Part shown: piece by piece, positions 1-64,000 of the stretch | How positions within the stretch are numbered: position 1 is the first letter of the stretch | How the letters are laid out: every line of letters begins with the position of its first letter | Virus record (IMG/VR): IMGVR_UViG_3300028654_000001 | Location: 434,001-498,000 of that record | Strand: one strand, 5' to 3' | Length of the DNA stretch: 64,000 bases | The notes under the pieces: model-generated | Databases searched by the model: none | Told to the model about the DNA's origin: nothing | The model's input: only the letters and a program-made list of their open reading frames with translations | Program-made: the position numbers and the translations under genes

Positions 1-762
1 GTGACCATCCCCAAGCAGCCAGCCAACTAAGAACTCTAAGCGATCTATAGCTGATCTATTCCAGATCCAAGACGATAGACTCTTCTGATCAGAAAAACGC
101 CCACTGTGTTCGAGGAAGAAATCAGAAACTTCTTTTCCATAAGCGCATACTTGAACACAAGACCCACTAGTCTTATGGGTATGAGTTTCAAGACCAAAGT
201 GTTCACTCACTAATAGACGAACATCCTCATGTAGGTCTACTTCATCCTCATGAAAACTCCAAGCCACTCCAGCTACAGGAACCTTTTCTCTATTCTCTAT
301 GATGTGCCCCTCTGCTGCGTAGTAACCCAAAAGCCTAGCTAACCCTGAGTATGAAGCTGAATCATTCGGAATCTGTGGAACAGGAATTGCCAGATAATCA
401 CCAATACTAACACTTCCCGCTCTAACCCAAGAAGCTCTAACCTCAGGAGCATTAGGACATACCGAACATGGGTATGAAGAGACTGGCTTATCAGGATGAC
501 ACCTACGTGTAGATCGAGAGGGTACTAAACACCGCATACCCGTAGCAACCCAGTAAGGGTGTTCAGAGGTTACCCCTAAGACTACAGGTGGGACTCCTTC
601 CACATCAAAAGATATAAGATCTTCGTCTACCAATCTAGAAGGGTGGACACACTCAACACTATTACTTGGGTCTCTTCCAACAACAATAGTACCCCCCACA
701 ACCTTCTCAATCAATATAGGCCGATACAGAGAATCTAATACGGGGGTACCTGATGGAAAGCA
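1..762 (-). mobile_element. Intein with LAGLIDADG homing endonuclease (N-terminal part)
   Basis: After host DVW: block A CFPSGTPVL, block B VTSEHPYWV, LAGLIDADG motifs LLGYYAAEGH and FLVGWLLGDGH. Confidence 0.88.
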
Positions 763-1350
763 CCACACATCGGGACCATTACGGCTCACGAGGGACTCGT
801 AAGAGAAAACAGGCTCGTTCCAGAAGTCCTCAACAGCAGAGGGTGGAGTCTTGCAGGCTAGGGCGTGCACAATAGCAACAAGATGAGTGTCACCCTTCTG
901 CTTCTGGATGCTCAGGAGATCAGCCAAAGAGCGGGTTGAACTGTATGGAACCCCAACCACTCGAACCCGAAGGTCCCCATCCTCAAAGACTTGCTCCCGG
1001 AGAAGCTTAAAGGCGTCACTCGCATAGATCACCCCCAGAGGCTGCTTGGCTAAGCTCTCCAAGTTGTTGTATGCTAAGTCATGATTACCCTCAACTCCGA
1101 AGGTTGGGCACCGGTAACCTCTATGGATTCGTATTGTTCTTTCAACAAGGTGATGCGGATTCTTAGAGGAAGCCTTGACGTGAAAGTAGTCTCCTCCATC
1201 AAGAACTGCATTCACCTCATACTTGGCTGCCAGACCACCGATCTGCTCTAGGTTAGAGAATATCTCTGCTGTATAATCCCCCTTCCACGAAATTGGGCTG
1301 TGAGCTGCCAAGTGAGTGTCTGTTCTGAACAAGAATGAGATCCTAGGCAT
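1..1350 (-). CDS. Mre11/SbcD-like metallophosphoesterase nuclease with intein (partial, runs off window)
   Basis: Manual translation from ATG 1350: MPRISFLFRTDTHL...VLDGGDYFH...GVEGNHD...AIVHAL = phosphoesterase motifs; overlaps the stop of the Rad50-like gene. Confidence 0.88.
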   Translation of the reverse strand, partial: MPRISFLFRTDTHLAAHSPISWKGDYTAEIFSNLEQIGGLAAKYEVNAVLDGGDYFHVKASSKNPHHLVERTIRIHRGYRCPTFGVEGNHDLAYNNLESLAKQPLGVIYASDAFKLLREQVFEDGDLRVRVVGVPYSSTRSLADLLSIQKQKGDTHLVAIVHALACKTPPSAVEDFWNEPVFSYESLVSRNGPDVWCFPSGTPVLDSLYRPILIEKVVGGTIVVGRDPSNSVECVHPSRLVDEDLISFDVEGVPPVVLGVTSEHPYWVATGMRCLVPSRSTRRCHPDKPVSSYPCSVCPNAPEVRASWVRAGSVSIGDYLAIPVPQIPNDSASYSGLARLLGYYAAEGHIIENREKVPVAGVAWSFHEDEVDLHEDVRLLVSEHFGLETHTHKTSGSCVQVCAYGKEVSDFFLEHSGRFSDQKSLSSWIWNRSAIDRLEFLVGWLLGDGH

Positions 1351-2584
1351 ACTTTCTCTCTGATGTGTGCTGATGCCCCAAGCTCAATGGCTGGACGCAA
1401 GTAGGACAAACACCAAGAGAAGTAGCCTCCTTCTCTAATTCCCTCTCCTGTAGCTCGTAGGTAGTAATTTCAGCAGTAAGGTCATCGACAAGACTCTTCA
1501 GAGCCGTCAATCGTTGACTGAACTTAGACAAGTTCAGGATCTGGATGTGCAATCGATTCAAGTCATCGATAGGTGGGGGTCTGGACTTGCTAGCCGCGTC
1601 CAGTAATTTGAACTTCTCCTTTAGAACTCGAGCTCTTACAATTAACCCATCGAGTAATCGAATCACGTTAAGATTCTCCTTGATTGGATCAATCTCGGGT
1701 ACAGCCGATGAAAAGGTCTCAACCCAACTGAGATCCTCACAGTCTTCCTCACGTCGTCCAAGGTCATCAGATAACCTTGTGAGTACCCTTACCTTCTCGT
1801 ACGGGGTCTTCACCGCAGTTACTTCTGGCACAGCTACAGAACTAACTGCGGTAAGTGAGCGTACCTGTATAGCTATTGAACGAGTAGACCCTATGAATCC
1901 ATTCAATGCCGAGACAGATGACTCAACAGCGTCAACACTCTCACTTCTATGTGCTAAAGACTCAACCTTCTGTATTGCTTCATCGATCCCATCATACTTT
2001 TGGAGTCGAAGTTTAATAGAAAGAGAGTCCTCCTCACGAAGTTTCCTAGTGGATACAGCTTCCTTTCGATCTTTCTCTACAGCTTTTGAAGCTCGGTTGA
2101 TTCGATCCAACCTGGATACATCAGAGATGGCTTCCGCGATAGCGGGCCCTGACTGGTTCAGCATGAAAATAGGGAAGAACTGGTCTGCAATCTGAATAGA
2201 TCCAGATGTATCCCCTATCCTGACTTGGGAGAACCCACTTGTGACTAAGAATTCAGGGATACCAGTTCCTGGTTTGTCATACTCTTTCTTGTTGAATGTG
2301 TATTTGTTGACAGAGTCACCTTTTTCCCAGAGGAGGTCAAACCCATCCATTACGATGTGAACTGACGCTTGACACTTGCAGGTCTTGTGACCCCTGAGGT
2401 TACGCGCACAATACTCACCGTGACGAACGAATGAGGTTCCAGAGCTATTAGTGAGAGCGCATTTGATCGCTCTCACTACAGAACTCTTCCCGATATTACT
2501 GCCTCCAACAATGGCAGTGAACCTATCGATGTCCAGTTCAACGTTCTCGATAGCCTGGAACCCTTTGACCTCAATCTTGATCAT
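1343..2584 (-). CDS. Rad50/SbcC-like ATPase (N-terminal half, coiled coil, zinc hook)
   Basis: IEVKGFQ start, Walker A GGSNIGKSS, coiled coil, C-terminal CPTC. Confidence 0.8.
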   Translation of the reverse strand: MIKIEVKGFQAIENVELDIDRFTAIVGGSNIGKSSVVRAIKCALTNSSGTSFVRHGEYCARNLRGHKTCKCQASVHIVMDGFDLLWEKGDSVNKYTFNKKEYDKPGTGIPEFLVTSGFSQVRIGDTSGSIQIADQFFPIFMLNQSGPAIAEAISDVSRLDRINRASKAVEKDRKEAVSTRKLREEDSLSIKLRLQKYDGIDEAIQKVESLAHRSESVDAVESSVSALNGFIGSTRSIAIQVRSLTAVSSVAVPEVTAVKTPYEKVRVLTRLSDDLGRREEDCEDLSWVETFSSAVPEIDPIKENLNVIRLLDGLIVRARVLKEKFKLLDAASKSRPPPIDDLNRLHIQILNLSKFSQRLTALKSLVDDLTAEITTYELQERELEKEATSLGVCPTCVQPLSLGHQHTSERKYA

Positions 2585-3816
2585 GGATCCTCTATAATCT
2601 CTTCCAGAGCCGACTCTTCACCGGATGACTCAATTATGTCGTCATCTCCAATATCATGACGCATATCAGACAGGATATCCTCGTCTTCTACATCACCCTC
2701 TATAGCTTTTGGAGCTTCTGATAGAATAGCTGCAGTGACTCTCTCTCGCATTGATTCAAAAGCAGCTGGGTTACCCACAAGGTAACTTCGAAGACGATCT
2801 CGACCTTTGAAGTTCTCACCTCCAAACTCGTAACTAGCCCCCTTCTGAACAACAATCTTCCTAGGTATAGCCCCTTGGATAACGGAGAGGTACTCATCAA
2901 CTCCATAACCATACCGAATGAAAATCTCACCACTATGCCCTTGCTTGCCGTCCATTTTATTCTTGACGGCCTTGACCTGAACCACGTTACCGAAGGGCAT
3001 CTTCTTCTTCCTCATCGTAACTGGATCGGGACGTTCAACGAACTCAGACTTGATTCTAGTGAGCTTGAGGCGAACACTCGCGTAGAACTTGACTGCCTTG
3101 CCACCAGCCGTGTTGTCATCCCCTGGCCCGTGTCCGCCTGTAGAGATAGTAGCTCTAACCTGGTTGATCAAGATGAGGGCTGATTTGTTAGGCTTGAGCC
3201 ATTGAGTCATCTTGGGTAGGTTTGTACTCATCGCCCTGGCTAAAGCTCCAATAGCCGCAGCATCCCCGAGCTTCTTTTCTAGCTCAGCAGCCGGAACCAT
3301 AGCCGCAACCGAGTCAACGACAATTAGACCAACATTCTGCTTGATGGCAACGTAGAGCATCCTGAGACCCTCCTCAAAGGTGCTCGGAGCAAAGTACATC
3401 AAACGTCGAGGGTCAAAGTCAACACCTACAGCTTTCGCGTAACCATGGTGGAGGGAGTTTTCAAAGTCGAGGAACAGAACAGCCTCACTTGCCTTCTGAG
3501 CTTGTACAATGGCAGCAAGGGCCAGCGTTGTCTTACCACTTGACTCAGGGCCATAGATCTCAACTATCCTGCCCTTGGGGAACCCAGGGCACACTAAGCC
3601 AGTCCCATCCGCTAACGGTGTGCCACCAATTAGGTCGTCGACTGCCAAAGCTCCTGATCGAATGTGTGGCCAAGTTTTGATATCTGATCCTAAGGGCTTC
3701 TGCCCAGTAGCTTTCTCAATGAAAGCCCGGGTGGCTTCCATTATCTTGTCTCGCTCGAGATCCTTCTCATTAGAAGGTGTGGCAGATTGCTTCTTACTGG
3801 TGGCTGCTTTGCTCAT
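2581..3816 (-). CDS. recA: RecA recombinase
   Basis: GRIVEIYGPESSGKTTL, IVVDSVAA, LILINQVR, GGKAVKFYASVRL, VKNK. Confidence 0.95.
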   Translation of the reverse strand: MSKAATSKKQSATPSNEKDLERDKIMEATRAFIEKATGQKPLGSDIKTWPHIRSGALAVDDLIGGTPLADGTGLVCPGFPKGRIVEIYGPESSGKTTLALAAIVQAQKASEAVLFLDFENSLHHGYAKAVGVDFDPRRLMYFAPSTFEEGLRMLYVAIKQNVGLIVVDSVAAMVPAAELEKKLGDAAAIGALARAMSTNLPKMTQWLKPNKSALILINQVRATISTGGHGPGDDNTAGGKAVKFYASVRLKLTRIKSEFVERPDPVTMRKKKMPFGNVVQVKAVKNKMDGKQGHSGEIFIRYGYGVDEYLSVIQGAIPRKIVVQKGASYEFGGENFKGRDRLRSYLVGNPAAFESMRERVTAAILSEAPKAIEGDVEDEDILSDMRHDIGDDDIIESSGEESALEEIIEDP

Positions 3817-3823
3817 GGGTGGG

Positions 3824-4465
3824 TTATCCTAACTTTGAAAATCTGAAGAACCTGTCATTCTCGCGGAACAACGTTCCATCCTGATGGGTCTCGCCTTCGT
3901 GCTTTCCTTTTACGAAAGTGTGTGTTCTCAAAAAAGTGTGTGCCTCAGAGGGTAATAGAACGTCCTCAGTAATCTCCCCCTCAAGAAGTAATAAGAACCG
4001 TGCGGCAAATCTAGCTACATGGTAAGCATCAGCCTCATCGTTATTCCACTTGGAGATCCCGGTATCAGCATGGGCCATGGCTATCATGTCAGCCTTGAAC
4101 ATCTTGCCTTTTCGTATGTTGGGGTCTTCCTTGGCAAGGGACTTAACGGTAGAGGGATCAAAGTACACCACATCCTTGCGGTGAGTGTAAATTGCCTCAT
4201 TTACGTATAAAAATAGGCCGTAGAGACCCTCAGACCAACCCTCACCAAAAGGTGGAGACTCGACCCCCACAATTGAAACCTCTGGGTAGTCGGTGAGTAA
4301 GTCATTAAGACATGCTCGGAGACCCATATACCTAGCAATGAAGATTTCATTGCTAGGGCTAGAAAACCGACCCTTATCAATGACACGTTTTTTACCAACA
4401 GCCCAAGGGTCGTGTATGCACCACCCCATGTCAGACATAGAGGGGTCTATTCCTAAAGACAGCAT
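3824..4465 (-). CDS. RuvC-like Holliday junction resolvase
   Basis: LGIDPS, VGVES, PSTVK, NDEADAY acidic motifs. Confidence 0.8.
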   Translation of the reverse strand: MLSLGIDPSMSDMGWCIHDPWAVGKKRVIDKGRFSSPSNEIFIARYMGLRACLNDLLTDYPEVSIVGVESPPFGEGWSEGLYGLFLYVNEAIYTHRKDVVYFDPSTVKSLAKEDPNIRKGKMFKADMIAMAHADTGISKWNNDEADAYHVARFAARFLLLLEGEITEDVLLPSEAHTFLRTHTFVKGKHEGETHQDGTLFRENDRFFRFSKLG

Positions 4466-4504
4466 GATCCACCTGGAGAACGCGGTGTCCCACAGTTAGA
4501 AGTG

Positions 4505-4530
4505 GGGAGGGTGTGTATAACCACCCTCCC
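4505..4530 (-). terminator. Hairpin after SSB gene, possible terminator
   Basis: Inverted repeat gggagggtg...caccctccc. Confidence 0.45.
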
Positions 4531-4549
4531 TAACCCTAGACCTAGCCGC

Positions 4550-5416
4550 TCAAACGCCGTTTAGTACGTTAGAGAAGTCTTCACCAGAGAAGTCAGCACC
4601 AGAGTTGGATCCTCCCCCAACAGGAGGCATCCCAAGCTTCTCACGAAGCTCATCAATGGTAATCTCCTTGAAGGGATTCAACTTCGAGTACAAGGCAACT
4701 GCCTTATCCAAAACAGCCCTCTTCAATTGAGGGTTCTTCAGGTATATAGCCGGCCCTGCAGGGGTGATTGTGATCTTCTGATACTGAGTGTCAATACACG
4801 AGAAGTTTAGGTCAATATGAGAGATCGAAGAACCACTCTCCAGTAGTCCCTTGTTGATCTTCCGGAAGTTGTCGTACTTCTCGGGAGCGAACCTCCAAGG
4901 CATAACCCTGAAGTGCTTCAAGCGCTCTTTCTCAACCTCACCATCACGGTCTGTGGGGTACCACAGAAGAACGGAGATGACATAGTCCTTACGCTCACCG
5001 GCCTTGGCCCAGATTTTCTCCTCAGCAGGAGGGATGTTCTTCGGCCAAGCAACATAACCAATCTCCTTTTTGAAGGAGGCCGTCACGGTCTTGAACCTAG
5101 CCTCTGAGGTGTCTAGCAGGTCAACTTGATCAAGAGCATCTACCGTCTTGCTGAGCTTTTCTGCAAGCTGGGTTCGAACCTTTGCGATCACAGACTTTTG
5201 TTGGTCTATGCTGATATCTGGCTTCTGCTGCAGGATCTTGCGCCGAGCCGTAGCATCAAGGGTATTGAAGTAAACGAGAGCTACACGATCAGTGCGGCCC
5301 TTCTCACCCTTATACCACTCGAGCTGGTTGGTTTGGACTTTGCCCTTGTCCTCATCCCCTAGCCCAATATCAGTATCGACTTCAGGTAACTCATCGAGAT
5401 CAATTTCAGTACTCAT
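4550..5416 (-). CDS. Putative single-stranded DNA-binding protein
   Basis: Position in recombination cluster, aromatic-rich core, Gly/acidic tail ADFSGEDFSNVL. Confidence 0.55.
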   Translation of the reverse strand: MSTEIDLDELPEVDTDIGLGDEDKGKVQTNQLEWYKGEKGRTDRVALVYFNTLDATARRKILQQKPDISIDQQKSVIAKVRTQLAEKLSKTVDALDQVDLLDTSEARFKTVTASFKKEIGYVAWPKNIPPAEEKIWAKAGERKDYVISVLLWYPTDRDGEVEKERLKHFRVMPWRFAPEKYDNFRKINKGLLESGSSISHIDLNFSCIDTQYQKITITPAGPAIYLKNPQLKRAVLDKAVALYSKLNPFKEITIDELREKLGMPPVGGGSNSGADFSGEDFSNVLNGV

Positions 5417-5600
5417 TGTTGTTGTCTCCGTGCAATTGACGTGGCCCCAGATACGTGGAAGGTAGAGCTGGGTGACCTGGTCGGTGCTTTGGTTTACTGC
5501 GGCGCACTACATAGACAGGACAGGGATGGCACTAAGGCCGAGGTCTGGTCTGGTAATGCACCGCTATGATCAGTACACCAATAAGTTATTGAGTTTTGGA

Positions 5601-6554
5601 TCAGAGATTGCTGAGAATATCCGAAAAGTCAAAATCAGAGCTATCCGCAGGTTGAGTCTTTGGTGAGGTCTTATTAGCTTTGGTTTTCTTTGGCTCAACC
5701 GGAGACTGCTCTGGCTCTGTCTCGATAAATCTAACAAGATCTGGATCACTTGGGTCCACAAGATCCCCCTCAACACCGGCGGCAGCTGCTACCTTAGCAG
5801 GTTCTGATTTAGAGGCTGCTTGGGCTGTTTCCTCTATAATAGAAGAAAGTTCGACATCCGAGTCAACTTCGGGGTTAGGTACCTCTAAGTCAAAAGATGC
5901 GATTGCCGCTTGTAGATCAGGGTCTATATCCTCATCAACTACTTTTGGTATTGCTACCGAAGCGGGCTTCTGGGTAGAGATTGCAACAAGAGGAACCTCA
6001 TTCTTCATGAGGTTATTTAGTTCATCCTCATCAATAGTTGACGAACTCGGAGGCGGGTTACTACTCCCGTTTGACTCATCTCCATACCCAGCCCCGGTCA
6101 CACGATCAGCAAACAGCATCTGCCGTTGAGTCTTTATCTCACCAGAAGTGCGTATTAACTCATCATGAACCATTTTCACAGACTTCTCGACAGTCTCCAA
6201 ATCAAGAATCTCGCTCTTAAAAGCTGATATTGAGTTAACCCGATCTCGAAGAAGGGTGTTTACCAAAGCTTCGCGGTCTCGGATATTGGGCTGCCGCTTT
6301 ACATCCTCATTCTCTGATAGCAACCGATCCTTCTCTACACTGAAGAGGGTCTCCTCCCCTCCAAGCTTGCTCATCAGGTCTCGACGCATTCTGCTGAGGT
6401 TCAACCGAATACTCGATATCCTGTTCAAGTAGTTACGGCATTGAGCCATAATACTGTTGATGTAATTGGGGCCGAGTACCGTCGGATCCCGTTCCAACTC
6501 TAGGTGAAGGCCACCTACTTCGTTGAAGATCTTATCTACGAAGGCCTGATCCAT
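5601..6554 (-). CDS. Hypothetical coiled-coil protein with acidic tail (possible recombination mediator)
   Basis: 317-aa ORF, helical N half, tail DFDFSDILSNL resembling that of the SSB. Confidence 0.55.
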   Translation of the reverse strand: MDQAFVDKIFNEVGGLHLELERDPTVLGPNYINSIMAQCRNYLNRISSIRLNLSRMRRDLMSKLGGEETLFSVEKDRLLSENEDVKRQPNIRDREALVNTLLRDRVNSISAFKSEILDLETVEKSVKMVHDELIRTSGEIKTQRQMLFADRVTGAGYGDESNGSSNPPPSSSTIDEDELNNLMKNEVPLVAISTQKPASVAIPKVVDEDIDPDLQAAIASFDLEVPNPEVDSDVELSSIIEETAQAASKSEPAKVAAAAGVEGDLVDPSDPDLVRFIETEPEQSPVEPKKTKANKTSPKTQPADSSDFDFSDILSNL

Positions 6555-6577
6555 ATGGAAGGTTAGTACACCAGTGC

Positions 6578-8761
6578 CTACTCAGTTTTCGGCATCAGCT
6601 CTTGGATTGCTTTACCGAAGCCTGTATTCCTATGAATCACGTGATCGTTATTAATGGCCTTCTGAATTGAACCCCGGTCACCCAACAACCAAACCTTCTT
6701 CTTCGCCCTAGTAACAGCAGTGTAAAACAGGTTTCGTTGTAGCATTCTCCCGTGATTACGGACCATAGGAAGAATTACTGTGTCAAATTCACTACCCTGG
6801 CTCTTATGAACCGTTATGGCGTAAGCCAGCCGTAGCTTCTGGACAACATCATTGCGCGGGATCTCAACCTGAACATCAAGGCCCCCCTCGCCTATTCCGT
6901 GAATCCTAACCGTGAAGGAATCTGAACGAATAGTTATGAGTTTACCCATGTCCCCGTTGTAGATTCCTAAGGTGTAGTCATTCTTGATCACCATCAACCG
7001 ATCACCCTCACGAAATCGCAAGGTACCCATGGTAACCTCTTTTTTACCAGTGGTTGGTGGGTTCAAGACCTCACGAAGTTTGTCGTTCAGGTTGATTACC
7101 CCAACTGTCCCCTCATGTTTAGGTGAAAGAACCTGAAAGTTCTCATCACGACCCTTGAGCTTTTGAGCCATCATTACTACCAACTCAAGTATTTTAGTAT
7201 CCTCGAGTATGGGTACAAATCTGAAGTCTGAGGTGTCGCTCCCTATTACAATAGAATCACCCCTATTTATACGGTGAGAATTTAGAATGATCTCACTCTG
7301 CTGAGCCTGCCTGAAAATCTGAGTCAACCTGACCGTAGGGATTGAAGGGCAACGTACCAGCTCACGTAGGACATTCCCAGGCCCTACTGAGGGTAGTTGG
7401 GCATCATCCCCAACCAGAACCAAGATAGTACCTTCCTCGAGTGCGTCCAGAGTCCTGAAGAATAACTCTTGATCAACCATCGAACACTCGTCAATGATCA
7501 CAACCCCAATCGGATACTTGTTGAAAGCGTGGTACCCCCAGGTATCCCCGTTATACCTGAACGTCCTGTGTATAGTAGCCGCTGGACGACCCGTTACCGA
7601 AGCCATACGCTTCGCAGCAATCCCCGTTGGAGCCATCAAGGAGTAGGTCACCCCAGCTCGCTCAAACAGCTCCACAAAGGCTCTAGTAACCGTTGTCTTG
7701 CCTGTCCCTGGGCCACCCGTCAAAACCAAGACTCGGTTGTTGACTAATTTCTCCACAGCATCTTGTTGAGCATCGGACAGTTTGATCTGTCGTAGTGTCT
7801 CATAGGTCTCAAGAAATGCCTTGTAGTCAACATCAATCTTCAAAGGAGTTATGAATCTGACTAGGTATCTAGCTGAACCGCGCTCGTACTCATACAGACT
7901 AGGGAGGTAAACTCCAACCTCTGGATCAATACGAACCCCCTCACGTTCTTCCAACCGAGCAGTAGCCTTCATGAGGTCTTCGGACAGAGTGTCTCCATCA
8001 AACGGACAAATCTCAGTTGACTTGAGCATCTCGTTGAGTTGAGTTGCCATATCCCCACGTCGAACATACAAGTTTCCTGACTTAGAAGATTCGCGCAGTA
8101 CCCAAAGAACTGCACCCTCAAACCGCCGTGGATCATCCATCTCAAGTCCATTGGCTTGAGCTACTGAATCAGCCTTATCAAATGTAAAACCATCGACTTC
8201 GAGGAGTCGATAGGGGTTCTCAGAGATAATTCGCTTAGAATCAACCCCAAAGGTGCTGAAGAGGGCTGACATCTGCTCAGACGTAACATCGTGATCCGAA
8301 AGGAATGCCGATAAGTCTGAACTGGTCAATAACCCAGCCCAAGCAGTCACAACCCTCTGAATCAATTCTGGATCAAATCCAGGTAACTCAGCGAGTCTGT
8401 TTGGATCCTCACTTATAACCTTGAAGGTATCAATGCCAAAGGTATCAACCAGAGAGGCAGCTTGGAACTCATCAAGGACTTTGAAGCACCCATGTAGGAA
8501 GTTGTCTACTCCAACAACCGACGCCGCCCACGGTGCCCAACCATTGAAGTCAAACTGCCACCCATACTTGGCATTACGAACCCACTTTCCAAACAGCTCT
8601 ATCGGAATACCAGGGGCTATGCCTTCGAGTCCAAACAACCTGCCTTTACAGGTGATCTTACTACTACCATAGGTATCGGCTTCGCTCCGCTCAGCTGATA
8701 TAATGTAGAAATCATCCGTGTTATGGATGATACTATACACCAAGACACGGACAGATCCCAT
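6578..8761 (-). CDS. recD2: RecD2-like SF1B helicase
   Basis: ENPYRL HhH, GGPGTGKTT, DECSMVD, VGDDAQLPSVGPG, AYAITVHKSQGSEF, YTAVTRAK. Confidence 0.93.
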   Translation of the reverse strand: MGSVRVLVYSIIHNTDDFYIISAERSEADTYGSSKITCKGRLFGLEGIAPGIPIELFGKWVRNAKYGWQFDFNGWAPWAASVVGVDNFLHGCFKVLDEFQAASLVDTFGIDTFKVISEDPNRLAELPGFDPELIQRVVTAWAGLLTSSDLSAFLSDHDVTSEQMSALFSTFGVDSKRIISENPYRLLEVDGFTFDKADSVAQANGLEMDDPRRFEGAVLWVLRESSKSGNLYVRRGDMATQLNEMLKSTEICPFDGDTLSEDLMKATARLEEREGVRIDPEVGVYLPSLYEYERGSARYLVRFITPLKIDVDYKAFLETYETLRQIKLSDAQQDAVEKLVNNRVLVLTGGPGTGKTTVTRAFVELFERAGVTYSLMAPTGIAAKRMASVTGRPAATIHRTFRYNGDTWGYHAFNKYPIGVVIIDECSMVDQELFFRTLDALEEGTILVLVGDDAQLPSVGPGNVLRELVRCPSIPTVRLTQIFRQAQQSEIILNSHRINRGDSIVIGSDTSDFRFVPILEDTKILELVVMMAQKLKGRDENFQVLSPKHEGTVGVINLNDKLREVLNPPTTGKKEVTMGTLRFREGDRLMVIKNDYTLGIYNGDMGKLITIRSDSFTVRIHGIGEGGLDVQVEIPRNDVVQKLRLAYAITVHKSQGSEFDTVILPMVRNHGRMLQRNLFYTAVTRAKKKVWLLGDRGSIQKAINNDHVIHRNTGFGKAIQELMPKTE

Positions 8762-8763
8762 AG

Positions 8764-9555
8764 TTAGCCCCGTGCAAGTTCAAGGAACTCTTCTTCTGAC
8801 AAGCACTTGGTGCCATACTTCCTAGCAGTGGCAGCCTTATTCGTAGAAGTGTCAGACATAACAAGATAACTCAACTTTTTGGTGACTCCGGACTTTACCT
8901 CTCCGCCTTGGGACGTCACCATGTCTTCTAAGTCACCACGACTGTTAACCATCTCACCAGTGAAACAGAAGCTCTTCCCGGACAGCTTACCACGAATAGG
9001 TCCCTGTACTTTGACACCTACCGAAAGCAGTTCCTCTACCACACCACTCTGAGTCTTGATCCATTGGAAGATTGTCTCCGCCTTCACAACTCCTATACCG
9101 TTGATTTTACCTAGATCACTAGCGGTAGCAGACCGAAGCCTATCTAGATCATCATAACCATCAACCATCACAGTCTTTATGGTTGATACAGCAATTCCAG
9201 GAATACAAAGTGATCCGAGCATGGTATCGAGGGTGAGTACCTTCTTTTCATGCAGGAGATCTAAAGCCTTGGTGGCCGACGTATCACCCATTCGATCCAA
9301 ACCAGAGAGCTGCTCAACAGTAAGACGATACAAATCTGGAACCGATCTCACCAAACCAGTGGTTACTAGTTTCTCAATTAAAACGTCACCCCACTCGAGG
9401 ACCCCGAGGTTTGCGAGCCATTGGGATACCCGACCAATGATCTGGGCTGGACACCCTTCCTTGTTTGGGCAGATGTGGAACTCCCCATCTTGGATGACAG
9501 TAGATCCACAAGATAGACAGTTAACTGGGGGATAAAAGAACAAGTCAGTGCTCAT
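8764..9555 (-). CDS. ligA: NAD-dependent DNA ligase, C-terminal part (Zn finger, HhH, BRCT)
   Basis: CLSCG...CPNKEGC, DLYRLT, GIGVVKA, GKSFCFTG BRCT. Confidence 0.9.
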   Translation of the reverse strand: MSTDLFFYPPVNCLSCGSTVIQDGEFHICPNKEGCPAQIIGRVSQWLANLGVLEWGDVLIEKLVTTGLVRSVPDLYRLTVEQLSGLDRMGDTSATKALDLLHEKKVLTLDTMLGSLCIPGIAVSTIKTVMVDGYDDLDRLRSATASDLGKINGIGVVKAETIFQWIKTQSGVVEELLSVGVKVQGPIRGKLSGKSFCFTGEMVNSRGDLEDMVTSQGGEVKSGVTKKLSYLVMSDTSTNKAATARKYGTKCLSEEEFLELARG

Positions 9556-10360
9556 AATGGGTTATCTCCTTAGTTGACATTACGGGAGGGGTTTTATATG
9601 GATCGCTTAGATCCACCCAAGGTTCACCCGGTCCAACCCAAGGATGAATACCAACCTGCATCTCCATCCCATAGAGAACCCAAGAGGTTACTAAACAGGA
9701 GTTGAATCCTTTAACCGATACAAGATCATTGAGTGCCTTTTGTTTGGCTAGAGTCTTTGAATCCCACAACAAATAGTCAGCCTTAACTTCCCAAACTTCC
9801 TTGACCCCACCTACCAGAGTAACCAAAAAGTCTGGGATATAGATACGAGTAAACCCTTCGAACGAGTAGGGAATCTGGAAAGGCTCTACCTCTACTTTAG
9901 TAACCTGCGGGTGCAAGTCGAGTACTCTAACCAACCTAAGCTCCCAAGATGAACGTACCCAGGCTTTACCCCCAGGAAGCTTATCGCTTTTGGCGATAGC
10001 CCCATGACCAATAGATTTGACTCTTCCTTCCAAGTAGGCTCTGGAAACACCTATCGAGATCTTCTCTCGAATCTCAATAGTCCGGTCATACTTACCAGCA
10101 ACTCCAATACCCTTACCAGTTCTAGCAAGTTTCATCTTGACTATAGACATTGAGGAATGCCCAACCCCTCGAGTTGGGTTAGATCTAGTCATAAATCTGG
10201 ACTGTCTCAACCTCATCTCATCTGACTTCAAGAAAGTCAATTTGAAAGTAGATTTGAAGTCATCTACGGTATACCCGTGAAGTCTAATATGGTTAGTACT
10301 CAAGAAGTCTGTTACTTTGCCGCAGATAGGACAGGTTAGTTTAGCCATTGGGGTCCTCAC
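9545..10360 (-). CDS. TnsA-like PD-(D/E)XK free-standing endonuclease with N-terminal Zn finger and NUMOD-like repeats
   Basis: RSSWE, EPFQIPY, YIPDFLV, WEVK; CPICG...H...H. Confidence 0.8.
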   Translation of the reverse strand: MRTPMAKLTCPICGKVTDFLSTNHIRLHGYTVDDFKSTFKLTFLKSDEMRLRQSRFMTRSNPTRGVGHSSMSIVKMKLARTGKGIGVAGKYDRTIEIREKISIGVSRAYLEGRVKSIGHGAIAKSDKLPGGKAWVRSSWELRLVRVLDLHPQVTKVEVEPFQIPYSFEGFTRIYIPDFLVTLVGGVKEVWEVKADYLLWDSKTLAKQKALNDLVSVKGFNSCLVTSWVLYGMEMQVGIHPWVGPGEPWVDLSDPYKTPPVMSTKEITHYEH

Positions 10361-11462
10361 TGAGATTGGCTATAACCTTTGGAATAACATCTCCAGCTCG
10401 TACAACAAGGATCTTGCAACCTTTGAATAACCCAAGTTTTTGAATGTACCTCCAATTGTAAAGACTTGCATTCACTACTTTCACCCCAAGGAGATTAACT
10501 TCATCAAAGTTGGCAACAGGAGTAATCCTTCCAGTGCTACCAGTCTGCCAAGTGATCCCTCTAAGAGTACTCTCCCTGGATACAGGAGCGAATTTAAAGG
10601 CTATGGCTCCAATAGGGCGCATGTCCTTCTCGCCTAGAGCAAATTGCTTGTTCAGATCGTTGACCCCTATTACCAACCCGTCAATATCGTAGTCAATCTG
10701 ATCTCTCTTGGTCTTCTGGTACTCAACCCAAACATCCTGAGGGGTACGCGAAGACGTCCACCAGGGAGTCGACAACCCAAGACTCTCGATGAACTGGTAT
10801 TGCTGCTCTTCGGTAAGAGGGGTCGCTAATGAGTAGGTAGGGGGGACCTTCCCATGAATAGTAAGCTTGTAGAACAAAACTGTGAGGTGTTCACACCCGC
10901 GGCCGTCATACCGCTTGGCAAGCCCAGAAGCAGCATTCCTTGTATTGGCATAGACATCCTTGAAGTGGGCCGCAAGGTCACTTCTTCGAAGTATGACCTC
11001 CCCACGGACTGAACAAGAGATCTTCCCAGGAATCTGGTCTGGGACCCCCTTCATCCTCTTTGCATTGACCGTAATGTCCTCACCAATTTTACCATCCCCA
11101 CGGGTCACAGCTTGAGTCAACTTGCCATTGACGTACTTGACCTTGAGAGAGATCCCATCCAGCTTCTCGGAGATGACAACCTTCCCGTCGGGAGCGTAGG
11201 TCTGAAGCCAATCAGCTATCTCCTCTGGGGTGTTCACCTTGTTGAGGGACCCCATGGGGGTGTCGTGCTTGACCTTCAGCCACTCGGAGACAGGGGGAGA
11301 CCCGACTTCAGCTAGAATGGAGCTGAAGGCGTCTAGATCGTTTAGCTCATCCACCCAAGCATCGAAGACCTCATCGGAAACTGTAGGGGTCTTATTGTAG
11401 TAGTCATCACGGGCTTTCTTGATGAGCCCCTGGAGCTCAATAATCCGATCTTCATCAGCCAT
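10341..11462 (-). CDS. ligA: NAD-dependent DNA ligase, N-terminal part (adenylation and OB domains)
   Basis: SDEVFD, PMGSL, EKLDG, TRGDG, RGEV, RNAASG, DGLV, AFKF, TGRITPV, RAGDVIPKV. Confidence 0.93.
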   Translation of the reverse strand: MADEDRIIELQGLIKKARDDYYNKTPTVSDEVFDAWVDELNDLDAFSSILAEVGSPPVSEWLKVKHDTPMGSLNKVNTPEEIADWLQTYAPDGKVVISEKLDGISLKVKYVNGKLTQAVTRGDGKIGEDITVNAKRMKGVPDQIPGKISCSVRGEVILRRSDLAAHFKDVYANTRNAASGLAKRYDGRGCEHLTVLFYKLTIHGKVPPTYSLATPLTEEQQYQFIESLGLSTPWWTSSRTPQDVWVEYQKTKRDQIDYDIDGLVIGVNDLNKQFALGEKDMRPIGAIAFKFAPVSRESTLRGITWQTGSTGRITPVANFDEVNLLGVKVVNASLYNWRYIQKLGLFKGCKILVVRAGDVIPKVIANLSEDPNG

Positions 11463-11465
11463 GGC

Positions 11466-11768
11466 TTAGTTGGCCTCAGACTTACGTGGGTCAAGTACAA
11501 CAACCGGACTCGGCGAGGTCTCAAGCTTATTTGCATACTCCTCTAGGGTTGTCACAGAAGCCAGCGGAGTAATGATCAACCTAACCTCTTGACCCTTGAG
11601 GTGGGCAATAGCTGGAATTGGGTCGAACGAGAGTGGGTTTCCTTGTTGGTCAACAGTTCTAATCGTGACCCTGTCGTCCATGGGATCGATCTCGACAATT
11701 CCTTCTACGAGATGAATGTTGAGCGCCTTGAAGTCCAGCTTGTTTTCATCAGCCACGGATGTCTCCAA
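11466..11768 (-). CDS. Hypothetical protein
   Basis: Co-oriented 100-aa ORF abutting the ligase start. Confidence 0.6.
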   Translation of the reverse strand: METSVADENKLDFKALNIHLVEGIVEIDPMDDRVTIRTVDQQGNPLSFDPIPAIAHLKGQEVRLIITPLASVTTLEEYANKLETSPSPVVVLDPRKSEAN

Positions 11769-11826
11769 AATGAGGAAAGCCCCCTCCTAGTAACACCGGG
11801 AGGGGACTTTACCTGAGATAAATTCG

Positions 11827-13770
11827 TCATCTTATCGGGCATACACCCGAACTGCACTCCTCAGCTTCCATATCTCCGCCACGTACCAGCGGATGGTCAT
11901 GTTGGATCTGAGCGTAGAGTTCTTCATATATATCTTTGCTTACGCTTTCATAGGGTGGCTGTGCATAACCATGAACTTTTGGCAAAGTCGAAGTACTCTT
12001 GAGATAAGGCACATACTCTTTAAGACAAGTGGCAAGTTCACCCCTCTCACTCTCCCCGAATGACAGAGTAGCCGAGACAGCATTGTCTGCCCAGGACTCT
12101 TGAACAGCCTTCTGTCGGTCGAACTGATCCCGAATGGTCTCAGTCTGAACAGTTACCTTTGCATCTGACTTCATTGGAAATGCAAAGGCCCAAGTATGCC
12201 CGCTATTGTCGTAGATGTCATCTTCGAAGGGAACACCTGCTTCCATCATGGCAAGCGCCATTGGGTCATTCTTGGCAATCCTAGTTCTACGAATGTAATA
12301 AGGGGCGTAGGCAGCATGGATGCCTGGACTCGAGCCATTGAGAAGAGATATAGTTCCGGAAGGCTTAACAGTGGTGACCGCAATCGGGTCACTAACCCCA
12401 AGCTCCTTCGAGTATGAAGTTGCCTCATCCCTGCAGAGTTGGTACCAACGGCTGAGTTGGTTGTTGGTCCAATCGAAGTCACAGAGACCCCCGAGACCAA
12501 CCCCAACACGCATGTTCTGCTTTTGAACTGTGTCAGCCTTTAGGTCAGACAACGGAGTTAGCCTCTGCCGTAGGCAGTATCTGGTGATCAGTCGGAACAC
12601 CAAGTCTGAATCAGTCGAATCTTCGAACTTAGCTGGGAAAACTTCAGCAAGGTTACAAGCTTCACGATCATGAAGTGGAACCTCACCACAGGGGTTAACG
12701 CCTTTCGCACCAGGATCAGTTTTCCATACCAATGGTAGATTCAGTATACCTGGCTCACCACTGCCATTCTCGGCCATATCAGCAACAAGTGAATCCCAAT
12801 CGAAGTTCTGTAGCTGTTCCCAAGATCTGAAAGCAATCGAGTTGTTCGAAGTATGGCGGTGAGAGATCACCATATCCATATCCTTCTTAGCATCACGGAA
12901 AGCTTGGTCATAAGCATCTCCGATTGTAATCAAAGCAGATCTACGAACGTTACCAGCCTTAATGCAAAGACCGATATAGTTGGTGATGTCGAGAGCTTCA
13001 ACACTATTAACCCGTCGACCAGCTGCTCCACGTACAATCGACCATGCATTGCGTAGAAGCTTAGTAAGTGGTCCAGGGCCGCAAGCAATTCCACCGAAGG
13101 TTCTAATTGGTAGCCCTCGAGCTCTAACTTCAGATACATCAATTATTAAGTCTTTTGCGTTGAAAGCAGAGGACAGGACTGTTCGAAGAGCCTCTACCCA
13201 ACCCTCACGTGAGTCAGGAACCTTGAATATGGGTGTTTGCCCGTTGAGAAACTCTTTTGGTTCAGGGCTTACTTCAGAGATATTTTCGTGAGTCTCTGAA
13301 CAATGAACTGCAAAACGAACTGCTGGTGTTCGCTGAACTACTGGTAGAGCGTCGACCTCATTCAGCCCAACCCCTACCCCGCCTCCGAGCATTAGTTGAT
13401 TGGCAGTCCAGCACCAATCATCGATCCCGTAGAGGGTTGTGTACCAGCAGTTGTACCGAGCATCCGCCGGAATACCCTCGACCCCACCAGTCCATAAACC
13501 ACGCCCAGGAGGAAGAGCCTGACCCGTCCAGAATAGATGAAAGAGACTCTTGGCTTCACTCTCATTTGTGGAAGCTGCCAACGAGAGATTGGACTCAACA
13601 ACTCTCCGAATGGTATCCGTCCAGGTCTCGTTATCCCTGCAGTACTTCGTCAGGTATGTTGACCTAGCGAGCAGACTCTGAAATGGATCCCCTTTTCTAT
13701 AGTAAGGGCTCAGAAAGTCTACAGAAAAGTGATACCTGGTTGGTTTCAGAGTGGCATTTACGATCAACAT
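11827..13770 (-). CDS. nrdJ: Class II (B12-dependent) ribonucleotide reductase
   Basis: PPGRGLW, YNC, GGGVG, DSREGW, GNVRRSA, NPCGE, CNLAE, TVKPSGT, C-terminal CSSGVCPIR. Confidence 0.92.
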   Translation of the reverse strand: MLIVNATLKPTRYHFSVDFLSPYYRKGDPFQSLLARSTYLTKYCRDNETWTDTIRRVVESNLSLAASTNESEAKSLFHLFWTGQALPPGRGLWTGGVEGIPADARYNCWYTTLYGIDDWCWTANQLMLGGGVGVGLNEVDALPVVQRTPAVRFAVHCSETHENISEVSPEPKEFLNGQTPIFKVPDSREGWVEALRTVLSSAFNAKDLIIDVSEVRARGLPIRTFGGIACGPGPLTKLLRNAWSIVRGAAGRRVNSVEALDITNYIGLCIKAGNVRRSALITIGDAYDQAFRDAKKDMDMVISHRHTSNNSIAFRSWEQLQNFDWDSLVADMAENGSGEPGILNLPLVWKTDPGAKGVNPCGEVPLHDREACNLAEVFPAKFEDSTDSDLVFRLITRYCLRQRLTPLSDLKADTVQKQNMRVGVGLGGLCDFDWTNNQLSRWYQLCRDEATSYSKELGVSDPIAVTTVKPSGTISLLNGSSPGIHAAYAPYYIRRTRIAKNDPMALAMMEAGVPFEDDIYDNSGHTWAFAFPMKSDAKVTVQTETIRDQFDRQKAVQESWADNAVSATLSFGESERGELATCLKEYVPYLKSTSTLPKVHGYAQPPYESVSKDIYEELYAQIQHDHPLVRGGDMEAEECSSGVCPIR

Positions 13771-13786
13771 CTTTGGCCGAGCTCCT

Positions 13787-14764
13787 TCAAGAGGCGAGAT
13801 CCAGTACAGCTAGCTCAATCAAAGTTCTTCGATGGCTAGTCCGCTTCAGGTCTACATCTAATTTACATAGGTTCTGCATTGCTTTGAGTAATCGAGCCAC
13901 AGTCTGCCTCTCAACTTGAGGAAGGAGTGACTTCTTGAATCGATATGGGTGCATACCAATACCGGCTGCAGCTTCATCGGGTGTGGCACCTTTATCTATC
14001 ATTGACCGAGCCACAAATATTCTCTCTACACCCTTGATGAGAGCCCCAAGAATCATTAGAGATGGATCGTCCACTGCATACCGATACAGATCAGACAGCA
14101 TGGATAGTGCCTTCTTAGGGGATCTCATGAAAGCAGCTTCAGCAACATCCCAGGATTCAACAGTGCTAGTTGGTGTCATCACCAACCTAAGGTGATCAAC
14201 TGTAACAGTACCCTTACCAACTAGTAACTTCAGCTTACCTAGCTCACTCGAAAGTCTGTATAGATCACCACCATCAACTTGAAACATTGCTTTGGCAAGT
14301 TGAATATTCAGGTCAAGTCTGATCCGACTAGCCTCTTCCGAGATCCACTTCACTACTTCGTTCTTATCGTCCCAGGTTTTGAACTTCTTGTGCTCAAGGA
14401 GTGTAACCCTAGATCCAAGTTTAGTCCAAAAGGCTGGTACAGACGCGGCTCTCACCACAACTGCCAACACAGATGAAACGTCAGTAGCATCCCGGCCTTC
14501 TAAGTAAGACTTGAGATACTTGTCTGGCTTGATCTTGTGACCGTTATCCAACACAACAACACGAGGTTGAATGTTAGTAGGATCATCATAGTCAATGTGG
14601 TAAGTCTCACACGCTCCGACAACTGTTGCTTCATTTACTAAGGCACCATCCAACCTAGTAATTGCATAACCCTTCTGGTCACGGAACGCATTCAAATCTC
14701 GGTCTAATAGAAAGGGCTCCTCTCCAAAAGACACGACTACTGGGGTTGTGAACCTATATCCCAT
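13787..14764 (-). CDS. holA: DNA polymerase III delta (HolA)-like clamp-loader subunit
   Basis: FGEEPFL, ELGKLKL, GMHPYR, LCKLDVDLK pattern; adjacent to delta'. Confidence 0.8.
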   Translation of the reverse strand: MGYRFTTPVVVSFGEEPFLLDRDLNAFRDQKGYAITRLDGALVNEATVVGACETYHIDYDDPTNIQPRVVVLDNGHKIKPDKYLKSYLEGRDATDVSSVLAVVVRAASVPAFWTKLGSRVTLLEHKKFKTWDDKNEVVKWISEEASRIRLDLNIQLAKAMFQVDGGDLYRLSSELGKLKLLVGKGTVTVDHLRLVMTPTSTVESWDVAEAAFMRSPKKALSMLSDLYRYAVDDPSLMILGALIKGVERIFVARSMIDKGATPDEAAAGIGMHPYRFKKSLLPQVERQTVARLLKAMQNLCKLDVDLKRTSHRRTLIELAVLDLAS

Positions 14765-14767
14765 GAT

Positions 14768-15781
14768 TCACTTCCCGCAAAACGTAGTTGCAAGAGCCGT
14801 TTTGAGCTGAAACCCTAAGTTTATGTAGGCAGACTCATTACGTTCAATCACACTACGGACAGCCACCCATAATTTGATCCAAGTACTCTGGGGGGCTCTA
14901 GCTCTCATAGTTGTTAGGTCTTCTTCTATATCCTGATTGACTACTCGAGACTTATCGACCTCTCCTATGAGCACATCGTGTATGAGGAAGGTCAGAAAAA
15001 GAAGAGCAAGAGATAGCTCTTTAGCTAACTCATCGATTGCAGAAAATGCAGAAGGAACGTCTCCTTGGACGCTGCTGTCCAACATATTGAACACACGATC
15101 TCTAACTGTGAGGCGGCTCGAACCCCAGTACCTAGTGGCCCGGCCTACCGAACCTTCTCCTAGTCTTGAGTAGACAAGGGCTTTACCGGGATCACTCTCG
15201 AACTTGGAGAGTCTCTCGAAAATGAAGGATTCTGGCAATCTACTATAATTGACTCTGCCACACCGTGACCGAATAGTAGGGATCACTCGATCAAAGGATT
15301 CTGCCAGCATGAAAAACCTGGATTGCGCTGGTGGCTCCTCTAACTTCTTGAGAATTGCGTTAGAAGCCGCTGGTGTCATCCTATCTACACCATCAACAAT
15401 GAAAAATCTGTATGGAGCTGAAACTGGGTAGCTTGTAGTCTTGAGCAATAATTCTCGAATCGGCTCAACTCCTATTTCTTTGTCTTCAACAGCAGATACT
15501 ACTAGTACATCAGGGTGACACCCATTATCCAGTTGTAATAGGTCAGGACTCGAAGCCCCGCGTTGAGCTATTAGGAGTTCTCTGATGGTCTCCACCACAG
15601 AAAACTTACGACCTACGCCCTCATCACCCACAAGAAGTAAGGGTTTCTGTGCGGAGCCCTCAATGAACTTCCTGAGATAGATAACGGCCGATTCCTGTCC
15701 AACTACGTCACTTAACACAGTCTTCCGGTGCTGGGAGGAGTGATTCGGGCTTGTCTGGTTCAACTGGATGCAAGACAACAC
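14768..15781 (-). CDS. holB: DNA polymerase III delta' (HolB)-like subunit (true start probably GTG at VLSDVVGQ)
   Basis: DVVGQE, GDEGVGR, HPDV, ASNAILKKLEEPP, PTIRSRC. Confidence 0.88.
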   Translation of the reverse strand: MLSCIQLNQTSPNHSSQHRKTVLSDVVGQESAVIYLRKFIEGSAQKPLLLVGDEGVGRKFSVVETIRELLIAQRGASSPDLLQLDNGCHPDVLVVSAVEDKEIGVEPIRELLLKTTSYPVSAPYRFFIVDGVDRMTPAASNAILKKLEEPPAQSRFFMLAESFDRVIPTIRSRCGRVNYSRLPESFIFERLSKFESDPGKALVYSRLGEGSVGRATRYWGSSRLTVRDRVFNMLDSSVQGDVPSAFSAIDELAKELSLALLFLTFLIHDVLIGEVDKSRVVNQDIEEDLTTMRARAPQSTWIKLWVAVRSVIERNESAYINLGFQLKTALATTFCGK

Positions 15782-15905
15782 GGACTTGATAGTTCTGACC
15801 GCACTTCACACAAACTAACCGTGTTACTTCCTGACCACTTGACCCGAGACTGCCTCCACAACCATCACGAGTACACCGCATCACGCCAGCTGCAGGATTC
15901 ATCAC
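15708..15905 (-). CDS. Small zinc-ribbon protein
   Basis: CxxxxC...CxxC, coupled to neighbours. Confidence 0.5.
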   Translation of the reverse strand: MMNPAAGVMRCTRDGCGGSLGSSGQEVTRLVCVKCGQNYQVRVVLHPVEPDKPESLLPAPEDCVK

Positions 15906-16582
15906 GTCTTCAGTAACCCGCGATTGACCAAAAACTGAAGTACATCCCCATAAATAGGATTATCAATGAGGGTACCAGACCTGACGGATTGCTCAGTAGT
16001 GGCCAACCAAGTATCGATATCAGCTGAGTTCCAGGACATCTTGTAATAAGACCACCCGACAAAGTAGCTCTTGATATTCTGCTTAAACTCAGTAGGTATC
16101 TCATTCGTCAACCAATACCGGACAGCTATAGTCATCGCATACCCACGCTTTTCAAGCTTAGTACGCCAGAAGCTTGGCCAAGGTAGCGCGGAGAGAATAG
16201 TCAGACCCAGTAAGATCAGCGATGACTTACAGGAGATGAAAGATGTAATGAGGGTTAGAATCAAGAAGGGGACAACCAACACTTGAGGTAATAGGTAGGA
16301 AATCCTGAACCATAGGGGTTGTCGTTTAGTGTCTAAGAGATGGACCCTTTCATGAGCCAATACCGAAAAGGATCCAGTAGGATCCTTTTCATACCCGATC
16401 TTTGTCGGAAAATAGACTATAGGGTAATAGGTACTAAAATACTTGGTCATGTAGGTTGGGTTGAAGAATAGCAACTTACCTAATAGTCTTTGACTCCAAG
16501 AATCAGACTTCCAGGCAATTTGAAAGTCGGGGATGAATCGTTTAGTATCTTCCTCAAAAGCTTGGAGATTAGATTGGTCCAT
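15902..16582 (-). CDS. Membrane protein with HExxH motif
   Basis: HERVH, two hydrophobic segments, EKRGY. Confidence 0.6.
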   Translation of the reverse strand: MDQSNLQAFEEDTKRFIPDFQIAWKSDSWSQRLLGKLLFFNPTYMTKYFSTYYPIVYFPTKIGYEKDPTGSFSVLAHERVHLLDTKRQPLWFRISYLLPQVLVVPFLILTLITSFISCKSSLILLGLTILSALPWPSFWRTKLEKRGYAMTIAVRYWLTNEIPTEFKQNIKSYFVGWSYYKMSWNSADIDTWLATTEQSVRSGTLIDNPIYGDVLQFLVNRGLLKT

Positions 16583-16592
16583 TTGTACCTAC

Positions 16593-16838
16593 TCAGAATC
16601 CTGCGTATCCGCCCGTGTTTACTGTCCAGGTATGCAGACACTTAATGCACTGGTAAGTCCTGTGATGGGGCTTTCCCATCACAGGGTTGTTAGCCCCACC
16701 AATCACAACTTCAATAGCTTGAACTGAATCACATTGCATCTCCGAGCGACACTTCATGTGAATGATGTTCTGCTTATTGACTTCAGCTTTGTTTGCTAGC
16801 CCGGGAGATGTACCTGCTGGGTCGAATCGATCTGCCAT
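16593..16838 (-). CDS. Small zinc-ribbon protein
   Basis: C-x5-C ... YQCIKCLHTW. Confidence 0.6.
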   Translation of the reverse strand: MADRFDPAGTSPGLANKAEVNKQNIIHMKCRSEMQCDSVQAIEVVIGGANNPVMGKPHHRTYQCIKCLHTWTVNTGGYAGF

Positions 16839-16849
16839 TTGATCTAATC

Positions 16850-17236
16850 CTAGTATGATGTTGGAAACTCTACAGTGAAGATCCCATTCAATGTATCCAA
16901 GATACGCTTATAGAGGGGATCCGTGATGTCAACGATTGATGCATCAAACACCTGATTAGAGGGGGTGAAGCACCAACTTGACTCAGGAACAATAGTGGTA
17001 TCAAAACTACCATCACTCAAGTAAGGAATGATCTTTACCCAATCATCCCACCTGACTATTACACTGAACAGACCAGGGTTGAATACCCGGACATAGGGAA
17101 CATCATTGAGTACACCTTTGGTAACCGAAGCCTGACGGCGGAAGTATGCCGTCATGGCTTTTGCTAACTCAGGAGTCTCTCGACGAGTCAGCCTCTCTGG
17201 GCGTTGTCCTGCAATGTAGAACAGCCTTTGATCCAC
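16850..17236 (-). CDS. Hypothetical protein
   Basis: Co-oriented 128-aa ORF. Confidence 0.55.
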   Translation of the reverse strand: MDQRLFYIAGQRPERLTRRETPELAKAMTAYFRRQASVTKGVLNDVPYVRVFNPGLFSVIVRWDDWVKIIPYLSDGSFDTTIVPESSWCFTPSNQVFDASIVDITDPLYKRILDTLNGIFTVEFPTSY

Positions 17237-17266
17237 ATCGTGGTGGATAGATAACTAATTTCGTAC

Positions 17267-18913
<1,647 letters not shown>

Positions 18914-18926
18914 TTAATCCTCAGAG

Positions 18927-19310
18927 CTACGTTTTATGAGACTTGTACACCGCTTCAATTTCCGCGGGGTCGAGATCAGGAATCTCTTCTGTCACGTAAG
19001 TTTTCGAGTAAACTAAATCGTGAACCCGTTGAGGGTTCAGGTCCCCTCGTCTTCGAATCCAAGGGCTAGAATCAGAAAGATTGCTGGTACGAACCTCCAA
19101 CCAACCAAGAAGATTCAGTAAAGCTAATTGGGTGGTTAGTGCAACACTTGACCATAATTCGACTTGTTGATCATCAATTATTGACACAACCCATTGTTTT
19201 TGGTCTTCGGTTGAGTTTACCTTGAAACCCCAGCCGGCTGGCAATCTGATAGTAATCTCTTGCTGAAGACGATCAGCATCCCAACTTGAAGCATCAAAGC
19301 CTAGCGACAT
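18927..19310 (-). CDS. Hypothetical protein
   Basis: 127-aa ORF with upstream GGTGTA motif. Confidence 0.6.
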   Translation of the reverse strand: MSLGFDASSWDADRLQQEITIRLPAGWGFKVNSTEDQKQWVVSIIDDQQVELWSSVALTTQLALLNLLGWLEVRTSNLSDSSPWIRRRGDLNPQRVHDLVYSKTYVTEEIPDLDPAEIEAVYKSHKT

Positions 19311-19313
19311 CAG

Positions 19314-19868
19314 CTAGGCTTTAATACACCAGAAGTCTAGCCCCAGAATGTACTTCGGGGGCACTGTTTCAACAAGCCAGACTTGGTTAGTGGATACGCG
19401 AAACAAGTATCCTTCCAGAACCATCTCTCGAGCTTGAACAGTGAGAACCGCTGGCTTGGGTCGCCGCTTGGTGGCTATTTCTAGGGCTTTGTCCTTGTTA
19501 GCAAAGAGATGAACATCGTGACGGTCCATCTTCAGAAGGCCCTTCTCCCTTATAGAATCGAAGTGATTCTTGGAGGTCCCATGATACAGAAACTCTGGGG
19601 GCTCTGAAGCTTCGTACTCGAGGTCTACCTCGATCGAGTGACCCTGACTTGCACGAATCCTCTTCTGATCTTCGCTGAACTCGAACCTTTTCTTGTCGTT
19701 CTTCGAGACTACCTCAGTCAAATCGAAGAACGACCAGCCCACTGCCTTCAGGAGCTCATTCACTGAGGCCCAGCCGGCCGAGTCCAGAGCAAGCCCAACT
19801 TTACCAGGGTTGTGCCGGAGGATTAGGCTCAAGTACTTGCTCTTCTTGACTAATGACTTAGCATCCAT
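19314..19868 (-). CDS. kptA: RNA 2'-phosphotransferase Tpt1/KptA
   Basis: SKYLSLILRH, NDKKRF, IRASQGHS, LYHGT, MDRHDVHL, VWL. Confidence 0.95.
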   Translation of the reverse strand: MDAKSLVKKSKYLSLILRHNPGKVGLALDSAGWASVNELLKAVGWSFFDLTEVVSKNDKKRFEFSEDQKRIRASQGHSIEVDLEYEASEPPEFLYHGTSKNHFDSIREKGLLKMDRHDVHLFANKDKALEIATKRRPKPAVLTVQAREMVLEGYLFRVSTNQVWLVETVPPKYILGLDFWCIKA

Positions 19869-19902
19869 AGGATCTCAGACATTCTTATTCCTTGGGCCTA
19901 AC

Positions 19903-20145
19903 TTAACTCCAAGCTTTCAACCTATGAAAGACAAACGACTCTTCTCCATACTTGTTCCAAGCGGATTGAAGATGAGGTGAGTGATGCCTCCCACTCCTGA
20001 GTAGATGAACATGTAAAACCCATCTTTTCCTGAAGTTACTAGTGCTACTTACATAAAAGTTGTGATTCACCTTATTGTGAATCACGTACACACCACCAAG
20101 AGGTAGAGGATCTTCTTGGTACGTCTTGTAGCACTCACAGGTCAT
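19903..20145 (-). pseudogene. Truncated GIY-YIG endonuclease
   Basis: GVY...FYVSS...RW..H..LL...HHSPHLQSAWNKYG; ends before the catalytic Glu helix. Confidence 0.6.
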
Positions 20146-20705
20146 CGATTACGGGACTCCTGAAGCATTCTAATGAATAAAGCCCCTTGTTCTACGGCAT
20201 CATCCAATGCAACATGAGTGTGCGGAGGAAGCCCCTCAAACCACCTTCGAGGCATGGTCTTCTTCGTGGTTCCTCTAAAGTTGGTCTTTAGTAGTGCCAT
20301 AGCGAAGGTTTTCATATCCAAAGCTGAGAAGCTGAAGATACTAGTACCTAGGAATCGCACCAAATACCAGTGGACGAACTCAAAGTCAAACCCAGCCGGA
20401 TATCCGACAAAAACAGGACTCAACTTAATACGTTTTACCCAATCAGCATACATGCTCATAGCCTCCCTTGGGGGAACAATAGCCTTCCGGCATTCAGCCC
20501 ATTGCTTCGGACGCTCGCTCCACCATTTCATAGTGTCAGGGTGTCCAGAAGCTTCAGGGAGGGTTTCAAGGTTTACAGTGAAAGTACTCACTAAGTCCCC
20601 GTTAGCCCTGTAAGCTGCTGCCCCAAGACTAAGCATTGAATGTGGACCTGGGATAGGCCCGTCGGTTTCCACATCGGTGGAAACATAGATTTCGTCATTA
20701 TACAT
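20142..20705 (-). CDS. DEDDh 3'-5' exonuclease (RNase AS-like)
   Basis: [26 protein letters not shown]. Confidence 0.85.
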
Positions 20706-20722
20706 TTTCCCCTCAAATACAC

Positions 20723-20752
20723 CAAGGGCTCCGATTCACACCGGAGCCCTTG
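20723..20752 (-). terminator. Hairpin after vWA gene
   Basis: caagggctccg/cggagcccttg inverted repeat. Confidence 0.45.
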
Positions 20753-20764
20753 ACTATCACCTTA

Positions 20765-22204
20765 CTACCACTGATTAATTCGACGCTTTGATAGGCTACC
20801 CTTACTCTCCACCTTGATAGGTTCAGGAGGGGTGATCACCGGAGTATTCACTACTGGATCCGGAGCCACGAAGTTGGATACCATGGCTTCCTGAACGTAG
20901 TTCATCCCGCCACCATAACCAGCATCCTTCAGTACAGCTGAATCCTCCACAGCCAGACCAGAGGTACCAACCCGACGGCGCATGGCATTATGTAAACCCA
21001 ATCGATTACCACCACTGGAAGAATACTGATGGGAATCCACGTACATGCCTTGAACGTGAGCTGCAACCGCTGCAACCCCAACGTGACCTCGGTCAGTCAA
21101 ACCAAGCCCGTCGAACATACCTCTGGCCGCAGAGAAGTCACCTCGAGTAGCAGCTTCTTCCGCTCGAGTCTGAACCTTGACCAACTGGGCTCGTGCCACC
21201 AACTCGTCAACAGCTTTGGTTGGAGTCGTCTGCTCCTCCCCAGGCTTCACGAACTGAATCTTGGCGTTAACCTCTTCGTTCTTCTGCTCAAACTGACCAT
21301 CATAACCTAGAACCTTATAGGCCAGCTTCAGACCAATAGCATTAACCTGACGCGGACCCGGTTGCTTCTGAGTAGCCAGCTTCACCGCGATTACGACGTC
21401 CATAGTCTCCTCAGAAAGGATCTGAGGGATCTTAATCAGGGCTTCGCCAGTGGTCTCTTCCTCCACCTCGAGGTCAGAGACGACCTCGATAACCTGGTTG
21501 CCATTATGAGGGGCTACCTCGATGGTCAGGTTCTGAGCATAGCTGCTCAGCAGCCCACCAAGCTCCTTACCGAAGGCCGCGAGGGCATCATCTGGGTTCT
21601 GAACCCAGGCAAAGTTACCCTTACCCTTCTCAGCGAGGTTGGACAGCAGGGAGTGCACAACATCCTGACCGTAACCAAAAGCGGAGACAGTTGCTCGACC
21701 CGCTTGCTTCTCAACCAACGTACAGATTCCATCTGCGTTGGTCACCCCGTGCGTGGGTTGCCCGTCGGTGAACATGATCACTCGAACGAGGGTGGTAGTC
21801 GACACATCGAGCTCATTGGCAGTCTTAAACCCAAGGAGCATCCCATCTGAGAAATTGGTGCACCCTTGTACCTGGTACTGATTGATGATGCTCTTAGCCT
21901 TAGCTTTGAACTCAGCTGTCACCTTTTCAGGTGGAAGATCGACCTTGGCCGTATCAGAAAAGCTCACCAAGCCAAAAGTATCTTCACTAGTCAGATTCTC
22001 AACCATCTTGTGGAGAGAACGCTTTGCATACTCGAGCTTGCTACCCCTCATCGAGGTTGAAGTATCGAGGACTGGGATTATGCAGAGTGGGGGCCGTTTA
22101 GCCTGCCAATCACTTCGCGGGGCCGTAAGGCTCAAAACGAGGTGAAGGTTATTGTCTTGGTCAAAACGGACTTTTTCAAATGTAAATTGGGGATTTAGTT
22201 TCAT
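20765..22204 (-). CDS. von Willebrand factor A domain protein
   Basis: MIDAS DTSTSM, GCTN, FTDGQP, AFGYG. Confidence 0.9.
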   Translation of the reverse strand: MKLNPQFTFEKVRFDQDNNLHLVLSLTAPRSDWQAKRPPLCIIPVLDTSTSMRGSKLEYAKRSLHKMVENLTSEDTFGLVSFSDTAKVDLPPEKVTAEFKAKAKSIINQYQVQGCTNFSDGMLLGFKTANELDVSTTTLVRVIMFTDGQPTHGVTNADGICTLVEKQAGRATVSAFGYGQDVVHSLLSNLAEKGKGNFAWVQNPDDALAAFGKELGGLLSSYAQNLTIEVAPHNGNQVIEVVSDLEVEEETTGEALIKIPQILSEETMDVVIAVKLATQKQPGPRQVNAIGLKLAYKVLGYDGQFEQKNEEVNAKIQFVKPGEEQTTPTKAVDELVARAQLVKVQTRAEEAATRGDFSAARGMFDGLGLTDRGHVGVAAVAAHVQGMYVDSHQYSSSGGNRLGLHNAMRRRVGTSGLAVEDSAVLKDAGYGGGMNYVQEAMVSNFVAPDPVVNTPVITPPEPIKVESKGSLSKRRINQW

Positions 22205-22380
22205 GGGGCACTTTCGCTAATGCAATGGGTTTTGCTTCAGATGTGGAACCTGGACAGTGGTTCCCAAATCCAAAACGATCCGATTACGTCCGCGACTTTG
22301 CCCAAACCCCTCAGGGTGCGACTAGGTCGATTCAAGAGACCCAAGCGTGAGCGCGGTCTCGGTACTGACTATTACACCAA

Positions 22381-22659
22381 TCATGTCTTTGGCAAGACCA
22401 GAATTAGCTCTTCAGCTTCAAGAATAGCTTTGGCCACACAGCCAATGCAATAAGGTTCCATGGCTGATGACTCATTGGTAACTTGAAGGAGAAGAAATTT
22501 CTCACCCTTTCGAATGTGAATACCACACTCGTGACAACTTGTGTCCCAAGCTATGACTTCAGTAAGACCTCTTCTAGTAAGCATGAGGTACCTACTAGGA
22601 AGAGTCTTAGAAAAGAAAAGGTGGGCTCCCCACCCATGGGAAACCCCACCTACTTGCAT
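22381..22659 (-). CDS. Small Zn-binding hypothetical protein
   Basis: CHECG...IRKGE...YCIGC. Confidence 0.5.
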   Translation of the reverse strand: MQVGGVSHGWGAHLFFSKTLPSRYLMLTRRGLTEVIAWDTSCHECGIHIRKGEKFLLLQVTNESSAMEPYCIGCVAKAILEAEELILVLPKT

Positions 22660-23222
22660 TATGCCGCGTTAGAAGTCACTAGGTAGTAACCATTGCCATG
22701 AGGTTGAGCTTTTGCCCAATCAAGGTAAGGCTCCCACACGGGCGGGATTTTACCTGCTTCGATAAAGACCGCATGAAGGGGGAGAGCGTGTGGTCGAGCC
22801 GGCTTCCTAAGAAGCTTCATACCGGCTTGCTCAGGTGTCCTGCCTGCTTTTCTCTCATTGCAAGGATAGCAGCACGTGGCAATATTATCCCAAGTAGTGA
22901 CCCCACCTTGCTTCCGAGGGATTACGTGGTCGTAGTTCAGTTCACGCATGGTGAACCTCTCACCACAGTACTGACACTTGAAGCCATCACGGGTGAAGAT
23001 ATTGATACGTGAAAACTTGACACCCTTCTTCATCGTGGCAACCGCGTGTTTAAGCTGAGCTACCGCTGGAATGAAGTATGATATCGATGGGGAGCTGATG
23101 ATCTCATCATACTCCTCCATGACTGTTACTTTACCTTGGTAGGCCAGGCAGATCGCGTCCTGCCAACAGAGGATTGCATGAGGCAAACCCCAAGAATTCA
23201 AGAGAAGTGTTCGAGTTTCCAT
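22659..23222 (-). CDS. HNH endonuclease (McrA-like)
   Basis: FSRINIFTRDGFKCQYCG, DHVIPR, WDNIATCCYPCN. Confidence 0.9.
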   Translation of the reverse strand: METRTLLLNSWGLPHAILCWQDAICLAYQGKVTVMEEYDEIISSPSISYFIPAVAQLKHAVATMKKGVKFSRINIFTRDGFKCQYCGERFTMRELNYDHVIPRKQGGVTTWDNIATCCYPCNERKAGRTPEQAGMKLLRKPARPHALPLHAVFIEAGKIPPVWEPYLDWAKAQPHGNGYYLVTSNAA

Positions 23223-23274
23223 TGTGCACCTTTACCTTCGCCGTCTCTTTTTCATGGCTTTCTCCACTAACAGT

Positions 23275-23880
23275 TTACAAACCATCGATAGCACTGGGTT
23301 CAATAACCGAAGCAGGCCTAACTGCACGGCGAACCACTACAAATCCGTGTCTTTGTGCAACTAGATCCTTAGCTTGATCCACTATACACTGTTGGCTCCC
23401 AGAATGGTAGGGGCCGTCGAACTCCACGAGGATGTTAGCATCAAGTAGAGCCAGATCAAAAACATAAGACTCAAGTTCATATTCGAACTGATGAGGCCTA
23501 CCCACAAGATACCCCTGAAGAGCCAGATACTTCCAGCCTTCCCTCCTACGAAGGACTTCTTCTTGGCTCAGCAAATTACCAACTTGTTGGAGTCCGCCTT
23601 GACGTTGAGCCTCACGTCGCTCTTCGCTCATGCTGTACCTACTGGAACAAGAGGGCGAACAATGCCGAGCAGCTTTCTCTTTGAGTGTAGTAGTGAACCT
23701 ATTACCACAGGGGCAAGTCAGAACTACCTCAGCCTTTCTGGTCCTCAAAGCCGCATACAACCCAGAACAAGTAAGGTTGCAGAAGTGTCCTGACCCCTTC
23801 TTGTTGGACCGGTTGATCTCTCGATTCTCTTTAGGGAATGGTTTTCCGCAGTAGGTACAACTAACAATACTCGTCGCCAT
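23275..23880 (-). CDS. DUF559/Vsr-like endonuclease with Zn fingers
   Basis: CTYCG, FCNLTC, HCSPSC; YVFDL, LVEFDGPYH, D..KD. Confidence 0.8.
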   Translation of the reverse strand: MATSIVSCTYCGKPFPKENREINRSNKKGSGHFCNLTCSGLYAALRTRKAEVVLTCPCGNRFTTTLKEKAARHCSPSCSSRYSMSEERREAQRQGGLQQVGNLLSQEEVLRRREGWKYLALQGYLVGRPHQFEYELESYVFDLALLDANILVEFDGPYHSGSQQCIVDQAKDLVAQRHGFVVVRRAVRPASVIEPSAIDGL

Positions 23881-23934
23881 CGTCCCCACTACACCAAGGT
23901 GGAGACGATGGGACTTGCTAATTGTGGAGGTGGT

Positions 23935-24281
23935 TGGAAGTGCGGGGAATCGAACCCCGGTCCTTCAGTCGTCTGAGATCTCTTTCATTCACGTGCGTAG
24001 TTGCCACATCCCTGGCAACTGAGTTCGTGGATTCGGCCTACGACCTATTCTCCTGTTGATTTCATCAGAGGCTCCGGTGACCCGAGCCCCAAACTATCCC
24101 TAGTGGTTGGCAATCTTACCCGCTACCAAGACTATCTCGCGGAAGATCGGCCACAGTTACTCACGCAACCGCAGCATATGCGTTATCGTTCGCAATCACG
24201 TTTGCTTGATTGATCAAAGCGGGTCAAGCACCGCTTACACGCAAAAGATCCTTCCTTCCAAAGTCGAAACCTATCACTCCC
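23935..24281 (-). ncRNA. ssrA: tmRNA; tag peptide (A)ANDNAYAAVA*
   Basis: 5' GGGAGTGATAGGTTTCGAC; 3' GGTTCGATTCCCCGCACTTCCA with G3:U70; tag ORF at 24193-24161. Confidence 0.93.
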
Positions 24282-24292
24282 ATACAATGACA

Positions 24293-24321
24293 CGTATACA
24301 CCTGCTTTCTCCTAGGGTCAA
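24293..24321 (-). promoter_or_regulatory. Sigma70-like promoter of tmRNA
   Basis: TTGACC-17bp-TATACG with GGTG just before the -10. Confidence 0.65.
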
Positions 24322-24366
24322 CAAAAAGGTCAAGCACCCAAGCTTTTGACCAGGGTGCCTGATAAC

Positions 24367-24543
24367 GGTGAGGGAGATCAGATTCGAGATATGGCTTCAG
24401 TCTAAACTGGTAGTCGACTTAGCGGCCCTTCAACTCGAGCAAAAGTTGCCCTGATCCAGGTTTGAGTGCAATTAGTGGACTCCACGCAGAACTGATTCCG
24501 TACCAATGCCTCTCAGCATAAATTTTGTGGGGCCTCTCTCACC
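24367..24543 (-). ncRNA. Unclassified ~177-nt RNA closed by a terminal stem
   Basis: GGTGAGAGAG/CTCCCTCACC ends; no plausible ORF. Confidence 0.4.
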
Positions 24544-24565
24544 AACAAGGTCTCGCGACCTTGCT

Positions 24566-25144
24566 CTAATCCGACACCTCAGTGATGAGGGTCGAATCAA
24601 AGTCCAATTCGATCTCCGTAGCATTAGCCGTAGCTATCGCCGCCCGGAGACGTCCAGCCTTCCTCGCCAGTTTTGACGAGAGAGTGGCTGCATCCTTCTG
24701 GCTGATCTGAGCCTCAGCCCGTTCCTTAGTCGGGTCTCGCTCCCGATCTGAGTCATCGTAGCCGTACCGATCCTTCTTCGGGGAAGCGACCGACCGCCAC
24801 ATCTTCTCGGCTCGAGCCAGACCCCCAATCATCTTGACCGCTTGGGTCAAAGAGATCTGGGAGCCGTCAACAGTCAGGAATACCTTAAGGTTATACTCGG
24901 CTTGGACGGTTTGAAGCCTGGCAACAGCCAACTCAGAGGCCAGGAAACGGTCAACCACTTCCTGGGGCTTGTCCTTCAACCCCTTCTCGATCTCACTCGG
25001 GAAAGCTCGGAGGGTTCGATCAAAGCCGGTTGCCGCCGCACTTGACCGAAGTTCGTACTCTTTGATCGCTTCTCGAAGAGTGTATCCTGAAACTTTCATC
25101 TTCATACCATCCGATTGTCGGTGCTTTACACCGGAAATAATCAA
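24566..25144 (-). CDS. Hypothetical helical protein (start probably MKMKV)
   Basis: TLREA, ISLTQA, AAIATAN pattern. Confidence 0.65.
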   Translation of the reverse strand: MIISGVKHRQSDGMKMKVSGYTLREAIKEYELRSSAAATGFDRTLRAFPSEIEKGLKDKPQEVVDRFLASELAVARLQTVQAEYNLKVFLTVDGSQISLTQAVKMIGGLARAEKMWRSVASPKKDRYGYDDSDRERDPTKERAEAQISQKDAATLSSKLARKAGRLRAAIATANATEIELDFDSTLITEVSD

Positions 25145-25160
25145 AGGTCAATACATTTTG

Positions 25161-25233
25161 TGAGAGACATGGGACTCGAACCCATCATCAACGCCGTGTC
25201 ACAGCGTGCTCAACACCCGTAGAGAGGTCTCCC
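25161..25233 (-). tRNA. tRNA-Val(GAC), atypical D arm
   Basis: acgct-GT GAC AC-ggcgt; T loop TTCGAGT. Confidence 0.6.
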
Positions 25234-25243
25234 ATAATGAGCA

Positions 25244-25320
25244 TGGTAGGTTCACTCGGGTTCGAACCGAGAACAACCCGGTTATGAGCCGGGGGCTCTG
25301 ACCAATTGAGCTATGAACCT
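25244..25320 (-). tRNA. tRNA(CAT), Ile2-like or Met
   Basis: Cloverleaf, CT CAT AA, CCA encoded. Confidence 0.88.
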
Positions 25321-25321
25321 G

Positions 25322-25432
25322 CTAGTCCGAGTGCCCGGGATTGAACCGGGAGCAGAGATTTATAAGAACTCCTGTGGCTACCAGCCCCACACCCGGAGAG
25401 GTGTTTGATGGTAGCCATCGTATCTTGAACAT
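25322..25432 (-). CDS. Mini-ORF MFKIRWLPSNTS... read across tRNA-Ile(TAT)
   Basis: SD AAGGAG; ATA at codon 4. Confidence 0.4.
   Translation of the reverse strand: MFKIRWLPSNTSPGVGLVATGVLINLCSRFNPGHSD
25326..25396 (-). tRNA. tRNA-Ile(TAT)
   Basis: CT TAT AA loop; acceptor CCGGGTG/CACTCGG. Confidence 0.72.
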
Positions 25433-25453
25433 AACACTAACTCCTTGTTGAGT

Positions 25454-25541
25454 TGGTGCACCAGAAAGGAATCGAACCTTCACGAGTGTAACCTCTCCAG
25501 ATCCTAAATCTGGCGCGTCTGCCTAGTTCCGCCACTGGTGC
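25454..25541 (-). tRNA. tRNA-Leu(TAG)
   Basis: Class II cloverleaf, CCA. Confidence 0.92.
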
Positions 25542-25543
25542 AT

Positions 25544-25620
25544 TGGTAGCCCCGATACGACTTGAACGTACAAAACCTCCCGCTTGTAGGGCGGGCGCTC
25601 TACCCTTGAGCTACGGGGCC
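25544..25620 (-). tRNA. tRNA-Val(TAC)
   Basis: CC TAC AA loop, CCA. Confidence 0.88.
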
Positions 25621-26399
25621 GTAAGTGATTGAGCTTGATTTGGTAAATGGTGTCTACCCCCTGACCAGTACCCGCGAGGTGGGGTCTTTATATTAAACCG
25701 CGTACACATGCGCTTCACAGCAACACCTGAAACACCAATAAGTTTTGAAACTTTAGCTACTGGATTTGACCAGACCAAGTTCCGGAGAACTTCAGGACTC
25801 GGCCAACTTCCCTTTCTTGGACGTCTAGGTGATCCATTAGAGTTCCTACAAGAAGACGAGCAGTACTCAGTAGTAACTTGACCGTTCTGCCTCTGCTTGG
25901 CCTGAAACTCAGAATGGCATACAACACAACCTATCGTAATATACTTAGAATTACTAGAAGTTGGCATCTGAGAGTGGCAGTTAGGGCATAGGAACCTGAG
26001 GTTAGAAGGAACATTATTAGCCCAAATCCCATCAATATGATCAACCTCCAGAGTCAACTTCTTCCCTTTCCAAACAGGAGAGCAGTTACACTCACTACAA
26101 ATGTAGGGAACCCCAGATTCAATCAGAGCGTTCCGTAACCTACGCCCACTCTGGCGATACTTGGCGTTGTAGACCAAGATGGCTTTCCAGTCTTTCCGGG
26201 CATGGAGTCCTCTTTCACAATAACGATTACCAACGAAATGTGAATGGTCTATCTCAAACAAATCAAGTCTACCACGTAAGTAGGTGCTCATCCCCCCTGA
26301 GTAAGATCCAATACCCAGATAACGAAGAACATCTGCCATATTATGAGACCTCAGAGCCGCTTCAGTTAGTAACTCTTTGGTGTACTGGGATCGTTTCAT
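25611..26399 (-). CDS. HNH homing endonuclease; stop lies inside tRNA-Val
   Basis: LEVDHIDG...NNVPSNLRFLCPNCH; C-terminal HTH. Confidence 0.88.
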   Translation of the reverse strand: MKRSQYTKELLTEAALRSHNMADVLRYLGIGSYSGGMSTYLRGRLDLFEIDHSHFVGNRYCERGLHARKDWKAILVYNAKYRQSGRRLRNALIESGVPYICSECNCSPVWKGKKLTLEVDHIDGIWANNVPSNLRFLCPNCHSQMPTSSNSKYITIGCVVCHSEFQAKQRQNGQVTTEYCSSSCRNSNGSPRRPRKGSWPSPEVLRNLVWSNPVAKVSKLIGVSGVAVKRMCTRFNIKTPPRGYWSGGRHHLPNQAQSLTAP

Positions 26400-26463
26400 A
26401 GTAGAGATCCTAGCACAAGAGAAGATATGTTTCTACTCTCAGAAGTTAGCAGTATTAGTGTAG

Positions 26464-26537
26464 TGCTGAAAGAGGGACTCGAACCCTCAACCTACGGCTT
26501 ATGAAACCGTCGCTCTAGCCTGTTGAGCTACATCAGC
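26464..26537 (-). tRNA. tRNA(CAT), elongator Met or Ile2
   Basis: TT CAT AA loop. Confidence 0.88.
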
Positions 26538-26548
26538 ATGAAGAGAGG

Positions 26549-26737
26549 TTACGCCAAACCTCTACTCTTTAGCTTGAATATCACCTGCATGACAGCAGGG
26601 TCATCCTTGCTTGGTAACTTGATCTTGTGCAGGATCTTGTACTTACCACTAGAATCAGTGGTATCTTGACGTTCGTCACTAGGACTCGACTGGCCTCGCA
26701 GCCAAGAGTCATTCTTTGGGTCAAACTTAATGTTCAT
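26549..26737 (-). CDS. Hypothetical protein
   Basis: Coupled to upstream gene by ATGA overlap. Confidence 0.5.
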   Translation of the reverse strand: MNIKFDPKNDSWLRGQSSPSDERQDTTDSSGKYKILHKIKLPSKDDPAVMQVIFKLKSRGLA

Positions 26738-27924
26738 ATAACCCGCCCCTCATGAGCCCCACCCACAACCAATATTTCAGCCTCAGTCTCGAGCTCTGGG
26801 TGTGTGATATTTGACATCAAGACTTTTTCTACTGGGATCTTAAATTCAAGTGCGGTGCCAAAGGCGGATGCACGAGAAGAATCGTAACTGAAAGACGAGA
26901 TGGACCTTGTGTCCAAACTGGCTTCCTGCCCTTTTTTAGACTTCTCGAGCCCTTGACCTTGAACCCCTCTGAACAGAGTTAGCTCTTTGATCCCCAAGTG
27001 CTTGTAGTAGGCCTGAGAGAAGTCATAGGCATCTTGTAGGTACTTCTTGAGTTCTTTGCTTTTAGCCCCATCCTCACGGAATCCCTTAGCTTCATCCTCA
27101 TCCTCTTTTGGAGTACGAGATCCACTAACCCCCCAGGATTCAACCGCTCCAACCATATTCTGAACAGACTCTGAATCAGCAAAGTCTCCCGCGATCCTCC
27201 ACCCAGCAACAGCACCCCTACCGACTTTTTGAGCCTCAGCATCCTTTTTCGACAGGTATTGCTGGAAGTACTCGCCGAGTTTATCGCCACCAGCCCATAG
27301 AGCTTGTTCCTGAGGGCTGAGACGATCAAAGGCCTTCTTAAACTTGTTAGGATACTGATCCCCAGGAGATCTCTTCTTCATATGGGCACTCTTGAAGGAC
27401 TTGACTGCCTTAGTCATCTCAGCAGTGATCCTATCAAAGTGCTCCTTGTTTTCTGCTATGATCGCATCAAGTTTTTTGGCATCAGGCTTAAATGGATTGG
27501 TTGATACCTCTTCGTCGGAGTCACCCTTTGGTTTTGCCTCTGAAACTGGTTCCTTAGTTTCAGGCTTTTTATCATCCTGATCTTCAGGATCCTTTGACCT
27601 GCCACCAGAGGTGTCCTCTTCCTTCTGCTTGCCAAGCCACTCATAGTACTCTTTTATGGCCTTAGAGTAGAAGCTAGGGTTCTTCAAAGCAGTACTAAAG
27701 GAGACTTCCTTGTTCTTCTTACGAGAATCAGAATCGGAGCTCGGGTTGGGTACTCTTCGCTTACCACCCTCTTGAGTGGAATCTAACCACTCTTTCCACC
27801 TAGGAGGGATCTTACCCTTCTTTGAAGACTCTTCACCTTCCTCCTCACCAGTGCTAAACGCAAGCTTGGTTTGGGCTCGAGCGTATCGAGCGGCAACACG
27901 AAGGATCAGGGCAGCTTCTGACAC
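26734..27924 (-). CDS. Protein with C-terminal ADP-ribosyltransferase-like (R-S-E) domain
   Basis: LFRGV, SISSFS, ETEAEILV; N-terminal RVAARY motif. Confidence 0.7.
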   Translation of the reverse strand: MSEAALILRVAARYARAQTKLAFSTGEEEGEESSKKGKIPPRWKEWLDSTQEGGKRRVPNPSSDSDSRKKNKEVSFSTALKNPSFYSKAIKEYYEWLGKQKEEDTSGGRSKDPEDQDDKKPETKEPVSEAKPKGDSDEEVSTNPFKPDAKKLDAIIAENKEHFDRITAEMTKAVKSFKSAHMKKRSPGDQYPNKFKKAFDRLSPQEQALWAGGDKLGEYFQQYLSKKDAEAQKVGRGAVAGWRIAGDFADSESVQNMVGAVESWGVSGSRTPKEDEDEAKGFREDGAKSKELKKYLQDAYDFSQAYYKHLGIKELTLFRGVQGQGLEKSKKGQEASLDTRSISSFSYDSSRASAFGTALEFKIPVEKVLMSNITHPELETEAEILVVGGAHEGRVI

Positions 27925-27953
27925 ACAAGTTCAACCCTATAAGTCAATTAGAT

Positions 27954-28030
27954 TGGCACCCCCAGAAGAACTCGAATCTTCAACCTCTGGCTTCGAAGGC
28001 CAACGCTCTATCCAATTGAGCTATAGGGGC
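27954..28030 (-). tRNA. tRNA-Arg(TCG)
   Basis: Cloverleaf, CCA. Confidence 0.9.
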
Positions 28031-28034
28031 ATGA

Positions 28035-28367
28035 CTAACGGGAACGATTACTACAGTGGATGCTACCACCGGCATTGGCATTCCCATGAATATCTTGACA
28101 GTTGACGCTACCACCCGCGCTAGCTGATCCCTGGATGTTCTCAGCATGAACACTCCCTCCAGCACTCACGTTACCCGCGACATCTCCACAAGTGACAGAC
28201 CCGTCAGCACGAAGGTTGACGAGAGGGGCTTCCCAGTTGATGTTGACAACACCTTGAAGACCACCCTCTACCACCACCCCATCGATAGAGACTACCCCGT
28301 CGATTACCGAAAGGTTGGAGCCAGAGGGGCTTTCTATACGCTTACCGTTGATTACAATTACAGGCAT
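28035..28367 (-). CDS. Gly-rich beta-helix-like small protein
   Basis: AGGSV repeats; ATG 28367 preceded by GGTGTA. Confidence 0.7.
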   Translation of the reverse strand: MPVIVINGKRIESPSGSNLSVIDGVVSIDGVVVEGGLQGVVNINWEAPLVNLRADGSVTCGDVAGNVSAGGSVHAENIQGSASAGGSVNCQDIHGNANAGGSIHCSNRSR

Positions 28368-28387
28368 AGCCAGTAATACACCGTAGT

Positions 28388-28464
28388 TGGCGATCCTGGG
28401 GAGACTCGAACTCCCGACGTTTTGATTCGGAATCAAAGACTCTATCCAACTGAGCTACAGGATC
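28388..28464 (-). tRNA. tRNA-Arg(CCG)
   Basis: TT CCG AA, CCA. Confidence 0.9.
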
Positions 28465-28466
28465 AT

Positions 28467-28542
28467 TGGTGTCCACAGGTGGGATCGAACCACCGGCCTC
28501 TCGGTTCGCAGCCGAACGCTCTATCCTCTGAGCTATGCGGAC
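28467..28542 (-). tRNA. tRNA-Arg(GCG)
   Basis: ttcgg-CT GCG AA-ccgag, CCA. Confidence 0.9.
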
Positions 28543-28579
28543 ATGTTAGTAACGGGGTACCGCTACTAACTTGACCTAG

Positions 28580-29089
28580 CTAGTAGCGGTAGAGTTGAGC
28601 CTCTAGGGGAACAGTATCCTTACTGAAGGTTCCCTCTTGACCCTCAGGAATCAGTACAATACTGAGATCTGGAATACTCCTCGAGAGGAACACCTCGGTA
28701 CTCCAAAGGAGACCTTGCAGACCAGACCTCAGGAACTCTATCTTCGTCTCTGGGGTGAAGATATCCCTACAATGCTTACGAACATTGCAGAAAGTACTTG
28801 CAGTCATCCAAACCCGGCTCACTCTCTTATCTAACCGCTCAACTGAAAGGAAAGCGTCAGCAATTAAGTCAGGAGTGAGTAGGGTAGGAGTTGTAAGAGA
28901 TCTCTCGAAACAATGAAGGGCTTCCTTCAAGTGTTCGAGACCCTTATCTTGCATCGGGTTCTTGTTGGTCTTCTTACCAACATTAGTAGCCAGCAAGAGG
29001 AAGTCCCCTCTCATCTGATTGATGATCTCGAGCTGGCTGTCAGTGAATAACTTCTTCGGGCCAAAAACAGACTGAATATCTAAAGGCAT
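28580..29089 (-). CDS. Hypothetical protein
   Basis: SD GGAGG, 169 aa. Confidence 0.7.
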   Translation of the reverse strand: MPLDIQSVFGPKKLFTDSQLEIINQMRGDFLLLATNVGKKTNKNPMQDKGLEHLKEALHCFERSLTTPTLLTPDLIADAFLSVERLDKRVSRVWMTASTFCNVRKHCRDIFTPETKIEFLRSGLQGLLWSTEVFLSRSIPDLSIVLIPEGQEGTFSKDTVPLEAQLYRY

Positions 29090-29116
29090 GATAACCTCCA
29101 GAACTCAAATACACCA

Positions 29117-29192
29117 TGGTACCTCCGGCAGGATTCGAACCTGCAATAAACAGTTTAGAAAACTGCGAGTCTATCCGTTGACCTACGGAGGC
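29117..29192 (-). tRNA. tRNA-Arg(TCT)
   Basis: TT TCT AA, CCA. Confidence 0.9.
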
Positions 29193-29198
29193 ATGAAC

Positions 29199-29756
29199 TC
29201 AAACAACGAATCCGCCCAGGTTCCCAGCCATGAGCTCTTCATAGTCATACGTCTTTCCAAGACAATCCTTGATGGTAACATCCTTGGTTCCGAACCCCAT
29301 GAGATGCCCATCGTAGATTAGGATCTTGTCCGGTACCTTGGACTCACACCGAACGAACTTCTGACCTCTCTCGGTGATTCGGTACCGACCCGTCATGTCG
29401 ACAACGGGCTTGTTACTCAAGACCGACTTCTTCACCGGCTGGTGCTCTTCAATGAGCTTCCAGCACTTGAGCTTGGACCACTCTCCGCCACGGACCTCAG
29501 ACCCGACTGCAGCCATGTTCTCGAGGTACTTGGACACGTGAAGCCAATCCTCCGGAGTGTCCAGGAAGTGTCGGTACATCAAGATGAGTACGTAGGCCAT
29601 CGTTGGGGATAAGTCCTTCTCGAGCACCCTCACCAACTGCTTGCAACAAGGGCAGATGACTCCAGAGCCCCGGACCCTTTGCTGCATCTGCTCCTGAGCT
29701 TTTGCAACCGTAGTGGTCTTAGGGTCAAGGTTGATCTCGAAGGGCTTCTTCGGCAT
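29199..29756 (-). CDS. Hypothetical protein (CPCC, winged-helix-like YRITERG)
   Basis: 185-aa ORF, upstream GGTGTA. Confidence 0.7.
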   Translation of the reverse strand: MPKKPFEINLDPKTTTVAKAQEQMQQRVRGSGVICPCCKQLVRVLEKDLSPTMAYVLILMYRHFLDTPEDWLHVSKYLENMAAVGSEVRGGEWSKLKCWKLIEEHQPVKKSVLSNKPVVDMTGRYRITERGQKFVRCESKVPDKILIYDGHLMGFGTKDVTIKDCLGKTYDYEELMAGNLGGFVV

Positions 29757-29781
29757 GCGATGTGATTACACCTAAAAGATC

Positions 29782-29883
29782 AGGAGAGACAAGAAGAGCG
29801 AAAAGAGTGCTCACCTAATGAGCTACCCACCCGAAGGCGGCTACGGAGTTGAACCATTGTACTTCTCGCGGGCATTCTCCCCT
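29782..29883 (-). ncRNA. Y RNA-like (YrlA-type) gene with permuted tRNA domain
   Basis: GGAGAAUGC...AGUACAAU...CUUGUCUCUCC; T arm, UUCG-closed acceptor, D arm. Confidence 0.75.
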
Positions 29884-29887
29884 TTAG

Positions 29888-29959
29888 AGCGGGTAACCAG
29901 ACTCGAACTGGTGACATTCAACTTGGAAGGATGACGTTCTACCACTGAACTATACCCGC
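29888..29959 (-). tRNA. tRNA-Gly(TCC)
   Basis: Cloverleaf. Confidence 0.9.
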
Positions 29960-29964
29960 ATTAG

Positions 29965-30036
29965 AGTCGAGGATGAGATTCGAACTCACATACAACGGTT
30001 TTGCAAACCGCCCCCTGACCATTCGGGCACCTCGAC
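29965..30036 (-). tRNA. tRNA-Cys(GCA)
   Basis: TT GCA AA, U73. Confidence 0.9.
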
Positions 30037-30047
30037 GTAATGTATAG

Positions 30048-30120
30048 AGCGGGCGATCGGGATCGAACCGACCAGATCCTGATTGGCAACCAGGTACCTC
30101 ACCGTTGAGGAGTCACCCGC
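30048..30120 (-). tRNA. tRNA-Gly(GCC)
   Basis: Cloverleaf. Confidence 0.88.
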
Positions 30121-30122
30121 AC

Positions 30123-30157
30123 AAAAAGAAGGAAGCCCGGTTCTCACTAGGCTTCCT
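30123..30157 (-). terminator. Intrinsic terminator inside the array
   Basis: GGAAGCCT/GGGCTTCC stem followed by TTCTTTTT. Confidence 0.55.
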
Positions 30158-30228
30158 ACAGGGGCGAACCGGTTTCCCAGTTTTGCCCTCCACCACGGAT
30201 TACCCACGTTTTACGGGGTTATCTCCGG

Positions 30229-30301
30229 AGCCCACACCCGGACTTGAACCGGGCACCCCGTCCTTACCAAGGACGTGCTCTACCAAATGAGCTATGCGGG
30301 C
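30229..30301 (-). tRNA. tRNA-Thr(GGT)
   Basis: Cloverleaf. Confidence 0.9.
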
Positions 30302-30302
30302 A

Positions 30303-30617
30303 TTATGACTTACGGTTAGGGAACTTTGACTTGGGGTTGACTGAGAACCCCAAAAGAAGGTTGTGGTCATTATCATCGTAGTTCCCGCAAAGGTACCCAA
30401 CCTCGGTACCCGGGATGGTCCCTATGACCCCATTGAGGAGGCCTAGGATGCTAAGAGTGGTTCGGTTAGCCACCCGAACTTGAACCGTAGGGTGATCTGC
30501 TAGGACCTCATTCGCCGGAACTCGATGGGCGAACAAGGCCTTGATGGCCTCAGGATCAATCTGAAAGTATTCATTGAGGCACTTCACAATGTGCTCTGCT
30601 AGCTCTATCTGATCCAT
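30303..30617 (-). CDS. Hypothetical phage protein (LADHPTVQV, LGLLNG)
   Basis: ATG 30617 after GGTGTA. Confidence 0.7.
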   Translation of the reverse strand: MDQIELAEHIVKCLNEYFQIDPEAIKALFAHRVPANEVLADHPTVQVRVANRTTLSILGLLNGVIGTIPGTEVGYLCGNYDDNDHNLLLGFSVNPKSKFPNRKS

Positions 30618-30635
30618 GATAACCAGATACACCAG

Positions 30636-30708
30636 AGCGGGAAAAGGGACTCGAACCCTCGACATTTTGGTTGGGAACCAAGTACTCTACCAACTGAGTT
30701 ACTCCCGC
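30636..30708 (-). tRNA. tRNA-Gly(CCC)
   Basis: Cloverleaf. Confidence 0.9.
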
Positions 30709-30712
30709 AAAA

Positions 30713-31264
30713 TCAGATCTTCTTCTCGATCTCTTCCCACACCTCGAGTGCGGCCTGAGTCCTCTTCATATCAGCTTCTGACTCAGGCCTAGGTATGCCA
30801 TTGATCTCAAAGACAGCGGTAGCGGAGATCAATGCTTTGAGCAACTTGATTTTCTGCTTGGTGAAAGCCTTGAGAACCTTGAAGTCAGCTTTGGGGAAAG
30901 CTTCTACGAAGTCCAGGACATCCGTCTCGTCCGTGTACTCAGTGATGGCTGCCCAAGTCACATGCTCCTGATTGTCCAAGTACATGCACGCGGCTATCAT
31001 CACGTAGGTACTTGCCTTGGGCTTGTTCCACGTACCAGGACGAGCCTTCGGATTCATTGTCTGACTACAGAATCGCCACCCTTTCTTTGGAGCATACTCG
31101 AGCCAGTAACGAATGGTTGTTCGAAGCTTGAACCCATAGGGGTAGTCATTGACGAAGTACCCATTCTCCTTGCTGTCGTAGCCATACAGGGGCTTGCCAA
31201 ACTTGTTGGCAAGCTTGACTGTTTGCAGATACCCCTTTATGACCCGAGCAACTAGAAGATCCAT
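30713..31264 (-). CDS. Hypothetical protein (DYPYGFKLRT)
   Basis: 183-aa ORF between tRNAs; N-terminal RV motif. Confidence 0.7.
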   Translation of the reverse strand: MDLLVARVIKGYLQTVKLANKFGKPLYGYDSKENGYFVNDYPYGFKLRTTIRYWLEYAPKKGWRFCSQTMNPKARPGTWNKPKASTYVMIAACMYLDNQEHVTWAAITEYTDETDVLDFVEAFPKADFKVLKAFTKQKIKLLKALISATAVFEINGIPRPESEADMKRTQAALEVWEEIEKKI

Positions 31265-31292
31265 ACCTGATTGATTGAGATAAGAGGATTAG

Positions 31293-31366
31293 AGCTGACG
31301 AGGAGAATCGAACTCCTAACCCCTGGTTTACAAAACCAGAGCTCTACCGGATTGAGCTACATCAGC
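31293..31366 (-). tRNA. tRNA-Thr(TGT)
   Basis: Cloverleaf. Confidence 0.9.
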
Positions 31367-31501
31367 ATTGGGTTACTATTGCCAGTGGATTATCCCCGTT
31401 CTGGCCCGGAGTAACCACCGGTATTGGCAGCGATTGTACATTACTCTCTAGGTTCACGCGTAGTACCCAGATCATCTGGCCTAAGGCATTGCCAGATCCA
31501 G

Positions 31502-31574
31502 TGGATCGGAGGAGAGTTGAACTCCTGCTCTCTCCCGTGCGAGGGGAGCGTTTTCCCAATTAAACTACCGACCC
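31502..31574 (-). tRNA. tRNA-Ala(CGC)
   Basis: CT CGC AC; G3:U70. Confidence 0.88.
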
Positions 31575-31586
31575 CATGAAGTTTAG

Positions 31587-31686
31587 TGCCGAGTGCATTG
31601 CCGAGTCGAACGGCTTCTCAATCCAGAGCGAGGGAGGAAATGAACCTCCACAGGGCGTCCCCTGCACGACCAATCATACACTCGAC
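31587..31686 (-). ncRNA. Unclassified tRNA-like RNA
   Basis: Long terminal stem GTCGAGTGTAT/ATGCACTCGGC, T arm gccg-TTCGACT-cggc, two internal hairpins. Confidence 0.5.
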
Positions 31687-31687
31687 A

Positions 31688-31764
31688 TGGTGGAAGTGAA
31701 GGGACTCGAACCCTCAACCTTTGGCTTGCAAAGCCACTGCTCTCCCAAATTGAGCTACACCCCC
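31688..31764 (-). tRNA. tRNA-Ala(TGC)
   Basis: Cloverleaf, G3:U70, CCA. Confidence 0.92.
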
Positions 31765-31767
31765 ATA

Positions 31768-31977
31768 TTACTGGTCAACAATCTCTACTTCACTCTCTTT
31801 CCACCAGTAGAGTGGAAAGTCCAACATCACATACCCTATGTAAGGTGGGTGATTTGGCATACTTGTAACAACTCGTGTACTGGGTAATGGCTTTTCGATA
31901 TCAAGCCCATTACGTAACAGGTAGTTATTCCAGGCCTCGGGTTTAATCTTTACGAGTGTACCTACTGAAAGATCCAT
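31768..31977 (-). CDS. Hypothetical protein
   Basis: GGTGTA upstream. Confidence 0.6.
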   Translation of the reverse strand: MDLSVGTLVKIKPEAWNNYLLRNGLDIEKPLPSTRVVTSMPNHPPYIGYVMLDFPLYWWKESEVEIVDQ

Positions 31978-32175
31978 ACGGATCTATACACCATATCAGT
32001 GATAATTATCAGGACGCTGACAACTACTATCATGATGAAGATACTCACCTTGATAGCACCAAGAATCACAGTAACCACAGACTTGAACGGTGGGTTCCTT
32101 TTTGGGTTCCGACTTATGTTCCTTCAAAATCTCTGCTTCCATGGTAACCTCAACTGAGTCACAAAAAAAGAAGAT

Positions 32176-32419
32176 TGGTGGACAGGATCGGAATCGAACC
32201 GACAATCAACACATTGACCTCTTAGGACAACACGCTTCCCTAGCGACCTGGGGTCTCCATGCCATTCGGTGCTTCTGAAACCTTGGTCAAACCTTCCAGA
32301 GTTGTCAAGGCCCGAGCCGCGCCCTGCCTCGCTCCCCTCTTTCCAGCTATGCGTTGGGGAGTCAACCCAATCACAACCTTGTTTTTAGTGGTGCCTTCCC
32401 AATTTAGGCTATCCAGCCC
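32176..32419 (-). ncRNA. tRNA-Ala-like RNA with ~170-nt structured insert replacing the anticodon arm
   Basis: GGGCTGG/CCTGTCC-ACCA with G3:U70, D arm and T arm intact. Confidence 0.6.
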
Positions 32420-32901
32420 ATAGTGGAACATGCCGGACTCGAACCGGCCACCTCTTGCCTGCCAGGCAAGCGCTCTCCCAGATGAGCTAATGCCCCATTC
32501 TTTCTACCGTGACCTACGTTAAGAGACCCAAATGTTGGGGTAAGCGAGTGACAGTTTGGACATAAGAAGGTCAGGTTGGTTTCGATTGAGTTGTGAGGAT
32601 TTCCGTCTAGGTGCTCAACATTCACAGGGACCTTACCTGTTACCGGGTTCTTCTCAGCCCAATCACACCTAGTACAGTTTTCTCCGTACTTACTTATGAG
32701 GTACCTGCGAACATGACTTGAGACCCTAAGGTCTCGGCCATGACTGATGTTACCTGTTTCAAGACCCGACTTCCATCGATCAATGTACTCAAGGTACTGT
32801 TGCTCAAGCTGGCAGTAGTTCGAACAGTACTTGCTCCTGAGGTTGGTGACAGATTTGCCGCATATTGGGCATGGTTTTCTATCCCTACGGGGTCTAGCCA
32901 T
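32404..32901 (-). CDS. HNH endonuclease reading through tRNA-Ala(GGC)
   Basis: CPICG, YCSNYC, VEHLDGN...NLTFLCPNCHSLT. Confidence 0.85.
   Translation of the reverse strand: MARPRRDRKPCPICGKSVTNLRSKYCSNYCQLEQQYLEYIDRWKSGLETGNISHGRDLRVSSHVRRYLISKYGENCTRCDWAEKNPVTGKVPVNVEHLDGNPHNSIETNLTFLCPNCHSLTPTFGSLNVGHGRKNGALAHLGERLPGRQEVAGSSPACSTMGWIA
32424..32496 (-). tRNA. tRNA-Ala(GGC)
   Basis: Cloverleaf, G3:U70. Confidence 0.9.
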
Positions 32902-32943
32902 GCTTTATGGAGAGCATAGGTGAATTACCAGACCGCTCTCACA

Positions 32944-33432
32944 TTACTTACGAATCTTGGACATGAGCTTTCGACCCATGTTCATCATGTGCATACCTAC
33001 AACCTCTGGATCAGCTACAATCTCTTTCAATTCAACTAGCTTTGAAAAGTCTGGCTTACCACTGATTGTGAATGGTATGTATGACATGCTGATAGTTGTC
33101 ATCTCTCCACGAATCCCTAGGTGCATCGCTATTGAGTCAACGGGTTGGGGTGGGGCAAAAAAGTAATAGATCTCATGTAAACGCGCTGAAGCGTTCACTG
33201 AGTATTTATCCCCAAGAGTCTTCCGAAACAAGTTCAGCAAATTAGGTAGGAGTAAGTTTACGGACTCCTTAGCCAGAGCAAAAATAGGTTTATCACCAGA
33301 GGGGGCAAAAGCTAGCTTGTCCTGAAACCTAGAGAAAACCCAATCAGGGATTGGTGGGTTCCACCCTGACATGGCTACCCGGAAGTTCCAGCTGGCGACA
33401 ACTCTTCTAACTAGAGGATCCATTCTAGCCAA
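32944..33432 (-). CDS. Hypothetical protein with RVVASW motif
   Basis: 162-aa ORF. Confidence 0.65.
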   Translation of the reverse strand: MARMDPLVRRVVASWNFRVAMSGWNPPIPDWVFSRFQDKLAFAPSGDKPIFALAKESVNLLLPNLLNLFRKTLGDKYSVNASARLHEIYYFFAPPQPVDSIAMHLGIRGEMTTISMSYIPFTISGKPDFSKLVELKEIVADPEVVGMHMMNMGRKLMSKIRK

Positions 33433-33451
33433 GGAAGGCTATAGATAGTTC

Positions 33452-33667
33452 CTACTTGCTGTACTTCCGGATGTGATGCACAACCCCTTGAGGGTCATAT
33501 TGATCAAAGTAATCAGCAACTTGCTCACGCTCCGTGTGAAGTTCAGCAAGCTCTTTGATTGTCAACTTGCGGTGATTGCGAATGCCATCCGTTGTTTGGA
33601 GCATACACATTCCACAGCAGCCCTTGATTCCAGCTCTACGCCGGTGATTCCGTTTGAAGTTTGCCAT
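33452..33667 (-). CDS. Small basic Cys-containing protein
   Basis: MANFKR...CCGMC; SD GGAG. Confidence 0.6.
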   Translation of the reverse strand: MANFKRNHRRRAGIKGCCGMCMLQTTDGIRNHRKLTIKELAELHTEREQVADYFDQYDPQGVVHHIRKYSK

Positions 33668-33713
33668 GAGATCTCCGTGCCGCCGTCAGCGGCTTGAACG
33701 TGATCTCAGACAA

Positions 33714-33789
33714 TGGTTGGGATGCAGGGATTCGAACCCCGATACACGGCACCAGAAACCGCGGCCCTAGCCAGTTAGACGACATCCCA
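33714..33789 (-). tRNA. tRNA-Gln(CTG)
   Basis: Cloverleaf, CCA. Confidence 0.9.
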
Positions 33790-33794
33790 ATGCG

Positions 33795-34031
33795 TTATGA
33801 ACCTTGAAGGAAGCCAGCGAGTAAGTCAAGTTGATTTGTTCTAGGTAGTGGCTTGAGTAACTCGAGCTCCGCCTCGAACTCCCTCAAGGGGGCTAGAGCT
33901 GCTTCTAGATCCACATCCACTACATCTTCGGACACTGCCCTTAGTGAAGAGGCCCAGCAGGCATAGCTGCAGTATTCGGCTCTAGGATAGACAACCGGTC
34001 TGACACCACACCACGGACAAGGTCTCTTCAT
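33795..34031 (-). CDS. Small Zn-finger protein
   Basis: CPWCG...YCSYAC. Confidence 0.55.
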   Translation of the reverse strand: MKRPCPWCGVRPVVYPRAEYCSYACWASSLRAVSEDVVDVDLEAALAPLREFEAELELLKPLPRTNQLDLLAGFLQGS

Positions 34032-34041
34032 AGGACATTAG

Positions 34042-34114
34042 CAGGGGCACAGAGACTCGAACTCATGATTGGCGGTTTTGGAGACCGCTTTCCTACCAAT
34101 TGAAAGATACCCCT
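34042..34114 (-). tRNA. tRNA-Trp(CCA)
   Basis: CT CCA AA. Confidence 0.9.
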
Positions 34115-34150
34115 AGAGTTACACCAAGTAATTGAAACAAGTAAAAAGGT

Positions 34151-34229
34151 TGGCGGAGCTGATGGGATTCGAACCCACGATCTATACCTTGACAGGGTAC
34201 TGGGGACGGCCGGACTCCCCTACAGCTCC
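34151..34229 (-). tRNA. tRNA-Asp(GTC)
   Basis: CT GTC AA, G73, CCA. Confidence 0.9.
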
Positions 34230-34264
34230 GTAGTATCACCACAATCGCCAGAATCGCTATCCAT
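34220..34264 (-). CDS. Asp-rich mini-ORF MDSDSGDCGDTTEL* ending inside tRNA-Asp
   Basis: Strong SD AAAGGAG; four GAT codons. Confidence 0.5.
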   Translation of the reverse strand: MDSDSGDCGDTTEL

Positions 34265-34283
34265 AAAGCATCTCCTTTCGTTT

Positions 34284-34820
34284 TCAGTAATCGTAATAGG
34301 AACTCTCCCTAGGGAGTTCCAGGTGGTAAAGCTTCAACTTCGCAACATTAGAGGGTGCGTGAGTGTACTTCGAGAACAGGTCCCAGGCATGAGTAAGCCC
34401 GCAACCAGGACGTTTCTCTGGCCAGGGTTGGATATTATCCCAGATCCTCTCGAGACGAGTAGGTGGAGGGATATGTTCCTCGTGGAACAATAGAAGGAAC
34501 TCTGGCTTGAGCAAAGGATCACTTGGCTCATTGTAGATCTTCATCCCGTAGCCGCCGAACATCCCAGTGCAGGTCATCTCGATGGGAGGGTCATACTCTT
34601 CAATGAGTCGGATCACCCTCTCGAACTCTGCGGTCTCGTAGGCCTGAACAACAGGCTTGGAGAACCCACCCTTCTCGTAAGGGTAGTACTTGTTGTGAAG
34701 CTCTTTGAGCCACACCACAGCTTCATCAGGGAAGGTGCTCAATACAGAGTGTCCATTGAGAAAAGGTCTCCGTACTTTGAGTCCCTCACCATACAGTAAG
34801 GAGGCGTAGGGTGCCCGCAA
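34284..34820 (-). CDS. Hypothetical protein (start uncertain)
   Basis: Long ORF between RNA genes. Confidence 0.55.
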   Translation of the reverse strand: MRAPYASLLYGEGLKVRRPFLNGHSVLSTFPDEAVVWLKELHNKYYPYEKGGFSKPVVQAYETAEFERVIRLIEEYDPPIEMTCTGMFGGYGMKIYNEPSDPLLKPEFLLLFHEEHIPPPTRLERIWDNIQPWPEKRPGCGLTHAWDLFSKYTHAPSNVAKLKLYHLELPRESSYYDY

Positions 34821-35008
34821 TTGCAGATTGGAGCAACCAAGCCCCTCATTGTACCCTGTACGAAAGGGATCGTAGTCTCAGTCATCTTTCCACATTTGTA
34901 ACAGGGGTAGCTAAATGGTTCTAGGTCATAACGCTTTGCCCAGAGCTTAGGGTCTACCCCGTAGCAGATCAACCGATGAGGTATTGGAGGGTAGCGTCTA
35001 CGTGCCAT
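34739..35008 (-). CDS. Small Zn-ribbon protein
   Basis: CYKCG...CNCGH from ATG 35008. Confidence 0.55.
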   Translation of the reverse strand: MARRRYPPIPHRLICYGVDPKLWAKRYDLEPFSYPCYKCGKMTETTIPFVQGTMRGLVAPICNCGHPTPPYCMVRDSKYGDLFSMDTLY

Positions 35009-35017
35009 AAGAGTTAC

Positions 35018-35148
35018 GCGGAGACAAGAAGTGCAGGGACTGTTTTGGGACCATTGCTCTGCCAGTTGAGCTACGCCTGCCAAAGCTGACGACGGGAATC
35101 GAACCCGCAACCCACGGTTTAGATTGTAGTCTCTACGATATTCTCCGC
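35018..35148 (-). ncRNA. Y RNA-like gene with permuted tRNA domain
   Basis: GCGGAGAAUAUC...GACUACAAUC...CUUGUCUCCGC; T arm then D arm. Confidence 0.78.
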
Positions 35149-35152
35149 ATAG

Positions 35153-35224
35153 TACCCCCGACAGGAGTCGAACCTGTGACCTTGAACTTAGGAAGTTCCT
35201 GCTCTTCCTCTGAGCTACGAGGGC
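35153..35224 (-). tRNA. tRNA-Arg(CCT)
   Basis: TT CCT AA. Confidence 0.88.
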
Positions 35225-35347
35225 GTTATTTAAGTGAGTAGAAAGAATTAAGCCACCTCGAAGATGGTGGTTCTTGAACTTTACCAAAAGGTTTGGCGGT
35301 CACCCAGATAGAGGCTGACTTTTTACCATCAACCTCAGAATAAGGTA

Positions 35348-35686
35348 CTACATATACACCGTCGTTTCGAGGCAAGGGTTTTTGTAAAGAACCGCAGGGA
35401 TAGCCTCTAACCACCCGTGCATGATAGCAGGCCTCAATCTCTTTAGGTCTAATCGACGGGCAAAGTGCTTTTCATCAACGTAGATAAACTCATCATCACC
35501 ACCCGTTCTATAAAGGATGGCTCCCTGCTCCAAGGTTGTGTCCTCATGCCCAACATGGAAGGTTTTCGTAACACGAAAGGCTGCAGTCTTGGACAACCTA
35601 ATGCCCCATGTTGGGTCGAGTCCTGGGACTCGATTCACATCAGGTGGGATGAAACTAGGCATCGTAGGCAGTTTGAATCTTATCAA
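35348..35686 (-). CDS. Hypothetical protein
   Basis: Co-oriented ORF. Confidence 0.5.
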   Translation of the reverse strand: MIRFKLPTMPSFIPPDVNRVPGLDPTWGIRLSKTAAFRVTKTFHVGHEDTTLEQGAILYRTGGDDEFIYVDEKHFARRLDLKRLRPAIMHGWLEAIPAVLYKNPCLETTVYM

Positions 35687-36008
35687 ACCGATCCCAATCA
35701 GTCCAGGGGAGATACCCTTTTGCGAGAGCCCAGCCTATTTTGGCTCGGCCTAAGACCTCCCTCGTCACGAGGGATAGTCGATCAAGGTCTTCCTTCGGAA
35801 GGGTTCCCTTGGAGATTGACTCCCTGAGATCTTTGAGCTTGATCACCCACCACGGGTACGGGTCCTCCTCGTTGTCAGTGACGTACCCAATCTCTAGGAG
35901 CTTGGGGTCATCATTGAGGAGGATGTTACCACCGTGCTGCTTGACATACTCCAAGATGGAGTTGCACATCTCGAAGAAGTCAGTGCATCTAGTCTGAGTC
36001 ATTGGCAT
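35655..36008 (-). CDS. Hypothetical protein
   Basis: ATG 36008 after GGTGTA. Confidence 0.6.
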   Translation of the reverse strand: MPMTQTRCTDFFEMCNSILEYVKQHGGNILLNDDPKLLEIGYVTDNEEDPYPWWVIKLKDLRESISKGTLPKEDLDRLSLVTREVLGRAKIGWALAKGYLPWTDWDRFDKIQTAYDA

Positions 36009-36129
36009 ACCTAGAACCAGTACACCAAAAGAAGTATGTGGATTGAACCCCACGACGCATCTCAAGCCACCCCTCACCACTCTTCACCCAGACCCTGATG
36101 ATGTCTCCTTTGGCTAGAGGACTTTTAGG

Positions 36130-36420
36130 TTACCTATTAGGCTTACTCTTGAACTTTGCAGCAAGTCTTCGAGCTGCATCCAAGAAAGAATTATCGTTAT
36201 TGTCTGAAGTCTCTGTTTTACCTTTACACTCTAATAGATAACCATCAGTAACTGAGGTGACTTTGGTTGGTCCAATAACGATTTGAAGTGCTTGCTTGGC
36301 CGCCTCCCGGATCCCCTTGCTCCGTCGAATAACCTCATACTCCTGATCGAACGTTGTCTCTAGGTTATGCTTAGCTGCAAACCTAGAGACAACGTTGGAG
36401 ATACTAACCACGTCTTCCAT
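36130..36420 (-). CDS. Hypothetical protein with NVVSRFAA motif
   Basis: CTTATAGG motif upstream. Confidence 0.6.
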   Translation of the reverse strand: MEDVVSISNVVSRFAAKHNLETTFDQEYEVIRRSKGIREAAKQALQIVIGPTKVTSVTDGYLLECKGKTETSDNNDNSFLDAARRLAAKFKSKPNR

Positions 36421-36463
36421 AACAAGGAAATCCTATAAGTGAGAAATTGACTGAACCATAAGT

Positions 36464-36541
36464 TGGGGTGATGTACGGGTATCGAACCCGCCAATATAAG
36501 GGCCACGACCTTACCCCGTCACCATGCTGGGTCACACCACC
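36464..36541 (-). tRNA. tRNA-His(GTG)
   Basis: G-1:C73, CCA. Confidence 0.88.
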
Positions 36542-36563
36542 ATAAAGTTGTTAGGGATTAATC

Positions 36564-37433
36564 TCAGGGGTTGAGCCCAAGACGTTCTGGATGAGGTTCC
36601 CAAGAAGTTAGTTTACTGCTAACCAAAGCACGGACACTGGATACCTCTCGAATCTGAGCTTTTTCATGGCTTATAACCATCTCCCGGTAGCGTTCCCAAT
36701 CTACAGGAGAGGTATCTTTTCTAGTGTAGGCCTTCAGGAATCCGATGACTAAAGTGTCTTCCTCATCTCGTTCAAGTCTGCCGAGTCGAACATTGAGATC
36801 CTTCAGAAAAGAGTCCAATTGGATGAGGTACTCTTTGGTTCCTTCAGCACTAAGCTCGAAAGGTGGCCACCCGTTACCGAAACACTCCCCTTGAAGGTAC
36901 CCTGTCCCAGGACGTTTGTATCCGTGAAGAACGACCCCGGGCATTGACCGATCACCCTTCTTGGCTCTTGGAAGCAGCATGAAGGGTCTGAAACAACACG
37001 GACAGGTTGCCCTGCCAACTCGAGCCCTCTCCTCACGCTCTTGCTTCTTCCTCTCGGTCTCAGCTTCGTAGGACTCCATCTGCAGAGCTTCGAGTACTTG
37101 ATCCTGGAAGTGATTCTTCGTCAACCACTTCTCTAGGGTCTCACCCTCAGCGTTTCGAATGATGAATAGGTACTCCCTCCCGATGTAATCGAAGAAGACT
37201 CCAGTCTCGAATACAGCTCCGTTTGGGGCAGTGAACTTGGTTCCTCCCCTGAGGGGCTCGATTGTCCAACCAAGATAGTCGAAGACTGGCCATAGCTCCT
37301 TGAGTGTTTTCCCTAGCTTTGGATTCTTTCGAACCCAGAGTAAGAGCTTTGTCATCTTCTCTGGATCCAGAGGTCTCTTACGAGCAGCCGCTTGAAAACG
37401 ACGGGCCACTCTCTGGACAATAGGATCTTCCAC
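36564..37433 (-). CDS. Hypothetical protein (CPCC...HGY...C) with RVARRF motif
   Basis: 289 aa, CTTATAGG upstream. Confidence 0.7.
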   Translation of the reverse strand: MEDPIVQRVARRFQAAARKRPLDPEKMTKLLLWVRKNPKLGKTLKELWPVFDYLGWTIEPLRGGTKFTAPNGAVFETGVFFDYIGREYLFIIRNAEGETLEKWLTKNHFQDQVLEALQMESYEAETERKKQEREERARVGRATCPCCFRPFMLLPRAKKGDRSMPGVVLHGYKRPGTGYLQGECFGNGWPPFELSAEGTKEYLIQLDSFLKDLNVRLGRLERDEEDTLVIGFLKAYTRKDTSPVDWERYREMVISHEKAQIREVSSVRALVSSKLTSWEPHPERLGLNP

Positions 37434-37471
37434 ACCAAGAAGTACCCTATAAGTGAAACTTGATCAAGTAG

Positions 37472-37554
37472 CGGAAGAGAGCAGAGTCGAACTGCGGTCC
37501 TTACGGGCATCCAGGTTTCCAAGCTGGCGGGCGACCACTCACCCCATCCCTTCC
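37472..37554 (-). tRNA. tRNA-Ser(GGA)
   Basis: Class II, TT GGA AA. Confidence 0.8.
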
Positions 37555-38061
37555 ATTTGTCCGATTACCCACACCACAAGTCCAAGAACCAAATAAACCA
37601 GACTCTCGAACTAATCGAAGAAATGGACTCAATAGAATCCAAGCCTCATAAGGCATATCTCTTCTTATGTAGTTACATCGTATACAACACGGTATTACAT
37701 TGGACTCAAGATGCCCAAGTGAGTTACCTCTACGATCCAAAGTCATTTTAAGTGAGGTCTCACCACAATACTGACACTCTTGTGAGATTAACTTCTCGAT
37801 AATCTCTTTGGTCAAGTCATTTGACCGCCCTGCCCTCCTATCTGACTGTTTAGAGTCCTTGAGTATGAACCCGGATCTGAATCTAGGATTAGCTCTTCGA
37901 TCCCGATCAAGTCTATTATACATATCCCTAATTCGTTGGTTATCTCGATAGATCTTAGCAGTACCCTCCTTCTTCAAGTAGTAGCACTTCCTACAGACAG
38001 CACTCTTATCGTAAAAAGGCTCATCTGGGGTTTCTTCTTTACCACAAGAGCAGACTCGCAT
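37501..38061 (-). CDS. HNH-like endonuclease ending inside tRNA-Ser(GGA)
   Basis: CQYCG, LDR...GH...NVIPCCIRCN; ATG 38061 after GGTGTA. Confidence 0.8.
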   Translation of the reverse strand: MRVCSCGKEETPDEPFYDKSAVCRKCYYLKKEGTAKIYRDNQRIRDMYNRLDRDRRANPRFRSGFILKDSKQSDRRAGRSNDLTKEIIEKLISQECQYCGETSLKMTLDRRGNSLGHLESNVIPCCIRCNYIRRDMPYEAWILLSPFLRLVRESGLFGSWTCGVGNRTNGRDGVSGRPPAWKPGCP

Positions 38062-38077
38062 ACTAAAGTTACACCAG

Positions 38078-38162
38078 CGGAAGGCAGACGATTCGAACGC
38101 CATAGTGTTACCTACGCACCGCTCAGCAGGCGGGCTCCAGACCAGATCCAGATTTACCTTCC
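38078..38162 (-). tRNA. tRNA-Ser(GCT)
   Basis: Class II, CT GCT GA. Confidence 0.82.
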
Positions 38163-38335
38163 ATAAAGTTTGGCAGGATCTCATTATTGGGTGCGCACCC
38201 TCAGAAATCTTGCTGGATCGGACCCTCAAGACCGACTGCCATTCAGCTTCCGCTTCCCTCATCTTACAAGAGTTCAGCAGCTTCAGCCCAAGTCAGGTAA
38301 CAGAGGTAAGATGATCCCTGATGATTCGGGCTTAG

Positions 38336-38423
38336 CGGAAAGTGTAGGAATCGAACCCTTACCCCTTACGAGGTACCCACCAGTTTTCGAAGCTGGTTGC
38401 CATCCGGTTAGCTGGCACCTTCC
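38336..38423 (-). tRNA. tRNA-Ser(CGA)
   Basis: Class II, TT CGA AA. Confidence 0.85.
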
Positions 38424-38436
38424 GTAAAATTGTGAT

Positions 38437-39207
38437 CTAAATCTCGAGATCATCTAAAAGAGACTCTAGGTCACCTTGGATGTACTCGAAGATCGACTGG
38501 TTGCCATCAAAGTACTTAGTCACACCCTGACCAACCTTGGTCTCTACTACATCAGTGCTAATCTCTTCAAAGTTAGATGGAAGTGCATCCTCCCACTCAT
38601 CATAGTTAGTAGGAAGGTTGTGTATCCACTCCTTGAAGAAAGCGAAACTACCGTAATCATGGTCAGAAGGTGAGAAGTCTGGGATGTAGCTATGAACCTG
38701 ATCCAGAGCCCTCTGTTGTTTAGAGAAGTCTAATGACTTCAACCAACTTAGATCCTCCTCTGTAGGAGCATCCTCAGGGAATGACCCAATACGATCTATC
38801 AGATCGTTCCGATCAAAATCAACAAGTACTTTGGCTATAGGAGAATCATCAATATCACTGTAGATATCGTCAGCATTGAAGTCATATCGTTGAAGAAGAA
38901 GCCCGATTAGCTTAAGTTCTCGCTTGAGTTCTTTTTGTAGGTTGGGTAAGTCAGAGGGATCATCTATTAAAGACTTGAATCGATGAGTGTATTCCTTGTC
39001 TAACTTCTTCAACCTAGAATCAATGTCCAGGAGTTTTCTGGTCTTATCACTCAAGGGTTTCGAGTCGAACGCTTTACTCATGGTATCTAATAAAGAGAGA
39101 GGCCCCGATAGATTCCACTCCTTGAATGTATACCAAGCTAGATTGAGTCTTCGGACATCAACCGCAGCTTTATACCTAGCAACCACCCGAGAAACTAGAG
39201 AACTCAT
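38437..39207 (-). CDS. Acidic hypothetical protein with RVVARYKAA motif
   Basis: 256-aa ORF. Confidence 0.7.
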   Translation of the reverse strand: MSSLVSRVVARYKAAVDVRRLNLAWYTFKEWNLSGPLSLLDTMSKAFDSKPLSDKTRKLLDIDSRLKKLDKEYTHRFKSLIDDPSDLPNLQKELKRELKLIGLLLQRYDFNADDIYSDIDDSPIAKVLVDFDRNDLIDRIGSFPEDAPTEEDLSWLKSLDFSKQQRALDQVHSYIPDFSPSDHDYGSFAFFKEWIHNLPTNYDEWEDALPSNFEEISTDVVETKVGQGVTKYFDGNQSIFEYIQGDLESLLDDLEI

Positions 39208-39235
39208 ATTGTAGATCTGAATACGAAAAGAATAG

Positions 39236-39307
39236 TCGGGGTGGTCAGACTTGAACTGACGGCCTCATGCTCCCAAAGCACGCGATCTACCACTGATCTA
39301 CACCCCG
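39236..39307 (-). tRNA. tRNA-Pro(TGG)
   Basis: Cloverleaf. Confidence 0.9.
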
Positions 39308-39370
39308 GTAACGATTACTCTTCTAGCACTTGGAGGGCAGGGTACCACATTACCCATCAAGTGGTATTAG

Positions 39371-39454
39371 TGCATCAGAGAGGACTTGAACCTCCACGGG
39401 TATTACCCCACTTGCACCTCAAGCAAGCGTGTTTGCCAGTTACACCACTGATGC
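39371..39454 (-). tRNA. tRNA-Leu(GAG)
   Basis: Class II. Confidence 0.9.
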
Positions 39455-39511
39455 ATATGTTAGTAAGATATGTCTAGGAAACCAAAGGTTTAACCCAAAC
39501 AAAAAAAATTC

Positions 39512-39620
39512 AAGGAAAAAGCCGCTAAGTCACCCCTGACAAGGGGTGCATAAGACTCGTTTTCAACCATAGAATGTAGTCCCACACAGTATTCAGGGGC
39601 TACTTAGCGGCTATTTCCTT
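39512..39620 (-). ncRNA. Minimal Y RNA-like gene with extended stem followed by a U tract
   Basis: CCCCUGAAUAC...GGACUACAUUC...CUUGUCAGGGG inside a ~19-bp outer stem. Confidence 0.68.
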
Positions 39621-39624
39621 AAAA

Positions 39625-39860
39625 GTTTGACCTCGACAAGTGGTGACAGAGAGGGTTTTTGTGGCCTACACATTGATGGCCCATCTTTCGATGGGTGACA
39701 TCCGTTCGTCCCGAGCCTTCGGCTCCCGACTAGTCTAAGTAGACGAGAGTCTCTGAGCCCTTGTTAAAGGGGCTACTGGCTCCATCGCTAGTCCCTCACG
39801 GGGCATCGCTACCTTAGGACCGTTATCGATTGTACTCCTTGTCGGTATTCGAGGTCGAAC
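39625..39860 (-). ncRNA. Large (236 nt) Y RNA-like gene with multi-hairpin domain
   Basis: GACCUCGAAUAC...GGAGUACAAUC...CUUGUCGAGGUC; own GGTGTATA promoter. Confidence 0.72.
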
Positions 39861-39940
39861 GAGATATACACCGATCTGATACCCAAGTGCAATAGGGAAA
39901 GTTGTCGGGGTGAAAGGATCTTCAACCTAGGTCAGCTAAT

Positions 39941-40017
39941 TGGTCAGGGCAGCCAGAGTTGAACTGGCGATCTTGTGTTCCCGAAACACACGCTTTACCA
40001 GGCTAAGCTATACCCTG
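39941..40017 (-). tRNA. tRNA-Pro(CGG)
   Basis: TT CGG GA, CCA. Confidence 0.88.
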
Positions 40018-40527
40018 AAGAGATAATTTCCCCTCGTGCACCCCAGCGTGACAGTTTCTACATAAGAGCACACAATTTTGAAGTTCTTGCTCTATCCGTT
40101 GCCAAGACCAACCCCTCCAACCTGAAAAGTTTGGGTCTTTCTTGCTAGGATCAAGGTGGTGCATATCTAGAGCTGACTTAAAAACATCAAACCCACAAAT
40201 ACGACAGTTACCACCGAGGTAAGCTATAACCTTACCCTTCTTTTCTTGACCCTTAGTTATGCAGTAATTATTGTGACACCTACCGCACACTTTTAGCTTA
40301 TGCCCATAAAACTTGGTGAGGTCGTCTTCACCACAGTATATACACTTGCGGGGTTTCCCATTAGGGTTTGGATCATTCGGAAGTTTTCCATATGGGCCTC
40401 GTTTGGTATGAAGCTCATACTTATTAAGCCAATATCTAACATTTGTGAAAGAGGTGTTTAGATCTATGGCAATCTGCCTTACACTCTTCCATTGCTGAAG
40501 ATGTAGGATAAGAACTTCTTTTTCCAT
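40003..40527 (-). CDS. HNH endonuclease ending inside tRNA-Pro(CGG)
   Basis: N-terminal HTH, GGNCRICG, ALDMHHLDP, CVLLCRNCH. Confidence 0.85.
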   Translation of the reverse strand: MEKEVLILHLQQWKSVRQIAIDLNTSFTNVRYWLNKYELHTKRGPYGKLPNDPNPNGKPRKCIYCGEDDLTKFYGHKLKVCGRCHNNYCITKGQEKKGKVIAYLGGNCRICGFDVFKSALDMHHLDPSKKDPNFSGWRGWSWQRIEQELQNCVLLCRNCHAGVHEGKLSLQGIA

Positions 40528-40588
40528 TATTCAGAGTGTAGCTCAGATTAGTAAAGGTACCAGATTGAGCTATACCCTGATGAAAGTT

Positions 40589-40748
40589 GGCCGCTACTGG
40601 CGGGTTTCCCCGGCCAGTTACCAGAGCTTGCCTCTATCCGCTGCTTGCAACGGGGTCTACGGCAAGATGCCCAAGCCCGCGGTCTTTGCCAGGCTTGGAG
40701 ATTCAGCTAGCCCGGTCCTTGTAGAGGCCCGGATGATCATTGCTAGCC
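40589..40748 (-). ncRNA. Unclassified GC-rich multi-hairpin RNA
   Basis: Intergenic, GGCTAGC/GCGGCC ends, several stems including CGGG-GAAA-CCCG. Confidence 0.4.
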
Positions 40749-41111
40749 TTATGAAAGTTCTTTGGAATCGTGTAGTCGACGCATCTGAATCTCGGCAGTA
40801 TTCAGGGCGGCTTGGTAAACTGTGGATTCCCAGGGACTCAAGGACGCTTTATTTGGCTTGAACAAAGCCTTCTTCAAGAAGATCCCATCCATGCGGCCAC
40901 ATCTCTTGAGCTCGATTGGATTATCGATGATGAGGCCCAGAATGCCCATCGAGGCGTCCGAGGCCCCGCACCAAGAGTCATCCCCACTGTTATTGAAGAT
41001 GGCCCCAGAGAGGGCTATCTTACCGCACTGGAGGATGGTCAGGTGCCTCACCACAGGGGCGGGCATCCTAGCCAGGGTATCACCGATGAGGGTTCCTCGT
41101 TTGAGTGACAT
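40749..41111 (-). CDS. Hypothetical protein
   Basis: ATG 41111 after GGTGTATTAT. Confidence 0.6.
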   Translation of the reverse strand: MSLKRGTLIGDTLARMPAPVVRHLTILQCGKIALSGAIFNNSGDDSWCGASDASMGILGLIIDNPIELKRCGRMDGIFLKKALFKPNKASLSPWESTVYQAALNTAEIQMRRLHDSKELS

Positions 41112-41128
41112 GCTGAATAATACACCAG

Positions 41129-41202
41129 TCAGGGTAAATGGACTCGAACCATCGACCTCTTGCTCCCCGAGCAAGCGCTCTACCAAACTGAGCTACACCC
41201 TG
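41129..41202 (-). tRNA. tRNA-Pro(GGG)
   Basis: TC GGG GA. Confidence 0.88.
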
Positions 41203-41205
41203 ATA

Positions 41206-41349
41206 GTCACGAAGACAAGAATTCGAAAGAGAAACGTACGGCGTCTTGACCGCTAGACGACCCCCGCATAGGCTTGAGCGGAGGGAGGGATTCGAACCCC
41301 CGATATCCGGCTTGGATGGCAATGTACTCCTTCAGGCATTCTTCGTGGT
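41206..41349 (-). ncRNA. Y RNA-like gene with permuted tRNA domain
   Basis: CACGAAGAAUGC...GGAGUACAUU...CUUGUCUUCGUG; T arm, closed acceptor, D arm. Confidence 0.78.
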
Positions 41350-41955
41350 GGTTGGAGGCGGAGTTGAACCGCCGACACCTTGATTTTCAGTCAAGTGCTC
41401 TACCGACTGAGCTATCCAACCGTTAGGCAAATCAAAGTCAAGAAGATCTCCTTCATACCTCTCTGCCTCAGCAATAAGCAATGAGTCCTCTCTGGTTGAA
41501 TGCTCTATTCTGTGGCAACAAGAGCAGAGCAACTCACACTTCTCAAGTTCTTTCTTCAGTACACTCCAACTCTTGTTAGCTAAACCACCAAAGTTGAAGT
41601 CCTTATCACGTAGGTGGTGGAACTCAAAGGCTGACTGATGCCCAGACCACCCACACCTAATACATTTCCCACCCAGCATCTTGATCCCAGTAGCTTTAGC
41701 TCGATATCTACGGATCTTGGTGTTGCAAGAGTTGCATCTACGTCTACGACTACTCCCATTAAGTCTACCGCAAATCACACATGAGTCATACGTTGGTGAT
41801 TGAATCAACTCGACCCTAAGACCTGACTTGAATGGGACACAAGTAAGGCAAGCTCTTCTCCTGTTGAGAACCCTAATGGTACCATCAACAATGACCCGAT
41901 TAGGGAAGTTTACCTTGCATACTCGACAGGTAGGCATACCAAAAATATAGCACAA
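41332..41955 (-). CDS. HNH endonuclease reading through tRNA-Phe
   Basis: GGKCIRCG, FEFHH, KCELLCSCCH. Confidence 0.85.
   Translation of the reverse strand: MCYIFGMPTCRVCKVNFPNRVIVDGTIRVLNRRRACLTCVPFKSGLRVELIQSPTYDSCVICGRLNGSSRRRRCNSCNTKIRRYRAKATGIKMLGGKCIRCGWSGHQSAFEFHHLRDKDFNFGGLANKSWSVLKKELEKCELLCSCCHRIEHSTREDSLLIAEAERYEGDLLDFDLPNGWIAQSVEHLTENQGVGGSTPPPTTTKNA
41346..41421 (-). tRNA. tRNA-Phe(GAA)
   Basis: Cloverleaf, CCA. Confidence 0.92.
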
Positions 41956-41956
41956 T

Positions 41957-42042
41957 TGGTATCGGAGGAGGGACTCGAACCCTCAAGGGATTTCTCCCAG
42001 CAGTATTTGAAGCTGCCGCGTTTGCCTTTTCGCCACTCCGGC
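41957..42042 (-). tRNA. tRNA-Leu(CAA)
   Basis: Class II, CCA. Confidence 0.88.
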
Positions 42043-42048
42043 ATGTAG

Positions 42049-42130
42049 TACCCAAGGAGAGACTTGAACTCTCACGTCACAAGGACCACCGGTTCTGAGC
42101 CGGCGCTGTACGCCATTCCAGCACTTGGGC
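42049..42130 (-). tRNA. tRNA-Leu(CAG)
   Basis: Class II. Confidence 0.88.
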
Positions 42131-42132
42131 AT

Positions 42133-42205
42133 GGACCAGAGACAAGAAGTGCAGAGAGGGTGTTTTCTCCAATTGAATTGTACTCCCCACGAGCATTCTC
42201 TGGTT
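42133..42205 (-). ncRNA. Minimal Y RNA-like gene
   Basis: ACCAGAGAAUGC...GGAGUACAAU...CUUGUCUCUGGU. Confidence 0.72.
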
Positions 42206-42280
42206 TGGTCGGCCGAGGTGGACTTGAACCACCGTTACACGCGTATCAGGCGTAGATCCTAACCATTAGAAGACCGGCCG
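42206..42280 (-). tRNA. tRNA-Ile(GAT)
   Basis: tacgc-CT GAT AC-gcgtg, CCA; Gln/Glu-like D arm. Confidence 0.8.
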
Positions 42281-42664
42281 TCGTCGCATCCCATTGGTTC
42301 GATACCTGTGACAGAGAGCGCAAACAAGCTCACACTTGGCGATCTCCTCAAGTAATCTTTCAACGGAGGTGCATTTTGAATTTGCACGAGCTATCTCAAA
42401 AGACTTTGTTGTTGGGTCAAGATGATCAAAGTCCATAGCCCAGTAAGGGTGTGGCTCTCCACAATCTGTACAAGGCTTGCCACTCTTGGCCTCCTGGATG
42501 ACCCTCTTGATTTCAGCTCTGATCTTTACCTTATCCTTTCTAACTCTGGCACATTGACACAACTTGCAGTACCCCATGAGGTACTTACCCCTCCCGTGAA
42601 ACTCACGTTCGGACTTAGTTTGAGTGCAAGCCGGGCAATACTTGGTGCGCTTAGCTTTCGGTAT
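42266..42664 (-). CDS. HNH endonuclease ending inside tRNA-Ile; frame extends upstream to an ATA
   Basis: KYCPAC...YCKLC, PCTDCG, MDFDHLDP, KCELVCALCH. Confidence 0.75.
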   Translation of the reverse strand: MPKAKRTKYCPACTQTKSEREFHGRGKYLMGYCKLCQCARVRKDKVKIRAEIKRVIQEAKSGKPCTDCGEPHPYWAMDFDHLDPTTKSFEIARANSKCTSVERLLEEIAKCELVCALCHRYRTNGMRRRPVF

Positions 42665-42702
42665 ACTGGTGATAACTACACCAATGAGTTATCACCGAAA
42701 GT

Positions 42703-42842
42703 GAGCGAAGACAAGAGAGTGAAAGACAAGGGAACCCTTCTAAATACCACTCGTGAAGCTTTCACTTCACGGCAGGATCTGCCCCTGCAAAGCTCCCGGG
42801 CGTAAGCCCCCGGATAATGAAGTCCTTCTTGCATTCTTCGCT
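42703..42842 (-). ncRNA. Y RNA-like gene with three-hairpin domain
   Basis: GCGAAGAAUGC...GGACUUCAUU...CUUGUCUUCGC. Confidence 0.72.
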
Positions 42843-42929
42843 TGGTAGCCCCTCCCGGACTCGAACCGGGACGTCACGAAGGACAGGAGGGTTTAAGCCT
42901 CCCCCGTCTGCCAGTTCCAGCAAGGAGCC
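42843..42929 (-). tRNA. tRNA-Leu(TAA)
   Basis: Class II, CCA. Confidence 0.88.
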
Positions 42930-42932
42930 ATG

Positions 42933-43121
42933 TTAGTCTTTGGTCTTCCAGATCTCGTCTGTAATTGGAGGGAGCAGCTCGCCAGCCTCAAGGGCTCTTC
43001 GACGGTCTTCCTCCATACGAATCTTCATCTCTTCATAACGGAGGCGATCCTCCTCCGTCTCCTCGGGCTCTGGGATGATCCCACCCTCTTCAGCTATCAC
43101 CCTAGTCTGAACTATAACCAT
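42933..43121 (-). CDS. Small acidic hypothetical protein
   Basis: Co-oriented ORF. Confidence 0.45.
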   Translation of the reverse strand: MVIVQTRVIAEEGGIIPEPEETEEDRLRYEEMKIRMEEDRRRALEAGELLPPITDEIWKTKD

Positions 43122-43290
43122 CGGAGGCCCAACCCTTCCCTTGAAGTTGAAAACCTGTGCCGCCGCTTATGAGCCTCTTGGCTTCTGGCTTGTCGCACTT
43201 GGGGCAATCCGTCAACGGAGGCTCCGTAATCTTCTGGTCAGCCTCCCAGGTGTGTTGGCAGGCCTTGCATTGGTACTCGTAAGTCGGCAC
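43102..43290 (-). CDS. FmdB-family zinc-ribbon protein
   Basis: PTYEYQCKAC...CPKC...RLIS...FQLQGKGW...Y from GTG 43290. Confidence 0.85.
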   Translation of the reverse strand: MPTYEYQCKACQHTWEADQKITEPPLTDCPKCDKPEAKRLISGGTGFQLQGKGWASDGYSSD

Positions 43291-43300
43291 TTGATTACCC

Positions 43301-43762
43301 TTAGGATGGCATTGGGCCTGGGCCAATGTTGACTTCGTGTTTGACCCGGGTGAACCTATCGAACAGCGGCTTACCACCAAGGAGTTTGATGAGTCGGCAC
43401 CGGGTCTTGAAGATGATCCTATGAAGACGGTTTGGATCTGGAGGTGGTGGTGGCTCATACTTGTGCCAATGATTTCTTGCAGAACTCAAAGATGCTATTA
43501 GACATTGAACACCACCAGGGTCAGGTATCGCATCCGGGTACCCAGCTTCGACCTTGGTAGTACTAATCACCGAGGTTCCCCAAAGGTGCCCTACTAAATT
43601 ACCACCCCACTCTGGTCTGGGTTCTGACTTACCAAGTAACTCATAGTCACCATGAGCAGCAAGAACTGGTACATCTTCTGGGTGAACAAGAAGTACTGCT
43701 ACTCGCAGATCTTCACATTCAACCCTAGACAAGGTATCAGAAACATCATGAAGCGTGATCAT
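43301..43762 (-). CDS. Hypothetical protein
   Basis: ATG 43762 after GGTGTA; GHLWGT segment similar to GLLWST in 28580-29089. Confidence 0.6.
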   Translation of the reverse strand: MITLHDVSDTLSRVECEDLRVAVLLVHPEDVPVLAAHGDYELLGKSEPRPEWGGNLVGHLWGTSVISTTKVEAGYPDAIPDPGGVQCLIASLSSARNHWHKYEPPPPPDPNRLHRIIFKTRCRLIKLLGGKPLFDRFTRVKHEVNIGPGPMPS

Positions 43763-43781
43763 AAAGATCACTACACCGAAG

Positions 43782-44291
43782 CTATCGAATACTAGAACCA
43801 AGGAACCTGAACGCCACCCGTGTTTCAACAGAAGCCTCTTTGGCCTTCTGCACGAATTGACGCATCTTTCCCTTGAGGATATCTATGTCGTCTTGAGTAG
43901 CTGGACGTCCAAGTTGAGTACTCAGAGCCTTACTCCACTGTTGAACGAATGGATCCTTGGGGTCAGGCTTCGGAGCATCCTTGGGCTTCTTATCGAAGAC
44001 TGGGGCATCTTTGGCCTTCTCCTTTTGGACAAACTGCTTCATCTGTCCTTTGAGAATGTCGATATCGGCCTCCGTTGCAGGCCTACCAAGATTATCACTA
44101 AGCGCCTTCTGCCACTGATTCTTAAAGTGGTCATCCTTGCCACCTTCAGACTTAGGAGCTGGAGGCTTACCCTTGTTCTCAACCACCCGGTGCTTGTGCT
44201 TGTCAGCTTTCGGGTGAGCTTTCAGATAGGTATCCAAAGCCTCTTGAGTTGGGAACTCCTTAGCAAGTTTGGTATCTTCCATAATGACCAC
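43782..44291 (-). CDS. Hypothetical protein with internal ~35-aa duplication
   Basis: QW.KALS..LGRPAT..DIDILKG.M.QFVQK occurs twice. Confidence 0.7.
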   Translation of the reverse strand: MVIMEDTKLAKEFPTQEALDTYLKAHPKADKHKHRVVENKGKPPAPKSEGGKDDHFKNQWQKALSDNLGRPATEADIDILKGQMKQFVQKEKAKDAPVFDKKPKDAPKPDPKDPFVQQWSKALSTQLGRPATQDDIDILKGKMRQFVQKAKEASVETRVAFRFLGSSIR

Positions 44292-44338
44292 ACTCAGGAC
44301 AAGAATAAGAACTATACCGTGATCTCAAAGAAGAGTTT

Positions 44339-44412
44339 TGGTGACCCCACCGGAATTTGAATCCGGACCACGGCCTTGAAAGGGCCGTCACCTACCGTTA
44401 GTGTATGGGGCC
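44339..44412 (-). tRNA. tRNA-Glu(TTC)
   Basis: CT TTC AA, CCA. Confidence 0.85.
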
Positions 44413-44417
44413 GTTAG

Positions 44418-44492
44418 CGTCCCTGAGGGGCGATGATCCCCTTTCAGCAGCTTGAGAGGCTACTATCCTAACCAAACGTAGACGACAGGGAC
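44418..44492 (-). tRNA. tRNA-Glu(CTC)
   Basis: CT CTC AA; atypical T loop. Confidence 0.8.
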
Positions 44493-44498
44493 ATGATA

Positions 44499-44565
44499 GG
44501 TGAGACAAGGGACAAACTAGAGAGGTTCAATTATCGAGATTGTACTCCAGTTCAGCATTCTCACC
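44499..44565 (-). ncRNA. Minimal Y RNA-like gene
   Basis: GGUGAGAAUGC...GGAGUACAAUC...CUUGUCUCACC. Confidence 0.72.
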
Positions 44566-44567
44566 GG

Positions 44568-44651
44568 CGGAAGGAGCGGGATTCGAACTCGCAGAGCTGT
44601 TACGCTCGATTGTTTTCAGGACAATTCCCCTCACCAATAGGGAGCCCTTCC
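44568..44651 (-). tRNA. tRNA-Ser(TGA)
   Basis: Class II, CC TGA AA. Confidence 0.82.
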
Positions 44652-44662
44652 GTAAAGTAGAG

Positions 44663-44739
44663 TGGATGCAGGAATTGGATTTGAACCAATGACCTCCAGC
44701 TTATGAGGCTGGCAAGCTACCGGGCTGCTCTATCCTGCG
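44663..44739 (-). tRNA. tRNA-Met(CAT), initiator-like acceptor (C1:A72)
   Basis: fMet-like D arm; lacks the 3 G-C anticodon-stem pairs. Confidence 0.85.
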
Positions 44740-44740
44740 G

Positions 44741-44812
44741 AGCTGATGAGGGGACTTGAACCCGCAACCGCTGGTTTACGAAACCAGTGCTCTACCATTG
44801 AGCTACATCAGC
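44741..44812 (-). tRNA. tRNA-Thr(CGT)
   Basis: Cloverleaf. Confidence 0.9.
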
Positions 44813-44894
44813 ATGGGGCACTCCCGGCTGTGCCAGGCGCCCAGGGGATCTCTACTTCCCCCACTCGTCTCCCGTAGAGATGAGGAAAACGAGT

Positions 44895-44972
44895 TGGTTG
44901 CGGAGCCTTGGATTTGAACCAAGAACCTTCGGGTTATGAGCCCGACGCGCTACCGGGTTGCGCCAGCCCGCA
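44895..44972 (-). tRNA. tRNA-fMet(CAT)
   Basis: tcGGG-CT CAT AA-CCCga, CCA. Confidence 0.85.
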
Positions 44973-45016
44973 ATGCTGACCCTACCAGAGTGACTTGGAA
45001 GGGTCAAGAGACTTTG

Positions 45017-45089
45017 CTCCAGAGAAGGGACTCGAACCCCTAACACCGCGGTTAACAGCCGCGTGCTCTACCAATTGAGCTACACTGGA
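45017..45089 (-). tRNA. tRNA-Asn(GTT)
   Basis: Cloverleaf, G73. Confidence 0.9.
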
Positions 45090-45355
45090 ATATGGAGGCT
45101 GTTTCAAGCCTCCCCCGACACGAGTTGGTGCTCGCGCCGTCGGCACTGTGCTTGCCCCTACGGGGCTTGCCAATGCCTTACTTCATTACGGTCAGGAATG
45201 AACAACTACCCCACAGGCACGGTCGCTGCAGCCCTCGGTTTACTTGAGGTCGATCACGGCACGTCTGCTACCCTGGCCCACAACAGACCAGTAGAATCAG
45301 AATTCATTCACTGTTTAGATTGTCAAGGATCTAGAAAGCAAGGTGCCTTCTTGAT

Positions 45356-45430
45356 TGGTTCCGACACCTGGACTCGAACCAGGATAACGGGATTCAAAGT
45401 CCCGTGCCCTAACCATTGGACGATATCGGA
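45356..45430 (-). tRNA. tRNA-Gln(TTG)
   Basis: Cloverleaf, CCA. Confidence 0.9.
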
Positions 45431-45442
45431 TCAATTACTTAG

Positions 45443-45513
45443 TGGGACATCACAGATTCGAACTGAAATCTACGGTTTAAGAGACCGCTGCTCTACCATT
45501 GAGCTAATATCCC
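45443..45513 (-). tRNA. tRNA-Lys(CTT)
   Basis: CT CTT AA. Confidence 0.9.
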
Positions 45514-45519
45514 ATTGAG

Positions 45520-45593
45520 TGGTAGAGGCAGAGAGATTCGAACTCACATTAACGGGTTAAAAGCCCGCTGGTCTACCGTTGACCTATACCTCC
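45520..45593 (-). tRNA. tRNA-Lys(TTT)
   Basis: CT TTT AA, CCA. Confidence 0.88.
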
Positions 45594-45659
45594 ATATCGT
45601 TTTGGCCCGTCTTCCACGGGCTTGTTCTTGCGTTTCATTCTGGCCTTCTTCTTTCTCAT
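45573..45659 (-). CDS. Lys-rich mini-ORF MRKKKARMKRKNKPVEDGPKRYGGIGQR* running into tRNA-Lys
   Basis: 7 Lys codons; weak SD. Confidence 0.45.
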   Translation of the reverse strand: MRKKKARMKRKNKPVEDGPKRYGGIGQR

Positions 45660-45676
45660 CTCATCTAGTGTCTTTG

Positions 45677-45759
45677 TGGGGCATGGTGGAGTTGAACCAC
45701 TTAACCTGAGGCGACAGTTTTACAGACTGCTACTACTTCCGCGTAGTTAATCACACCCC
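45677..45759 (-). tRNA. tRNA-Tyr(GTA)
   Basis: CT GTA AA, long variable arm. Confidence 0.8.
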
Positions 45760-45813
45760 ATAGAGATTGGGTCTAGCTGCGGTTACGAGTCGATAGCGAT
45801 CTGTGATTCCCAT
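45751..45813 (-). CDS. Mini-ORF MGITDRYRLVTAARPNLYGV* ending inside tRNA-Tyr
   Basis: AAAGGA close upstream; two TAT codons. Confidence 0.35.
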   Translation of the reverse strand: MGITDRYRLVTAARPNLYGV

Positions 45814-45930
45814 TGTCCTTTGCTTTCCTAACGAACTGACAAACCTATCCTGATGCCACTGTGTGTGGCAGACGAAACTCTAGTTTGCACACAGTCTCTG
45901 TGTGGTGTGTTTTATTGGAAAAAGAGCCCT

Positions 45931-46009
45931 AAAACGACTGAAGCCACCGTGGGTTCTCCCAGGGCGGCTTCTGTTTACGGACATTCCGTATGTTCAGTCT
46001 AGCCGCCCT
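45931..46009 (-). terminator. Attenuator: mutually exclusive antiterminator and terminator
   Basis: AGGGCGGCU (46009-46001) pairs with AGCCGCCCU, which is also the 5' arm of hairpin 45971-45940 followed by AGUCGUUUU. Confidence 0.7.
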
Positions 46010-46160
46010 ATTTTCCCACCTCTTCTGGACGCATTGTATGATAAGAGGTGGGTGCCCAAGGCTTTGCAATAAAAAGTCCACTATTACCCTGGGCGCACGT
46101 ATCCAATAGCGATAATCTCGCTGATTTGGATTGTGATATGAGCCTGGATAGAGAGGACAC
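46008..46160 (-). CDS. 50-aa leader peptide using all 20 amino acids and 41 distinct codons
   Basis: GTG start after AGGTAGGT; stop overlaps the antiterminator arm. Confidence 0.65.
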   Translation of the reverse strand: MSSLSRLISQSKSARLSLLDTCAQGNSGLFIAKPWAPTSYHTMRPEEVGK

Positions 46161-46206
46161 GTTTACCTACCTGTGGGGCACACCTAAACGATGCGCCAAC
46201 TCAAGA

Positions 46207-46235
46207 ACCATACACCGAAGGAACAAGGGGGTCAA
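46207..46235 (-). promoter_or_regulatory. Sigma70-like promoter at the head of the RNA array
   Basis: TTGACC-17bp-TATGGT. Confidence 0.7.
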
Positions 46236-46325
46236 GGGGGTCAAGCACTTTTTTGAAAATTCTTTTTTTTGACCACATGCCCGCCCCTCGGGGACAGAAA
46301 GTTCTTATCCAACTTCCTAGAAAGG

Positions 46326-46931
46326 ATGCTCACTCCGATCACACCCAAGACGGCTTCTGTAAAGGCTAGCTCAGAAAACACCAAGAAATTCAAAAGCTTG
46401 GTGTTCAATTCTGATTGGGACAAGTTCGTCGAAGAGTGGACACCCAAGATCTACTACTACCTTATAGGGGCTCTAGGCCCCTTTGGACGCGAACCTCTTC
46501 CCACAATCCTCCCCATGAGTGATGGTCCACACATGAGTGGGGCGACCGCCTCCTTCAACATGGATACGGGTCAGGTGAGGCTTTGTCCTTCTGTTGAGGG
46601 TAACCCAGGGCAAACTCTCGAGAAGCTTACTCATGAGTTTACACACGGAAGTTATGCTCTCTTTCCTTCCAATGACGAGTTCTATGACGAGGGTTATGTC
46701 GACTTCTCGACCTGGGTTTTAGTGCACGCACCTACCTATGGTGAATACCGACAACAAGCTATTGATGCTGCTGCTTACAATATCAAGATGCGCCGAGAGA
46801 GGGCAATGAAGAACCTCTCCAACTATGATCGGAAAAGGTGGGCAGGAGGGTGTTATGCCTCTATGTTCCTAGGGCCTATGATCCTACATCGAATGAGAAT
46901 GAAAAAGTCTGAGGGTGACTACACTTGGTAG
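46326..46931 (+). CDS. HExxH (zincin-like) protein
   Basis: LTHEFTH...DEG. Confidence 0.65.
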   Translation: MLTPITPKTASVKASSENTKKFKSLVFNSDWDKFVEEWTPKIYYYLIGALGPFGREPLPTILPMSDGPHMSGATASFNMDTGQVRLCPSVEGNPGQTLEKLTHEFTHGSYALFPSNDEFYDEGYVDFSTWVLVHAPTYGEYRQQAIDAAAYNIKMRRERAMKNLSNYDRKRWAGGCYASMFLGPMILHRMRMKKSEGDYTW

Positions 46932-46935
46932 TTCT

Positions 46936-47214
46936 ATGTCAAGTCTAACCATAATATCCAATGTTGTTAGAAGATATTCGAATAAGTCAAAGGATCAGGA
47001 CGAGGATTACATACCATTCGGCCCTGTTGCACGTGGAAAACTGAACAATCAAGCTCAATATGCCAGGCACTGGTTAAAAGACCCTGAAGTGAATGATGGT
47101 ATTCGATGGAGGGGTGACTTCTCTAATTACCATACCCTTGAGATTCACAGGGATGATGTAGAGGATCTAGTAAAACGAGTCAAAGATAAAGAGAAGGAAC
47201 GAGGGATTAGGTAG
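46936..47214 (+). CDS. Hypothetical protein with NVVRRY motif
   Basis: Follows the HExxH gene. Confidence 0.55.
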   Translation: MSSLTIISNVVRRYSNKSKDQDEDYIPFGPVARGKLNNQAQYARHWLKDPEVNDGIRWRGDFSNYHTLEIHRDDVEDLVKRVKDKEKERGIR

Positions 47215-47227
47215 TACCTAGGGTAGT

Positions 47228-47806
47228 TCACATCTCGAGCATCATTCTAAATGCATCCGTGTACTCAGGTCTAGACCCCAAGAATATCTTCTTCTGATCC
47301 GGATTCCCATCGAGTCCAGCGAGTACCCCTCTCCACAGACCGTCTTCGGAATCGAAGGCTAGTGATTTGATCCCATGCATCACACTAGTTGACTCCCAAA
47401 TGGATAACTTCTCAGATGGGTAGTTGTCCATTAAGTAAGCTAGTTTTCTCAGGTCAAAACCAACCTTGAACATCTTACCCTGCAGCTTACTAACAGGGTC
47501 ATCATCAAACCCAATCAATCCAGGGTTAGATACTCCAGCCCACTCAAGAAGCTCTTTTCGAGAAGCTTGAATGCCGTTAGAGTCTCTAGTAACCCATAAG
47601 AATGGGAGTTTTGGGGAGCCTAACATTGGCTCAGCCACTCTCCCCTTATAGGCCATCAGTGTATGACCACAGGTGCCAACTGACCAAAAGACATCAGCAT
47701 CTTGTAATGGAAACTCAGGTTCGGCCAAGAAAGGTCTGTCCCTCCAAGGATCTGAGAATCCCTTGAAGATTCCAACAAACTTGCTGAGTACTTCAATTGG
47801 TTCCAT
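47228..47806 (-). CDS. Hypothetical protein
   Basis: 192-aa ORF. Confidence 0.6.
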   Translation of the reverse strand: MEPIEVLSKFVGIFKGFSDPWRDRPFLAEPEFPLQDADVFWSVGTCGHTLMAYKGRVAEPMLGSPKLPFLWVTRDSNGIQASRKELLEWAGVSNPGLIGFDDDPVSKLQGKMFKVGFDLRKLAYLMDNYPSEKLSIWESTSVMHGIKSLAFDSEDGLWRGVLAGLDGNPDQKKIFLGSRPEYTDAFRMMLEM

Positions 47807-48098
47807 ATGGAATGTCTACATTATTCAGAGCGAGATCTCTGGTAAGCTTTACACCGGAATCACCAACAACCCACAAAAAAGGCTTAAAGCCCATAACCAA
47901 GGGACTGGAGCCAAGGCTACCCGATCTGGAAGGCCCTGGCACTTCGTTTACCTCGAGGTTGTTCCAGATAAGGGGTCTGCCCTTCGAAGGGAACTAGCAA
48001 TCAAGAAGCTTACTCGTCTGAAGAAGCTTACTCTGATTCAAGCTCAAGCATCAAGTCAAAAGCTTCCCGTTGAAGCTCTTCTTCGTTGCGTTCCTTAA
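47781..48098 (+). CDS. GIY-YIG nuclease (YhbQ-like); start uncertain
   Basis: VYII, LYTGIT, RLKAHN, GAKATR, ALRRE..IKKL. Confidence 0.8.
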   Translation: MLSTSIGSIWNVYIIQSEISGKLYTGITNNPQKRLKAHNQGTGAKATRSGRPWHFVYLEVVPDKGSALRRELAIKKLTRLKKLTLIQAQASSQKLPVEALLRCVP

Positions 48099-49419
48099 GG
48101 GCATGATCAACCCTCACTTGGGCGGTATAAGCTGAAGCAGATTCCTTTTCGATCCCAATGAAGTCGAAGCCCTTATGGACAGCAGCCACGCACGTAGTAC
48201 CTGATCCACAATAAGGGTCGAGTATCAAACCCTTCACAGGAGTAGCCATGGTGACCAAGTACTCCATTAACCTAACGGGCTTTACCGTCGCATGCTCGTT
48301 CTCATCATCCTGTTCAAGACCCTCATTCTTTTCAGCCTGACTCGGCTTTGGAACATAGAAGAAAGTTGACTCAGGGTCGATGTTGACGAAGTACTTTGAG
48401 GCACCATTAGGAGACTTAGTAGGAGCTATAGATTTGGACCCCTTCCTAGCTCTAGTAGGCTTCCCAATAGCTCCACTATGAAAGTGAAGCCAACGGATCG
48501 GACAGGAGTGGTGACAATCCCAGATCTCTATCTCTTCATCGTCTCTCGTAATGGTCGTATACTTGTGTCCAGCTCCACCACCAAATGGTTTAGCACCATC
48601 ATCAAATCGATTGATGGGTGGCATAGCAACCATCTCGGACCCGACTTTACGACACAAATCGGAGTGAACCATGATGAGGTTTGGGGGAAACCTACCAGAC
48701 GTCTTTACGTCATTGGCTCCAGAGAGATCTGAACTATTCTTCCAACTATTGCCCATCTTCCCCCCGCGGGCCTTGATAGCATCTACGCCTGCTTTATGCT
48801 TCTCAAAGTCCTCTGGGGATGAGTGCTTAACTCGAGAAGACTCGATGTTGATCCCGCCGGTACCCGTCTTCTTGATCTGCTCAATCACTGAGCTCTCTTT
48901 GACTGGCTTGCGGAACATCAAGATGGGTTCCCAGTAAGGCTTCAAAGCTGTACCAAAACCATCCCATTGCTCAAGAAGATCATCGAGATTGAGTTCTCGC
49001 ATCTTCTTTCCAATGTCTGAACTCTTCGGCATCCCTTGAGCTCGAATCCACCTCAAGATAGGCGGACCCATCTCAGCTGGAATCACATCCCTGTTCTCAA
49101 ACCCTGCAGCTCGAATCCCAATCGACAAGATGTCTTGGGTACGAGTACCGGCGAAGCAGAAGAGAAAAGCTCCTGGTTTGAGTACTCGGAAGCATTCCTT
49201 CCAAACCGCAACAGAAGGTAAATCCCAATCCTTGTGCATGAACTCGCCCATATCGAGTTCTGAACCCAATAGGTAAGCAACAATCTCCTCAATTGTTGGG
49301 TCTCGGTCACCTAGGCCATAAGGAGGGTCTGTGACAATAGAGTCAACCGACTCATTAGGGATCAGCTTGAGAGTGGGTAGACAAAGGCCATGGACGATGG
49401 TGTTGTTTGGTACTGTCAC
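48028..49419 (-). CDS. DNA N6-adenine/N4-cytosine methyltransferase (beta class)
   Basis: TDPPY, HATVKP, ILDPYCGSGTT. Confidence 0.92.
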   Translation of the reverse strand: MTVPNNTIVHGLCLPTLKLIPNESVDSIVTDPPYGLGDRDPTIEEIVAYLLGSELDMGEFMHKDWDLPSVAVWKECFRVLKPGAFLFCFAGTRTQDILSIGIRAAGFENRDVIPAEMGPPILRWIRAQGMPKSSDIGKKMRELNLDDLLEQWDGFGTALKPYWEPILMFRKPVKESSVIEQIKKTGTGGINIESSRVKHSSPEDFEKHKAGVDAIKARGGKMGNSWKNSSDLSGANDVKTSGRFPPNLIMVHSDLCRKVGSEMVAMPPINRFDDGAKPFGGGAGHKYTTITRDDEEIEIWDCHHSCPIRWLHFHSGAIGKPTRARKGSKSIAPTKSPNGASKYFVNIDPESTFFYVPKPSQAEKNEGLEQDDENEHATVKPVRLMEYLVTMATPVKGLILDPYCGSGTTCVAAVHKGFDFIGIEKESASAYTAQVRVDHALKERNEEELQREAFDLMLELESE

Positions 49420-49439
49420 AAGGTTGACTTACACCAGAG

Positions 49440-50243
49440 TCACAAGTCAAAGTGCTGTTCTAAGACGTTTTTGATAGTTCGCTTGTATTTGTCCAATCGG
49501 CTATCAGCCCTGTTATCAGGAAACTCTTTACCCTCTAGGTAGGGAAGCATTCTACCACGTGTAATCTCGACATCACTATACCCATCTAGAATCAACTTGA
49601 AGTAAAGGCCAATGTCTTCCGCGTAATCAGAACTAACCGAACTCTCGAGCTCAGTTATGATCTGCTGCTGTTCTGATTGAGGTATCAAATCCCCAAGGTT
49701 ATCCCAAGCTGACGGTTGCTCAACAACGTCGTCGAGGGTGTCGTGTTCCCTAAGCTTCTCACGCCTAAGTGTGTTGATGGTCTCATTCTTTACAGCGCTC
49801 AATGTGTAGTTCTCGGCATAGCTCAAGGACTGCCCTTGAATCTTGTTCTTGAAGTTCTTGTCCGAATAGAGCTTGAGAGACACTCTCGAGAGTACATCCT
49901 CGATAGCATCGTCCCTGGTAAAGGAGTTCTGGGATCTGGTTCGGAAGTCATTCTTCAAGTACCTGAACGCGGCTCCTCTGGCTCTCTTACCAAAGTCTAG
50001 ACCGTAACCCTTTAGCCGAGTGATCTCCCTTGTATTCTTCGGCATGAATGGAGCCGGTGGCATATCCGTCACGCCATACAACAAGAAAAGTCCATACATG
50101 AGCTGACCGAACTCAGCTGGCTCAGTAGCAAACTTGACTCGATGAAGTAGTCTGGCTACTCGCAGCCCCCAAGGTAGAGAGGCAGCAACCTTTGCCCGAA
50201 GATCTCTGGTAGCTCGCACTAAACGAGGAAGGGTGTCCATCAC
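49440..50243 (-). CDS. Putative ECF-like sigma factor
   Basis: Region 2-like AIEDVLS...YTLSAVKNETINTLRR; region 4-like LILDGYSDVEI. Confidence 0.6.
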   Translation of the reverse strand: MMDTLPRLVRATRDLRAKVAASLPWGLRVARLLHRVKFATEPAEFGQLMYGLFLLYGVTDMPPAPFMPKNTREITRLKGYGLDFGKRARGAAFRYLKNDFRTRSQNSFTRDDAIEDVLSRVSLKLYSDKNFKNKIQGQSLSYAENYTLSAVKNETINTLRREKLREHDTLDDVVEQPSAWDNLGDLIPQSEQQQIITELESSVSSDYAEDIGLYFKLILDGYSDVEITRGRMLPYLEGKEFPDNRADSRLDKYKRTIKNVLEQHFDL

Positions 50244-50267
50244 ACCAGATTTCGAATAAAGAGATCC

Positions 50268-51422
50268 TCAATTCAAGTGAGCGAGTACTTTGAGTACTCG
50301 CTTCGGAAGCCTCATCCTGCTAACAATCTCTTCTGCAGTAAGCCCTCGAGCGACAAGTGACAGGATCTCCTCATGCTTTGCAGCAATTAGGTCTTCTTTC
50401 CCGTTGAAAAAGAACCCTAGTGCTTCATGTAGGGCATACATATTCTCTTGGCGAGGCCCATAGTTGTCAACCAGAGTGTCTTCCCAGGACTTGCCAGTAT
50501 CCAAGTCCATACCTGGGAAGTGCTCCTTGTACTTCCGATCTCTAGTGCGGCACCAATTAGCGTAAATGTTGTGAACTGACCTAGCTAAGTACAACTTGAA
50601 GTAAGGTTTTGGTTGAAGCTTGAGAGGTTGGACACTTGGATTACTCTTGCAACGAGGGTTGGTGTCCCGCTCACTCTTGAGCCGTTCAACGTCAGCCGTG
50701 TGGTAAGTGGCCACTCTGGAGCCATAAGTACCGCTAGCTGGAGTCAAGCACGGGCGCTCAGGAGGGCTATTTACAATTAGCAGTTCCTCTGGAACACCTC
50801 CGAACACCTTCACCACACAAGATGGGCAGAACACCTTGTATCTGACCTTGAAGGTATCGCCTTTCTTAAAGGAGATGGTCTCATCTAGGCCGACGTAACA
50901 GAATACTCGGTGGTTGCTTGGAACCCACATCCTGGCCATGACCTTTGCGTACTTGGCTCTATCGGAATACAACCAATGGTCATCGAGGACGTGTTGAAGT
51001 TTCTTAGTGCTGTTCCCGCAGCAGTGACAATCAGGACCATCTCTCAGGAGTACTTCGTCTTTTAGGGTAGGGGAGGCTTGTCTAAAATACCCATTACTCT
51101 TACTTCGCGGATCGCCGTTCATACCTCTAATCTGCATGTACTTGAAACCCTCCCAGGTCATACCCAGAAAGGAGCAAGTTTGATCCGTGGTCAGAACTTT
51201 AGGGATTGAACCTGTAGACGAATTATACTTTGTTATTAAATCTACCCTGAGTATCTCGAGCCAGACATGTTGGAGTAGGTCATCGAAGTTGGCCGACACA
51301 CGATTGTAACGAGTTACCAAACGAGTCACAAACGGTGCATATGACTTGTAAAGATCATCCCCGTTCTTAGGCACATAGTCGTCAGGTAAGCCAAAAGTAG
51401 CCTGATTAGCAGAATTAACCAC
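50268..51422 (-). CDS. Putative sigma-like factor with inserted HTH and HNH/Zn-like segment
   Basis: FDDLLQHVWL; FKLYLARSVHN; LVARGLTAEEI; insert VLLRDGPDCHCCG...CPSC. Confidence 0.55.
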   Translation of the reverse strand: MVNSANQATFGLPDDYVPKNGDDLYKSYAPFVTRLVTRYNRVSANFDDLLQHVWLEILRVDLITKYNSSTGSIPKVLTTDQTCSFLGMTWEGFKYMQIRGMNGDPRSKSNGYFRQASPTLKDEVLLRDGPDCHCCGNSTKKLQHVLDDHWLYSDRAKYAKVMARMWVPSNHRVFCYVGLDETISFKKGDTFKVRYKVFCPSCVVKVFGGVPEELLIVNSPPERPCLTPASGTYGSRVATYHTADVERLKSERDTNPRCKSNPSVQPLKLQPKPYFKLYLARSVHNIYANWCRTRDRKYKEHFPGMDLDTGKSWEDTLVDNYGPRQENMYALHEALGFFFNGKEDLIAAKHEEILSLVARGLTAEEIVSRMRLPKRVLKVLAHLN

Positions 51423-51553
51423 AAGACCTCTGTTGGTTTCTACACTAGAAGTTGTTTCTTGAATTAGGTACCAAGCCTAACCCCACATTGGTACACATAG
51501 GTGGTGAGGGGCTTAGTGTAATAACCCACTGGGTCGACCGGTGTCAATACTAA

Positions 51554-52246
51554 ATGAGAGAGCCAATGCACGAAAATATTCTCCCTGGAGGTAGGAGGAA
51601 AACCCCTACCAAAATATTTGGATCTCACTCAAAGAGTAGTAGCTCTAACCCGATTAGTTCTACATATAAAATCACTGAGAGCGGAGAGTATGACCTTGAT
51701 TTACCGGATGATTCTGAAAATGTAGAGTCAATTCTTGCTGAAATGGAGGCTCAAAGATCTTTGTTCGATGTTGCCTTCCAAAGAGGATCACTTGAAAGAG
51801 CCATCTCTCTAGTGAGGGATGCTTTGAACCTTCAATCAGAGAACCCAGAGAAGTTCGAAACCAAACTTCTGGTTTTCTGTTTGAATCATTGCCTAGGTAA
51901 CATCAGAAGTGAGTTAATCCCACATTCCCCAAGAGGAGCCAGTTGGTCCCAACTGGCTTTTGAGTCTTTAGCAATTGGTTGGATGCGCTGGATGTCTAAT
52001 GGAGACAAAGGGGTCCTTAACTACATCAACCACATGAGCGAAGATGAACCCGAAGAGGGTGACAAGGCTGTCGAGACCCTCAGCTTGAACTTCTGGGCTA
52101 AAGCGATCGAGATGCTTGTGATTGGACGATCTGAAGATTCTCGAAGATTCTTCGAACGAGCTAATGAAGTTGGAGCCAACTACGGTACTCGAACCAATCC
52201 TTCTATCTGTTGGACTTATGCTACAAGCTTCTTTATGACTATCTGA
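51554..52246 (+). CDS. Hypothetical protein
   Basis: 230-aa ORF. Confidence 0.65.
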   Translation: MREPMHENILPGGRRKTPTKIFGSHSKSSSSNPISSTYKITESGEYDLDLPDDSENVESILAEMEAQRSLFDVAFQRGSLERAISLVRDALNLQSENPEKFETKLLVFCLNHCLGNIRSELIPHSPRGASWSQLAFESLAIGWMRWMSNGDKGVLNYINHMSEDEPEEGDKAVETLSLNFWAKAIEMLVIGRSEDSRRFFERANEVGANYGTRTNPSICWTYATSFFMTI

Positions 52247-52380
52247 CTCGGGATTACTGATACTACTAAGAGGGGTGATTACTACTGATACAGTTGCGAC
52301 TGGGGTTGCGATTAGGATTGTGATTGAGATTAGGATTCAGATATTAGTGATTGTTTGAGTTCTCAACTTCACTACTACAT

Positions 52381-52465
52381 ACATACTCTATATAGAGTAT
52401 GTTAAGAAGGATCTTAATCGATCGATCAATAATTCTGATCGATCGATCAATAGTTCTGATCGATC
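52381..52465. repeat. 22-bp palindrome plus 21-bp tandem repeat with 8 GATC sites
   Basis: acatactctatatagagtatgt; (gatcgatcaataRttctgatc)x2. Confidence 0.75.
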
Positions 52466-52871
52466 TTGAGCTACTTGGGTCATAGGATTGGACAAGGTAG
52501 AACGAATACCAAACCAATCTTCCCTAGGGATACCATTCGAGGTCACTAACTCCCTCTCAAATGGAAGAGCAACTTCTGAAGCCAACAAACTTCTGAAGCC
52601 TAGGGTACAATCCCGAGAGACCATTCTTGAGGAATGGGTGTCCAGTTCTCGAGTTGAGACACGGAAGTTTTTCAAGAGCTGGCCTGAGGAGTAATTCAGG
52701 GTCTCTTGTACCTTCTTCAGCTCAATGTTATGTGCGCTGATTACGGTCATGGAGCAGGGAACCAACCTCAACGGACACGTGAGGGTCTGTTGATATACAC
52801 CGCTCAGATCACTCTGTCCAGTGTATTGTGAATGAAGTAATTTGACCAGCCACCTCGTAGGTAACTGTTAC

Positions 52872-53198
52872 ATGAACCACCCCACACTTCTCAAATTAGA
52901 AGACTTCGATGACCTAGCACCAATTAGAATTAGTCTTCCAGCGCCTCTTCACATCGGAACCAAATTGAAACTTAGATTTCCAGTTCAACGAAAGAATGGA
53001 GGCAGAACAGAAGTGTTGAATGTCGACGGTGAGTTCAAGGTGACCGCGGTTGTAATCGATGCTCGTGGGAATGCAAAGCAATTGATCTCGGTTGCTGCTG
53101 TCGGAGCTGCACCCACCTGGAAGTCGATCAAGAATCCTGCTACACGGAAGTTGAATCCAACTTCCCGAGCTAAGATCAAAAAGACAGAAGTCACATGA
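52872..53198 (+). CDS. Hypothetical protein
   Basis: Coupled to next gene by ATGA overlap. Confidence 0.6.
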   Translation: MNHPTLLKLEDFDDLAPIRISLPAPLHIGTKLKLRFPVQRKNGGRTEVLNVDGEFKVTAVVIDARGNAKQLISVAAVGAAPTWKSIKNPATRKLNPTSRAKIKKTEVT

Positions 53199-53494
53199 AC
53201 GACGTCAACCACTTCATTGATGGGAAGCAAGTGCTACCGATATCTGTCTGGTCACAATTTAGTGACTTCAACATCTATCGGGGCACCCCTTCCGAGATGG
53301 TTCTGGAGATGATTGGCAGGGGACACCAGGGATCTGTGCGGGAAGCTCTTGAGCAGCTGGTGAATCATGTCTCTCAAACACGGAACATTCAGATTCAACT
53401 TCCTTGGCAGGTCCCCGATGACGAGATCTTAGCCAACTTGTTCATCTACACACTTCTGCAGGCCGGAATAGTTCACCCGACCCCACTCGCCTAG
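53195..53494 (+). CDS. Hypothetical protein
   Basis: 99-aa ORF. Confidence 0.6.
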   Translation: MNDVNHFIDGKQVLPISVWSQFSDFNIYRGTPSEMVLEMIGRGHQGSVREALEQLVNHVSQTRNIQIQLPWQVPDDEILANLFIYTLLQAGIVHPTPLA

Positions 53495-54075
53495 GACCAT
53501 CGCCGGCACAATTCTTTGGCCCAGGAATTCATCCAACCGCCCTTATCCAGATAGGTTCGGAATCGGCGCTCGAGTTTTGTCATCTGGTTCCGGTTGCTTA
53601 GACAGATGTTCGGCCAAATGTCGAAGTATATGGTCTGAAACTTAGCACCCTTGGCAGGCTTCCAAGAGTAGATGTCTCCGCAGATGATCTGAAGACGGTC
53701 GTCTTTGAAGTTGGGTGCAATTAGGTCGACCACATCTTGATGAAGCTCAACCACGGTGACGCTTCTCACATTGGTTTTGGCCAAGATAGGCACAAGGATG
53801 AGTCCGATGCCGAGCCCAGCTATCAGAATGTCACCAGAGGCCTTCCAAACCACCGTCTGATTGGTGTCATGCTCGAGCCTGGTGTCACTCATCATTAGTT
53901 CTCCGGCAACAATGAGCTGGCAGTAATCCCCAGGTGAGGTTGCTTTCTCACGTCCGTGGGTAATCAGCTCTCGGAGAAGCATACTCTTGGCTGCCTGTTC
54001 GGTGATGGTAATGTGCCTGACTTTGGCAACACCTTTGACGCCAGGGGAAACTAGCTTGACCATTGGTTCGAACAT
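53491..54075 (-). CDS. Class I SAM-dependent methyltransferase (spermidine synthase-like fold)
   Basis: MMSDT, ILIAGLGIG, VTVVE, GD, YFDIW. Confidence 0.8.
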   Translation of the reverse strand: MFEPMVKLVSPGVKGVAKVRHITITEQAAKSMLLRELITHGREKATSPGDYCQLIVAGELMMSDTRLEHDTNQTVVWKASGDILIAGLGIGLILVPILAKTNVRSVTVVELHQDVVDLIAPNFKDDRLQIICGDIYSWKPAKGAKFQTIYFDIWPNICLSNRNQMTKLERRFRTYLDKGGWMNSWAKELCRRWS

Positions 54076-54356
54076 ATTTGGCTCCAAGTTACTGGTTTGT
54101 GGTTGACAGATACTACACTTGGCGAGGCTGGATCTCCCCAAAACCTACAAGTTATCTGAGCAGTCTCCTACACGTAAGTGTTCATGAGAGGATCTGAATC
54201 TCAGATCTATTTTCGAACTGGCTTAAAATAAGCACCGGCCTTCTACTACTGAACATGGGAATTACGTCTTAAATTCAATTATTTTCTGGTATAGTTGTAG
54301 TAATCAACCTTGTCAGTAAAACCAACTCATAAGTCAGGGCGGTGTACTAATGCCTC

Positions 54357-54971
54357 ATGTCGATTGGTCTGCTCTCAAAAAGCGTCACAAATTTGATCAG
54401 GTCAGCCAAGGCTGCCTGGGGTCAGAGGTCAACCGGGATACTCTCCGGTAGGGCGATAGCCGCGGCCATCGACGATGGGTCGATCATCATCGACCCATAC
54501 GACCGGAAGCATTTGAACCCAGCCTCCTACGACTTGACTTTAGGTGATGAGGTTAAGATTTACGACATAAACTCCATAGGAAACTGCACATTGGATTCGA
54601 AGAAGGCCAATCCGACCAGAGAGCTGAAGATCCCTCCAGAGGGGATTCGTCTCCTACCCGGTACTGGCTACTTGATGCACACGCGCGAGAGGGTAGGGAC
54701 CAAGAAGTTTGTCCCAATCATCGACGGAAAGTCAAGTATCGGTAGGCTTTTTGCTCTAATCCACTATACGGCCGGGTACGGTGACCCTGGGTTCTTCGGC
54801 CAATACACACTAGAGGTTTCGGTAGTACACTCTATCATCCTCTATGCGGGTATGCAGATTTGTCAGATTAGATTCCAAACTATTAGTGGTGAAGTTGATC
54901 TTTACAACGGGCACTACAAGGGTGAAACAGCACAAGGAGCTGTAGCCTCTCACGCATATGAGCAGTTTTAG
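54357..54971 (+). CDS. dcd: dCTP deaminase
   Basis: NPASYDLTLG, DGKSSIGRL, AGYGDPGF.GQYTLE, ICQI. Confidence 0.9.
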   Translation: MSIGLLSKSVTNLIRSAKAAWGQRSTGILSGRAIAAAIDDGSIIIDPYDRKHLNPASYDLTLGDEVKIYDINSIGNCTLDSKKANPTRELKIPPEGIRLLPGTGYLMHTRERVGTKKFVPIIDGKSSIGRLFALIHYTAGYGDPGFFGQYTLEVSVVHSIILYAGMQICQIRFQTISGEVDLYNGHYKGETAQGAVASHAYEQF

Positions 54972-55011
54972 TACTCGTTGAAACAACATGGTACATGAAA
55001 GGCACAAATAA

Positions 55012-55740
55012 ATGAACTTTCGTAACCCTATCGTCGCTGACTACATGTTCCACCAACCCAAAGACCACGCTACAGAAGCGGGACCCGACGAACACACCCA
55101 CGATGTCGACTGCGCTTGTGAAGAGAAGCTCAAGATCCTAACCCTCCGATACTTTCCAGACGAGATCCTGAAGAAGAAGTGCAACCCCATCCCCGAGGTT
55201 ACTGAGGACATCGTAAGGTTGGCCAAGAACATGGTCTACACGATGATGATCGAAGGTGGTGTGGGTTTGTCTGGTCCCCAGGTGGGCAAGCTGCTCAAGA
55301 TCTTCGTAGTTGACGTCTCGTGGCACGGGAAGGCCGAGGATGCTGACCCTCAAATCTTCATCAACCCCGAGGTTGAACCCTTTACGGAAGAAGCTGACGC
55401 TCTTGGGACCGACGTGGATTACTCCAAGGCAACCCCACGGATCACTTCTACCGAAGGATGCCTATCCTTCCCCGGCGGGCGCGGGAAGGTCGAACGGTAT
55501 GAATCCATTCGGGTGAAGTACCTCGATATTGATGGGAAGCCCTGTACCATGAATGCCCAAGGGTATCTTGCCAGAGCTATCCAACACGAGAATGATCACC
55601 TAGATGGGATCACTATTCAGTCGAGTATCCCCGCTTTCGATATGCGGAATGTCCATGAGAACGTCAAGATACTCCTCCGCAAGCGGGTCCGCGATCTGAA
55701 GCCGGCACCCAAGAAAACGAAGGCTAAGACCCACCGTTAG
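55012..55740 (+). CDS. def: Peptide deformylase
   Basis: GVGLSGPQVG, EGCLS, QHENDHLDG. Confidence 0.95.
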   Translation: MNFRNPIVADYMFHQPKDHATEAGPDEHTHDVDCACEEKLKILTLRYFPDEILKKKCNPIPEVTEDIVRLAKNMVYTMMIEGGVGLSGPQVGKLLKIFVVDVSWHGKAEDADPQIFINPEVEPFTEEADALGTDVDYSKATPRITSTEGCLSFPGGRGKVERYESIRVKYLDIDGKPCTMNAQGYLARAIQHENDHLDGITIQSSIPAFDMRNVHENVKILLRKRVRDLKPAPKKTKAKTHR

Positions 55741-56954
55741 TGTTGGTGATTCTTGTACTGATCTAAAAAGTAAAAGGCCCAAGCCAACTTATCCAGTACA
55801 CGTTGACCAGTAGGTTGACTTTTTGACCATAACTCTAAGTTATCCGGATGATTATCCAACCGGTCTCCATTTTTATGGTGGACACTCTCATGTTTTAATA
55901 GGGGTCTCCCAATAATGGCTTCCATTACAACACGGTGCTCTAGTACTTGTTTACCGCCAACAGTAACGAGCCAATAACCATCCACATGTAAGGTACCAGT
56001 TCCTTTTGCACGACGATCTTGTCTGGGTTTGATCCCACCACTCCTGGATTGATTGTAGTGGTAGCAACACATACCCTTTGCTTGGTAGGTCCCATTACAA
56101 CCAGGCATCTCACAAACACGCTTAACCCTAACCGTTAGAATACCTGCTAGTACCAGCTTACTATAGTGCTTGCGGCAAAAACCTTGTGCATGAGTAGGCC
56201 GCGAGCAAATACTCATAGCACAAAATCCATCTGGGTTTACCTTGAGGGTATAGCCTGATTCGTCCTTCACTGATGTTGGTTTATACTTTGGAAGGTTAGC
56301 GAGCCCTGTTTGAGGAAGGTTACTTCCAAATAAGTGGTTGTAAGTAACCACAAGCTCCTCAGCATACCTGATCTTGTCCTGCACTCGCTGTCCGCTTGGT
56401 TGGTAATTAGACCACAACTCTAGATTCCCTGGTCGATTATCTGATCTGTCACCATTTATGTGATGTACGGACTCACCTCTGATGAGTTTCCTGTCTAAAA
56501 TAGACTCCATCACGCAACGGTGTTCACTCTTTCCGTTGATGAGTCTATACCCGCTTGGGGTGGTATAACCGGAACCTTTTCTTGCTCGAAGCCTAACTAA
56601 CGGATCTCCGTATCGCTTCCATTGGTCATAGTGTTCTAAGCAGAACCCCTTTGAGGCATAAAGGTTGGGACAGCCCTCAACACTACATTGTTTCTTTTCT
56701 TGTACTCGTATTTTACCTAATCTCCAAAGTTCTTGGTTAAAGCAACCACAACTATAGAAGGCCCCTTTCTTAAAGTGTTCCGTGGGTAGAACCCTCTCTT
56801 GCCCACAATCACATCGACAAGCCCAAGCAGTAACAACCCTACCACCATACAAGACGTTCTCCGCTGGTTTAATAGCGGTCCAATGGTGACTCCTCAAACC
56901 TGTGATATTGATGCGAGCAGGCATACCTAAAGCAAGGCATAAGTACAATACCAA
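55737..56954 (-). CDS. Homing endonuclease with two HNH domains
   Basis: EHR.VME..L.R.L...ESVHH.NGDR.DN...NLELWS occurs twice. Confidence 0.88.
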   Translation of the reverse strand: MVLYLCLALGMPARINITGLRSHHWTAIKPAENVLYGGRVVTAWACRCDCGQERVLPTEHFKKGAFYSCGCFNQELWRLGKIRVQEKKQCSVEGCPNLYASKGFCLEHYDQWKRYGDPLVRLRARKGSGYTTPSGYRLINGKSEHRCVMESILDRKLIRGESVHHINGDRSDNRPGNLELWSNYQPSGQRVQDKIRYAEELVVTYNHLFGSNLPQTGLANLPKYKPTSVKDESGYTLKVNPDGFCAMSICSRPTHAQGFCRKHYSKLVLAGILTVRVKRVCEMPGCNGTYQAKGMCCYHYNQSRSGGIKPRQDRRAKGTGTLHVDGYWLVTVGGKQVLEHRVVMEAIIGRPLLKHESVHHKNGDRLDNHPDNLELWSKSQPTGQRVLDKLAWAFYFLDQYKNHQH

Positions 56955-56966
56955 ACTTTGGTTTGT

Positions 56967-57362
56967 CTACTTAAGATCTGGAAAGATTGGTTCAACCTCT
57001 TGCATTGCTTCGTTCACTGCTCGTTCTTTCACATCCGCCCTCCACAACTTGAATAAGCCGAACGTCTTTGGTTGCTTTCTTCCTAGAGGGATTGGTTCAA
57101 CCGTTACAGTGGGGTTTCCCCACTTATCCTGTCCAAAACCAAGAATCCGACCACGGTGATTCTTATACTTCCCGTAGAGAACAATATCCCCCGGTGAAAA
57201 GTAGCTAGCCCTAATGAATCGCTCAGCAACTCTTGAGATCAGAGTGCTTGTCTTCGATTCCTCAGCAAAACTACTTGCTACTTTATGGACAAGGAGATCT
57301 TGGTCAGACACGGGGTTCCACTTCACTAGGGATTGGAATATTAGAAGCTTATTGATGCTCAC
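56967..57362 (-). CDS. SH3-like hypothetical protein with RVAERF motif
   Basis: GDIVLYGKYKN..GRI. Confidence 0.65.
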   Translation of the reverse strand: MSINKLLIFQSLVKWNPVSDQDLLVHKVASSFAEESKTSTLISRVAERFIRASYFSPGDIVLYGKYKNHRGRILGFGQDKWGNPTVTVEPIPLGRKQPKTFGLFKLWRADVKERAVNEAMQEVEPIFPDLK

Positions 57363-57398
57363 CTATCAATAAACTTTTGACGGTCACCACCTATTAGG

Positions 57399-58793
57399 AT
57401 GACTGTATCACCGCTTGTTAGAGTTCAGTTCTCTTCCGATCTCTCCCACGCTTGGAACCCTACGTCAGGAGGGGTGGATGTTACTCCTGGGGATACTGTT
57501 AGTATCCAGCTGGATGACACCCTCGGAGTTGGATCTTGGTATCTAACGGTGGTGGGTGTTGATGAAGTCACGGCTAACCCTCCAGTCCTTGTCAATGTAT
57601 TGACGAGCCCAGACACTCCTGGGCTCGTTGTCAGTCCAACCTCTATTGTATCCTTTACAGTTCCAGTTGGACGTGGTCAAGCATACATACTAAGATCTTC
57701 AGTCAATGGCCCAAGTATCACCACTACTTTCGGGATATTCGTCAGAACTGCTGCTGGTTTTAGGGTAGGAGCTGTCGGAGAAAGGTTCGAGGGGGATCCA
57801 GTCTTTGGTTGGACCACAACCCTAAACCAATTCATTCGTAATGGAGGTGGTGGGGGTGGGGGGCCTGCAGCAGCCCTCCAAACAACAACGGGGAACGTAG
57901 ATGTCTCCGGGGCAGCAGCCCCCTCTACTGGAGAGGTTCTCACAGCGGTTGATTCAACTCATGCTACCTGGCAACCAGGAGGCAGTGCACCCGCTCTGCC
58001 TTGGTCGGCAACCGGTAATAACCCAGGCGACGATATACTACCCAGTGAGATTTTTCCTGAACCTATCTACAGTCTCTTCTTTGACACCGCTGGTGATGGT
58101 AACCCGCTCGGGATAATGACGGATAGGCTAAGTGTTAGGGCTGTGGCTCTTAAATCATCCCCCGACCCAACCATCCCATCAAACTTCGATGGAGTAACTT
58201 TGGTTGACTTCGATCGGGTTCTACTAACTAGAGAGTCCTCTGGTAACAATGGTATCCGCTTCTTTTTCAGAGGTTCTTTAGTTGCTTGGACCCCACCGTG
58301 GATGACATGTGGGTTCCAAGTTTATGTAACCGATGGTGAGATCTATAAAGGAAAGACCTTCAGACAGATAACACCAGGAAATCCAGCCCCACCTTCGTCA
58401 TTTGGTGCCCAGGTTTGGGAATGCGATATTGGACCTCACATTGCACCCCCACTTTCCACGTACAATGGTTCAGGAGACGCTGTTACCTGGCACCTACTTG
58501 ACACTATTCCTGGACCTCCAGCAAATGGTTATGACCTGATTGTTGTAACAGACAGTGTTGCAACCAACACAGGTACTGGGGACAATCTCCAGAGAGAACG
58601 CGGAGCGGTCACCTACCACTTCGCAGGAGGGACTCTAACATTATCCGATGATAGTCGATCCCTCACATCAACTGACTACTTCAAACAGGTGATCAACGTT
58701 AACACTGTTCAACTCCAGGTTGGCCAACAGACAACTGGAAACAATTACAGCTTCAGAGTCCGAGCTTGGTTTGAGTATGTGAGGTCGATCTAA
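57399..58793 (+). CDS. Putative virion/tail fibre protein
   Basis: Gly linker, PSTGEVLTA...ATWQ fibre motif, beta-rich. Confidence 0.65.
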   Translation: MTVSPLVRVQFSSDLSHAWNPTSGGVDVTPGDTVSIQLDDTLGVGSWYLTVVGVDEVTANPPVLVNVLTSPDTPGLVVSPTSIVSFTVPVGRGQAYILRSSVNGPSITTTFGIFVRTAAGFRVGAVGERFEGDPVFGWTTTLNQFIRNGGGGGGGPAAALQTTTGNVDVSGAAAPSTGEVLTAVDSTHATWQPGGSAPALPWSATGNNPGDDILPSEIFPEPIYSLFFDTAGDGNPLGIMTDRLSVRAVALKSSPDPTIPSNFDGVTLVDFDRVLLTRESSGNNGIRFFFRGSLVAWTPPWMTCGFQVYVTDGEIYKGKTFRQITPGNPAPPSSFGAQVWECDIGPHIAPPLSTYNGSGDAVTWHLLDTIPGPPANGYDLIVVTDSVATNTGTGDNLQRERGAVTYHFAGGTLTLSDDSRSLTSTDYFKQVINVNTVQLQVGQQTTGNNYSFRVRAWFEYVRSI

Positions 58794-60616
58794 TGCGCAC
58801 AATTGCAAGGGCCCCTGAGTGGGTTCTAGGAAGCAAACCTCCACTAAGTGGAGGTCATATGTGGGTTCCACTTGGATCGACAGATCTAGTACCGCGCATC
58901 AATACCACTACTGGAATTATTGACAGCACAATTACAGTAGTAGGTGACCCTCAAGCAATAGTATGGGATGGGGGATCCTACATGTATGTGGCTGAAAAGG
59001 ATAGTCAACTAGTCCAAAGAGTTAGTATCTTCAGATTAGCTATGGACACTACTACTAACATTGGGTCCCATCCGGTTGAACTGGCTTGTGACGCCAACTT
59101 TGTGTATGCGGTTGGCGATGAGAACACACTCACCAGAATAAATATACTATCGGGGACCATCTTAGAGTCGGCTATCAATTTTAGTGGTAGTGATGGTGTC
59201 CCCAACAAAGTGGCCTGGGGCGGCAGCGATAGCATGTATGTCACTGCCAATAATATTAACCCAAACACGAATAACCTCCTGAAAGTCTCGACGTCAAGCT
59301 GGCTTGACTTTTCTTCAATACGTTTACTGAACGCCCCCAACCCGTGGGGTGTTGCACGGGATGGATCAGATCACATATACACAGCGAATTTTGGTCAAGG
59401 AACTGTCTCGAGGATCATTGCCTCCACTGGGGTCCTTGACCTGGTCATTCCTGTTGGTCAATCTCCAATTGACCTTACATGGGATGGGGGTTCCTACATC
59501 TATGTAGTGGACCAGAGTGGGTCAGTTTACAGAATTCTGATCTCAACGGGAGTTGTTGACTCAATCATTCCTGTTGGAGAAAACTCATATAGGATCGCGT
59601 GGGATGGTGCAGATCATATGTATGTCACTAACAGTGGCACCAACACGGTATCACGTATCCTGATCTCTTCAGGAGCTGTTGATGCAACCATTAGTTTGGG
59701 TACCTCTAGCCCCTCAGGTATTGCATGGGATGGTGGTTCCTACATGTATGTTGCCTTTGAAAGCCCTGCAAACATAGTCAAAAGGATTTTGATCTCTTCC
59801 GGTGCCGTAGTAGGTGGGTCTATCCCTGTGGGTAACGAACCAGTTGTTATTGCATGGGATGGTGGTTCCTACATGTATGTTGTTAACCAAAATGACAACA
59901 CAGTTACCAGGATAGCTATATCAGACTTGAGTACCACTACGATCATTAGTGCTGAAACCAACCCCTTCGGTGTTGCATGGGATGGTGGTTCCTACATGTA
60001 TGTCGTTGGTCGTGGTGGGAATACTGCTCACCGGATTCAAGTATCGACGGGTTCTCTACTTGGCACTGCAATAACACTTGGGAACTCTCCACGTGCTATC
60101 ATGTGGGATGGTGGAACCCAGATGTTCGCTGTCAATAGTGTTGACGCTACAGTGTCCAGAATAGATATTACCGGAACACCCTCAGTTGACATGACCATCC
60201 CGCTTCTCAACGACTTTGAGGGTGTTGCATGGGATGGCTCAGATCACATTTATGTGGTTAGTTCATTAACCAACCAAGTGATCAGAATCACATTGTTAGA
60301 TAGTATTGATGCTAGGATCTCTGTAGGGAGTACTCCAAGGAAAGCCGCGTGGGATGGTGCAGATCATATGTATATTACCAACTCAGGTGACGGAACCGTT
60401 TCACGTATACTAATCTCTTCAGGAGAGGTTGACGCCACTATCACTGTTGGGACAAGCCCAGATGAGATCGCATGGGACGGAGCGGATCATATGTATGTGA
60501 ACAACAGAGGTAGTAACAATGTTTCACGTATACTAATCTCCTCTGGAACGGTTGATGCCACTATTAGTGTGGCTGGTGTCCCGAGTGGCCTCGCATGGGA
60601 TGGCCCTCTAAGGTAA
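58793..60616 (+). CDS. Beta-propeller repeat (YVTN-like) protein, putative receptor-binding
   Basis: ~14 repeats of P..IAWDG...MYV.N....TVSRI. Confidence 0.8.
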   Translation: MRTIARAPEWVLGSKPPLSGGHMWVPLGSTDLVPRINTTTGIIDSTITVVGDPQAIVWDGGSYMYVAEKDSQLVQRVSIFRLAMDTTTNIGSHPVELACDANFVYAVGDENTLTRINILSGTILESAINFSGSDGVPNKVAWGGSDSMYVTANNINPNTNNLLKVSTSSWLDFSSIRLLNAPNPWGVARDGSDHIYTANFGQGTVSRIIASTGVLDLVIPVGQSPIDLTWDGGSYIYVVDQSGSVYRILISTGVVDSIIPVGENSYRIAWDGADHMYVTNSGTNTVSRILISSGAVDATISLGTSSPSGIAWDGGSYMYVAFESPANIVKRILISSGAVVGGSIPVGNEPVVIAWDGGSYMYVVNQNDNTVTRIAISDLSTTTIISAETNPFGVAWDGGSYMYVVGRGGNTAHRIQVSTGSLLGTAITLGNSPRAIMWDGGTQMFAVNSVDATVSRIDITGTPSVDMTIPLLNDFEGVAWDGSDHIYVVSSLTNQVIRITLLDSIDARISVGSTPRKAAWDGADHMYITNSGDGTVSRILISSGEVDATITVGTSPDEIAWDGADHMYVNNRGSNNVSRILISSGTVDATISVAGVPSGLAWDGPLR

Positions 60617-60634
60617 ACCAACCAAACTTGTGAC

Positions 60635-61102
60635 TTACTTTTGGAATGGTAGCACTCTAACTAAAACCTCTTGAAACTGTGGGTTACTTAATGCCCCAAA
60701 TCTCTTCAATCTAATGAGTCTCATACAAGTACAACCTGAGTTCCCAGTAAGAAAGTGAAGGGCGAGGGCATTTACGAGACCTGACCGGTTAAGTCCAGCC
60801 ATGCACGTTGTCAAAACATTTTTCCCACTATGAACCGCGGCAGCAATCTCTTTACTTGTACTGATAGCCCTTAGAAGCTCATTACGGGTTGGCTCTCTGA
60901 AGGGGTCATCAGCATTAGGGGAGTAGATCACCGAAACGGAATCAGGAAATAGTGATCTTGGGGGCTGCCATTCCTCAGCACACAAAACTAATACATTGAA
61001 GTTATACCTAACCAAGTATTTTGAGATGGAATGCCTGGAACCTTGCCATAGGTTTGGTACAATCTCGCTTAGGTCTTCAATCTTACCCATGCCAACTACC
61101 AT
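60635..61102 (-). CDS. Dual-specificity protein phosphatase
   Basis: CMAGLNRSG (Cx5R), NLWQGS, NPQF. Confidence 0.88.
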   Translation of the reverse strand: MVVGMGKIEDLSEIVPNLWQGSRHSISKYLVRYNFNVLVLCAEEWQPPRSLFPDSVSVIYSPNADDPFREPTRNELLRAISTSKEIAAAVHSGKNVLTTCMAGLNRSGLVNALALHFLTGNSGCTCMRLIRLKRFGALSNPQFQEVLVRVLPFQK

Positions 61103-61183
61103 ACTAACACTCTAGATACTAGGTATCAACTGAGCCCTTGTTAAGAGAACAATTTTTCAATAAACCTTTGACATAAGGTTGTT

Positions 61184-61807
61184 GTGACAGAACCAAAAGC
61201 ACCCCCACCGCGGCCAATGAACCAGTTTAGAGCTACAGGTACCCACTATGATTTACCTAAAAGGGAACCAGATCTTGAGATTGTTGATGTAGGGGCTCGT
61301 CAGGAATTACAAGAGCTCAACAGACAACTTGAGTTAGTCAGAGAGAATAACGAAGAGCTAGAGAGAGAGAACAAGGATCTTGAGCACAAGGTTGACATAC
61401 TCACAATCCGCCTCAATAACTTTGAATTCTCTACACTTGAGCGCCTGGCTAAGCCAAGTCAAAGCTCGCTGCCGGCCTCAACCAGAATCAAGAAGTGGAC
61501 AGTAATAGGAAGTATCATTGCAGCTCTGATAGCAGCAGGCGGAGCAGTCACCTCTTCGGTCATCAATAGTAGGTCGAACACTCTAAGCAAAGCTCAATTG
61601 GCTACTCAAGCTGATGAGACCAGAAGACTCATTTCAGCCGCACAAAAAAGTACAGAAGAGTCATTCAATGCGGGTGCTCGAGAAGGTGCTCGTTTGACTG
61701 CGATTGATTATGAAAAGAACAAACCCATCCCACCCATCAAGAAACCACCAACACCTGTAAAAAAGAGAGTGGCACCAAAGCCTCCGGTAGTAATCCAGGT
61801 ACCTTGA
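61184..61807 (+). CDS. Coiled-coil single-pass membrane protein
   Basis: Coiled coil, TM segment VIGSIIAALIAAGG, Pro-rich tail. Confidence 0.65.
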   Translation: MTEPKAPPPRPMNQFRATGTHYDLPKREPDLEIVDVGARQELQELNRQLELVRENNEELERENKDLEHKVDILTIRLNNFEFSTLERLAKPSQSSLPASTRIKKWTVIGSIIAALIAAGGAVTSSVINSRSNTLSKAQLATQADETRRLISAAQKSTEESFNAGAREGARLTAIDYEKNKPIPPIKKPPTPVKKRVAPKPPVVIQVP

Positions 61808-61832
61808 TGCCACTCGTCACTTAGTCAACTCG

Positions 61833-63482
61833 TTAGAGTTGAACTTGATTGATAGTCTCGATCCAGTGCCCATTGCCTGTACCAGTGATGAACGCGTTCA
61901 TCACTTTGAACACCTCATCGCTAAAACCCCCGATGTTGAGAACATCAACATTATCCTTCACTTGGGTGGTCGTGTGCGGGGTGATGTCAATGCAAACGAG
62001 CTTTGCATTCGGGTTACGGGTCTTGAGCTTCTCCCATTCGTCAGCCATTGAAGTCGGCTTCGGGCCTCGACTCCCCCAGTAGGATTCATAGACCCTACCC
62101 ATCCCGCCACCATGACTCCATGACTCATAATCGGAAACGAAGATCACAACATCTACCTTCCTATTATCTTTGTTCATCACCTGTAGAGGAGAGGCACAGT
62201 TCGTGGACCCACCGCCGACTGCCGCAAGAATCCCGGCGTTCTTCATGATGGTGTTGTTTGAGTTCAACTTCACATCAGTCCGAACATCACCTTCGAACGG
62301 GTACACTTGAGCACGAGGATTCTTCCTCAGCAAGCAGGAAGAGATCAAAGCTGCCACATCGACACACATTACGGTGGTTGTTGAGCCCTTTCGCTCACCC
62401 GTAACCGGGCTCCGCATTGACCCAGAGACGTCCGTGCAGATAGCTACCTCGAGACCCTCGAAGGCAGGAACGTTAACCGTTGCCACCTCCATAGCTACCT
62501 CGAGAGCATGCTCAATCTCCTTGGGCATGTTGACCGGCTTCTCATCCTTGTGCCAGGTGCTACCCTCATTGATGGCTTTGTAAGCCGTCATGATCTGGTA
62601 TGGAAAGACATTCGCCTTCCTGATGAGATCCGTATGGTTTAGCTTCTCTACCACTAGCTTCACCATCTTGGGATCAGTGAAGACACCGTGACGAGCAAAG
62701 GTGTTGAGACTCCTGAAAGTCTGGAACCAAGAAGCCTTAGTAGCCACAGCTTTCCAGTCCTCCGGGCTTAACTGGAGACCGAGCAGCATCTCGAAAGGTG
62801 CGTTCGGTATCTCACCTACCGGGGAAGCCTTGAAGGCCTCATACGAGGCAATCAGAGCTGGCACGGCCTCACTCACAGTGAAGGGCAGACCTTCGAACTT
62901 ACCCTCCTTCTTACCGATCAGGTAAGCATAGAGGGCAGACCTCTGAGCGGACGTCGGGGCTACCCGAGCCATCTTTACGATATCACCCAGGGTCGGTTTA
63001 TCACCAACTGACTGGAAGAAGATCTGCTCATCAGTCCTGGAATTAAACCAGGCCGTGACCATTCTCTTGAGCCGCTGAGCTGACAGATTATGCCGCCCAA
63101 AAGACCCAGACCGGATCATCTGCGCGAAGTTACGCAGCATCTTGCCATTATTGATGACCCTCGGGAACACCTGAGCACAGAGGTCAGGATCCCTAGCTGC
63201 TAGGTAGGAGACCAGGGCTGCCGGCATGTCCTTCATGAACCCACTCTCGCGGGCATAGACTGCCACCTTGGCCAGGAACAATGGATGTGCCTGACGTGCA
63301 AGGGTCAGAACCTGAGCCAACTGATCTTCGGCCTTCGTGTAATAAGTGTTGTTAAAACAACCAGTTACACTTAACTGTGCAAGAGCCGCTTCAGCTTCCA
63401 TGCTGTAGGCCGCCGCCCCAGCATAGTTCACTACCGTCGCATCTTGGACAGACTTACGCCCTGCTTTCTTCGACGACTTCAT
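61833..63482 (-). CDS. rsr: Ro60/Rsr TROVE-domain RNA-binding protein
   Basis: VNYAGAAAY, GCFNNTYY, AVYARE..FMKD, VFPYQ, vWA DVSGSM, GGSTN, VSDYE, IGGFSD. Confidence 0.92.
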   Translation of the reverse strand: MKSSKKAGRKSVQDATVVNYAGAAAYSMEAEAALAQLSVTGCFNNTYYTKAEDQLAQVLTLARQAHPLFLAKVAVYARESGFMKDMPAALVSYLAARDPDLCAQVFPRVINNGKMLRNFAQMIRSGSFGRHNLSAQRLKRMVTAWFNSRTDEQIFFQSVGDKPTLGDIVKMARVAPTSAQRSALYAYLIGKKEGKFEGLPFTVSEAVPALIASYEAFKASPVGEIPNAPFEMLLGLQLSPEDWKAVATKASWFQTFRSLNTFARHGVFTDPKMVKLVVEKLNHTDLIRKANVFPYQIMTAYKAINEGSTWHKDEKPVNMPKEIEHALEVAMEVATVNVPAFEGLEVAICTDVSGSMRSPVTGERKGSTTTVMCVDVAALISSCLLRKNPRAQVYPFEGDVRTDVKLNSNNTIMKNAGILAAVGGGSTNCASPLQVMNKDNRKVDVVIFVSDYESWSHGGGMGRVYESYWGSRGPKPTSMADEWEKLKTRNPNAKLVCIDITPHTTTQVKDNVDVLNIGGFSDEVFKVMNAFITGTGNGHWIETINQVQL

Positions 63483-63670
63483 GATTATCTCTCCATTTCC
63501 ACCGAAGTGGAACAAGTTGCCCCAATAATTGAGGACCGTCACTTATACACTACCTTTTGAGACGTGCAAGGTAAAATCGACAGGAACCTCAAAAAGGGTT
63601 ATCCCACAATGTGGCCAAGTTATGAAAATTACTTGACTTTTTGAGACGCCCTTCGGTGTAGAGAGTGGAC

Positions 63671-64000
63671 ATGGCTGAAGATCCGTCCACCCTGATAGGC
63701 CAGGGAGTTGCTGACGCTTTAGGAATGCCCTTCGAAACCCGGAAACCGGATGATCCTTTCCTGGTCAACTGGGATGGTACTTATCAGGCTAGTGAGTATC
63801 ATCAACTAAGACCTGGACAGTGGACTGACGATACAATGATGGCCAAGATCGTCATGGAGAGCCTATACATCTGTGGTGGGTTTTACCCAAGGGACATCGC
63901 CCAAAGGTACCAACACTGGTACCTCGCTGGTCCTCTACGAGGCATGGGGACTACCACAAAGAAGGCAATGCAGAACCTTCGAGCTGGAATGTCTTGGAGC
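63671..64000 (+). CDS. ADP-ribosylglycohydrolase (partial)
   Basis: Manual translation: LIGQGVADALGMPFE...GQWTDDTMMA...RGMGTTT. Confidence 0.88.
   Translation, partial: MAEDPSTLIGQGVADALGMPFETRKPDDPFLVNWDGTYQASEYHQLRPGQWTDDTMMAKIVMESLYICGGFYPRDIAQRYQHWYLAGPLRGMGTTTKKAMQNLRAGMSWS

What the first reader, a model, noticed from the sequence alone, without database searches (positions are those of the whole stretch)
29782..44565. Eight modular Y-RNA-like genes with a shared stem and interchangeable effector domains, plus a phage Ro60
Seen: eight elements (29782, 35018, 39512, 39625, 41206, 42133, 42703, 44499) share a covarying terminal stem with 5' GAAU(G/A)Y, an RA(G/C)U(A/U)CA(A/U)U motif and 3' CUUGUC. 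Inserts differ: three circularly permuted tRNA domains, three minimal, one three-hairpin, and one multi-hairpin domain in a 236-nt RNA. Six start 0-5 nt after a tRNA 3' end, suggesting release by tRNA processing. Known: bacterial YrlA Y RNAs mimic tRNA and bind Ro60/Rsr, and in Deinococcus a Y RNA tethers Rsr to PNPase. Inference: one Ro60 (61833-63482) served by a repertoire of adaptor or decoy RNAs, possibly anticodon-less decoys for tRNA-targeting defences.
Basis: partly seen in the sequence, partly recalled or inferred. Interest (0 to 1): 0.85.

Follow-up and report, generated by a model that had tools for sequence, protein, structure and literature searches.

The report
Eight Y RNAs in phage tRNA array
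A 512-kb soil phage carries eight small RNA genes that share the binding module of bacterial Y RNAs but differ in their inner domains, sit between its tRNA genes and probably all serve its single Ro60 protein, which enlarges a known RNA-protein system.

Summary
Eight elements, all on the minus strand inside the 41-tRNA array, share a closing stem, a 5' GAAU(G/A)Y motif, an upper stem ending in RASUWCAWU and a 3' CUUGUC motif. A scan found 8, against 0.18 expected from shuffles.

The shared motifs are the consensus Ro60-binding module of Rfam YrlA. Three elements (e1, e2, e5) match YrlA full length at 27-41 bits. That is below the cut-off of 69, but a recognised mycobacteriophage YrlA scores only 36.

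The ORF at 61833-63482 is a real Ro60/Rsr homologue.

The same scaffold recurs in about 30 other large-phage contigs and in bacterial rsr loci. It occurs 2-8 per locus, always on the Ro60 strand (86 to 0) and often directly beside Ro60. Both stems covary strongly.

Across tRNA-rich loci, 69% of elements begin within 10 nt (almost all -2 to +4) of a tRNA 3' end, which supports release by tRNA processing.

One new detail: the 228-nt RNA holds a 21-nt exact copy of 23S rRNA (H69/H70), kept in two other phages.

Modular Y RNAs and phage Ro60-Y RNA pairs are already known. This is an expanded, tRNA-interleaved variant. Binding and function remain untested.

The parts
29782..29883 (-). e1: 102-nt Y RNA with a compact tRNA-like (T loop, acceptor-like hairpin, short D hairpin) module
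   Evidence: Scan. Fold. Rfam YrlA 27 bits, E 0.05, full length. Model R1 20.5 bits, E 1e-3, although e1 was not in the training set. Starts 3 nt after tRNA-Gly(UCC).
35015..35151 (-). e2: 137-nt YrlA-like Y RNA with a canonical T arm, acceptor-like hairpin and D arm
   Evidence: Rfam YrlA 41 bits, E 5e-6, model positions 1-114. The module family is shared by 9 contigs. Abuts tRNA-Arg(CCU) at 35152-35224.
39501..39623 (-). Long outer hairpin (39512-39623) that encloses e3, followed by a U8 run; terminator-like end of the tRNA-Pro/e4/e3 unit
   Evidence: Fold -56.1 kcal/mol, z -8.4. The U run is read from the sequence.
39532..39600 (-). e3: 69-nt minimal Y RNA core
   Evidence: Scan. Fold z -2.9. 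R1 51.6 bits (e3 was in the training set).
39629..39856 (-). e4: 228-nt Y RNA with a multi-hairpin insert
   Evidence: Scan. Fold. Relatives of the same class at L014:432-651 and L005:209-412.
39806..39826 (-). 21-nt stretch inside e4 identical to 23S rRNA A1916-A1936 (3' half of H69 and the junction after it)
   Evidence: blastn 21/21 to the 23S gene in all 5426 E. coli genomes. Position checked. Same 20-mer in L005 and a 13-mer plus near matches in L014.
41208..41347 (-). e5: 140-nt YrlA-like Y RNA, sandwiched between tRNA-Phe and tRNA-Pro(GGG)
   Evidence: Rfam YrlA 36.3 bits, E 1e-4, with the alignment shown. Gaps to the flanking tRNAs are -2 and 5 nt.
42135..42204 (-). e6: 70-nt minimal Y RNA, between tRNA-Ile and tRNA-Leu(CAG)
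   Evidence: Scan. R1 52 bits. Gaps 1 and 4 nt. Orthologue at L007:3-73.
42704..42842 (-). e7: 139-nt Y RNA with three hairpins, abutting tRNA-Leu(UAA)
   Evidence: Fold. Orthologue L007:524-659 keeps the structure through 5 double changes.
44499..44565 (-). e8: 67-nt minimal Y RNA, between a tRNA-like element and tRNA-Glu(CUC)
   Evidence: R1 59.7 bits. Orthologues at L010:2024-2090 and L012:10054-10120.
44569..44651 (-). Unannotated class-II tRNA-like element (anticodon loop CCUGAAA) directly 5' of e8
   Evidence: Rfam tRNA-Sec model 39.1 bits, below the cut-off of 47, E 1e-4. Not called by ARAGORN.
25244..45593 (-). Array of 41 tRNA genes, with HNH-type ORFs between them, in which the eight Y RNAs are embedded
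   Evidence: ARAGORN and Rfam. HNH domains in Pfam.
61833..63482 (-). Ro60/Rsr homologue. The mechanical ORF runs to the GTG at 63542; the ATG at 63482 is the likely start.
   Evidence: Pfam vWA_Ro60 and TROVE. PDB 2nvo, 9nen, 9l5y, 1yvp. Relatives align from residue 18-21 onward.

Best explanation
The eight elements are genuine Y RNAs of the YrlA lineage.

Each carries the same Ro60-binding module: a closing stem, an asymmetric internal loop (5' AUGC, 3' CUUG) and an upper stem ending in UACAU. Each carries a different inner domain.

They are transcribed as part of the phage's long tRNA-array precursors. They are cut out by the enzymes that mature the neighbouring tRNAs. RNase P at the next tRNA sets their 3' end. 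An endonuclease acting at the preceding tRNA's 3' end sets their 5' end.

The phage Ro60 ring (61833-63482) then binds and stabilises them through the shared module.

The inner domain decides what each particle touches. The three tRNA-like ones behave like YrlA, docking a tRNA-recognising factor or an exoribonuclease such as host PNPase. The three minimal ones mainly gate the Ro60 cavity. The long one presents a copy of a 23S rRNA segment.

Shown here: the elements, their structure, their kinship to YrlA, their linkage to Ro60 genes, and their abutment to tRNAs. Inferred: processing, binding, and what each module does.
For: There are eight copies against 0.18 expected by chance, all on the tRNA strand.

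The Rfam YrlA consensus itself reads CgaAUGC...CUAc...CUuGuc, and e2, e5 and e1 align to it full length.

A recognised mycobacteriophage YrlA next to its Ro gene scores only 36 bits, so scores below the cut-off are normal for phage YrlA.

The upper stem was not used in the scan. Cognate strands pair at 7.5 of 8 positions, non-cognate strands at 5.9 of 8.

A covariance model aligned 62 elements. 89.9% of cells are paired against 60.5% in shuffles and 32-47% in slid controls, and 13 of 14 pairs show double changes.

Ten contigs were found by DNA pattern alone, and seven of them encode Ro60. Only about 95 Ro60-bearing contigs were detected among 2.9 million IMG/VR contigs.

In 80 Ro60 loci there are 86 elements on the Ro60 strand and none on the other strand.

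In the bacterial genome collection, all 7 pattern hits that have the closing stem lie next to a Ro60 gene, and the 19 hits without the stem do not.

Of 51 elements in tRNA-rich loci, 35 start within 10 nt (almost all -2 to +4) of a tRNA 3' end and 29 end 3-10 nt before the next tRNA.

Published work shows that Thermus phage phiLo Ro60 binds two phage Y-like RNAs and host PNPase (PMC12135203), and that M. smegmatis YrlA is an RNase P substrate (PMC4201824).
Against: There is no expression or binding evidence. No RNA sequencing run that holds the region was listed.

None of the elements reaches the Rfam cut-off for YrlA.

In this genome the RNAs lie 17-32 kb from Ro60, not within the 4 kb typical of YrlA.

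Three of the six upstream tRNAs encode CCA. CCA disfavours RNase Z in some bacteria, so the enzyme that makes the Y RNA 5' end is unclear.

Myxococcus phage Mx1 has the closest cultured Ro60, set in a tRNA array, but shows no recognisable scaffold.
Confidence: 0.75

Rival explanations
1. The RNAs are mainly decoys or sponges. Their tRNA-like and rRNA-like domains soak up host factors such as defence nucleases, toxins or modification enzymes. Ro60 only protects them from decay.
For: The modules mimic the tRNA elbow and a 23S rRNA segment. The phage invests in 41 tRNAs, a tmRNA and a Tpt1 RNA 2'-phosphotransferase, which fits a conflict over host translation RNAs. A Ro60-like protein of phage Bas63 counters the Ppl defence system (PMC11482910).
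Against: The tRNA-like modules lack an anticodon loop and a free CCA end, so they cannot mimic the substrates of anticodon nucleases or of toxins that target the acceptor end. The three minimal RNAs have no obvious mimic domain. Nothing here tests this rival.
Confidence: 0.15
2. The elements are structured spacers that help fold or punctuate the long tRNA precursors for RNase P and 3' processing. On this view they have no functional tie to Ro60.
For: They are tightly sandwiched between tRNAs. Other tRNA gaps in the window also fold strongly, for example 44813-44894 with z -5.4.
Against: The same scaffold occurs next to Ro60 in loci with no tRNAs at all (L028, L032, L045, L048, and the bacterial loci L146, L151, L156, L159). 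It matches the YrlA Ro60-binding module. It is found almost only in genomes that encode Ro60.
Confidence: 0.07
3. The elements are decaying repeats or footprints of mobile elements (the array is rich in HNH endonuclease genes) and have no RNA function.
For: HNH-type ORFs lie among the tRNAs. A 22-nt partial copy of tRNA-Pro lies next to one of them.
Against: The copies differ greatly in sequence but keep both stems through compensatory changes. They all face the same way. The strand bias across 80 loci is 86 to 0.
Confidence: 0.03

Closest known systems
YrlA / YrlB bacterial Y RNAs (Rfam RF02553; Salmonella, M. smegmatis; Chen et al. 2014, PMC4201824)
   Same: The closing stem with the GAAUGC and CUUGUC internal loop and the upper stem is the same. 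e1, e2 and e5 have the same order of T arm, closed acceptor-like hairpin and D arm. Minimal partners like YrlB also occur. Both are encoded with an Ro60/Rsr gene on the same strand.
   Different: There are eight per genome, against the two or so characterised so far. Here they lie 17-32 kb from Ro60 and are scattered through a tRNA array. The base before GAA is A in 6 of 8 elements (U and C in the other two), with a compensating partner on the 3' strand in every element. Two inner domains (e4, e7) have no counterpart in YrlA or YrlB. Scores fall below the Rfam cut-off.
Mycobacteriophage YrlA next to the Ro-like gene (22 phages in Chen et al. 2014; CharlieB checked here)
   Same: A phage-encoded Ro60 with a tRNA-like Y RNA. 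The Rfam scores are similar (36 bits in CharlieB).
   Different: In CharlieB only one hit was seen within about 600 nt upstream and 1 kb downstream of the Ro gene, and it is not interleaved with tRNAs.
Thermus phage phiLo Ro60 with Yrl1 and Yrl2 and host PNPase (NAR 2025, PMC12135203; PDB 9l5y, 9kop)
   Same: A phage Ro60 binds phage-encoded Y-like RNAs that have a 5'-3' stem and a CGAA-type motif. That work proposes hijacking of a host exoribonuclease. The window's Ro60 matches 9l5y and 9kop.
   Different: There are two RNAs directly upstream of the gene, against eight dispersed RNAs with distinct domains here. Binding is shown there and not here.
Phage Bas63 gp130, a Ro60-like protein that counters the Ppl defence system (preprint PMC11482910)
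   Same: The Ro60-like gene sits beside a run of tRNA genes, and the authors guessed that some of them are Y RNAs.
   Different: No Y RNAs were defined there. The link to defence is genetic and concerns the protein.
Metazoan Y RNA families (human Y1, Y3, Y4, Y5; nematode stem-bulge RNAs)
   Same: Several paralogues share one Ro60-binding stem and differ in the loop that recruits partners. The 3' strand CUUGAC resembles CUUGUC (from memory).
   Different: Those are separate Pol III genes, each with its own terminator, and have no tRNA-like domain. Here the RNAs are excised from polycistronic tRNA transcripts.

Membership tests
Y RNA (Ro60-associated noncoding RNA) | The 5' and 3' ends pair into a long stem that holds a conserved Ro60-binding site | tested here: met
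   All eight fold this way. The motifs are invariant and both stems covary across 62 relatives.
Y RNA (Ro60-associated noncoding RNA) | Physically bound and stabilised by Ro60 | not testable with these tools
   Needs RIP or EMSA. No RNA run was listed.
Y RNA (Ro60-associated noncoding RNA) | Encoded in genomes that encode Ro60, usually near it and on the same strand | tested here: met
   Ro60 is in the window on the same strand. Seven of ten contigs found by pattern alone carry Ro60. The strand count is 86 to 0 in 80 Ro60 loci. All 7 stem-bearing hits in the genome collection lie next to Ro60.
Y RNA (Ro60-associated noncoding RNA) | Modular: a variable effector domain lies distal to the Ro60-binding stem | tested here: met
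   There are four kinds of insert in the window. Across relatives the classes are 35 minimal, 26 mid-size (82-160 nt) with a T loop, 11 other mid-size, 3 with the 23S segment, and 2 other long ones.
YrlA (Rfam RF02553) | Reaches the family's curated score (69 bits) | tested here: not met
   The best scores are 41, 36.3 and 27 bits, and no relative reaches 69. The mycobacteriophage CharlieB YrlA also reaches only 36.1 bits.
YrlA (Rfam RF02553) | tRNA-like domain with a T arm, a closed acceptor-like stem and a D arm | tested here: inconclusive
   Met by e1, e2 and e5. Not met by e3, e4, e6, e7 and e8, which share only the Ro60-binding module, as YrlB does.
YrlA (Rfam RF02553) | 5' motif GNCGAAN0-1G | tested here: inconclusive
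   The core GAA-U is kept in all eight, and the following base is G in five and A in three. The C before GAA is A in 6 of 8 elements, U in e3 and C in e4, with a matching change on the 3' strand in every element. Relatives mostly read CGAAUGC.
YrlA (Rfam RF02553) | Within about 4 kb of rsr on the same strand | tested here: not met
   Same strand, but 17-32 kb away in the window. No element lies within 10 kb of Ro60 in this clade. The feature is met in many other phage and bacterial loci.
Ro60 / Rsr protein | TROVE/HEAT-repeat ring plus a Ro60-type vWA domain | tested here: met
   Pfam vWA_Ro60 5e-16 and TROVE 2e-6. A near full-length match to D. radiodurans Rsr 2nvo, 9.5e-13. The fold itself was not modelled.

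The most novel reading that the evidence does not exclude
The array is a library of specificity adaptors for one Ro60 ring. Each inner domain would aim the particle, and any exoribonuclease it recruits, at a different class of host or phage RNA or at a different RNA-binding factor.

The clearest case is the 228-nt RNA. Its exact copy of 23S rRNA A1916-A1936 would let it mimic the H69/H70 region. Alternatively it could pair with the freed partner strand of an unfolded 23S rRNA.

A further speculative point is that 23S rRNA continues with UUCCUUGUCGG, the H71 hairpin, then CGAAUGG. That stretch resembles the two strands of the Ro60-binding module with the hairpin opened. The module itself may therefore imitate this rRNA region.
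Probability: 0.2. Interest if true: 0.85.

Novelty: new variant of a known kind. Interest (0 to 1): 0.62.

Why it matters
What Y RNAs do is still largely open. Only a few bacterial ones have been studied, usually one or two per species.

This natural set has eight RNAs on one scaffold with clearly different inner domains. It has dozens of related arrays in other large phages and in bacteria such as Methylocystis parvus. Together these give a ready-made comparison for asking what each domain recruits.

The tight tRNA-Y-tRNA packing predicts exact RNA ends, so the processing route is directly testable.

The rRNA-copy domain points to a link between Ro60 particles and the ribosome that could be checked by pull-down.

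These RNAs are missed by Rfam at its curated cut-off. Phage annotators are therefore likely leaving many of them unlabelled, or calling them tRNA-like.

Tried and rejected
- **Rfam at curated cut-offs** found only tRNAs and a tmRNA. YrlA appears only in E-value mode.
- **megablast of the region against GenBank phages** found nothing relevant.
- **MAFFT plus RNAalifold** recovered only the lower stem, because the 3' strand of the upper stem was misaligned. I got round this with a cognate versus non-cognate pairing test and a covariance model with a hand-set structure.
- **Model R1**, trained on minimal elements, does not find the long-insert members e2, e4, e5 and e7. The counts of relatives therefore rest partly on my own regular-expression scan.
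- **Homology of e4 to 23S rRNA beyond the 21-mer** is not significant: local score 51 against a shuffle maximum of 49. I claim only the 21-mer.
- **The 23S-copy class** was found in only three IMG/VR contigs.
- **Myxococcus phage Mx1** has the closest cultured Ro60, set in a tRNA array. R1, the scan and Rfam all found no scaffold there.
- **The promoter and terminator scan** gave nothing above shuffles.
- **RNA sequencing runs:** none was listed. The DNA runs are rhizosphere metagenomes, and several independent samples hold the region, so it is not an assembly artefact.
- **Three review papers** could not be read because they are not held.
- **The fifth-strand-motif hit at about 50445** lies inside a sigma-factor-like ORF and has no partner, so I rejected it as chance.


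Full report
**What the window is.** The 64-kb window has 48.5% G+C. It carries 41 tRNA genes and a tmRNA, all on the minus strand between 23.9 and 45.6 kb. It is part of IMG/VR contig IMGVR_UViG_3300028654_000001, 512,571 bp. The region is present in several independent rhizosphere metagenomes. No similar genome is in the GenBank phage collection at megablast level. Other genes in the window include RecA, a RecD-type helicase, an NAD ligase, ribonucleotide reductase, clamp-loader subunits, a chaperonin, a sigma-factor-like protein, peptide deformylase, dCTP deaminase, a Tpt1/KptA RNA 2'-phosphotransferase and several HNH endonucleases. I saw no structural genes, so the viral status rests on IMG/VR and on the relatives.

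**Checking the observation.** I scanned for GAATRY and CTTGTC 40-320 nt apart, flanked by at least four contiguous complementary bases. The scan gives exactly eight hits on the minus strand and none on the plus strand. In 200 shuffles the mean was 0.18 and the maximum 2. The 5' motif alone, with no stem required, occurs nine times on the minus strand (the eight elements plus one inside an ORF) and once on the plus strand, against 1.25 in shuffles. The closing stems of the eight are therefore an independent observation.

All eight fold into one scaffold:
- a lower stem of about 8 bp, which includes the GA of GAAU paired to the UC of UUGUC;
- an asymmetric internal loop, 5' AUGCN and 3' NNCUUG;
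- an upper stem of 8-11 bp with a purine-rich 5' strand;
- UACAAU, followed by a variable insert.

- e1, e2 and e5 have a T arm, a closed acceptor-like hairpin and a D arm;
- e3, e6 and e8 are 67-70 nt with almost no insert;
- e7 has three hairpins;
- e4 is 228 nt with many hairpins.

e3 sits inside a 112-nt perfect hairpin followed by eight U. This looks like the terminator of the unit tRNA-Pro, e4, e3.

**What the shared motifs are.** In E-value mode Rfam reports YrlA (RF02553) at full length for three elements:

| Element | Coordinates | Bits | E-value |
|---|---|---|---|
| e2 | 35015-35148 | 41 | 5e-6 |
| e5 | 41206-41346 | 36.3 | 1e-4 |
| e1 | 29780-29882 | 27 | 0.05 |

The printed alignment shows the YrlA consensus itself: acggCgaAUGCuuggGgaaCUAc ... 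uucCccaaAaAcUuGucGccg.

The scores are below Rfam's cut-off of 69. However, the YrlA of mycobacteriophage CharlieB, one of the group in which phage YrlA was first reported (PMC4201824), scores only 36.1 bits next to its Ro-like gene.

The ORF at 61833-63542 has the Ro60 vWA domain (5e-16) and TROVE (2e-6). It matches D. radiodurans Rsr over nearly its whole length (2nvo, 9.5e-13), and also human, Xenopus and Thermus phage phiLo Ro60.

**Relatives in other phages.** An exact-pattern scan of IMG/VR for the minimal type returned 14 loci. Ten of them, from ten contigs including the window's own, hold elements with the closing stem, usually several per locus. Protein-based scans found Ro60 relatives (36-67% identical) on about 95 IMG/VR contigs, mostly 100-450 kb. 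Seven of the ten contigs found by RNA pattern alone are among them. The three without a detected Ro60 are contigs of 19, 40 and 136 kb, so possibly incomplete genomes.

In 80 Ro60 loci (857 kb, Ro60 on the plus strand) my strict scan finds 86 elements on the Ro60 strand and none on the other strand. Thirty loci have at least one, 21 at least two, and 7 at least four.

In many of these loci the RNAs lie directly beside Ro60. L028 has seven elements within 1 kb just 3' of the gene. L046 has eight around a Ro60 gene that itself sits inside a tRNA array. L032 has five or six just upstream.

In the window's own clade (Ro60 51-67% identical) no element lies within 10 kb of Ro60. There the RNAs sit in the tRNA array instead.

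**Relatives in bacterial genomes.** The same pattern scanned over the collection of bacterial and archaeal genomes gave 26 hits. Seven have the closing stem, and all seven have a Ro60 gene (40-48% identical) in the same 8-kb locus, with three to six such RNAs beside it. Examples are the complete Methylocystis parvus chromosome and Hyphomicrobiaceae, Planctomycetaceae and Bacteroidota assemblies. The other 19 hits have neither a stem nor Ro60. Five of the seven loci have no separate tRNA gene; the one ARAGORN call, in L149, lies inside a Y scaffold. Multi-copy Y RNA arrays are therefore not specific to phages.

**Structure support.** The upper stem was not part of my scan. Across 80 elements, the 8 nt before UACA pair with the cognate 3' region at 7.5 of 8 positions, and 96% reach at least 7. 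With non-cognate partners the figures are 5.9 of 8 and 23%.

A covariance model built from 31 minimal elements (R1) recovers e1, which was not in the training set (20.5 bits, E 1e-3). It finds no further copy in the window. It finds 62 elements in 43 loci, all on the tRNA/Ro60 strand, and none in four control loci that were chance pattern hits.

On that alignment 89.9% of cells are paired, against 60.5% in shuffles and 32-47% when partners are slid. The covariation score is 0.74 against 0.21. Thirteen of 14 pairs show double changes. That alignment is fitted to the model, so one search is the cleaner test.

The orthologue of e7 in a close relative keeps its hairpins through five double changes.

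**Link to tRNA processing.** In the window, e5, e7, e6, e2 and e1 start -2, 0, 1, 2 and 3 nt after an ARAGORN tRNA. e8 starts 3 nt after a tRNA-like element that only the Rfam tRNA-Sec model picks up (39 bits). e5, e6 and e8 also end 4-6 nt before the next tRNA.

Across all tRNA-rich loci, 35 of 51 elements start within 10 nt of a tRNA 3' end (almost all -2 to +4). Twenty-nine end 3-10 nt before the next tRNA, and 22 do both. L002 has runs such as tRNA, Y, tRNA, Y, tRNA with 1-8-nt spacers.

This makes co-transcription and release by tRNA-maturing enzymes the natural reading. RNase P at the downstream tRNA would set the 3' end. The 5' cut is less clear, because three of the six upstream tRNAs encode CCA. 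These steps are inferred, not shown. No RNA run holding the region was listed.

**Inner domains.** Comparing inserts by blastn shows that the e2-type tRNA-like domain is shared by nine contigs, the e4 type by three, and the e7 type only by a near relative. e1 and e5 have no close match. In some relatives the scaffold encloses an unpermuted tRNA-like sequence that reaches the Rfam tRNA cut-off (L046:4170-4238) or is called by ARAGORN (L149).

The most unexpected detail is in e4. Its nucleotides 31-51 (window 39806-39826) are identical to 21 nt of 23S rRNA in every E. coli genome. Using the A2058 landmark from memory, the stretch is A1916-A1936, the 3' half of helix 69 and the junction after it. 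A chance 21-mer match between 228 nt and one rRNA gene is of the order of 1e-7.

The same 20-mer sits at the same place, 5-6 nt after UACA, in a 204-nt element of a phage whose Ro60 is about 42% identical. A version with two changes sits in a 220-nt element of another phage. Similarity beyond this stretch is not significant. Only these three IMG/VR contigs match the exact pattern.

I also noticed that 23S rRNA continues AAUUCCUUGUCGGGUAAGUUCCGACCUGCACGAAUGG. This contains the Y RNA 3' motif, the H71 hairpin and then the 5' motif. It is a post hoc resemblance of short motifs, and I offer it only as an idea.

**Comparison with what is known.** These points are established:
- Y RNAs are modular (bioRxiv 10.1101/312249).
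- Bacteria have at least two of them near rsr, and one mimics tRNA (PMC4201824).
- Some phages encode Ro60 with Y-like RNAs (PMC4201824).
- Thermus phage phiLo Ro60 binds two of them and forms a complex with host PNPase (PMC12135203).
- A preprint on phage Bas63 found that a Ro60-like protein counters the Ppl defence system, and guessed that some neighbouring 'tRNA genes' are Y RNAs (PMC11482910).

I found no paper describing arrays of up to eight Y RNAs, their interleaving with tRNAs, or an rRNA-copy domain. Three reviews could not be read.

**Verdict.** The eight RNAs are best filed as Y RNAs of the YrlA lineage. Three have the tRNA-like domain and five share only the Ro60-binding module. 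What is new is the scale, the placement inside the tRNA array, which predicts processing, and the range of inner domains. It is therefore a new variant of a known kind. Binding to Ro60, accumulation as discrete RNAs and the role of each domain remain to be tested. The decoy idea is possible but unsupported. For enzymes that need an anticodon loop or a free CCA end it is unlikely.

Noticed in passing
window 39806-39826 (-), L005:229-248, L014:470-482: A 21-nt exact copy of 23S rRNA A1916-A1936 lies inside the 228-nt Y RNA e4. It is kept at the same position in two other phages' long Y RNAs.
   Followed up: yes
E. coli 23S rRNA about 1937-1968 (L057:2228-2259) compared with the Y RNA scaffold: Right after the copied 21-mer, 23S rRNA reads UUCCUUGUCGG, then the H71 hairpin, then CGAAUGG. 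This resembles the 3' and 5' strands of the Ro60-binding module with the hairpin opened. Several elements match UUCCUUGUCGG(GU) over 11-13 nt. It is a post hoc resemblance of short motifs.
   Followed up: partly
window 44569-44651, 45677-45760, 36467-36541, 38337-38423, 25162-25233 (-): Five tRNA-like sequences are not called by ARAGORN but hit the Rfam tRNA-Sec model at 25-39 bits, below the cut-off. They are probably class-II tRNAs (Ser or Tyr type) with unusual loops. ARAGORN finds no Tyr or His tRNA and only one Ser tRNA in the window.
   Followed up: partly
window 23932-24281 (-): A phage-encoded tmRNA (Rfam 96 bits) with tag peptide VADLPRDSLGSG lies at the edge of the tRNA array.
   Followed up: no
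window 19314-19868 and 20142-20705 (-): A Tpt1/KptA RNA 2'-phosphotransferase (4e-44) and a weak match to an Rv2179c-like 3'-5' exoribonuclease lie a few kb from the tRNA array. This hints at an RNA repair or turnover theme.
   Followed up: no
window 44813-44894 (-): An 82-nt spacer between tRNA-Thr(CGU) and tRNA-Met folds into three hairpins (-40.9 kcal/mol, z -5.4). It lacks the Y RNA motifs and may be another processed small RNA.
   Followed up: partly
window 40528-40748 (-): A strongly folding 221-nt gap (z -5.8) holds a 22-nt copy (19 of 22 identical) of the 5' end of tRNA-Pro(CGG), just upstream of ORF 40003-40527. That ORF was not searched; its translation shows CxxC and histidine motifs, and other ORFs in the array are HNH endonucleases. 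The true tRNA-Pro follows the ORF. It looks like the footprint of an endonuclease gene insertion.
   Followed up: partly
L046:4143-4271, L046:5699-5851, L032:4650-4782, L149:5188-5459: In some relatives the Y scaffold encloses an unpermuted tRNA-like sequence. It reaches the Rfam tRNA cut-off or is called by ARAGORN as a tRNA with an odd anticodon. Annotators would label these as tRNAs.
   Followed up: partly
L151 (Methylocystis parvus M6-2022 chromosome), L146, L149, L156, L159: Bacterial rsr loci carry three to six Y-scaffold RNAs of 63-288 nt beside the Ro60 gene, more than the two or so characterised in model species. M. parvus is a cultured organism in which this could be studied.
   Followed up: partly
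L059 (Myxococcus phage Mx1, 48029-67561): The closest cultured-phage Ro60 (42.5% identical) also sits inside a tRNA array. My scan, model R1 and Rfam found no Y scaffold within 9 kb. Its Y RNAs, if it has any, must be of another type.
   Followed up: yes

What the first reader, a model, noticed from the sequence alone, without database searches (positions are those of the whole stretch)
45931..46235. Pan-codon leader-peptide attenuator gating the whole tRNA/tmRNA/Y-RNA array
Seen: promoter TTGACC-17-TATGGT, then a 50-codon ORF missing from the ORF track (46160-46008, VSSLSRLISQSKSARLSLLDTCAQGNSGLFIAKPWAPTSYHTMRPEEVGK*). It contains all 20 amino acids and 41 distinct codons; its last 37 codons include 35 different ones (uniform random expectation about 28). 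Its TAG overlaps AGGGCGGCU, which can pair with the 5' arm of the downstream terminator hairpin. Known: in trp/his attenuation, ribosome position chooses between terminator and antiterminator, but those leaders sense one amino acid. Inference: a ribosome reaching the stop blocks the antiterminator so transcription ends, while a stall at any codon (loss of any tRNA, e.g. through a host anticodon nuclease) allows read-through. That would be a general translation-damage sensor switching on a replacement tRNA set. Caveat: the terminator U tract is weak and the array has internal promoters.
Basis: partly seen in the sequence, partly recalled or inferred. Interest (0 to 1): 0.93.

Follow-up and report, generated by a model that had tools for sequence, protein, structure and literature searches.

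The report
Twenty-amino-acid leader before phage tRNAs
At the head of the tRNA gene array of a family of uncultivated huge phages sits a short translated leader that always contains all 20 amino acids, followed by a two-state RNA switch, which probably lets the phage make more of its own tRNAs when translation of any codon falters.

Summary
It becomes significant only when relatives are compared. The window comes from a 512-kb huge phage. Its 50-codon ORF (46160-46008, minus strand) has syntenic counterparts in 28 distinct DNA loci, plus 12 further database proteins. All are uncultivated phage or metagenome sequences. None was found in 185,579 bacterial genomes or 50,697 GenBank phage records.

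In every member the frame is open and ends at a stop codon embedded in, or abutting, a G+C-rich segment 'a'. A Shine-Dalgarno-like motif precedes the start in most members. All 40 full-length peptides contain all 20 amino acids (background 2-4%). The rare residues are usually single and sit at different positions in different members. The peptide sequence itself is barely constrained.

Segment a' can pair with 'a' (antiterminator) or with a'' (hairpin). Both helices show compensatory changes and are nearly equal in energy. Downstream, on the same strand, come tRNA-Tyr (called in most loci), Lys, Lys, Gln and Asn.

My best reading is a trp-like, ribosome-mediated attenuator that samples every aminoacyl-tRNA. 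The weak points are a poor U tract, the lack of experiments, synonymous-codon diversity that is less consistent than amino-acid completeness, and untested control of the whole 22-kb array.

The parts
46207..46270 (-). Promoter region: A-rich tract (46270-46249), two overlapping TTGACC boxes (46244-46239 and 46235-30) and a -10-like TATGGT (46212-46207).
   Evidence: Promoter scan. TTGAC preceded by an A- or T-rich tract, with TAnnnT 17 nt downstream, recurs 43-90 nt upstream of the start codon in 15 of 22 relatives. The motif AAAAARNNCTTGAC occurs once in the window.
46161..46200 (-). 5' untranslated leader with a small hairpin (46197-46177) and a Shine-Dalgarno-like AGGUAGGU (46172-46165).
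   Evidence: Sequence and fold. Relatives carry GGAG, AGGA, AGGAG or AAGGUG 2-7 nt before their start codon.
46008..46160 (-). Leader ORF: GTG start, 50 codons, UAG stop, all 20 amino acids.
   Evidence: The frame is open in all members, with 0 stops in frame against 39 and 22 in the other two frames. All 40 full-length homologues have all 20 amino acids.
46101..46131 (-). Hairpin inside the ORF (AUCCAA/UUGGAU enclosing AGCGA/UCGCU).
   Evidence: Fold of the leader, z = -4.86. Read by eye, L003 and L008 show hairpins of different sequence at the equivalent place; I did not test this formally.
46015..46052 (-). Hairpin P1 at the 3' end of the ORF. The 5' arm is CCCACCUCUU (46052-46043, resembling an anti-Shine-Dalgarno sequence). 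The 3' arm is AAGAGGUGGG (46024-46015, Shine-Dalgarno-like). The arms encode P-T-S and E-V-G.
   Evidence: RNAalifold consensus pairs 13-20:49-56. The invariance is partly forced by my search patterns, so it carries no covariation evidence.
46001..46010 (-). Segment a, UAGGGCGGCU. It includes the stop codon and is the 5' strand of the antiterminator.
   Evidence: 10 positions form canonical pairs in at least 21 of 27 sequences. Compensatory changes occur in L225/L228 (G-C to A-U), and at the helix end (U-A, U-G, C-G). L200 and L276 have a UAA stop followed by GGGG; in L200 this pairs with CCCC in a'.
45977..45989 (-). Spacer hairpin h (ACGGA-AUG-UCCGU) between a and a'.
   Evidence: It keeps a' 27-41 nt from the stop codon in all members, outside a terminating ribosome's footprint.
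45960..45971 (-). Segment a', GAAGCCGCCCUG. This shared strand pairs either with a or with a''.
   Evidence: The base just 5' of GCCGCC changes A to G together with U to C in both a and a''.
45940..45961 (-). Mini-hairpin UGGG-AGAA-CCCA and segment a'' (GGUGGCUUC, 45948-45940). Together they form the loop and 3' strand of the terminator-like hairpin.
   Evidence: The hairpin is -18 to -31 kcal/mol across the family. The a':a'' pairs are canonical in at least 23 of 27 sequences at 9 positions, with A-U/G-C covariation at 3 of them.
45926..45939 (-). Conserved tail AGUCGUUUUAGGGC: a short U run 5 nt after the stem, followed by GGG.
   Evidence: Alignment A1. The tail has 3-5 U. It can pair with segment a through G-U pairs to close a three-way junction in the minimum-energy fold. 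Its role is unexplained.
45677..45760 (-). tRNA-Tyr-like gene (anticodon GUA), the first gene after the leader. ARAGORN missed it.
   Evidence: Rfam tRNA-Sec model, 32.7 bits, below the gathering score. ARAGORN calls tRNA-Tyr(GUA) at the same place in most relatives.
23935..45593 (-). Downstream array: 41 ARAGORN tRNA genes and a tmRNA, all on the minus strand, interspersed with ORFs. It begins Lys(UUU), Lys(CUU), Gln, Asn.
   Evidence: The order Tyr-Lys-Lys-Gln-Asn is conserved in relatives.

Best explanation
This is a ribosome-mediated transcription attenuator at the head of a huge-phage tRNA array. Its leader peptide acts as a sampler of all 20 aminoacyl-tRNAs.

Proposed mechanism:
1. A sigma-70-type promoter starts a transcript, and a ribosome translates its first roughly 50-codon ORF.
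2. If the ribosome runs unhindered to the stop codon, it covers segment a, which contains or directly follows that stop codon.
3. The shared strand a' then pairs with a'', forming a G+C-rich hairpin followed by a short U run. Much of the transcription ends before the tRNA genes.
4. If the ribosome is absent, or is held up at any earlier codon because some charged tRNA is scarce, a pairs with a' as soon as a' is made. The hairpin cannot form, and RNA polymerase reads on into tRNA-Tyr, Lys, Lys, Gln, Asn and beyond.
5. Because every amino acid is present, usually once for the rare ones, shortage of any one can trigger read-through. The phage's own tRNAs can then restore leader translation and close the loop.

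Shown here: the ORF is conserved and open, has ribosome-binding motifs, and contains all 20 amino acids. The two mutually exclusive helices exist and covary. The stop codon lies in or next to a. The element always precedes the array.

Inferred: translation itself, termination at the hairpin, the direction of the switch, and its biological use (tRNA homeostasis and/or a response to tRNA-cleaving host defences).
For: Family and place:
- The window is from the 512,571-bp contig IMGVR_UViG_3300028654_000001.
- Four independent DNA patterns and a protein profile recovered 28 distinct loci and 12 further proteins.
- Every locus with enough downstream sequence continues on the same strand into the array: tRNA-Tyr(GUA) where ARAGORN calls it (most loci), then Lys, Lys, Gln, Asn.

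Translated, but with a free sequence:
- There are 0 in-frame stops, against 39 and 22 in the other two frames over 23 members.
- Shine-Dalgarno motifs lie 2-7 nt upstream of the start in most members.
- Substitutions are spread 133/127/159 over the three codon positions. 184 codon changes are nonsynonymous and 59 synonymous.
- AlphaFold2 gives mean pLDDT 59.9, pTM 0.12 and no secondary structure.

All 20 amino acids:
- 40 of 40 full-length peptides of 45-82 residues as called (most 48-61) have all 20, whichever start codon is chosen.
- The background is 1.8-3.8% for windows of phage proteins and 1-3% for random draws from the family's own composition.
- A tree simulation started from a real member keeps all 20 in a mean of 0.5-1 of 21 tips. 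It never exceeded 12 of 21 in 56,000 runs.
- Shuffling residues within alignment columns among 16 divergent members gives a mean of 1.3 and a maximum of 6 of 16 complete peptides. The observed value is 16.
- Tyr occurs exactly once in 22 of 22 peptides, spread over 7 alignment columns. Trp occurs once in 21 of 22, over 5 columns. His occupies 15 columns.
- Codon diversity exceeds the genome-usage expectation in all 23 members.

Switch:
- Before a'' is made, a pairs with a' (5-12 bp) in 23 of 26 members.
- The antiterminator state averages -28.8 kcal/mol and the terminator state -30.0 kcal/mol.
- Masking 15 nt at the stop codon yields the a':a'' hairpin in all members.
- Compensatory changes occur in both helices.
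- RNAalifold independently chooses P1 plus a:a'.
- The stop-codon position is conserved relative to a even where the sequence differs: UAA in L200 and L276, and a three-codon extension in L228/L232 that puts the stop at the 3' end of a.
Against: - The hairpin is not followed by a canonical U tract. There are 3-5 U starting 3-5 nt after the stem, and the terminator scan does not list it. Intrinsic termination may therefore be weak, factor-dependent or absent.
- The minimum-energy fold of the full leader contains the a':a'' hairpin even without a ribosome, with a paired to the tail. Read-through in the unoccupied state would rest on folding kinetics.
- No transcript ends, ribosome occupancy or genetics exist for these uncultivated phages.
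- Synonymous-codon diversity is heterogeneous against a uniform null.
- The strongly conserved C-terminal motif PTSxxxA(N/K)PEVG, its hairpin P1 and the tail CGUUUYRGGG are not explained by a simple sampler model.
- The array spans 22 kb and includes ORFs, among them homing-endonuclease-like genes. One attenuator need not control all of it.
Confidence: 0.6

Rival explanations
1. The sensor is the same (a translated all-20 leader plus an a/a'/a'' switch), but the output is not transcription termination. The alternative folds would instead set processing, stability or folding of the leader-tRNA precursor, for example cleavage that releases tRNA-Tyr or formation of a stable three-way-junction leader RNA. 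They might also act through Rho or another factor.
For: The U tract is poor and is not called by the terminator scan. The tail GUCGUUUY-GGG is conserved beyond mere U-richness and can pair with a to close a three-way junction in 17 of 26 minimum-energy folds. The roughly 140 nt between the hairpin and tRNA-Tyr are more conserved between the window and L008 than the ORF is.
Against: The three-strand geometry matches classical attenuators: a stop codon in strand 2 and about 60-70 nt from the stop codon to the end of the hairpin. The a:tail pairing relies on G-U pairs, and its variable positions are not compensated.
Confidence: 0.15
2. The leader is a nascent-peptide or stop-codon arrest element. 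The conserved C-terminal PTSxxxA(N/K)PEVGx-stop would hold the ribosome at the stop codon, possibly helped by the Shine-Dalgarno-like GGAGGUG three nucleotides before the last sense codon. It would report release-factor activity or a small molecule rather than tRNA supply. The full amino-acid set would be secondary.
For: The C-terminal 15-17 residues are the only well-conserved part of the peptide, as in known arrest peptides. The stop is UAG in 25 of 28 DNA loci. An internal Shine-Dalgarno-like sequence lies next to the stop codon.
Against: The conserved codons coincide with the arms of hairpin P1, so RNA pairing can explain them. The last codon before the stop is free (K, S, P, T, N, A, Q, E, I, D). 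This model does not explain why all 20 amino acids are kept while their positions move.
Confidence: 0.1
3. The ORF encodes a small functional protein, and the downstream structure is an ordinary terminator or insulator between it and the tRNA genes.
For: The ORF is conserved and has ribosome-binding motifs. Gene callers annotate it as a hypothetical protein.
Against: Nonsynonymous changes outnumber synonymous ones 184 to 59, with almost no third-position excess. No fold is predicted. There are no Pfam or PHROGs matches. A simple terminator needs no covarying competitor strand that contains the stop codon.
Confidence: 0.05
4. The element is an untranslated structured RNA, and the open frame is incidental.
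For: The leader folds far better than shuffled controls (z = -4.86) and has several conserved hairpins.
Against: The frame is open in all members despite 22-50% pairwise identity and indels that keep the frame. Stops are present in the other two frames. Shine-Dalgarno motifs are conserved and the amino-acid set is complete. No Rfam family matches.
Confidence: 0.03

Closest known systems
Leader-peptide attenuators of amino-acid biosynthetic operons (trp, his, leu, thr, ilv, pheA; also pheST) - from textbook knowledge; pheL in PMC3082878
   Same: A short translated leader precedes the regulated genes. Three RNA segments form mutually exclusive antiterminator (2:3) and terminator (3:4) helices. 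The stop codon is placed so that a terminating ribosome covers segment 2. The distance from the stop codon to the hairpin is similar.
   Different: Those leaders carry runs of one or two regulatory codons and control enzymes that make that amino acid. This leader has no runs, contains every amino acid (the rare ones once), and controls tRNA genes in a phage. I found no segment 1 able to pair with a, so the state without a ribosome should read through rather than terminate. The U tract is weak.
uORFs that sense general translation stress (toiL of E. coli topAI-yjhQ, PMC12121999; vmlR leader, PMC9226507; msrD leader, PMC10314930)
   Same: Ribosome slowing within a short uORF is converted, through alternative RNA structure, into expression of downstream genes that relieve a translation problem.
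   Different: Those respond to ribosome-targeting antibiotics at particular stall sites and switch on resistance or toxin-antitoxin genes. None is reported to keep a complete amino-acid set or to control tRNA genes.
T-box riboswitches
   Same: They couple the charging state of tRNA to read-through of a terminator upstream of translation-related genes.
   Different: T-boxes bind one uncharged tRNA directly, without translation. No T-box or other Rfam family matches here.
tnaC and other arrest peptides
   Same: The C-terminal part of the peptide is conserved, and the position of the stop codon matters for downstream read-through.
   Different: The last codon is free here, and no ligand or Rho site is evident. 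The composition signal has no counterpart in those systems.
Phage tRNA sets used against tRNA-cleaving defences (T5 tRNA-Lys against PARIS, PMC11464382; T5 tRNA-Tyr against retron-Eco7 and tRNA-Lys against PrrC, PMC11555353; hypothesis in PMC10264068)
   Same: Phage-encoded tRNAs replace host tRNAs. The first genes after this leader are Tyr and Lys, the species cleaved in those studies.
   Different: Those papers describe the tRNAs and, for T5, a strong promoter. They do not describe a translation-sensing leader.

Membership tests
Ribosome-mediated (leader-peptide) transcription attenuators | A short ORF with translation signals in the 5' leader of the regulated transcript | tested here: met
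   The frame is open in 28 of 28 loci, with 0 in-frame stops against 39 and 22 in the other frames. Shine-Dalgarno motifs lie 2-7 nt before the start in most members.
Ribosome-mediated (leader-peptide) transcription attenuators | Two mutually exclusive helices that share one strand (antiterminator and terminator) | tested here: met
   a:a' and a':a'' both form and both covary. Their mean energies are -28.8 and -30.0 kcal/mol.
Ribosome-mediated (leader-peptide) transcription attenuators | The stop codon is placed so that a terminating ribosome blocks the antiterminator | tested here: met
   The stop codon lies inside or at the edge of a in all members, including those with UAA or an extended ORF. 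Masking 15 nt there gives the a':a'' hairpin.
Ribosome-mediated (leader-peptide) transcription attenuators | An intrinsic terminator: a G+C-rich hairpin directly followed by a U tract | tested here: inconclusive
   The hairpin is strong (-18 to -31 kcal/mol), but only 3-5 U follow, starting 3-5 nt after the stem. The scan does not call it.
Ribosome-mediated (leader-peptide) transcription attenuators | Clustered codons for the one amino acid that is sensed | tested here: not met
   There are no runs. Instead all 20 amino acids are present, with the rare ones mostly as single copies.
Ribosome-mediated (leader-peptide) transcription attenuators | Read-through responds to ribosome stalling in vivo or in vitro | not testable with these tools
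   The phages are uncultivated and no transcript or ribosome data are held.
T-box riboswitch | Specifier loop and T-box sequence recognised by the Rfam model | tested here: not met
   No match at the gathering score in the window, nor at E <= 10 in 45500-46500.
Y RNA (named in the finding's title) | Match to an Rfam Y RNA family | tested here: not met
   Only tRNA and tmRNA families reach their gathering scores in the 64-kb window.
Arrest peptides (tnaC/secM type) | Critical residues conserved at the peptidyl-transferase centre, including the last codon | tested here: inconclusive
   PTSxxxA(N/K)PEVG is conserved, but it coincides with hairpin P1, and the final codon varies freely.

The most novel reading that the evidence does not exclude
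This would be a general sensor of translation capacity: the first attenuator whose leader peptide is built to sample every one of the 20 aminoacyl-tRNAs. It would let huge phages switch on, and feed back on, their own near-complete tRNA set whenever any host tRNA or charging step fails. That includes failure caused by host shut-off or by tRNA-cleaving immune nucleases.
Probability: 0.55. Interest if true: 0.92.

Novelty: new variant of a known kind. Interest (0 to 1): 0.88.

Why it matters
Phage tRNA arrays have been discussed mainly in terms of codon compensation, and more recently as replacements for tRNAs destroyed by bacterial immunity. How a phage decides when to make them is largely unknown. 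If this reading is right, the element shows that attenuation logic, known for single amino acids, has been generalised into a test of the whole decoding apparatus. It would give a concrete, portable part (about 270 nt) for testing that idea in laboratory strains. It would also explain an unusual evolutionary signature: selection on the composition of a peptide rather than on its sequence. Finally, it offers a simple search rule for finding analogous sensors elsewhere: a small ORF with all 20 amino acids upstream of tRNA genes.

Tried and rejected
- Rfam at gathering thresholds on the whole window, and at E <= 10 on 45500-46500, gave only tRNA, tmRNA and chance-level matches.
- blastn and tblastn against 50,697 GenBank phage records with the leader, its neighbours and a relative's peptide gave no match.
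- Pfam and PHROGs on the peptide and the three upstream ORFs gave no match.
- The pattern scan of 185,579 bacterial and archaeal genomes returned 71 hits. Only one of them (L174) also passed the anti-Shine-Dalgarno-arm filter, and it was a false positive, so I found no cellular copy.
- I looked for a segment 1 able to pair with a, as in trp superattenuation. No conserved complement was seen upstream (by eye).
- I considered +1 frameshifting of the prfB type, because GGAGGUG sits 3 nt before the last sense codon. I rejected it because the last codons are varied and not slippery, and no conserved frame continues past the stop.
- I considered stop-codon read-through or recoding. A second in-frame UAG follows in some members, but nothing is conserved beyond it, and no CUA-anticodon tRNA was seen.
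- I looked for a second copy of the element or of its promoter motif inside the array and found none.
- I did not use the count of structure pairs, to avoid typing long dot-bracket strings. Pair tables were computed in a script instead.
- Two tool calls failed on argument limits, one on term length and one on a file name.
Full report
**What is in the window**

On the minus strand, an A-rich tract and two overlapping TTGACC boxes are followed 17 nt later by TATGGT (46235-46207). About 40 nt downstream, a GTG at 46160 opens a 50-codon frame that ends at UAG 46010-46008.

The stop codon is the start of UAGGGCGGCU (segment a, 46010-46001). After a small hairpin comes GAAGCCGCCCUG (a', 45971-45960), then a mini-hairpin, then GGUGGCUUC (a'', 45948-45940), then AGUCGUUUUAGGGC. 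The 346-nt leader folds much better than shuffled controls (z = -4.86).

ARAGORN finds 41 tRNA genes and a tmRNA, all on the minus strand, between 23935 and 45593. A tRNA-Tyr-like gene with anticodon GUA at 45760-45677 was missed by ARAGORN but is seen with Rfam below its gathering score. No Y RNA or other Rfam family matches.

**The single sequence is not remarkable**

In this window, 13 of 296 mechanical ORFs of 40-70 codons also contain all 20 amino acids. The case therefore rests on relatives.

**Relatives**

The window is part of a 512,571-bp IMG/VR contig. I collected relatives in five ways:
- the neighbouring 220-residue protein;
- a motif spanning the end of the ORF and segment a;
- a motif confined to the ORF end, which says nothing about a, a' or a'';
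- a motif confined to a', which says nothing about the ORF;
- a protein profile.

These gave 28 distinct DNA loci and 12 further full-length proteins. All come from viral or metagenomic contigs, several of 360-512 kb. Scans of 185,579 bacterial and archaeal genomes and of 50,697 GenBank phage records gave nothing real.

Wherever downstream sequence is available, the element is followed on the same strand by tRNA-Lys, Lys, Gln and Asn. In most loci a called tRNA-Tyr(GUA) comes first. In the window, the element and its promoter motif occur once.

**The ORF is real, but its sequence is free**

Every member has an open frame of at least 50 codons ending at the homologous stop. A GTG or ATG lies 49-60 codons upstream, and in most members GGAG, AGGA, AGGAG or AAGGUG lies 2-7 nt before it.

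Over 23 members there are no stops in this frame, against 39 and 22 in the other two frames. Pairwise peptide identity falls to 20-30%. Differences are spread almost evenly over the three codon positions (133/127/159), and nonsynonymous codon changes outnumber synonymous ones 184 to 59.

AlphaFold2, given the family alignment, predicts no structure (pLDDT 59.9, pTM 0.12). The peptide has no Pfam or PHROGs match. This is what is expected if the act of translation matters and the product does not.

**The composition signal**

All 40 full-length peptides (45-82 residues as called by the source, most 48-61) contain all 20 amino acids, whichever plausible start codon is used. The only exceptions are three 34-40-residue database gene calls that begin at an internal ATG. 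They lack only His, which lies upstream in the complete ORF where that ORF is known (P0007, a truncated call of the L068 ORF).

The background probability is 1.8-3.8% for windows cut from this phage's proteins, and 1-3% for random draws from the family's own composition.

I ran two controls for shared ancestry:
- **Tree simulation.** I simulated evolution along the family tree from a real member, using estimated site rates and an equal-input model. On average 0.5-1 of the 21 other tips kept all 20 amino acids. The count never exceeded 12 of 21 in 56,000 runs, even with branch lengths halved.
- **Column shuffle.** I permuted residues within alignment columns among 16 divergent members. This keeps each column's preferences. 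It gave a mean of 1.3 and a maximum of 6 complete peptides in 20,000 shuffles, against 16 of 16 observed.

The reason is visible in the alignment. Rare residues are usually present once, but at different places:
- Tyr occurs exactly once in 22 of 22 peptides, over 7 columns.
- Trp occurs once in 21 of 22, over 5 columns.
- His occupies 15 columns, Phe 12 and Asp 11.

The column shuffle overstates independence, because clades share positions. The tree simulation does not have that weakness.

**Codons versus amino acids**

Given each peptide's amino acids, the number of distinct codons exceeds the expectation from the phage's own codon usage in all 23 members (P < 0.01 in about half). Against uniform synonymous usage the excess is only moderate and uneven: mean z is 0.9, the Stouffer Z is 3.7 for 16 representatives, and one member is at -2.2.

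The robustly conserved property is therefore completeness of the amino-acid set. "Pan-codon" overstates it. Window-encoded tRNAs can read 45 of the 50 leader codons. The uncovered ones are Ser UCA, UCG and AGU, and His CAU.

**The RNA switch**

RNAalifold on 22 members selects hairpin P1 and the a:a' helix. Most of those pairs are invariant, partly because my first patterns fixed them. The informative sequences are therefore those found with motifs that left the helices free:
- L225 and L228/L232 have GGCGAC paired with GUCGCC, a G-C to A-U change. a'' tolerates this as a G-U pair.
- L200 has a UAA stop followed by GGGG, paired with CCCC in a'. L276 also has UAA followed by GGGG.
- L246 has GG paired with CC.
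- In L228/L232 the ORF is three codons longer, so the stop lies at the 3' end of a.

In an anchor-based pair table of 27 sequences:
- a:a' is canonical in at least 21 of 27 sequences at ten consecutive positions, with more than one canonical pair type at six.
- a':a'' is canonical in at least 23 of 27 at nine positions, with A-U/G-C exchanges at three.
- The base 5' of GCCGCC in a' changes A to G together with U to C in both partners.

Folding supports the switch:
- When the transcript is cut just before a'', a pairs with a' (5-12 bp) in 23 of 26 members.
- The two states are nearly equal in energy, with means of -28.8 and -30.0 kcal/mol.
- When 15 nt at the stop codon are masked to mimic a terminating ribosome, the a':a'' hairpin forms in every member.
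- a' lies 27-41 nt beyond the stop codon, outside such a footprint.

**How it most likely works**

The geometry is that of the trp attenuator (textbook knowledge): strand 2 (a) carries the stop codon, strand 3 (a') is shared, and strand 4 (a'') completes a hairpin. A ribosome that reaches the stop covers a, the hairpin forms, and transcription is curtailed. A ribosome held anywhere upstream leaves a free, and the polymerase reads into the tRNA genes.

With every amino acid represented, lack of any charged tRNA would open the gate. The phage tRNAs made as a result would close it again. I found no strand 1, so an untranslated leader should also read through.

Two features are only conjecturally placed:
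- Hairpin P1 pairs an anti-Shine-Dalgarno-like CCCACCUCC with GGAGGUGGG just before the stop. It may pause the polymerase until the ribosome arrives, or hold the terminating ribosome in place.
- The tail CGUUUY-GGG is conserved and can pair with a through G-U pairs, closing a three-way junction in many minimum-energy folds.

**Weak points**

- The U run is short and offset from the stem, and the terminator scan does not call it.
- The full-length minimum-energy fold already contains the hairpin without a ribosome, so the outcome depends on kinetics.
- Nothing here shows translation, termination or a response to stalling directly.
- Whether one gate controls the whole 22 kb is unknown. The array includes ORFs, among them HNH-type endonuclease-like genes and a DRAT-like protein. 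Promoter-like matches inside the array are at the chance level.

**Comparison with what is known**

The element passes the structural tests for a leader-peptide attenuator. It fails the defining test of clustered regulatory codons, and the terminator test is inconclusive. It works like such an attenuator but is a distinct variant.

The nearest functional relatives are uORFs that sense general translation stress, such as toiL (PMC12121999) and the vmlR leader (PMC9226507). These respond to antibiotics and do not carry this composition signature.

Full-text searches found no description of a leader peptide or attenuator upstream of phage tRNA arrays. The main survey of huge phages mentions up to 67 tRNAs but no such element (PMC7162821).

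The first genes behind the gate, Tyr and Lys, are the tRNA species cleaved by retron-Eco7 PtuAB, PrrC and PARIS AriB and replaced by phage T5 tRNAs (PMC11555353, PMC11464382). This fits a counter-defence use but does not demonstrate one.

**Verdict**

The finding is a real, conserved and apparently undescribed element. The sampler-attenuator reading is the best supported (about 0.6). The main rival keeps the sensor but changes the output.

Noticed in passing
window 45677-45760 (-): A tRNA-Tyr-like gene (anticodon GUA, long variable arm) is missed by ARAGORN and scores only 32.7 bits on the Rfam tRNA-Sec model. ARAGORN calls tRNA-Tyr at the same place in most relatives. The window's tRNA list therefore undercounts.
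   Followed up: partly
window 45761-45900 (-); L008 12000-12140: The roughly 140 nt between the hairpin and tRNA-Tyr are nearly identical between the window and L008, although their leader peptides are only 38% identical. A motif CUAUCGACNCGUAACCGCAGC lies just upstream of tRNA-Tyr, and ACCGCAGC recurs in a distant clade (L068). This may be a second structured or processing element.
   Followed up: no
window 45926-45939 (-) and relatives (alignment A1 columns 140-152): The tail GUCGUUUY-(A/U/G)GGG is conserved in sequence, not just in U content. It can pair with segment a, and its GGG with the CCC of a'. L083 has CCCAG in a' and CUGGG in the tail, where most others have CCCUG and YAGGG. The role is unexplained.
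   Followed up: partly
window 23935-24281 (-): The phage tmRNA (Rfam 96 bits) has the predicted tag peptide VADLPRDSLGSG. It does not end in the usual hydrophobic Ala-Ala type of degradation signal.
   Followed up: no
L031 13208-13279; L003 1530-1603; L086 13089-13159: Related arrays hold odd tRNA-like genes: one with anticodon UCA (called SeC, possibly a UGA reader), one with a four-base anticodon call (CUGG), and one with a two-base call.
   Followed up: no
window 26734-27924 (-), 25611-26399 (-), 22659-23222 (-), 47673-48098 (+), 48028-49419 (-): ORFs within and beside the array match a DRAT-like ADP-ribosyltransferase (E 1e-10), HNH endonucleases (one weakly), a GIY-YIG nuclease and an N6/N4 DNA methylase.
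   Followed up: partly
L228 and L232 (leader ORF end): In this clade the leader is three codons longer (ending NKGD), so its UAG lies at the 3' end of segment a rather than the 5' end. The ribosome would melt a rather than merely cover it.
   Followed up: partly
window 46230-46244 (-): The -35 element is duplicated (CTTGACCCC twice, 9 nt apart), unlike the single copy in relatives.
   Followed up: no
window 46015-46052 (-): The 5' arm of hairpin P1 (CCCACCUCC in most members) resembles the anti-Shine-Dalgarno end of 16S rRNA, and the 3' arm is a perfect GGAGGUG. With the stop codon in the A site, this internal Shine-Dalgarno sequence ends 3 nt before the P-site codon. That spacing is known from prfB frameshifting, although the last codons here are not slippery.
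   Followed up: partly
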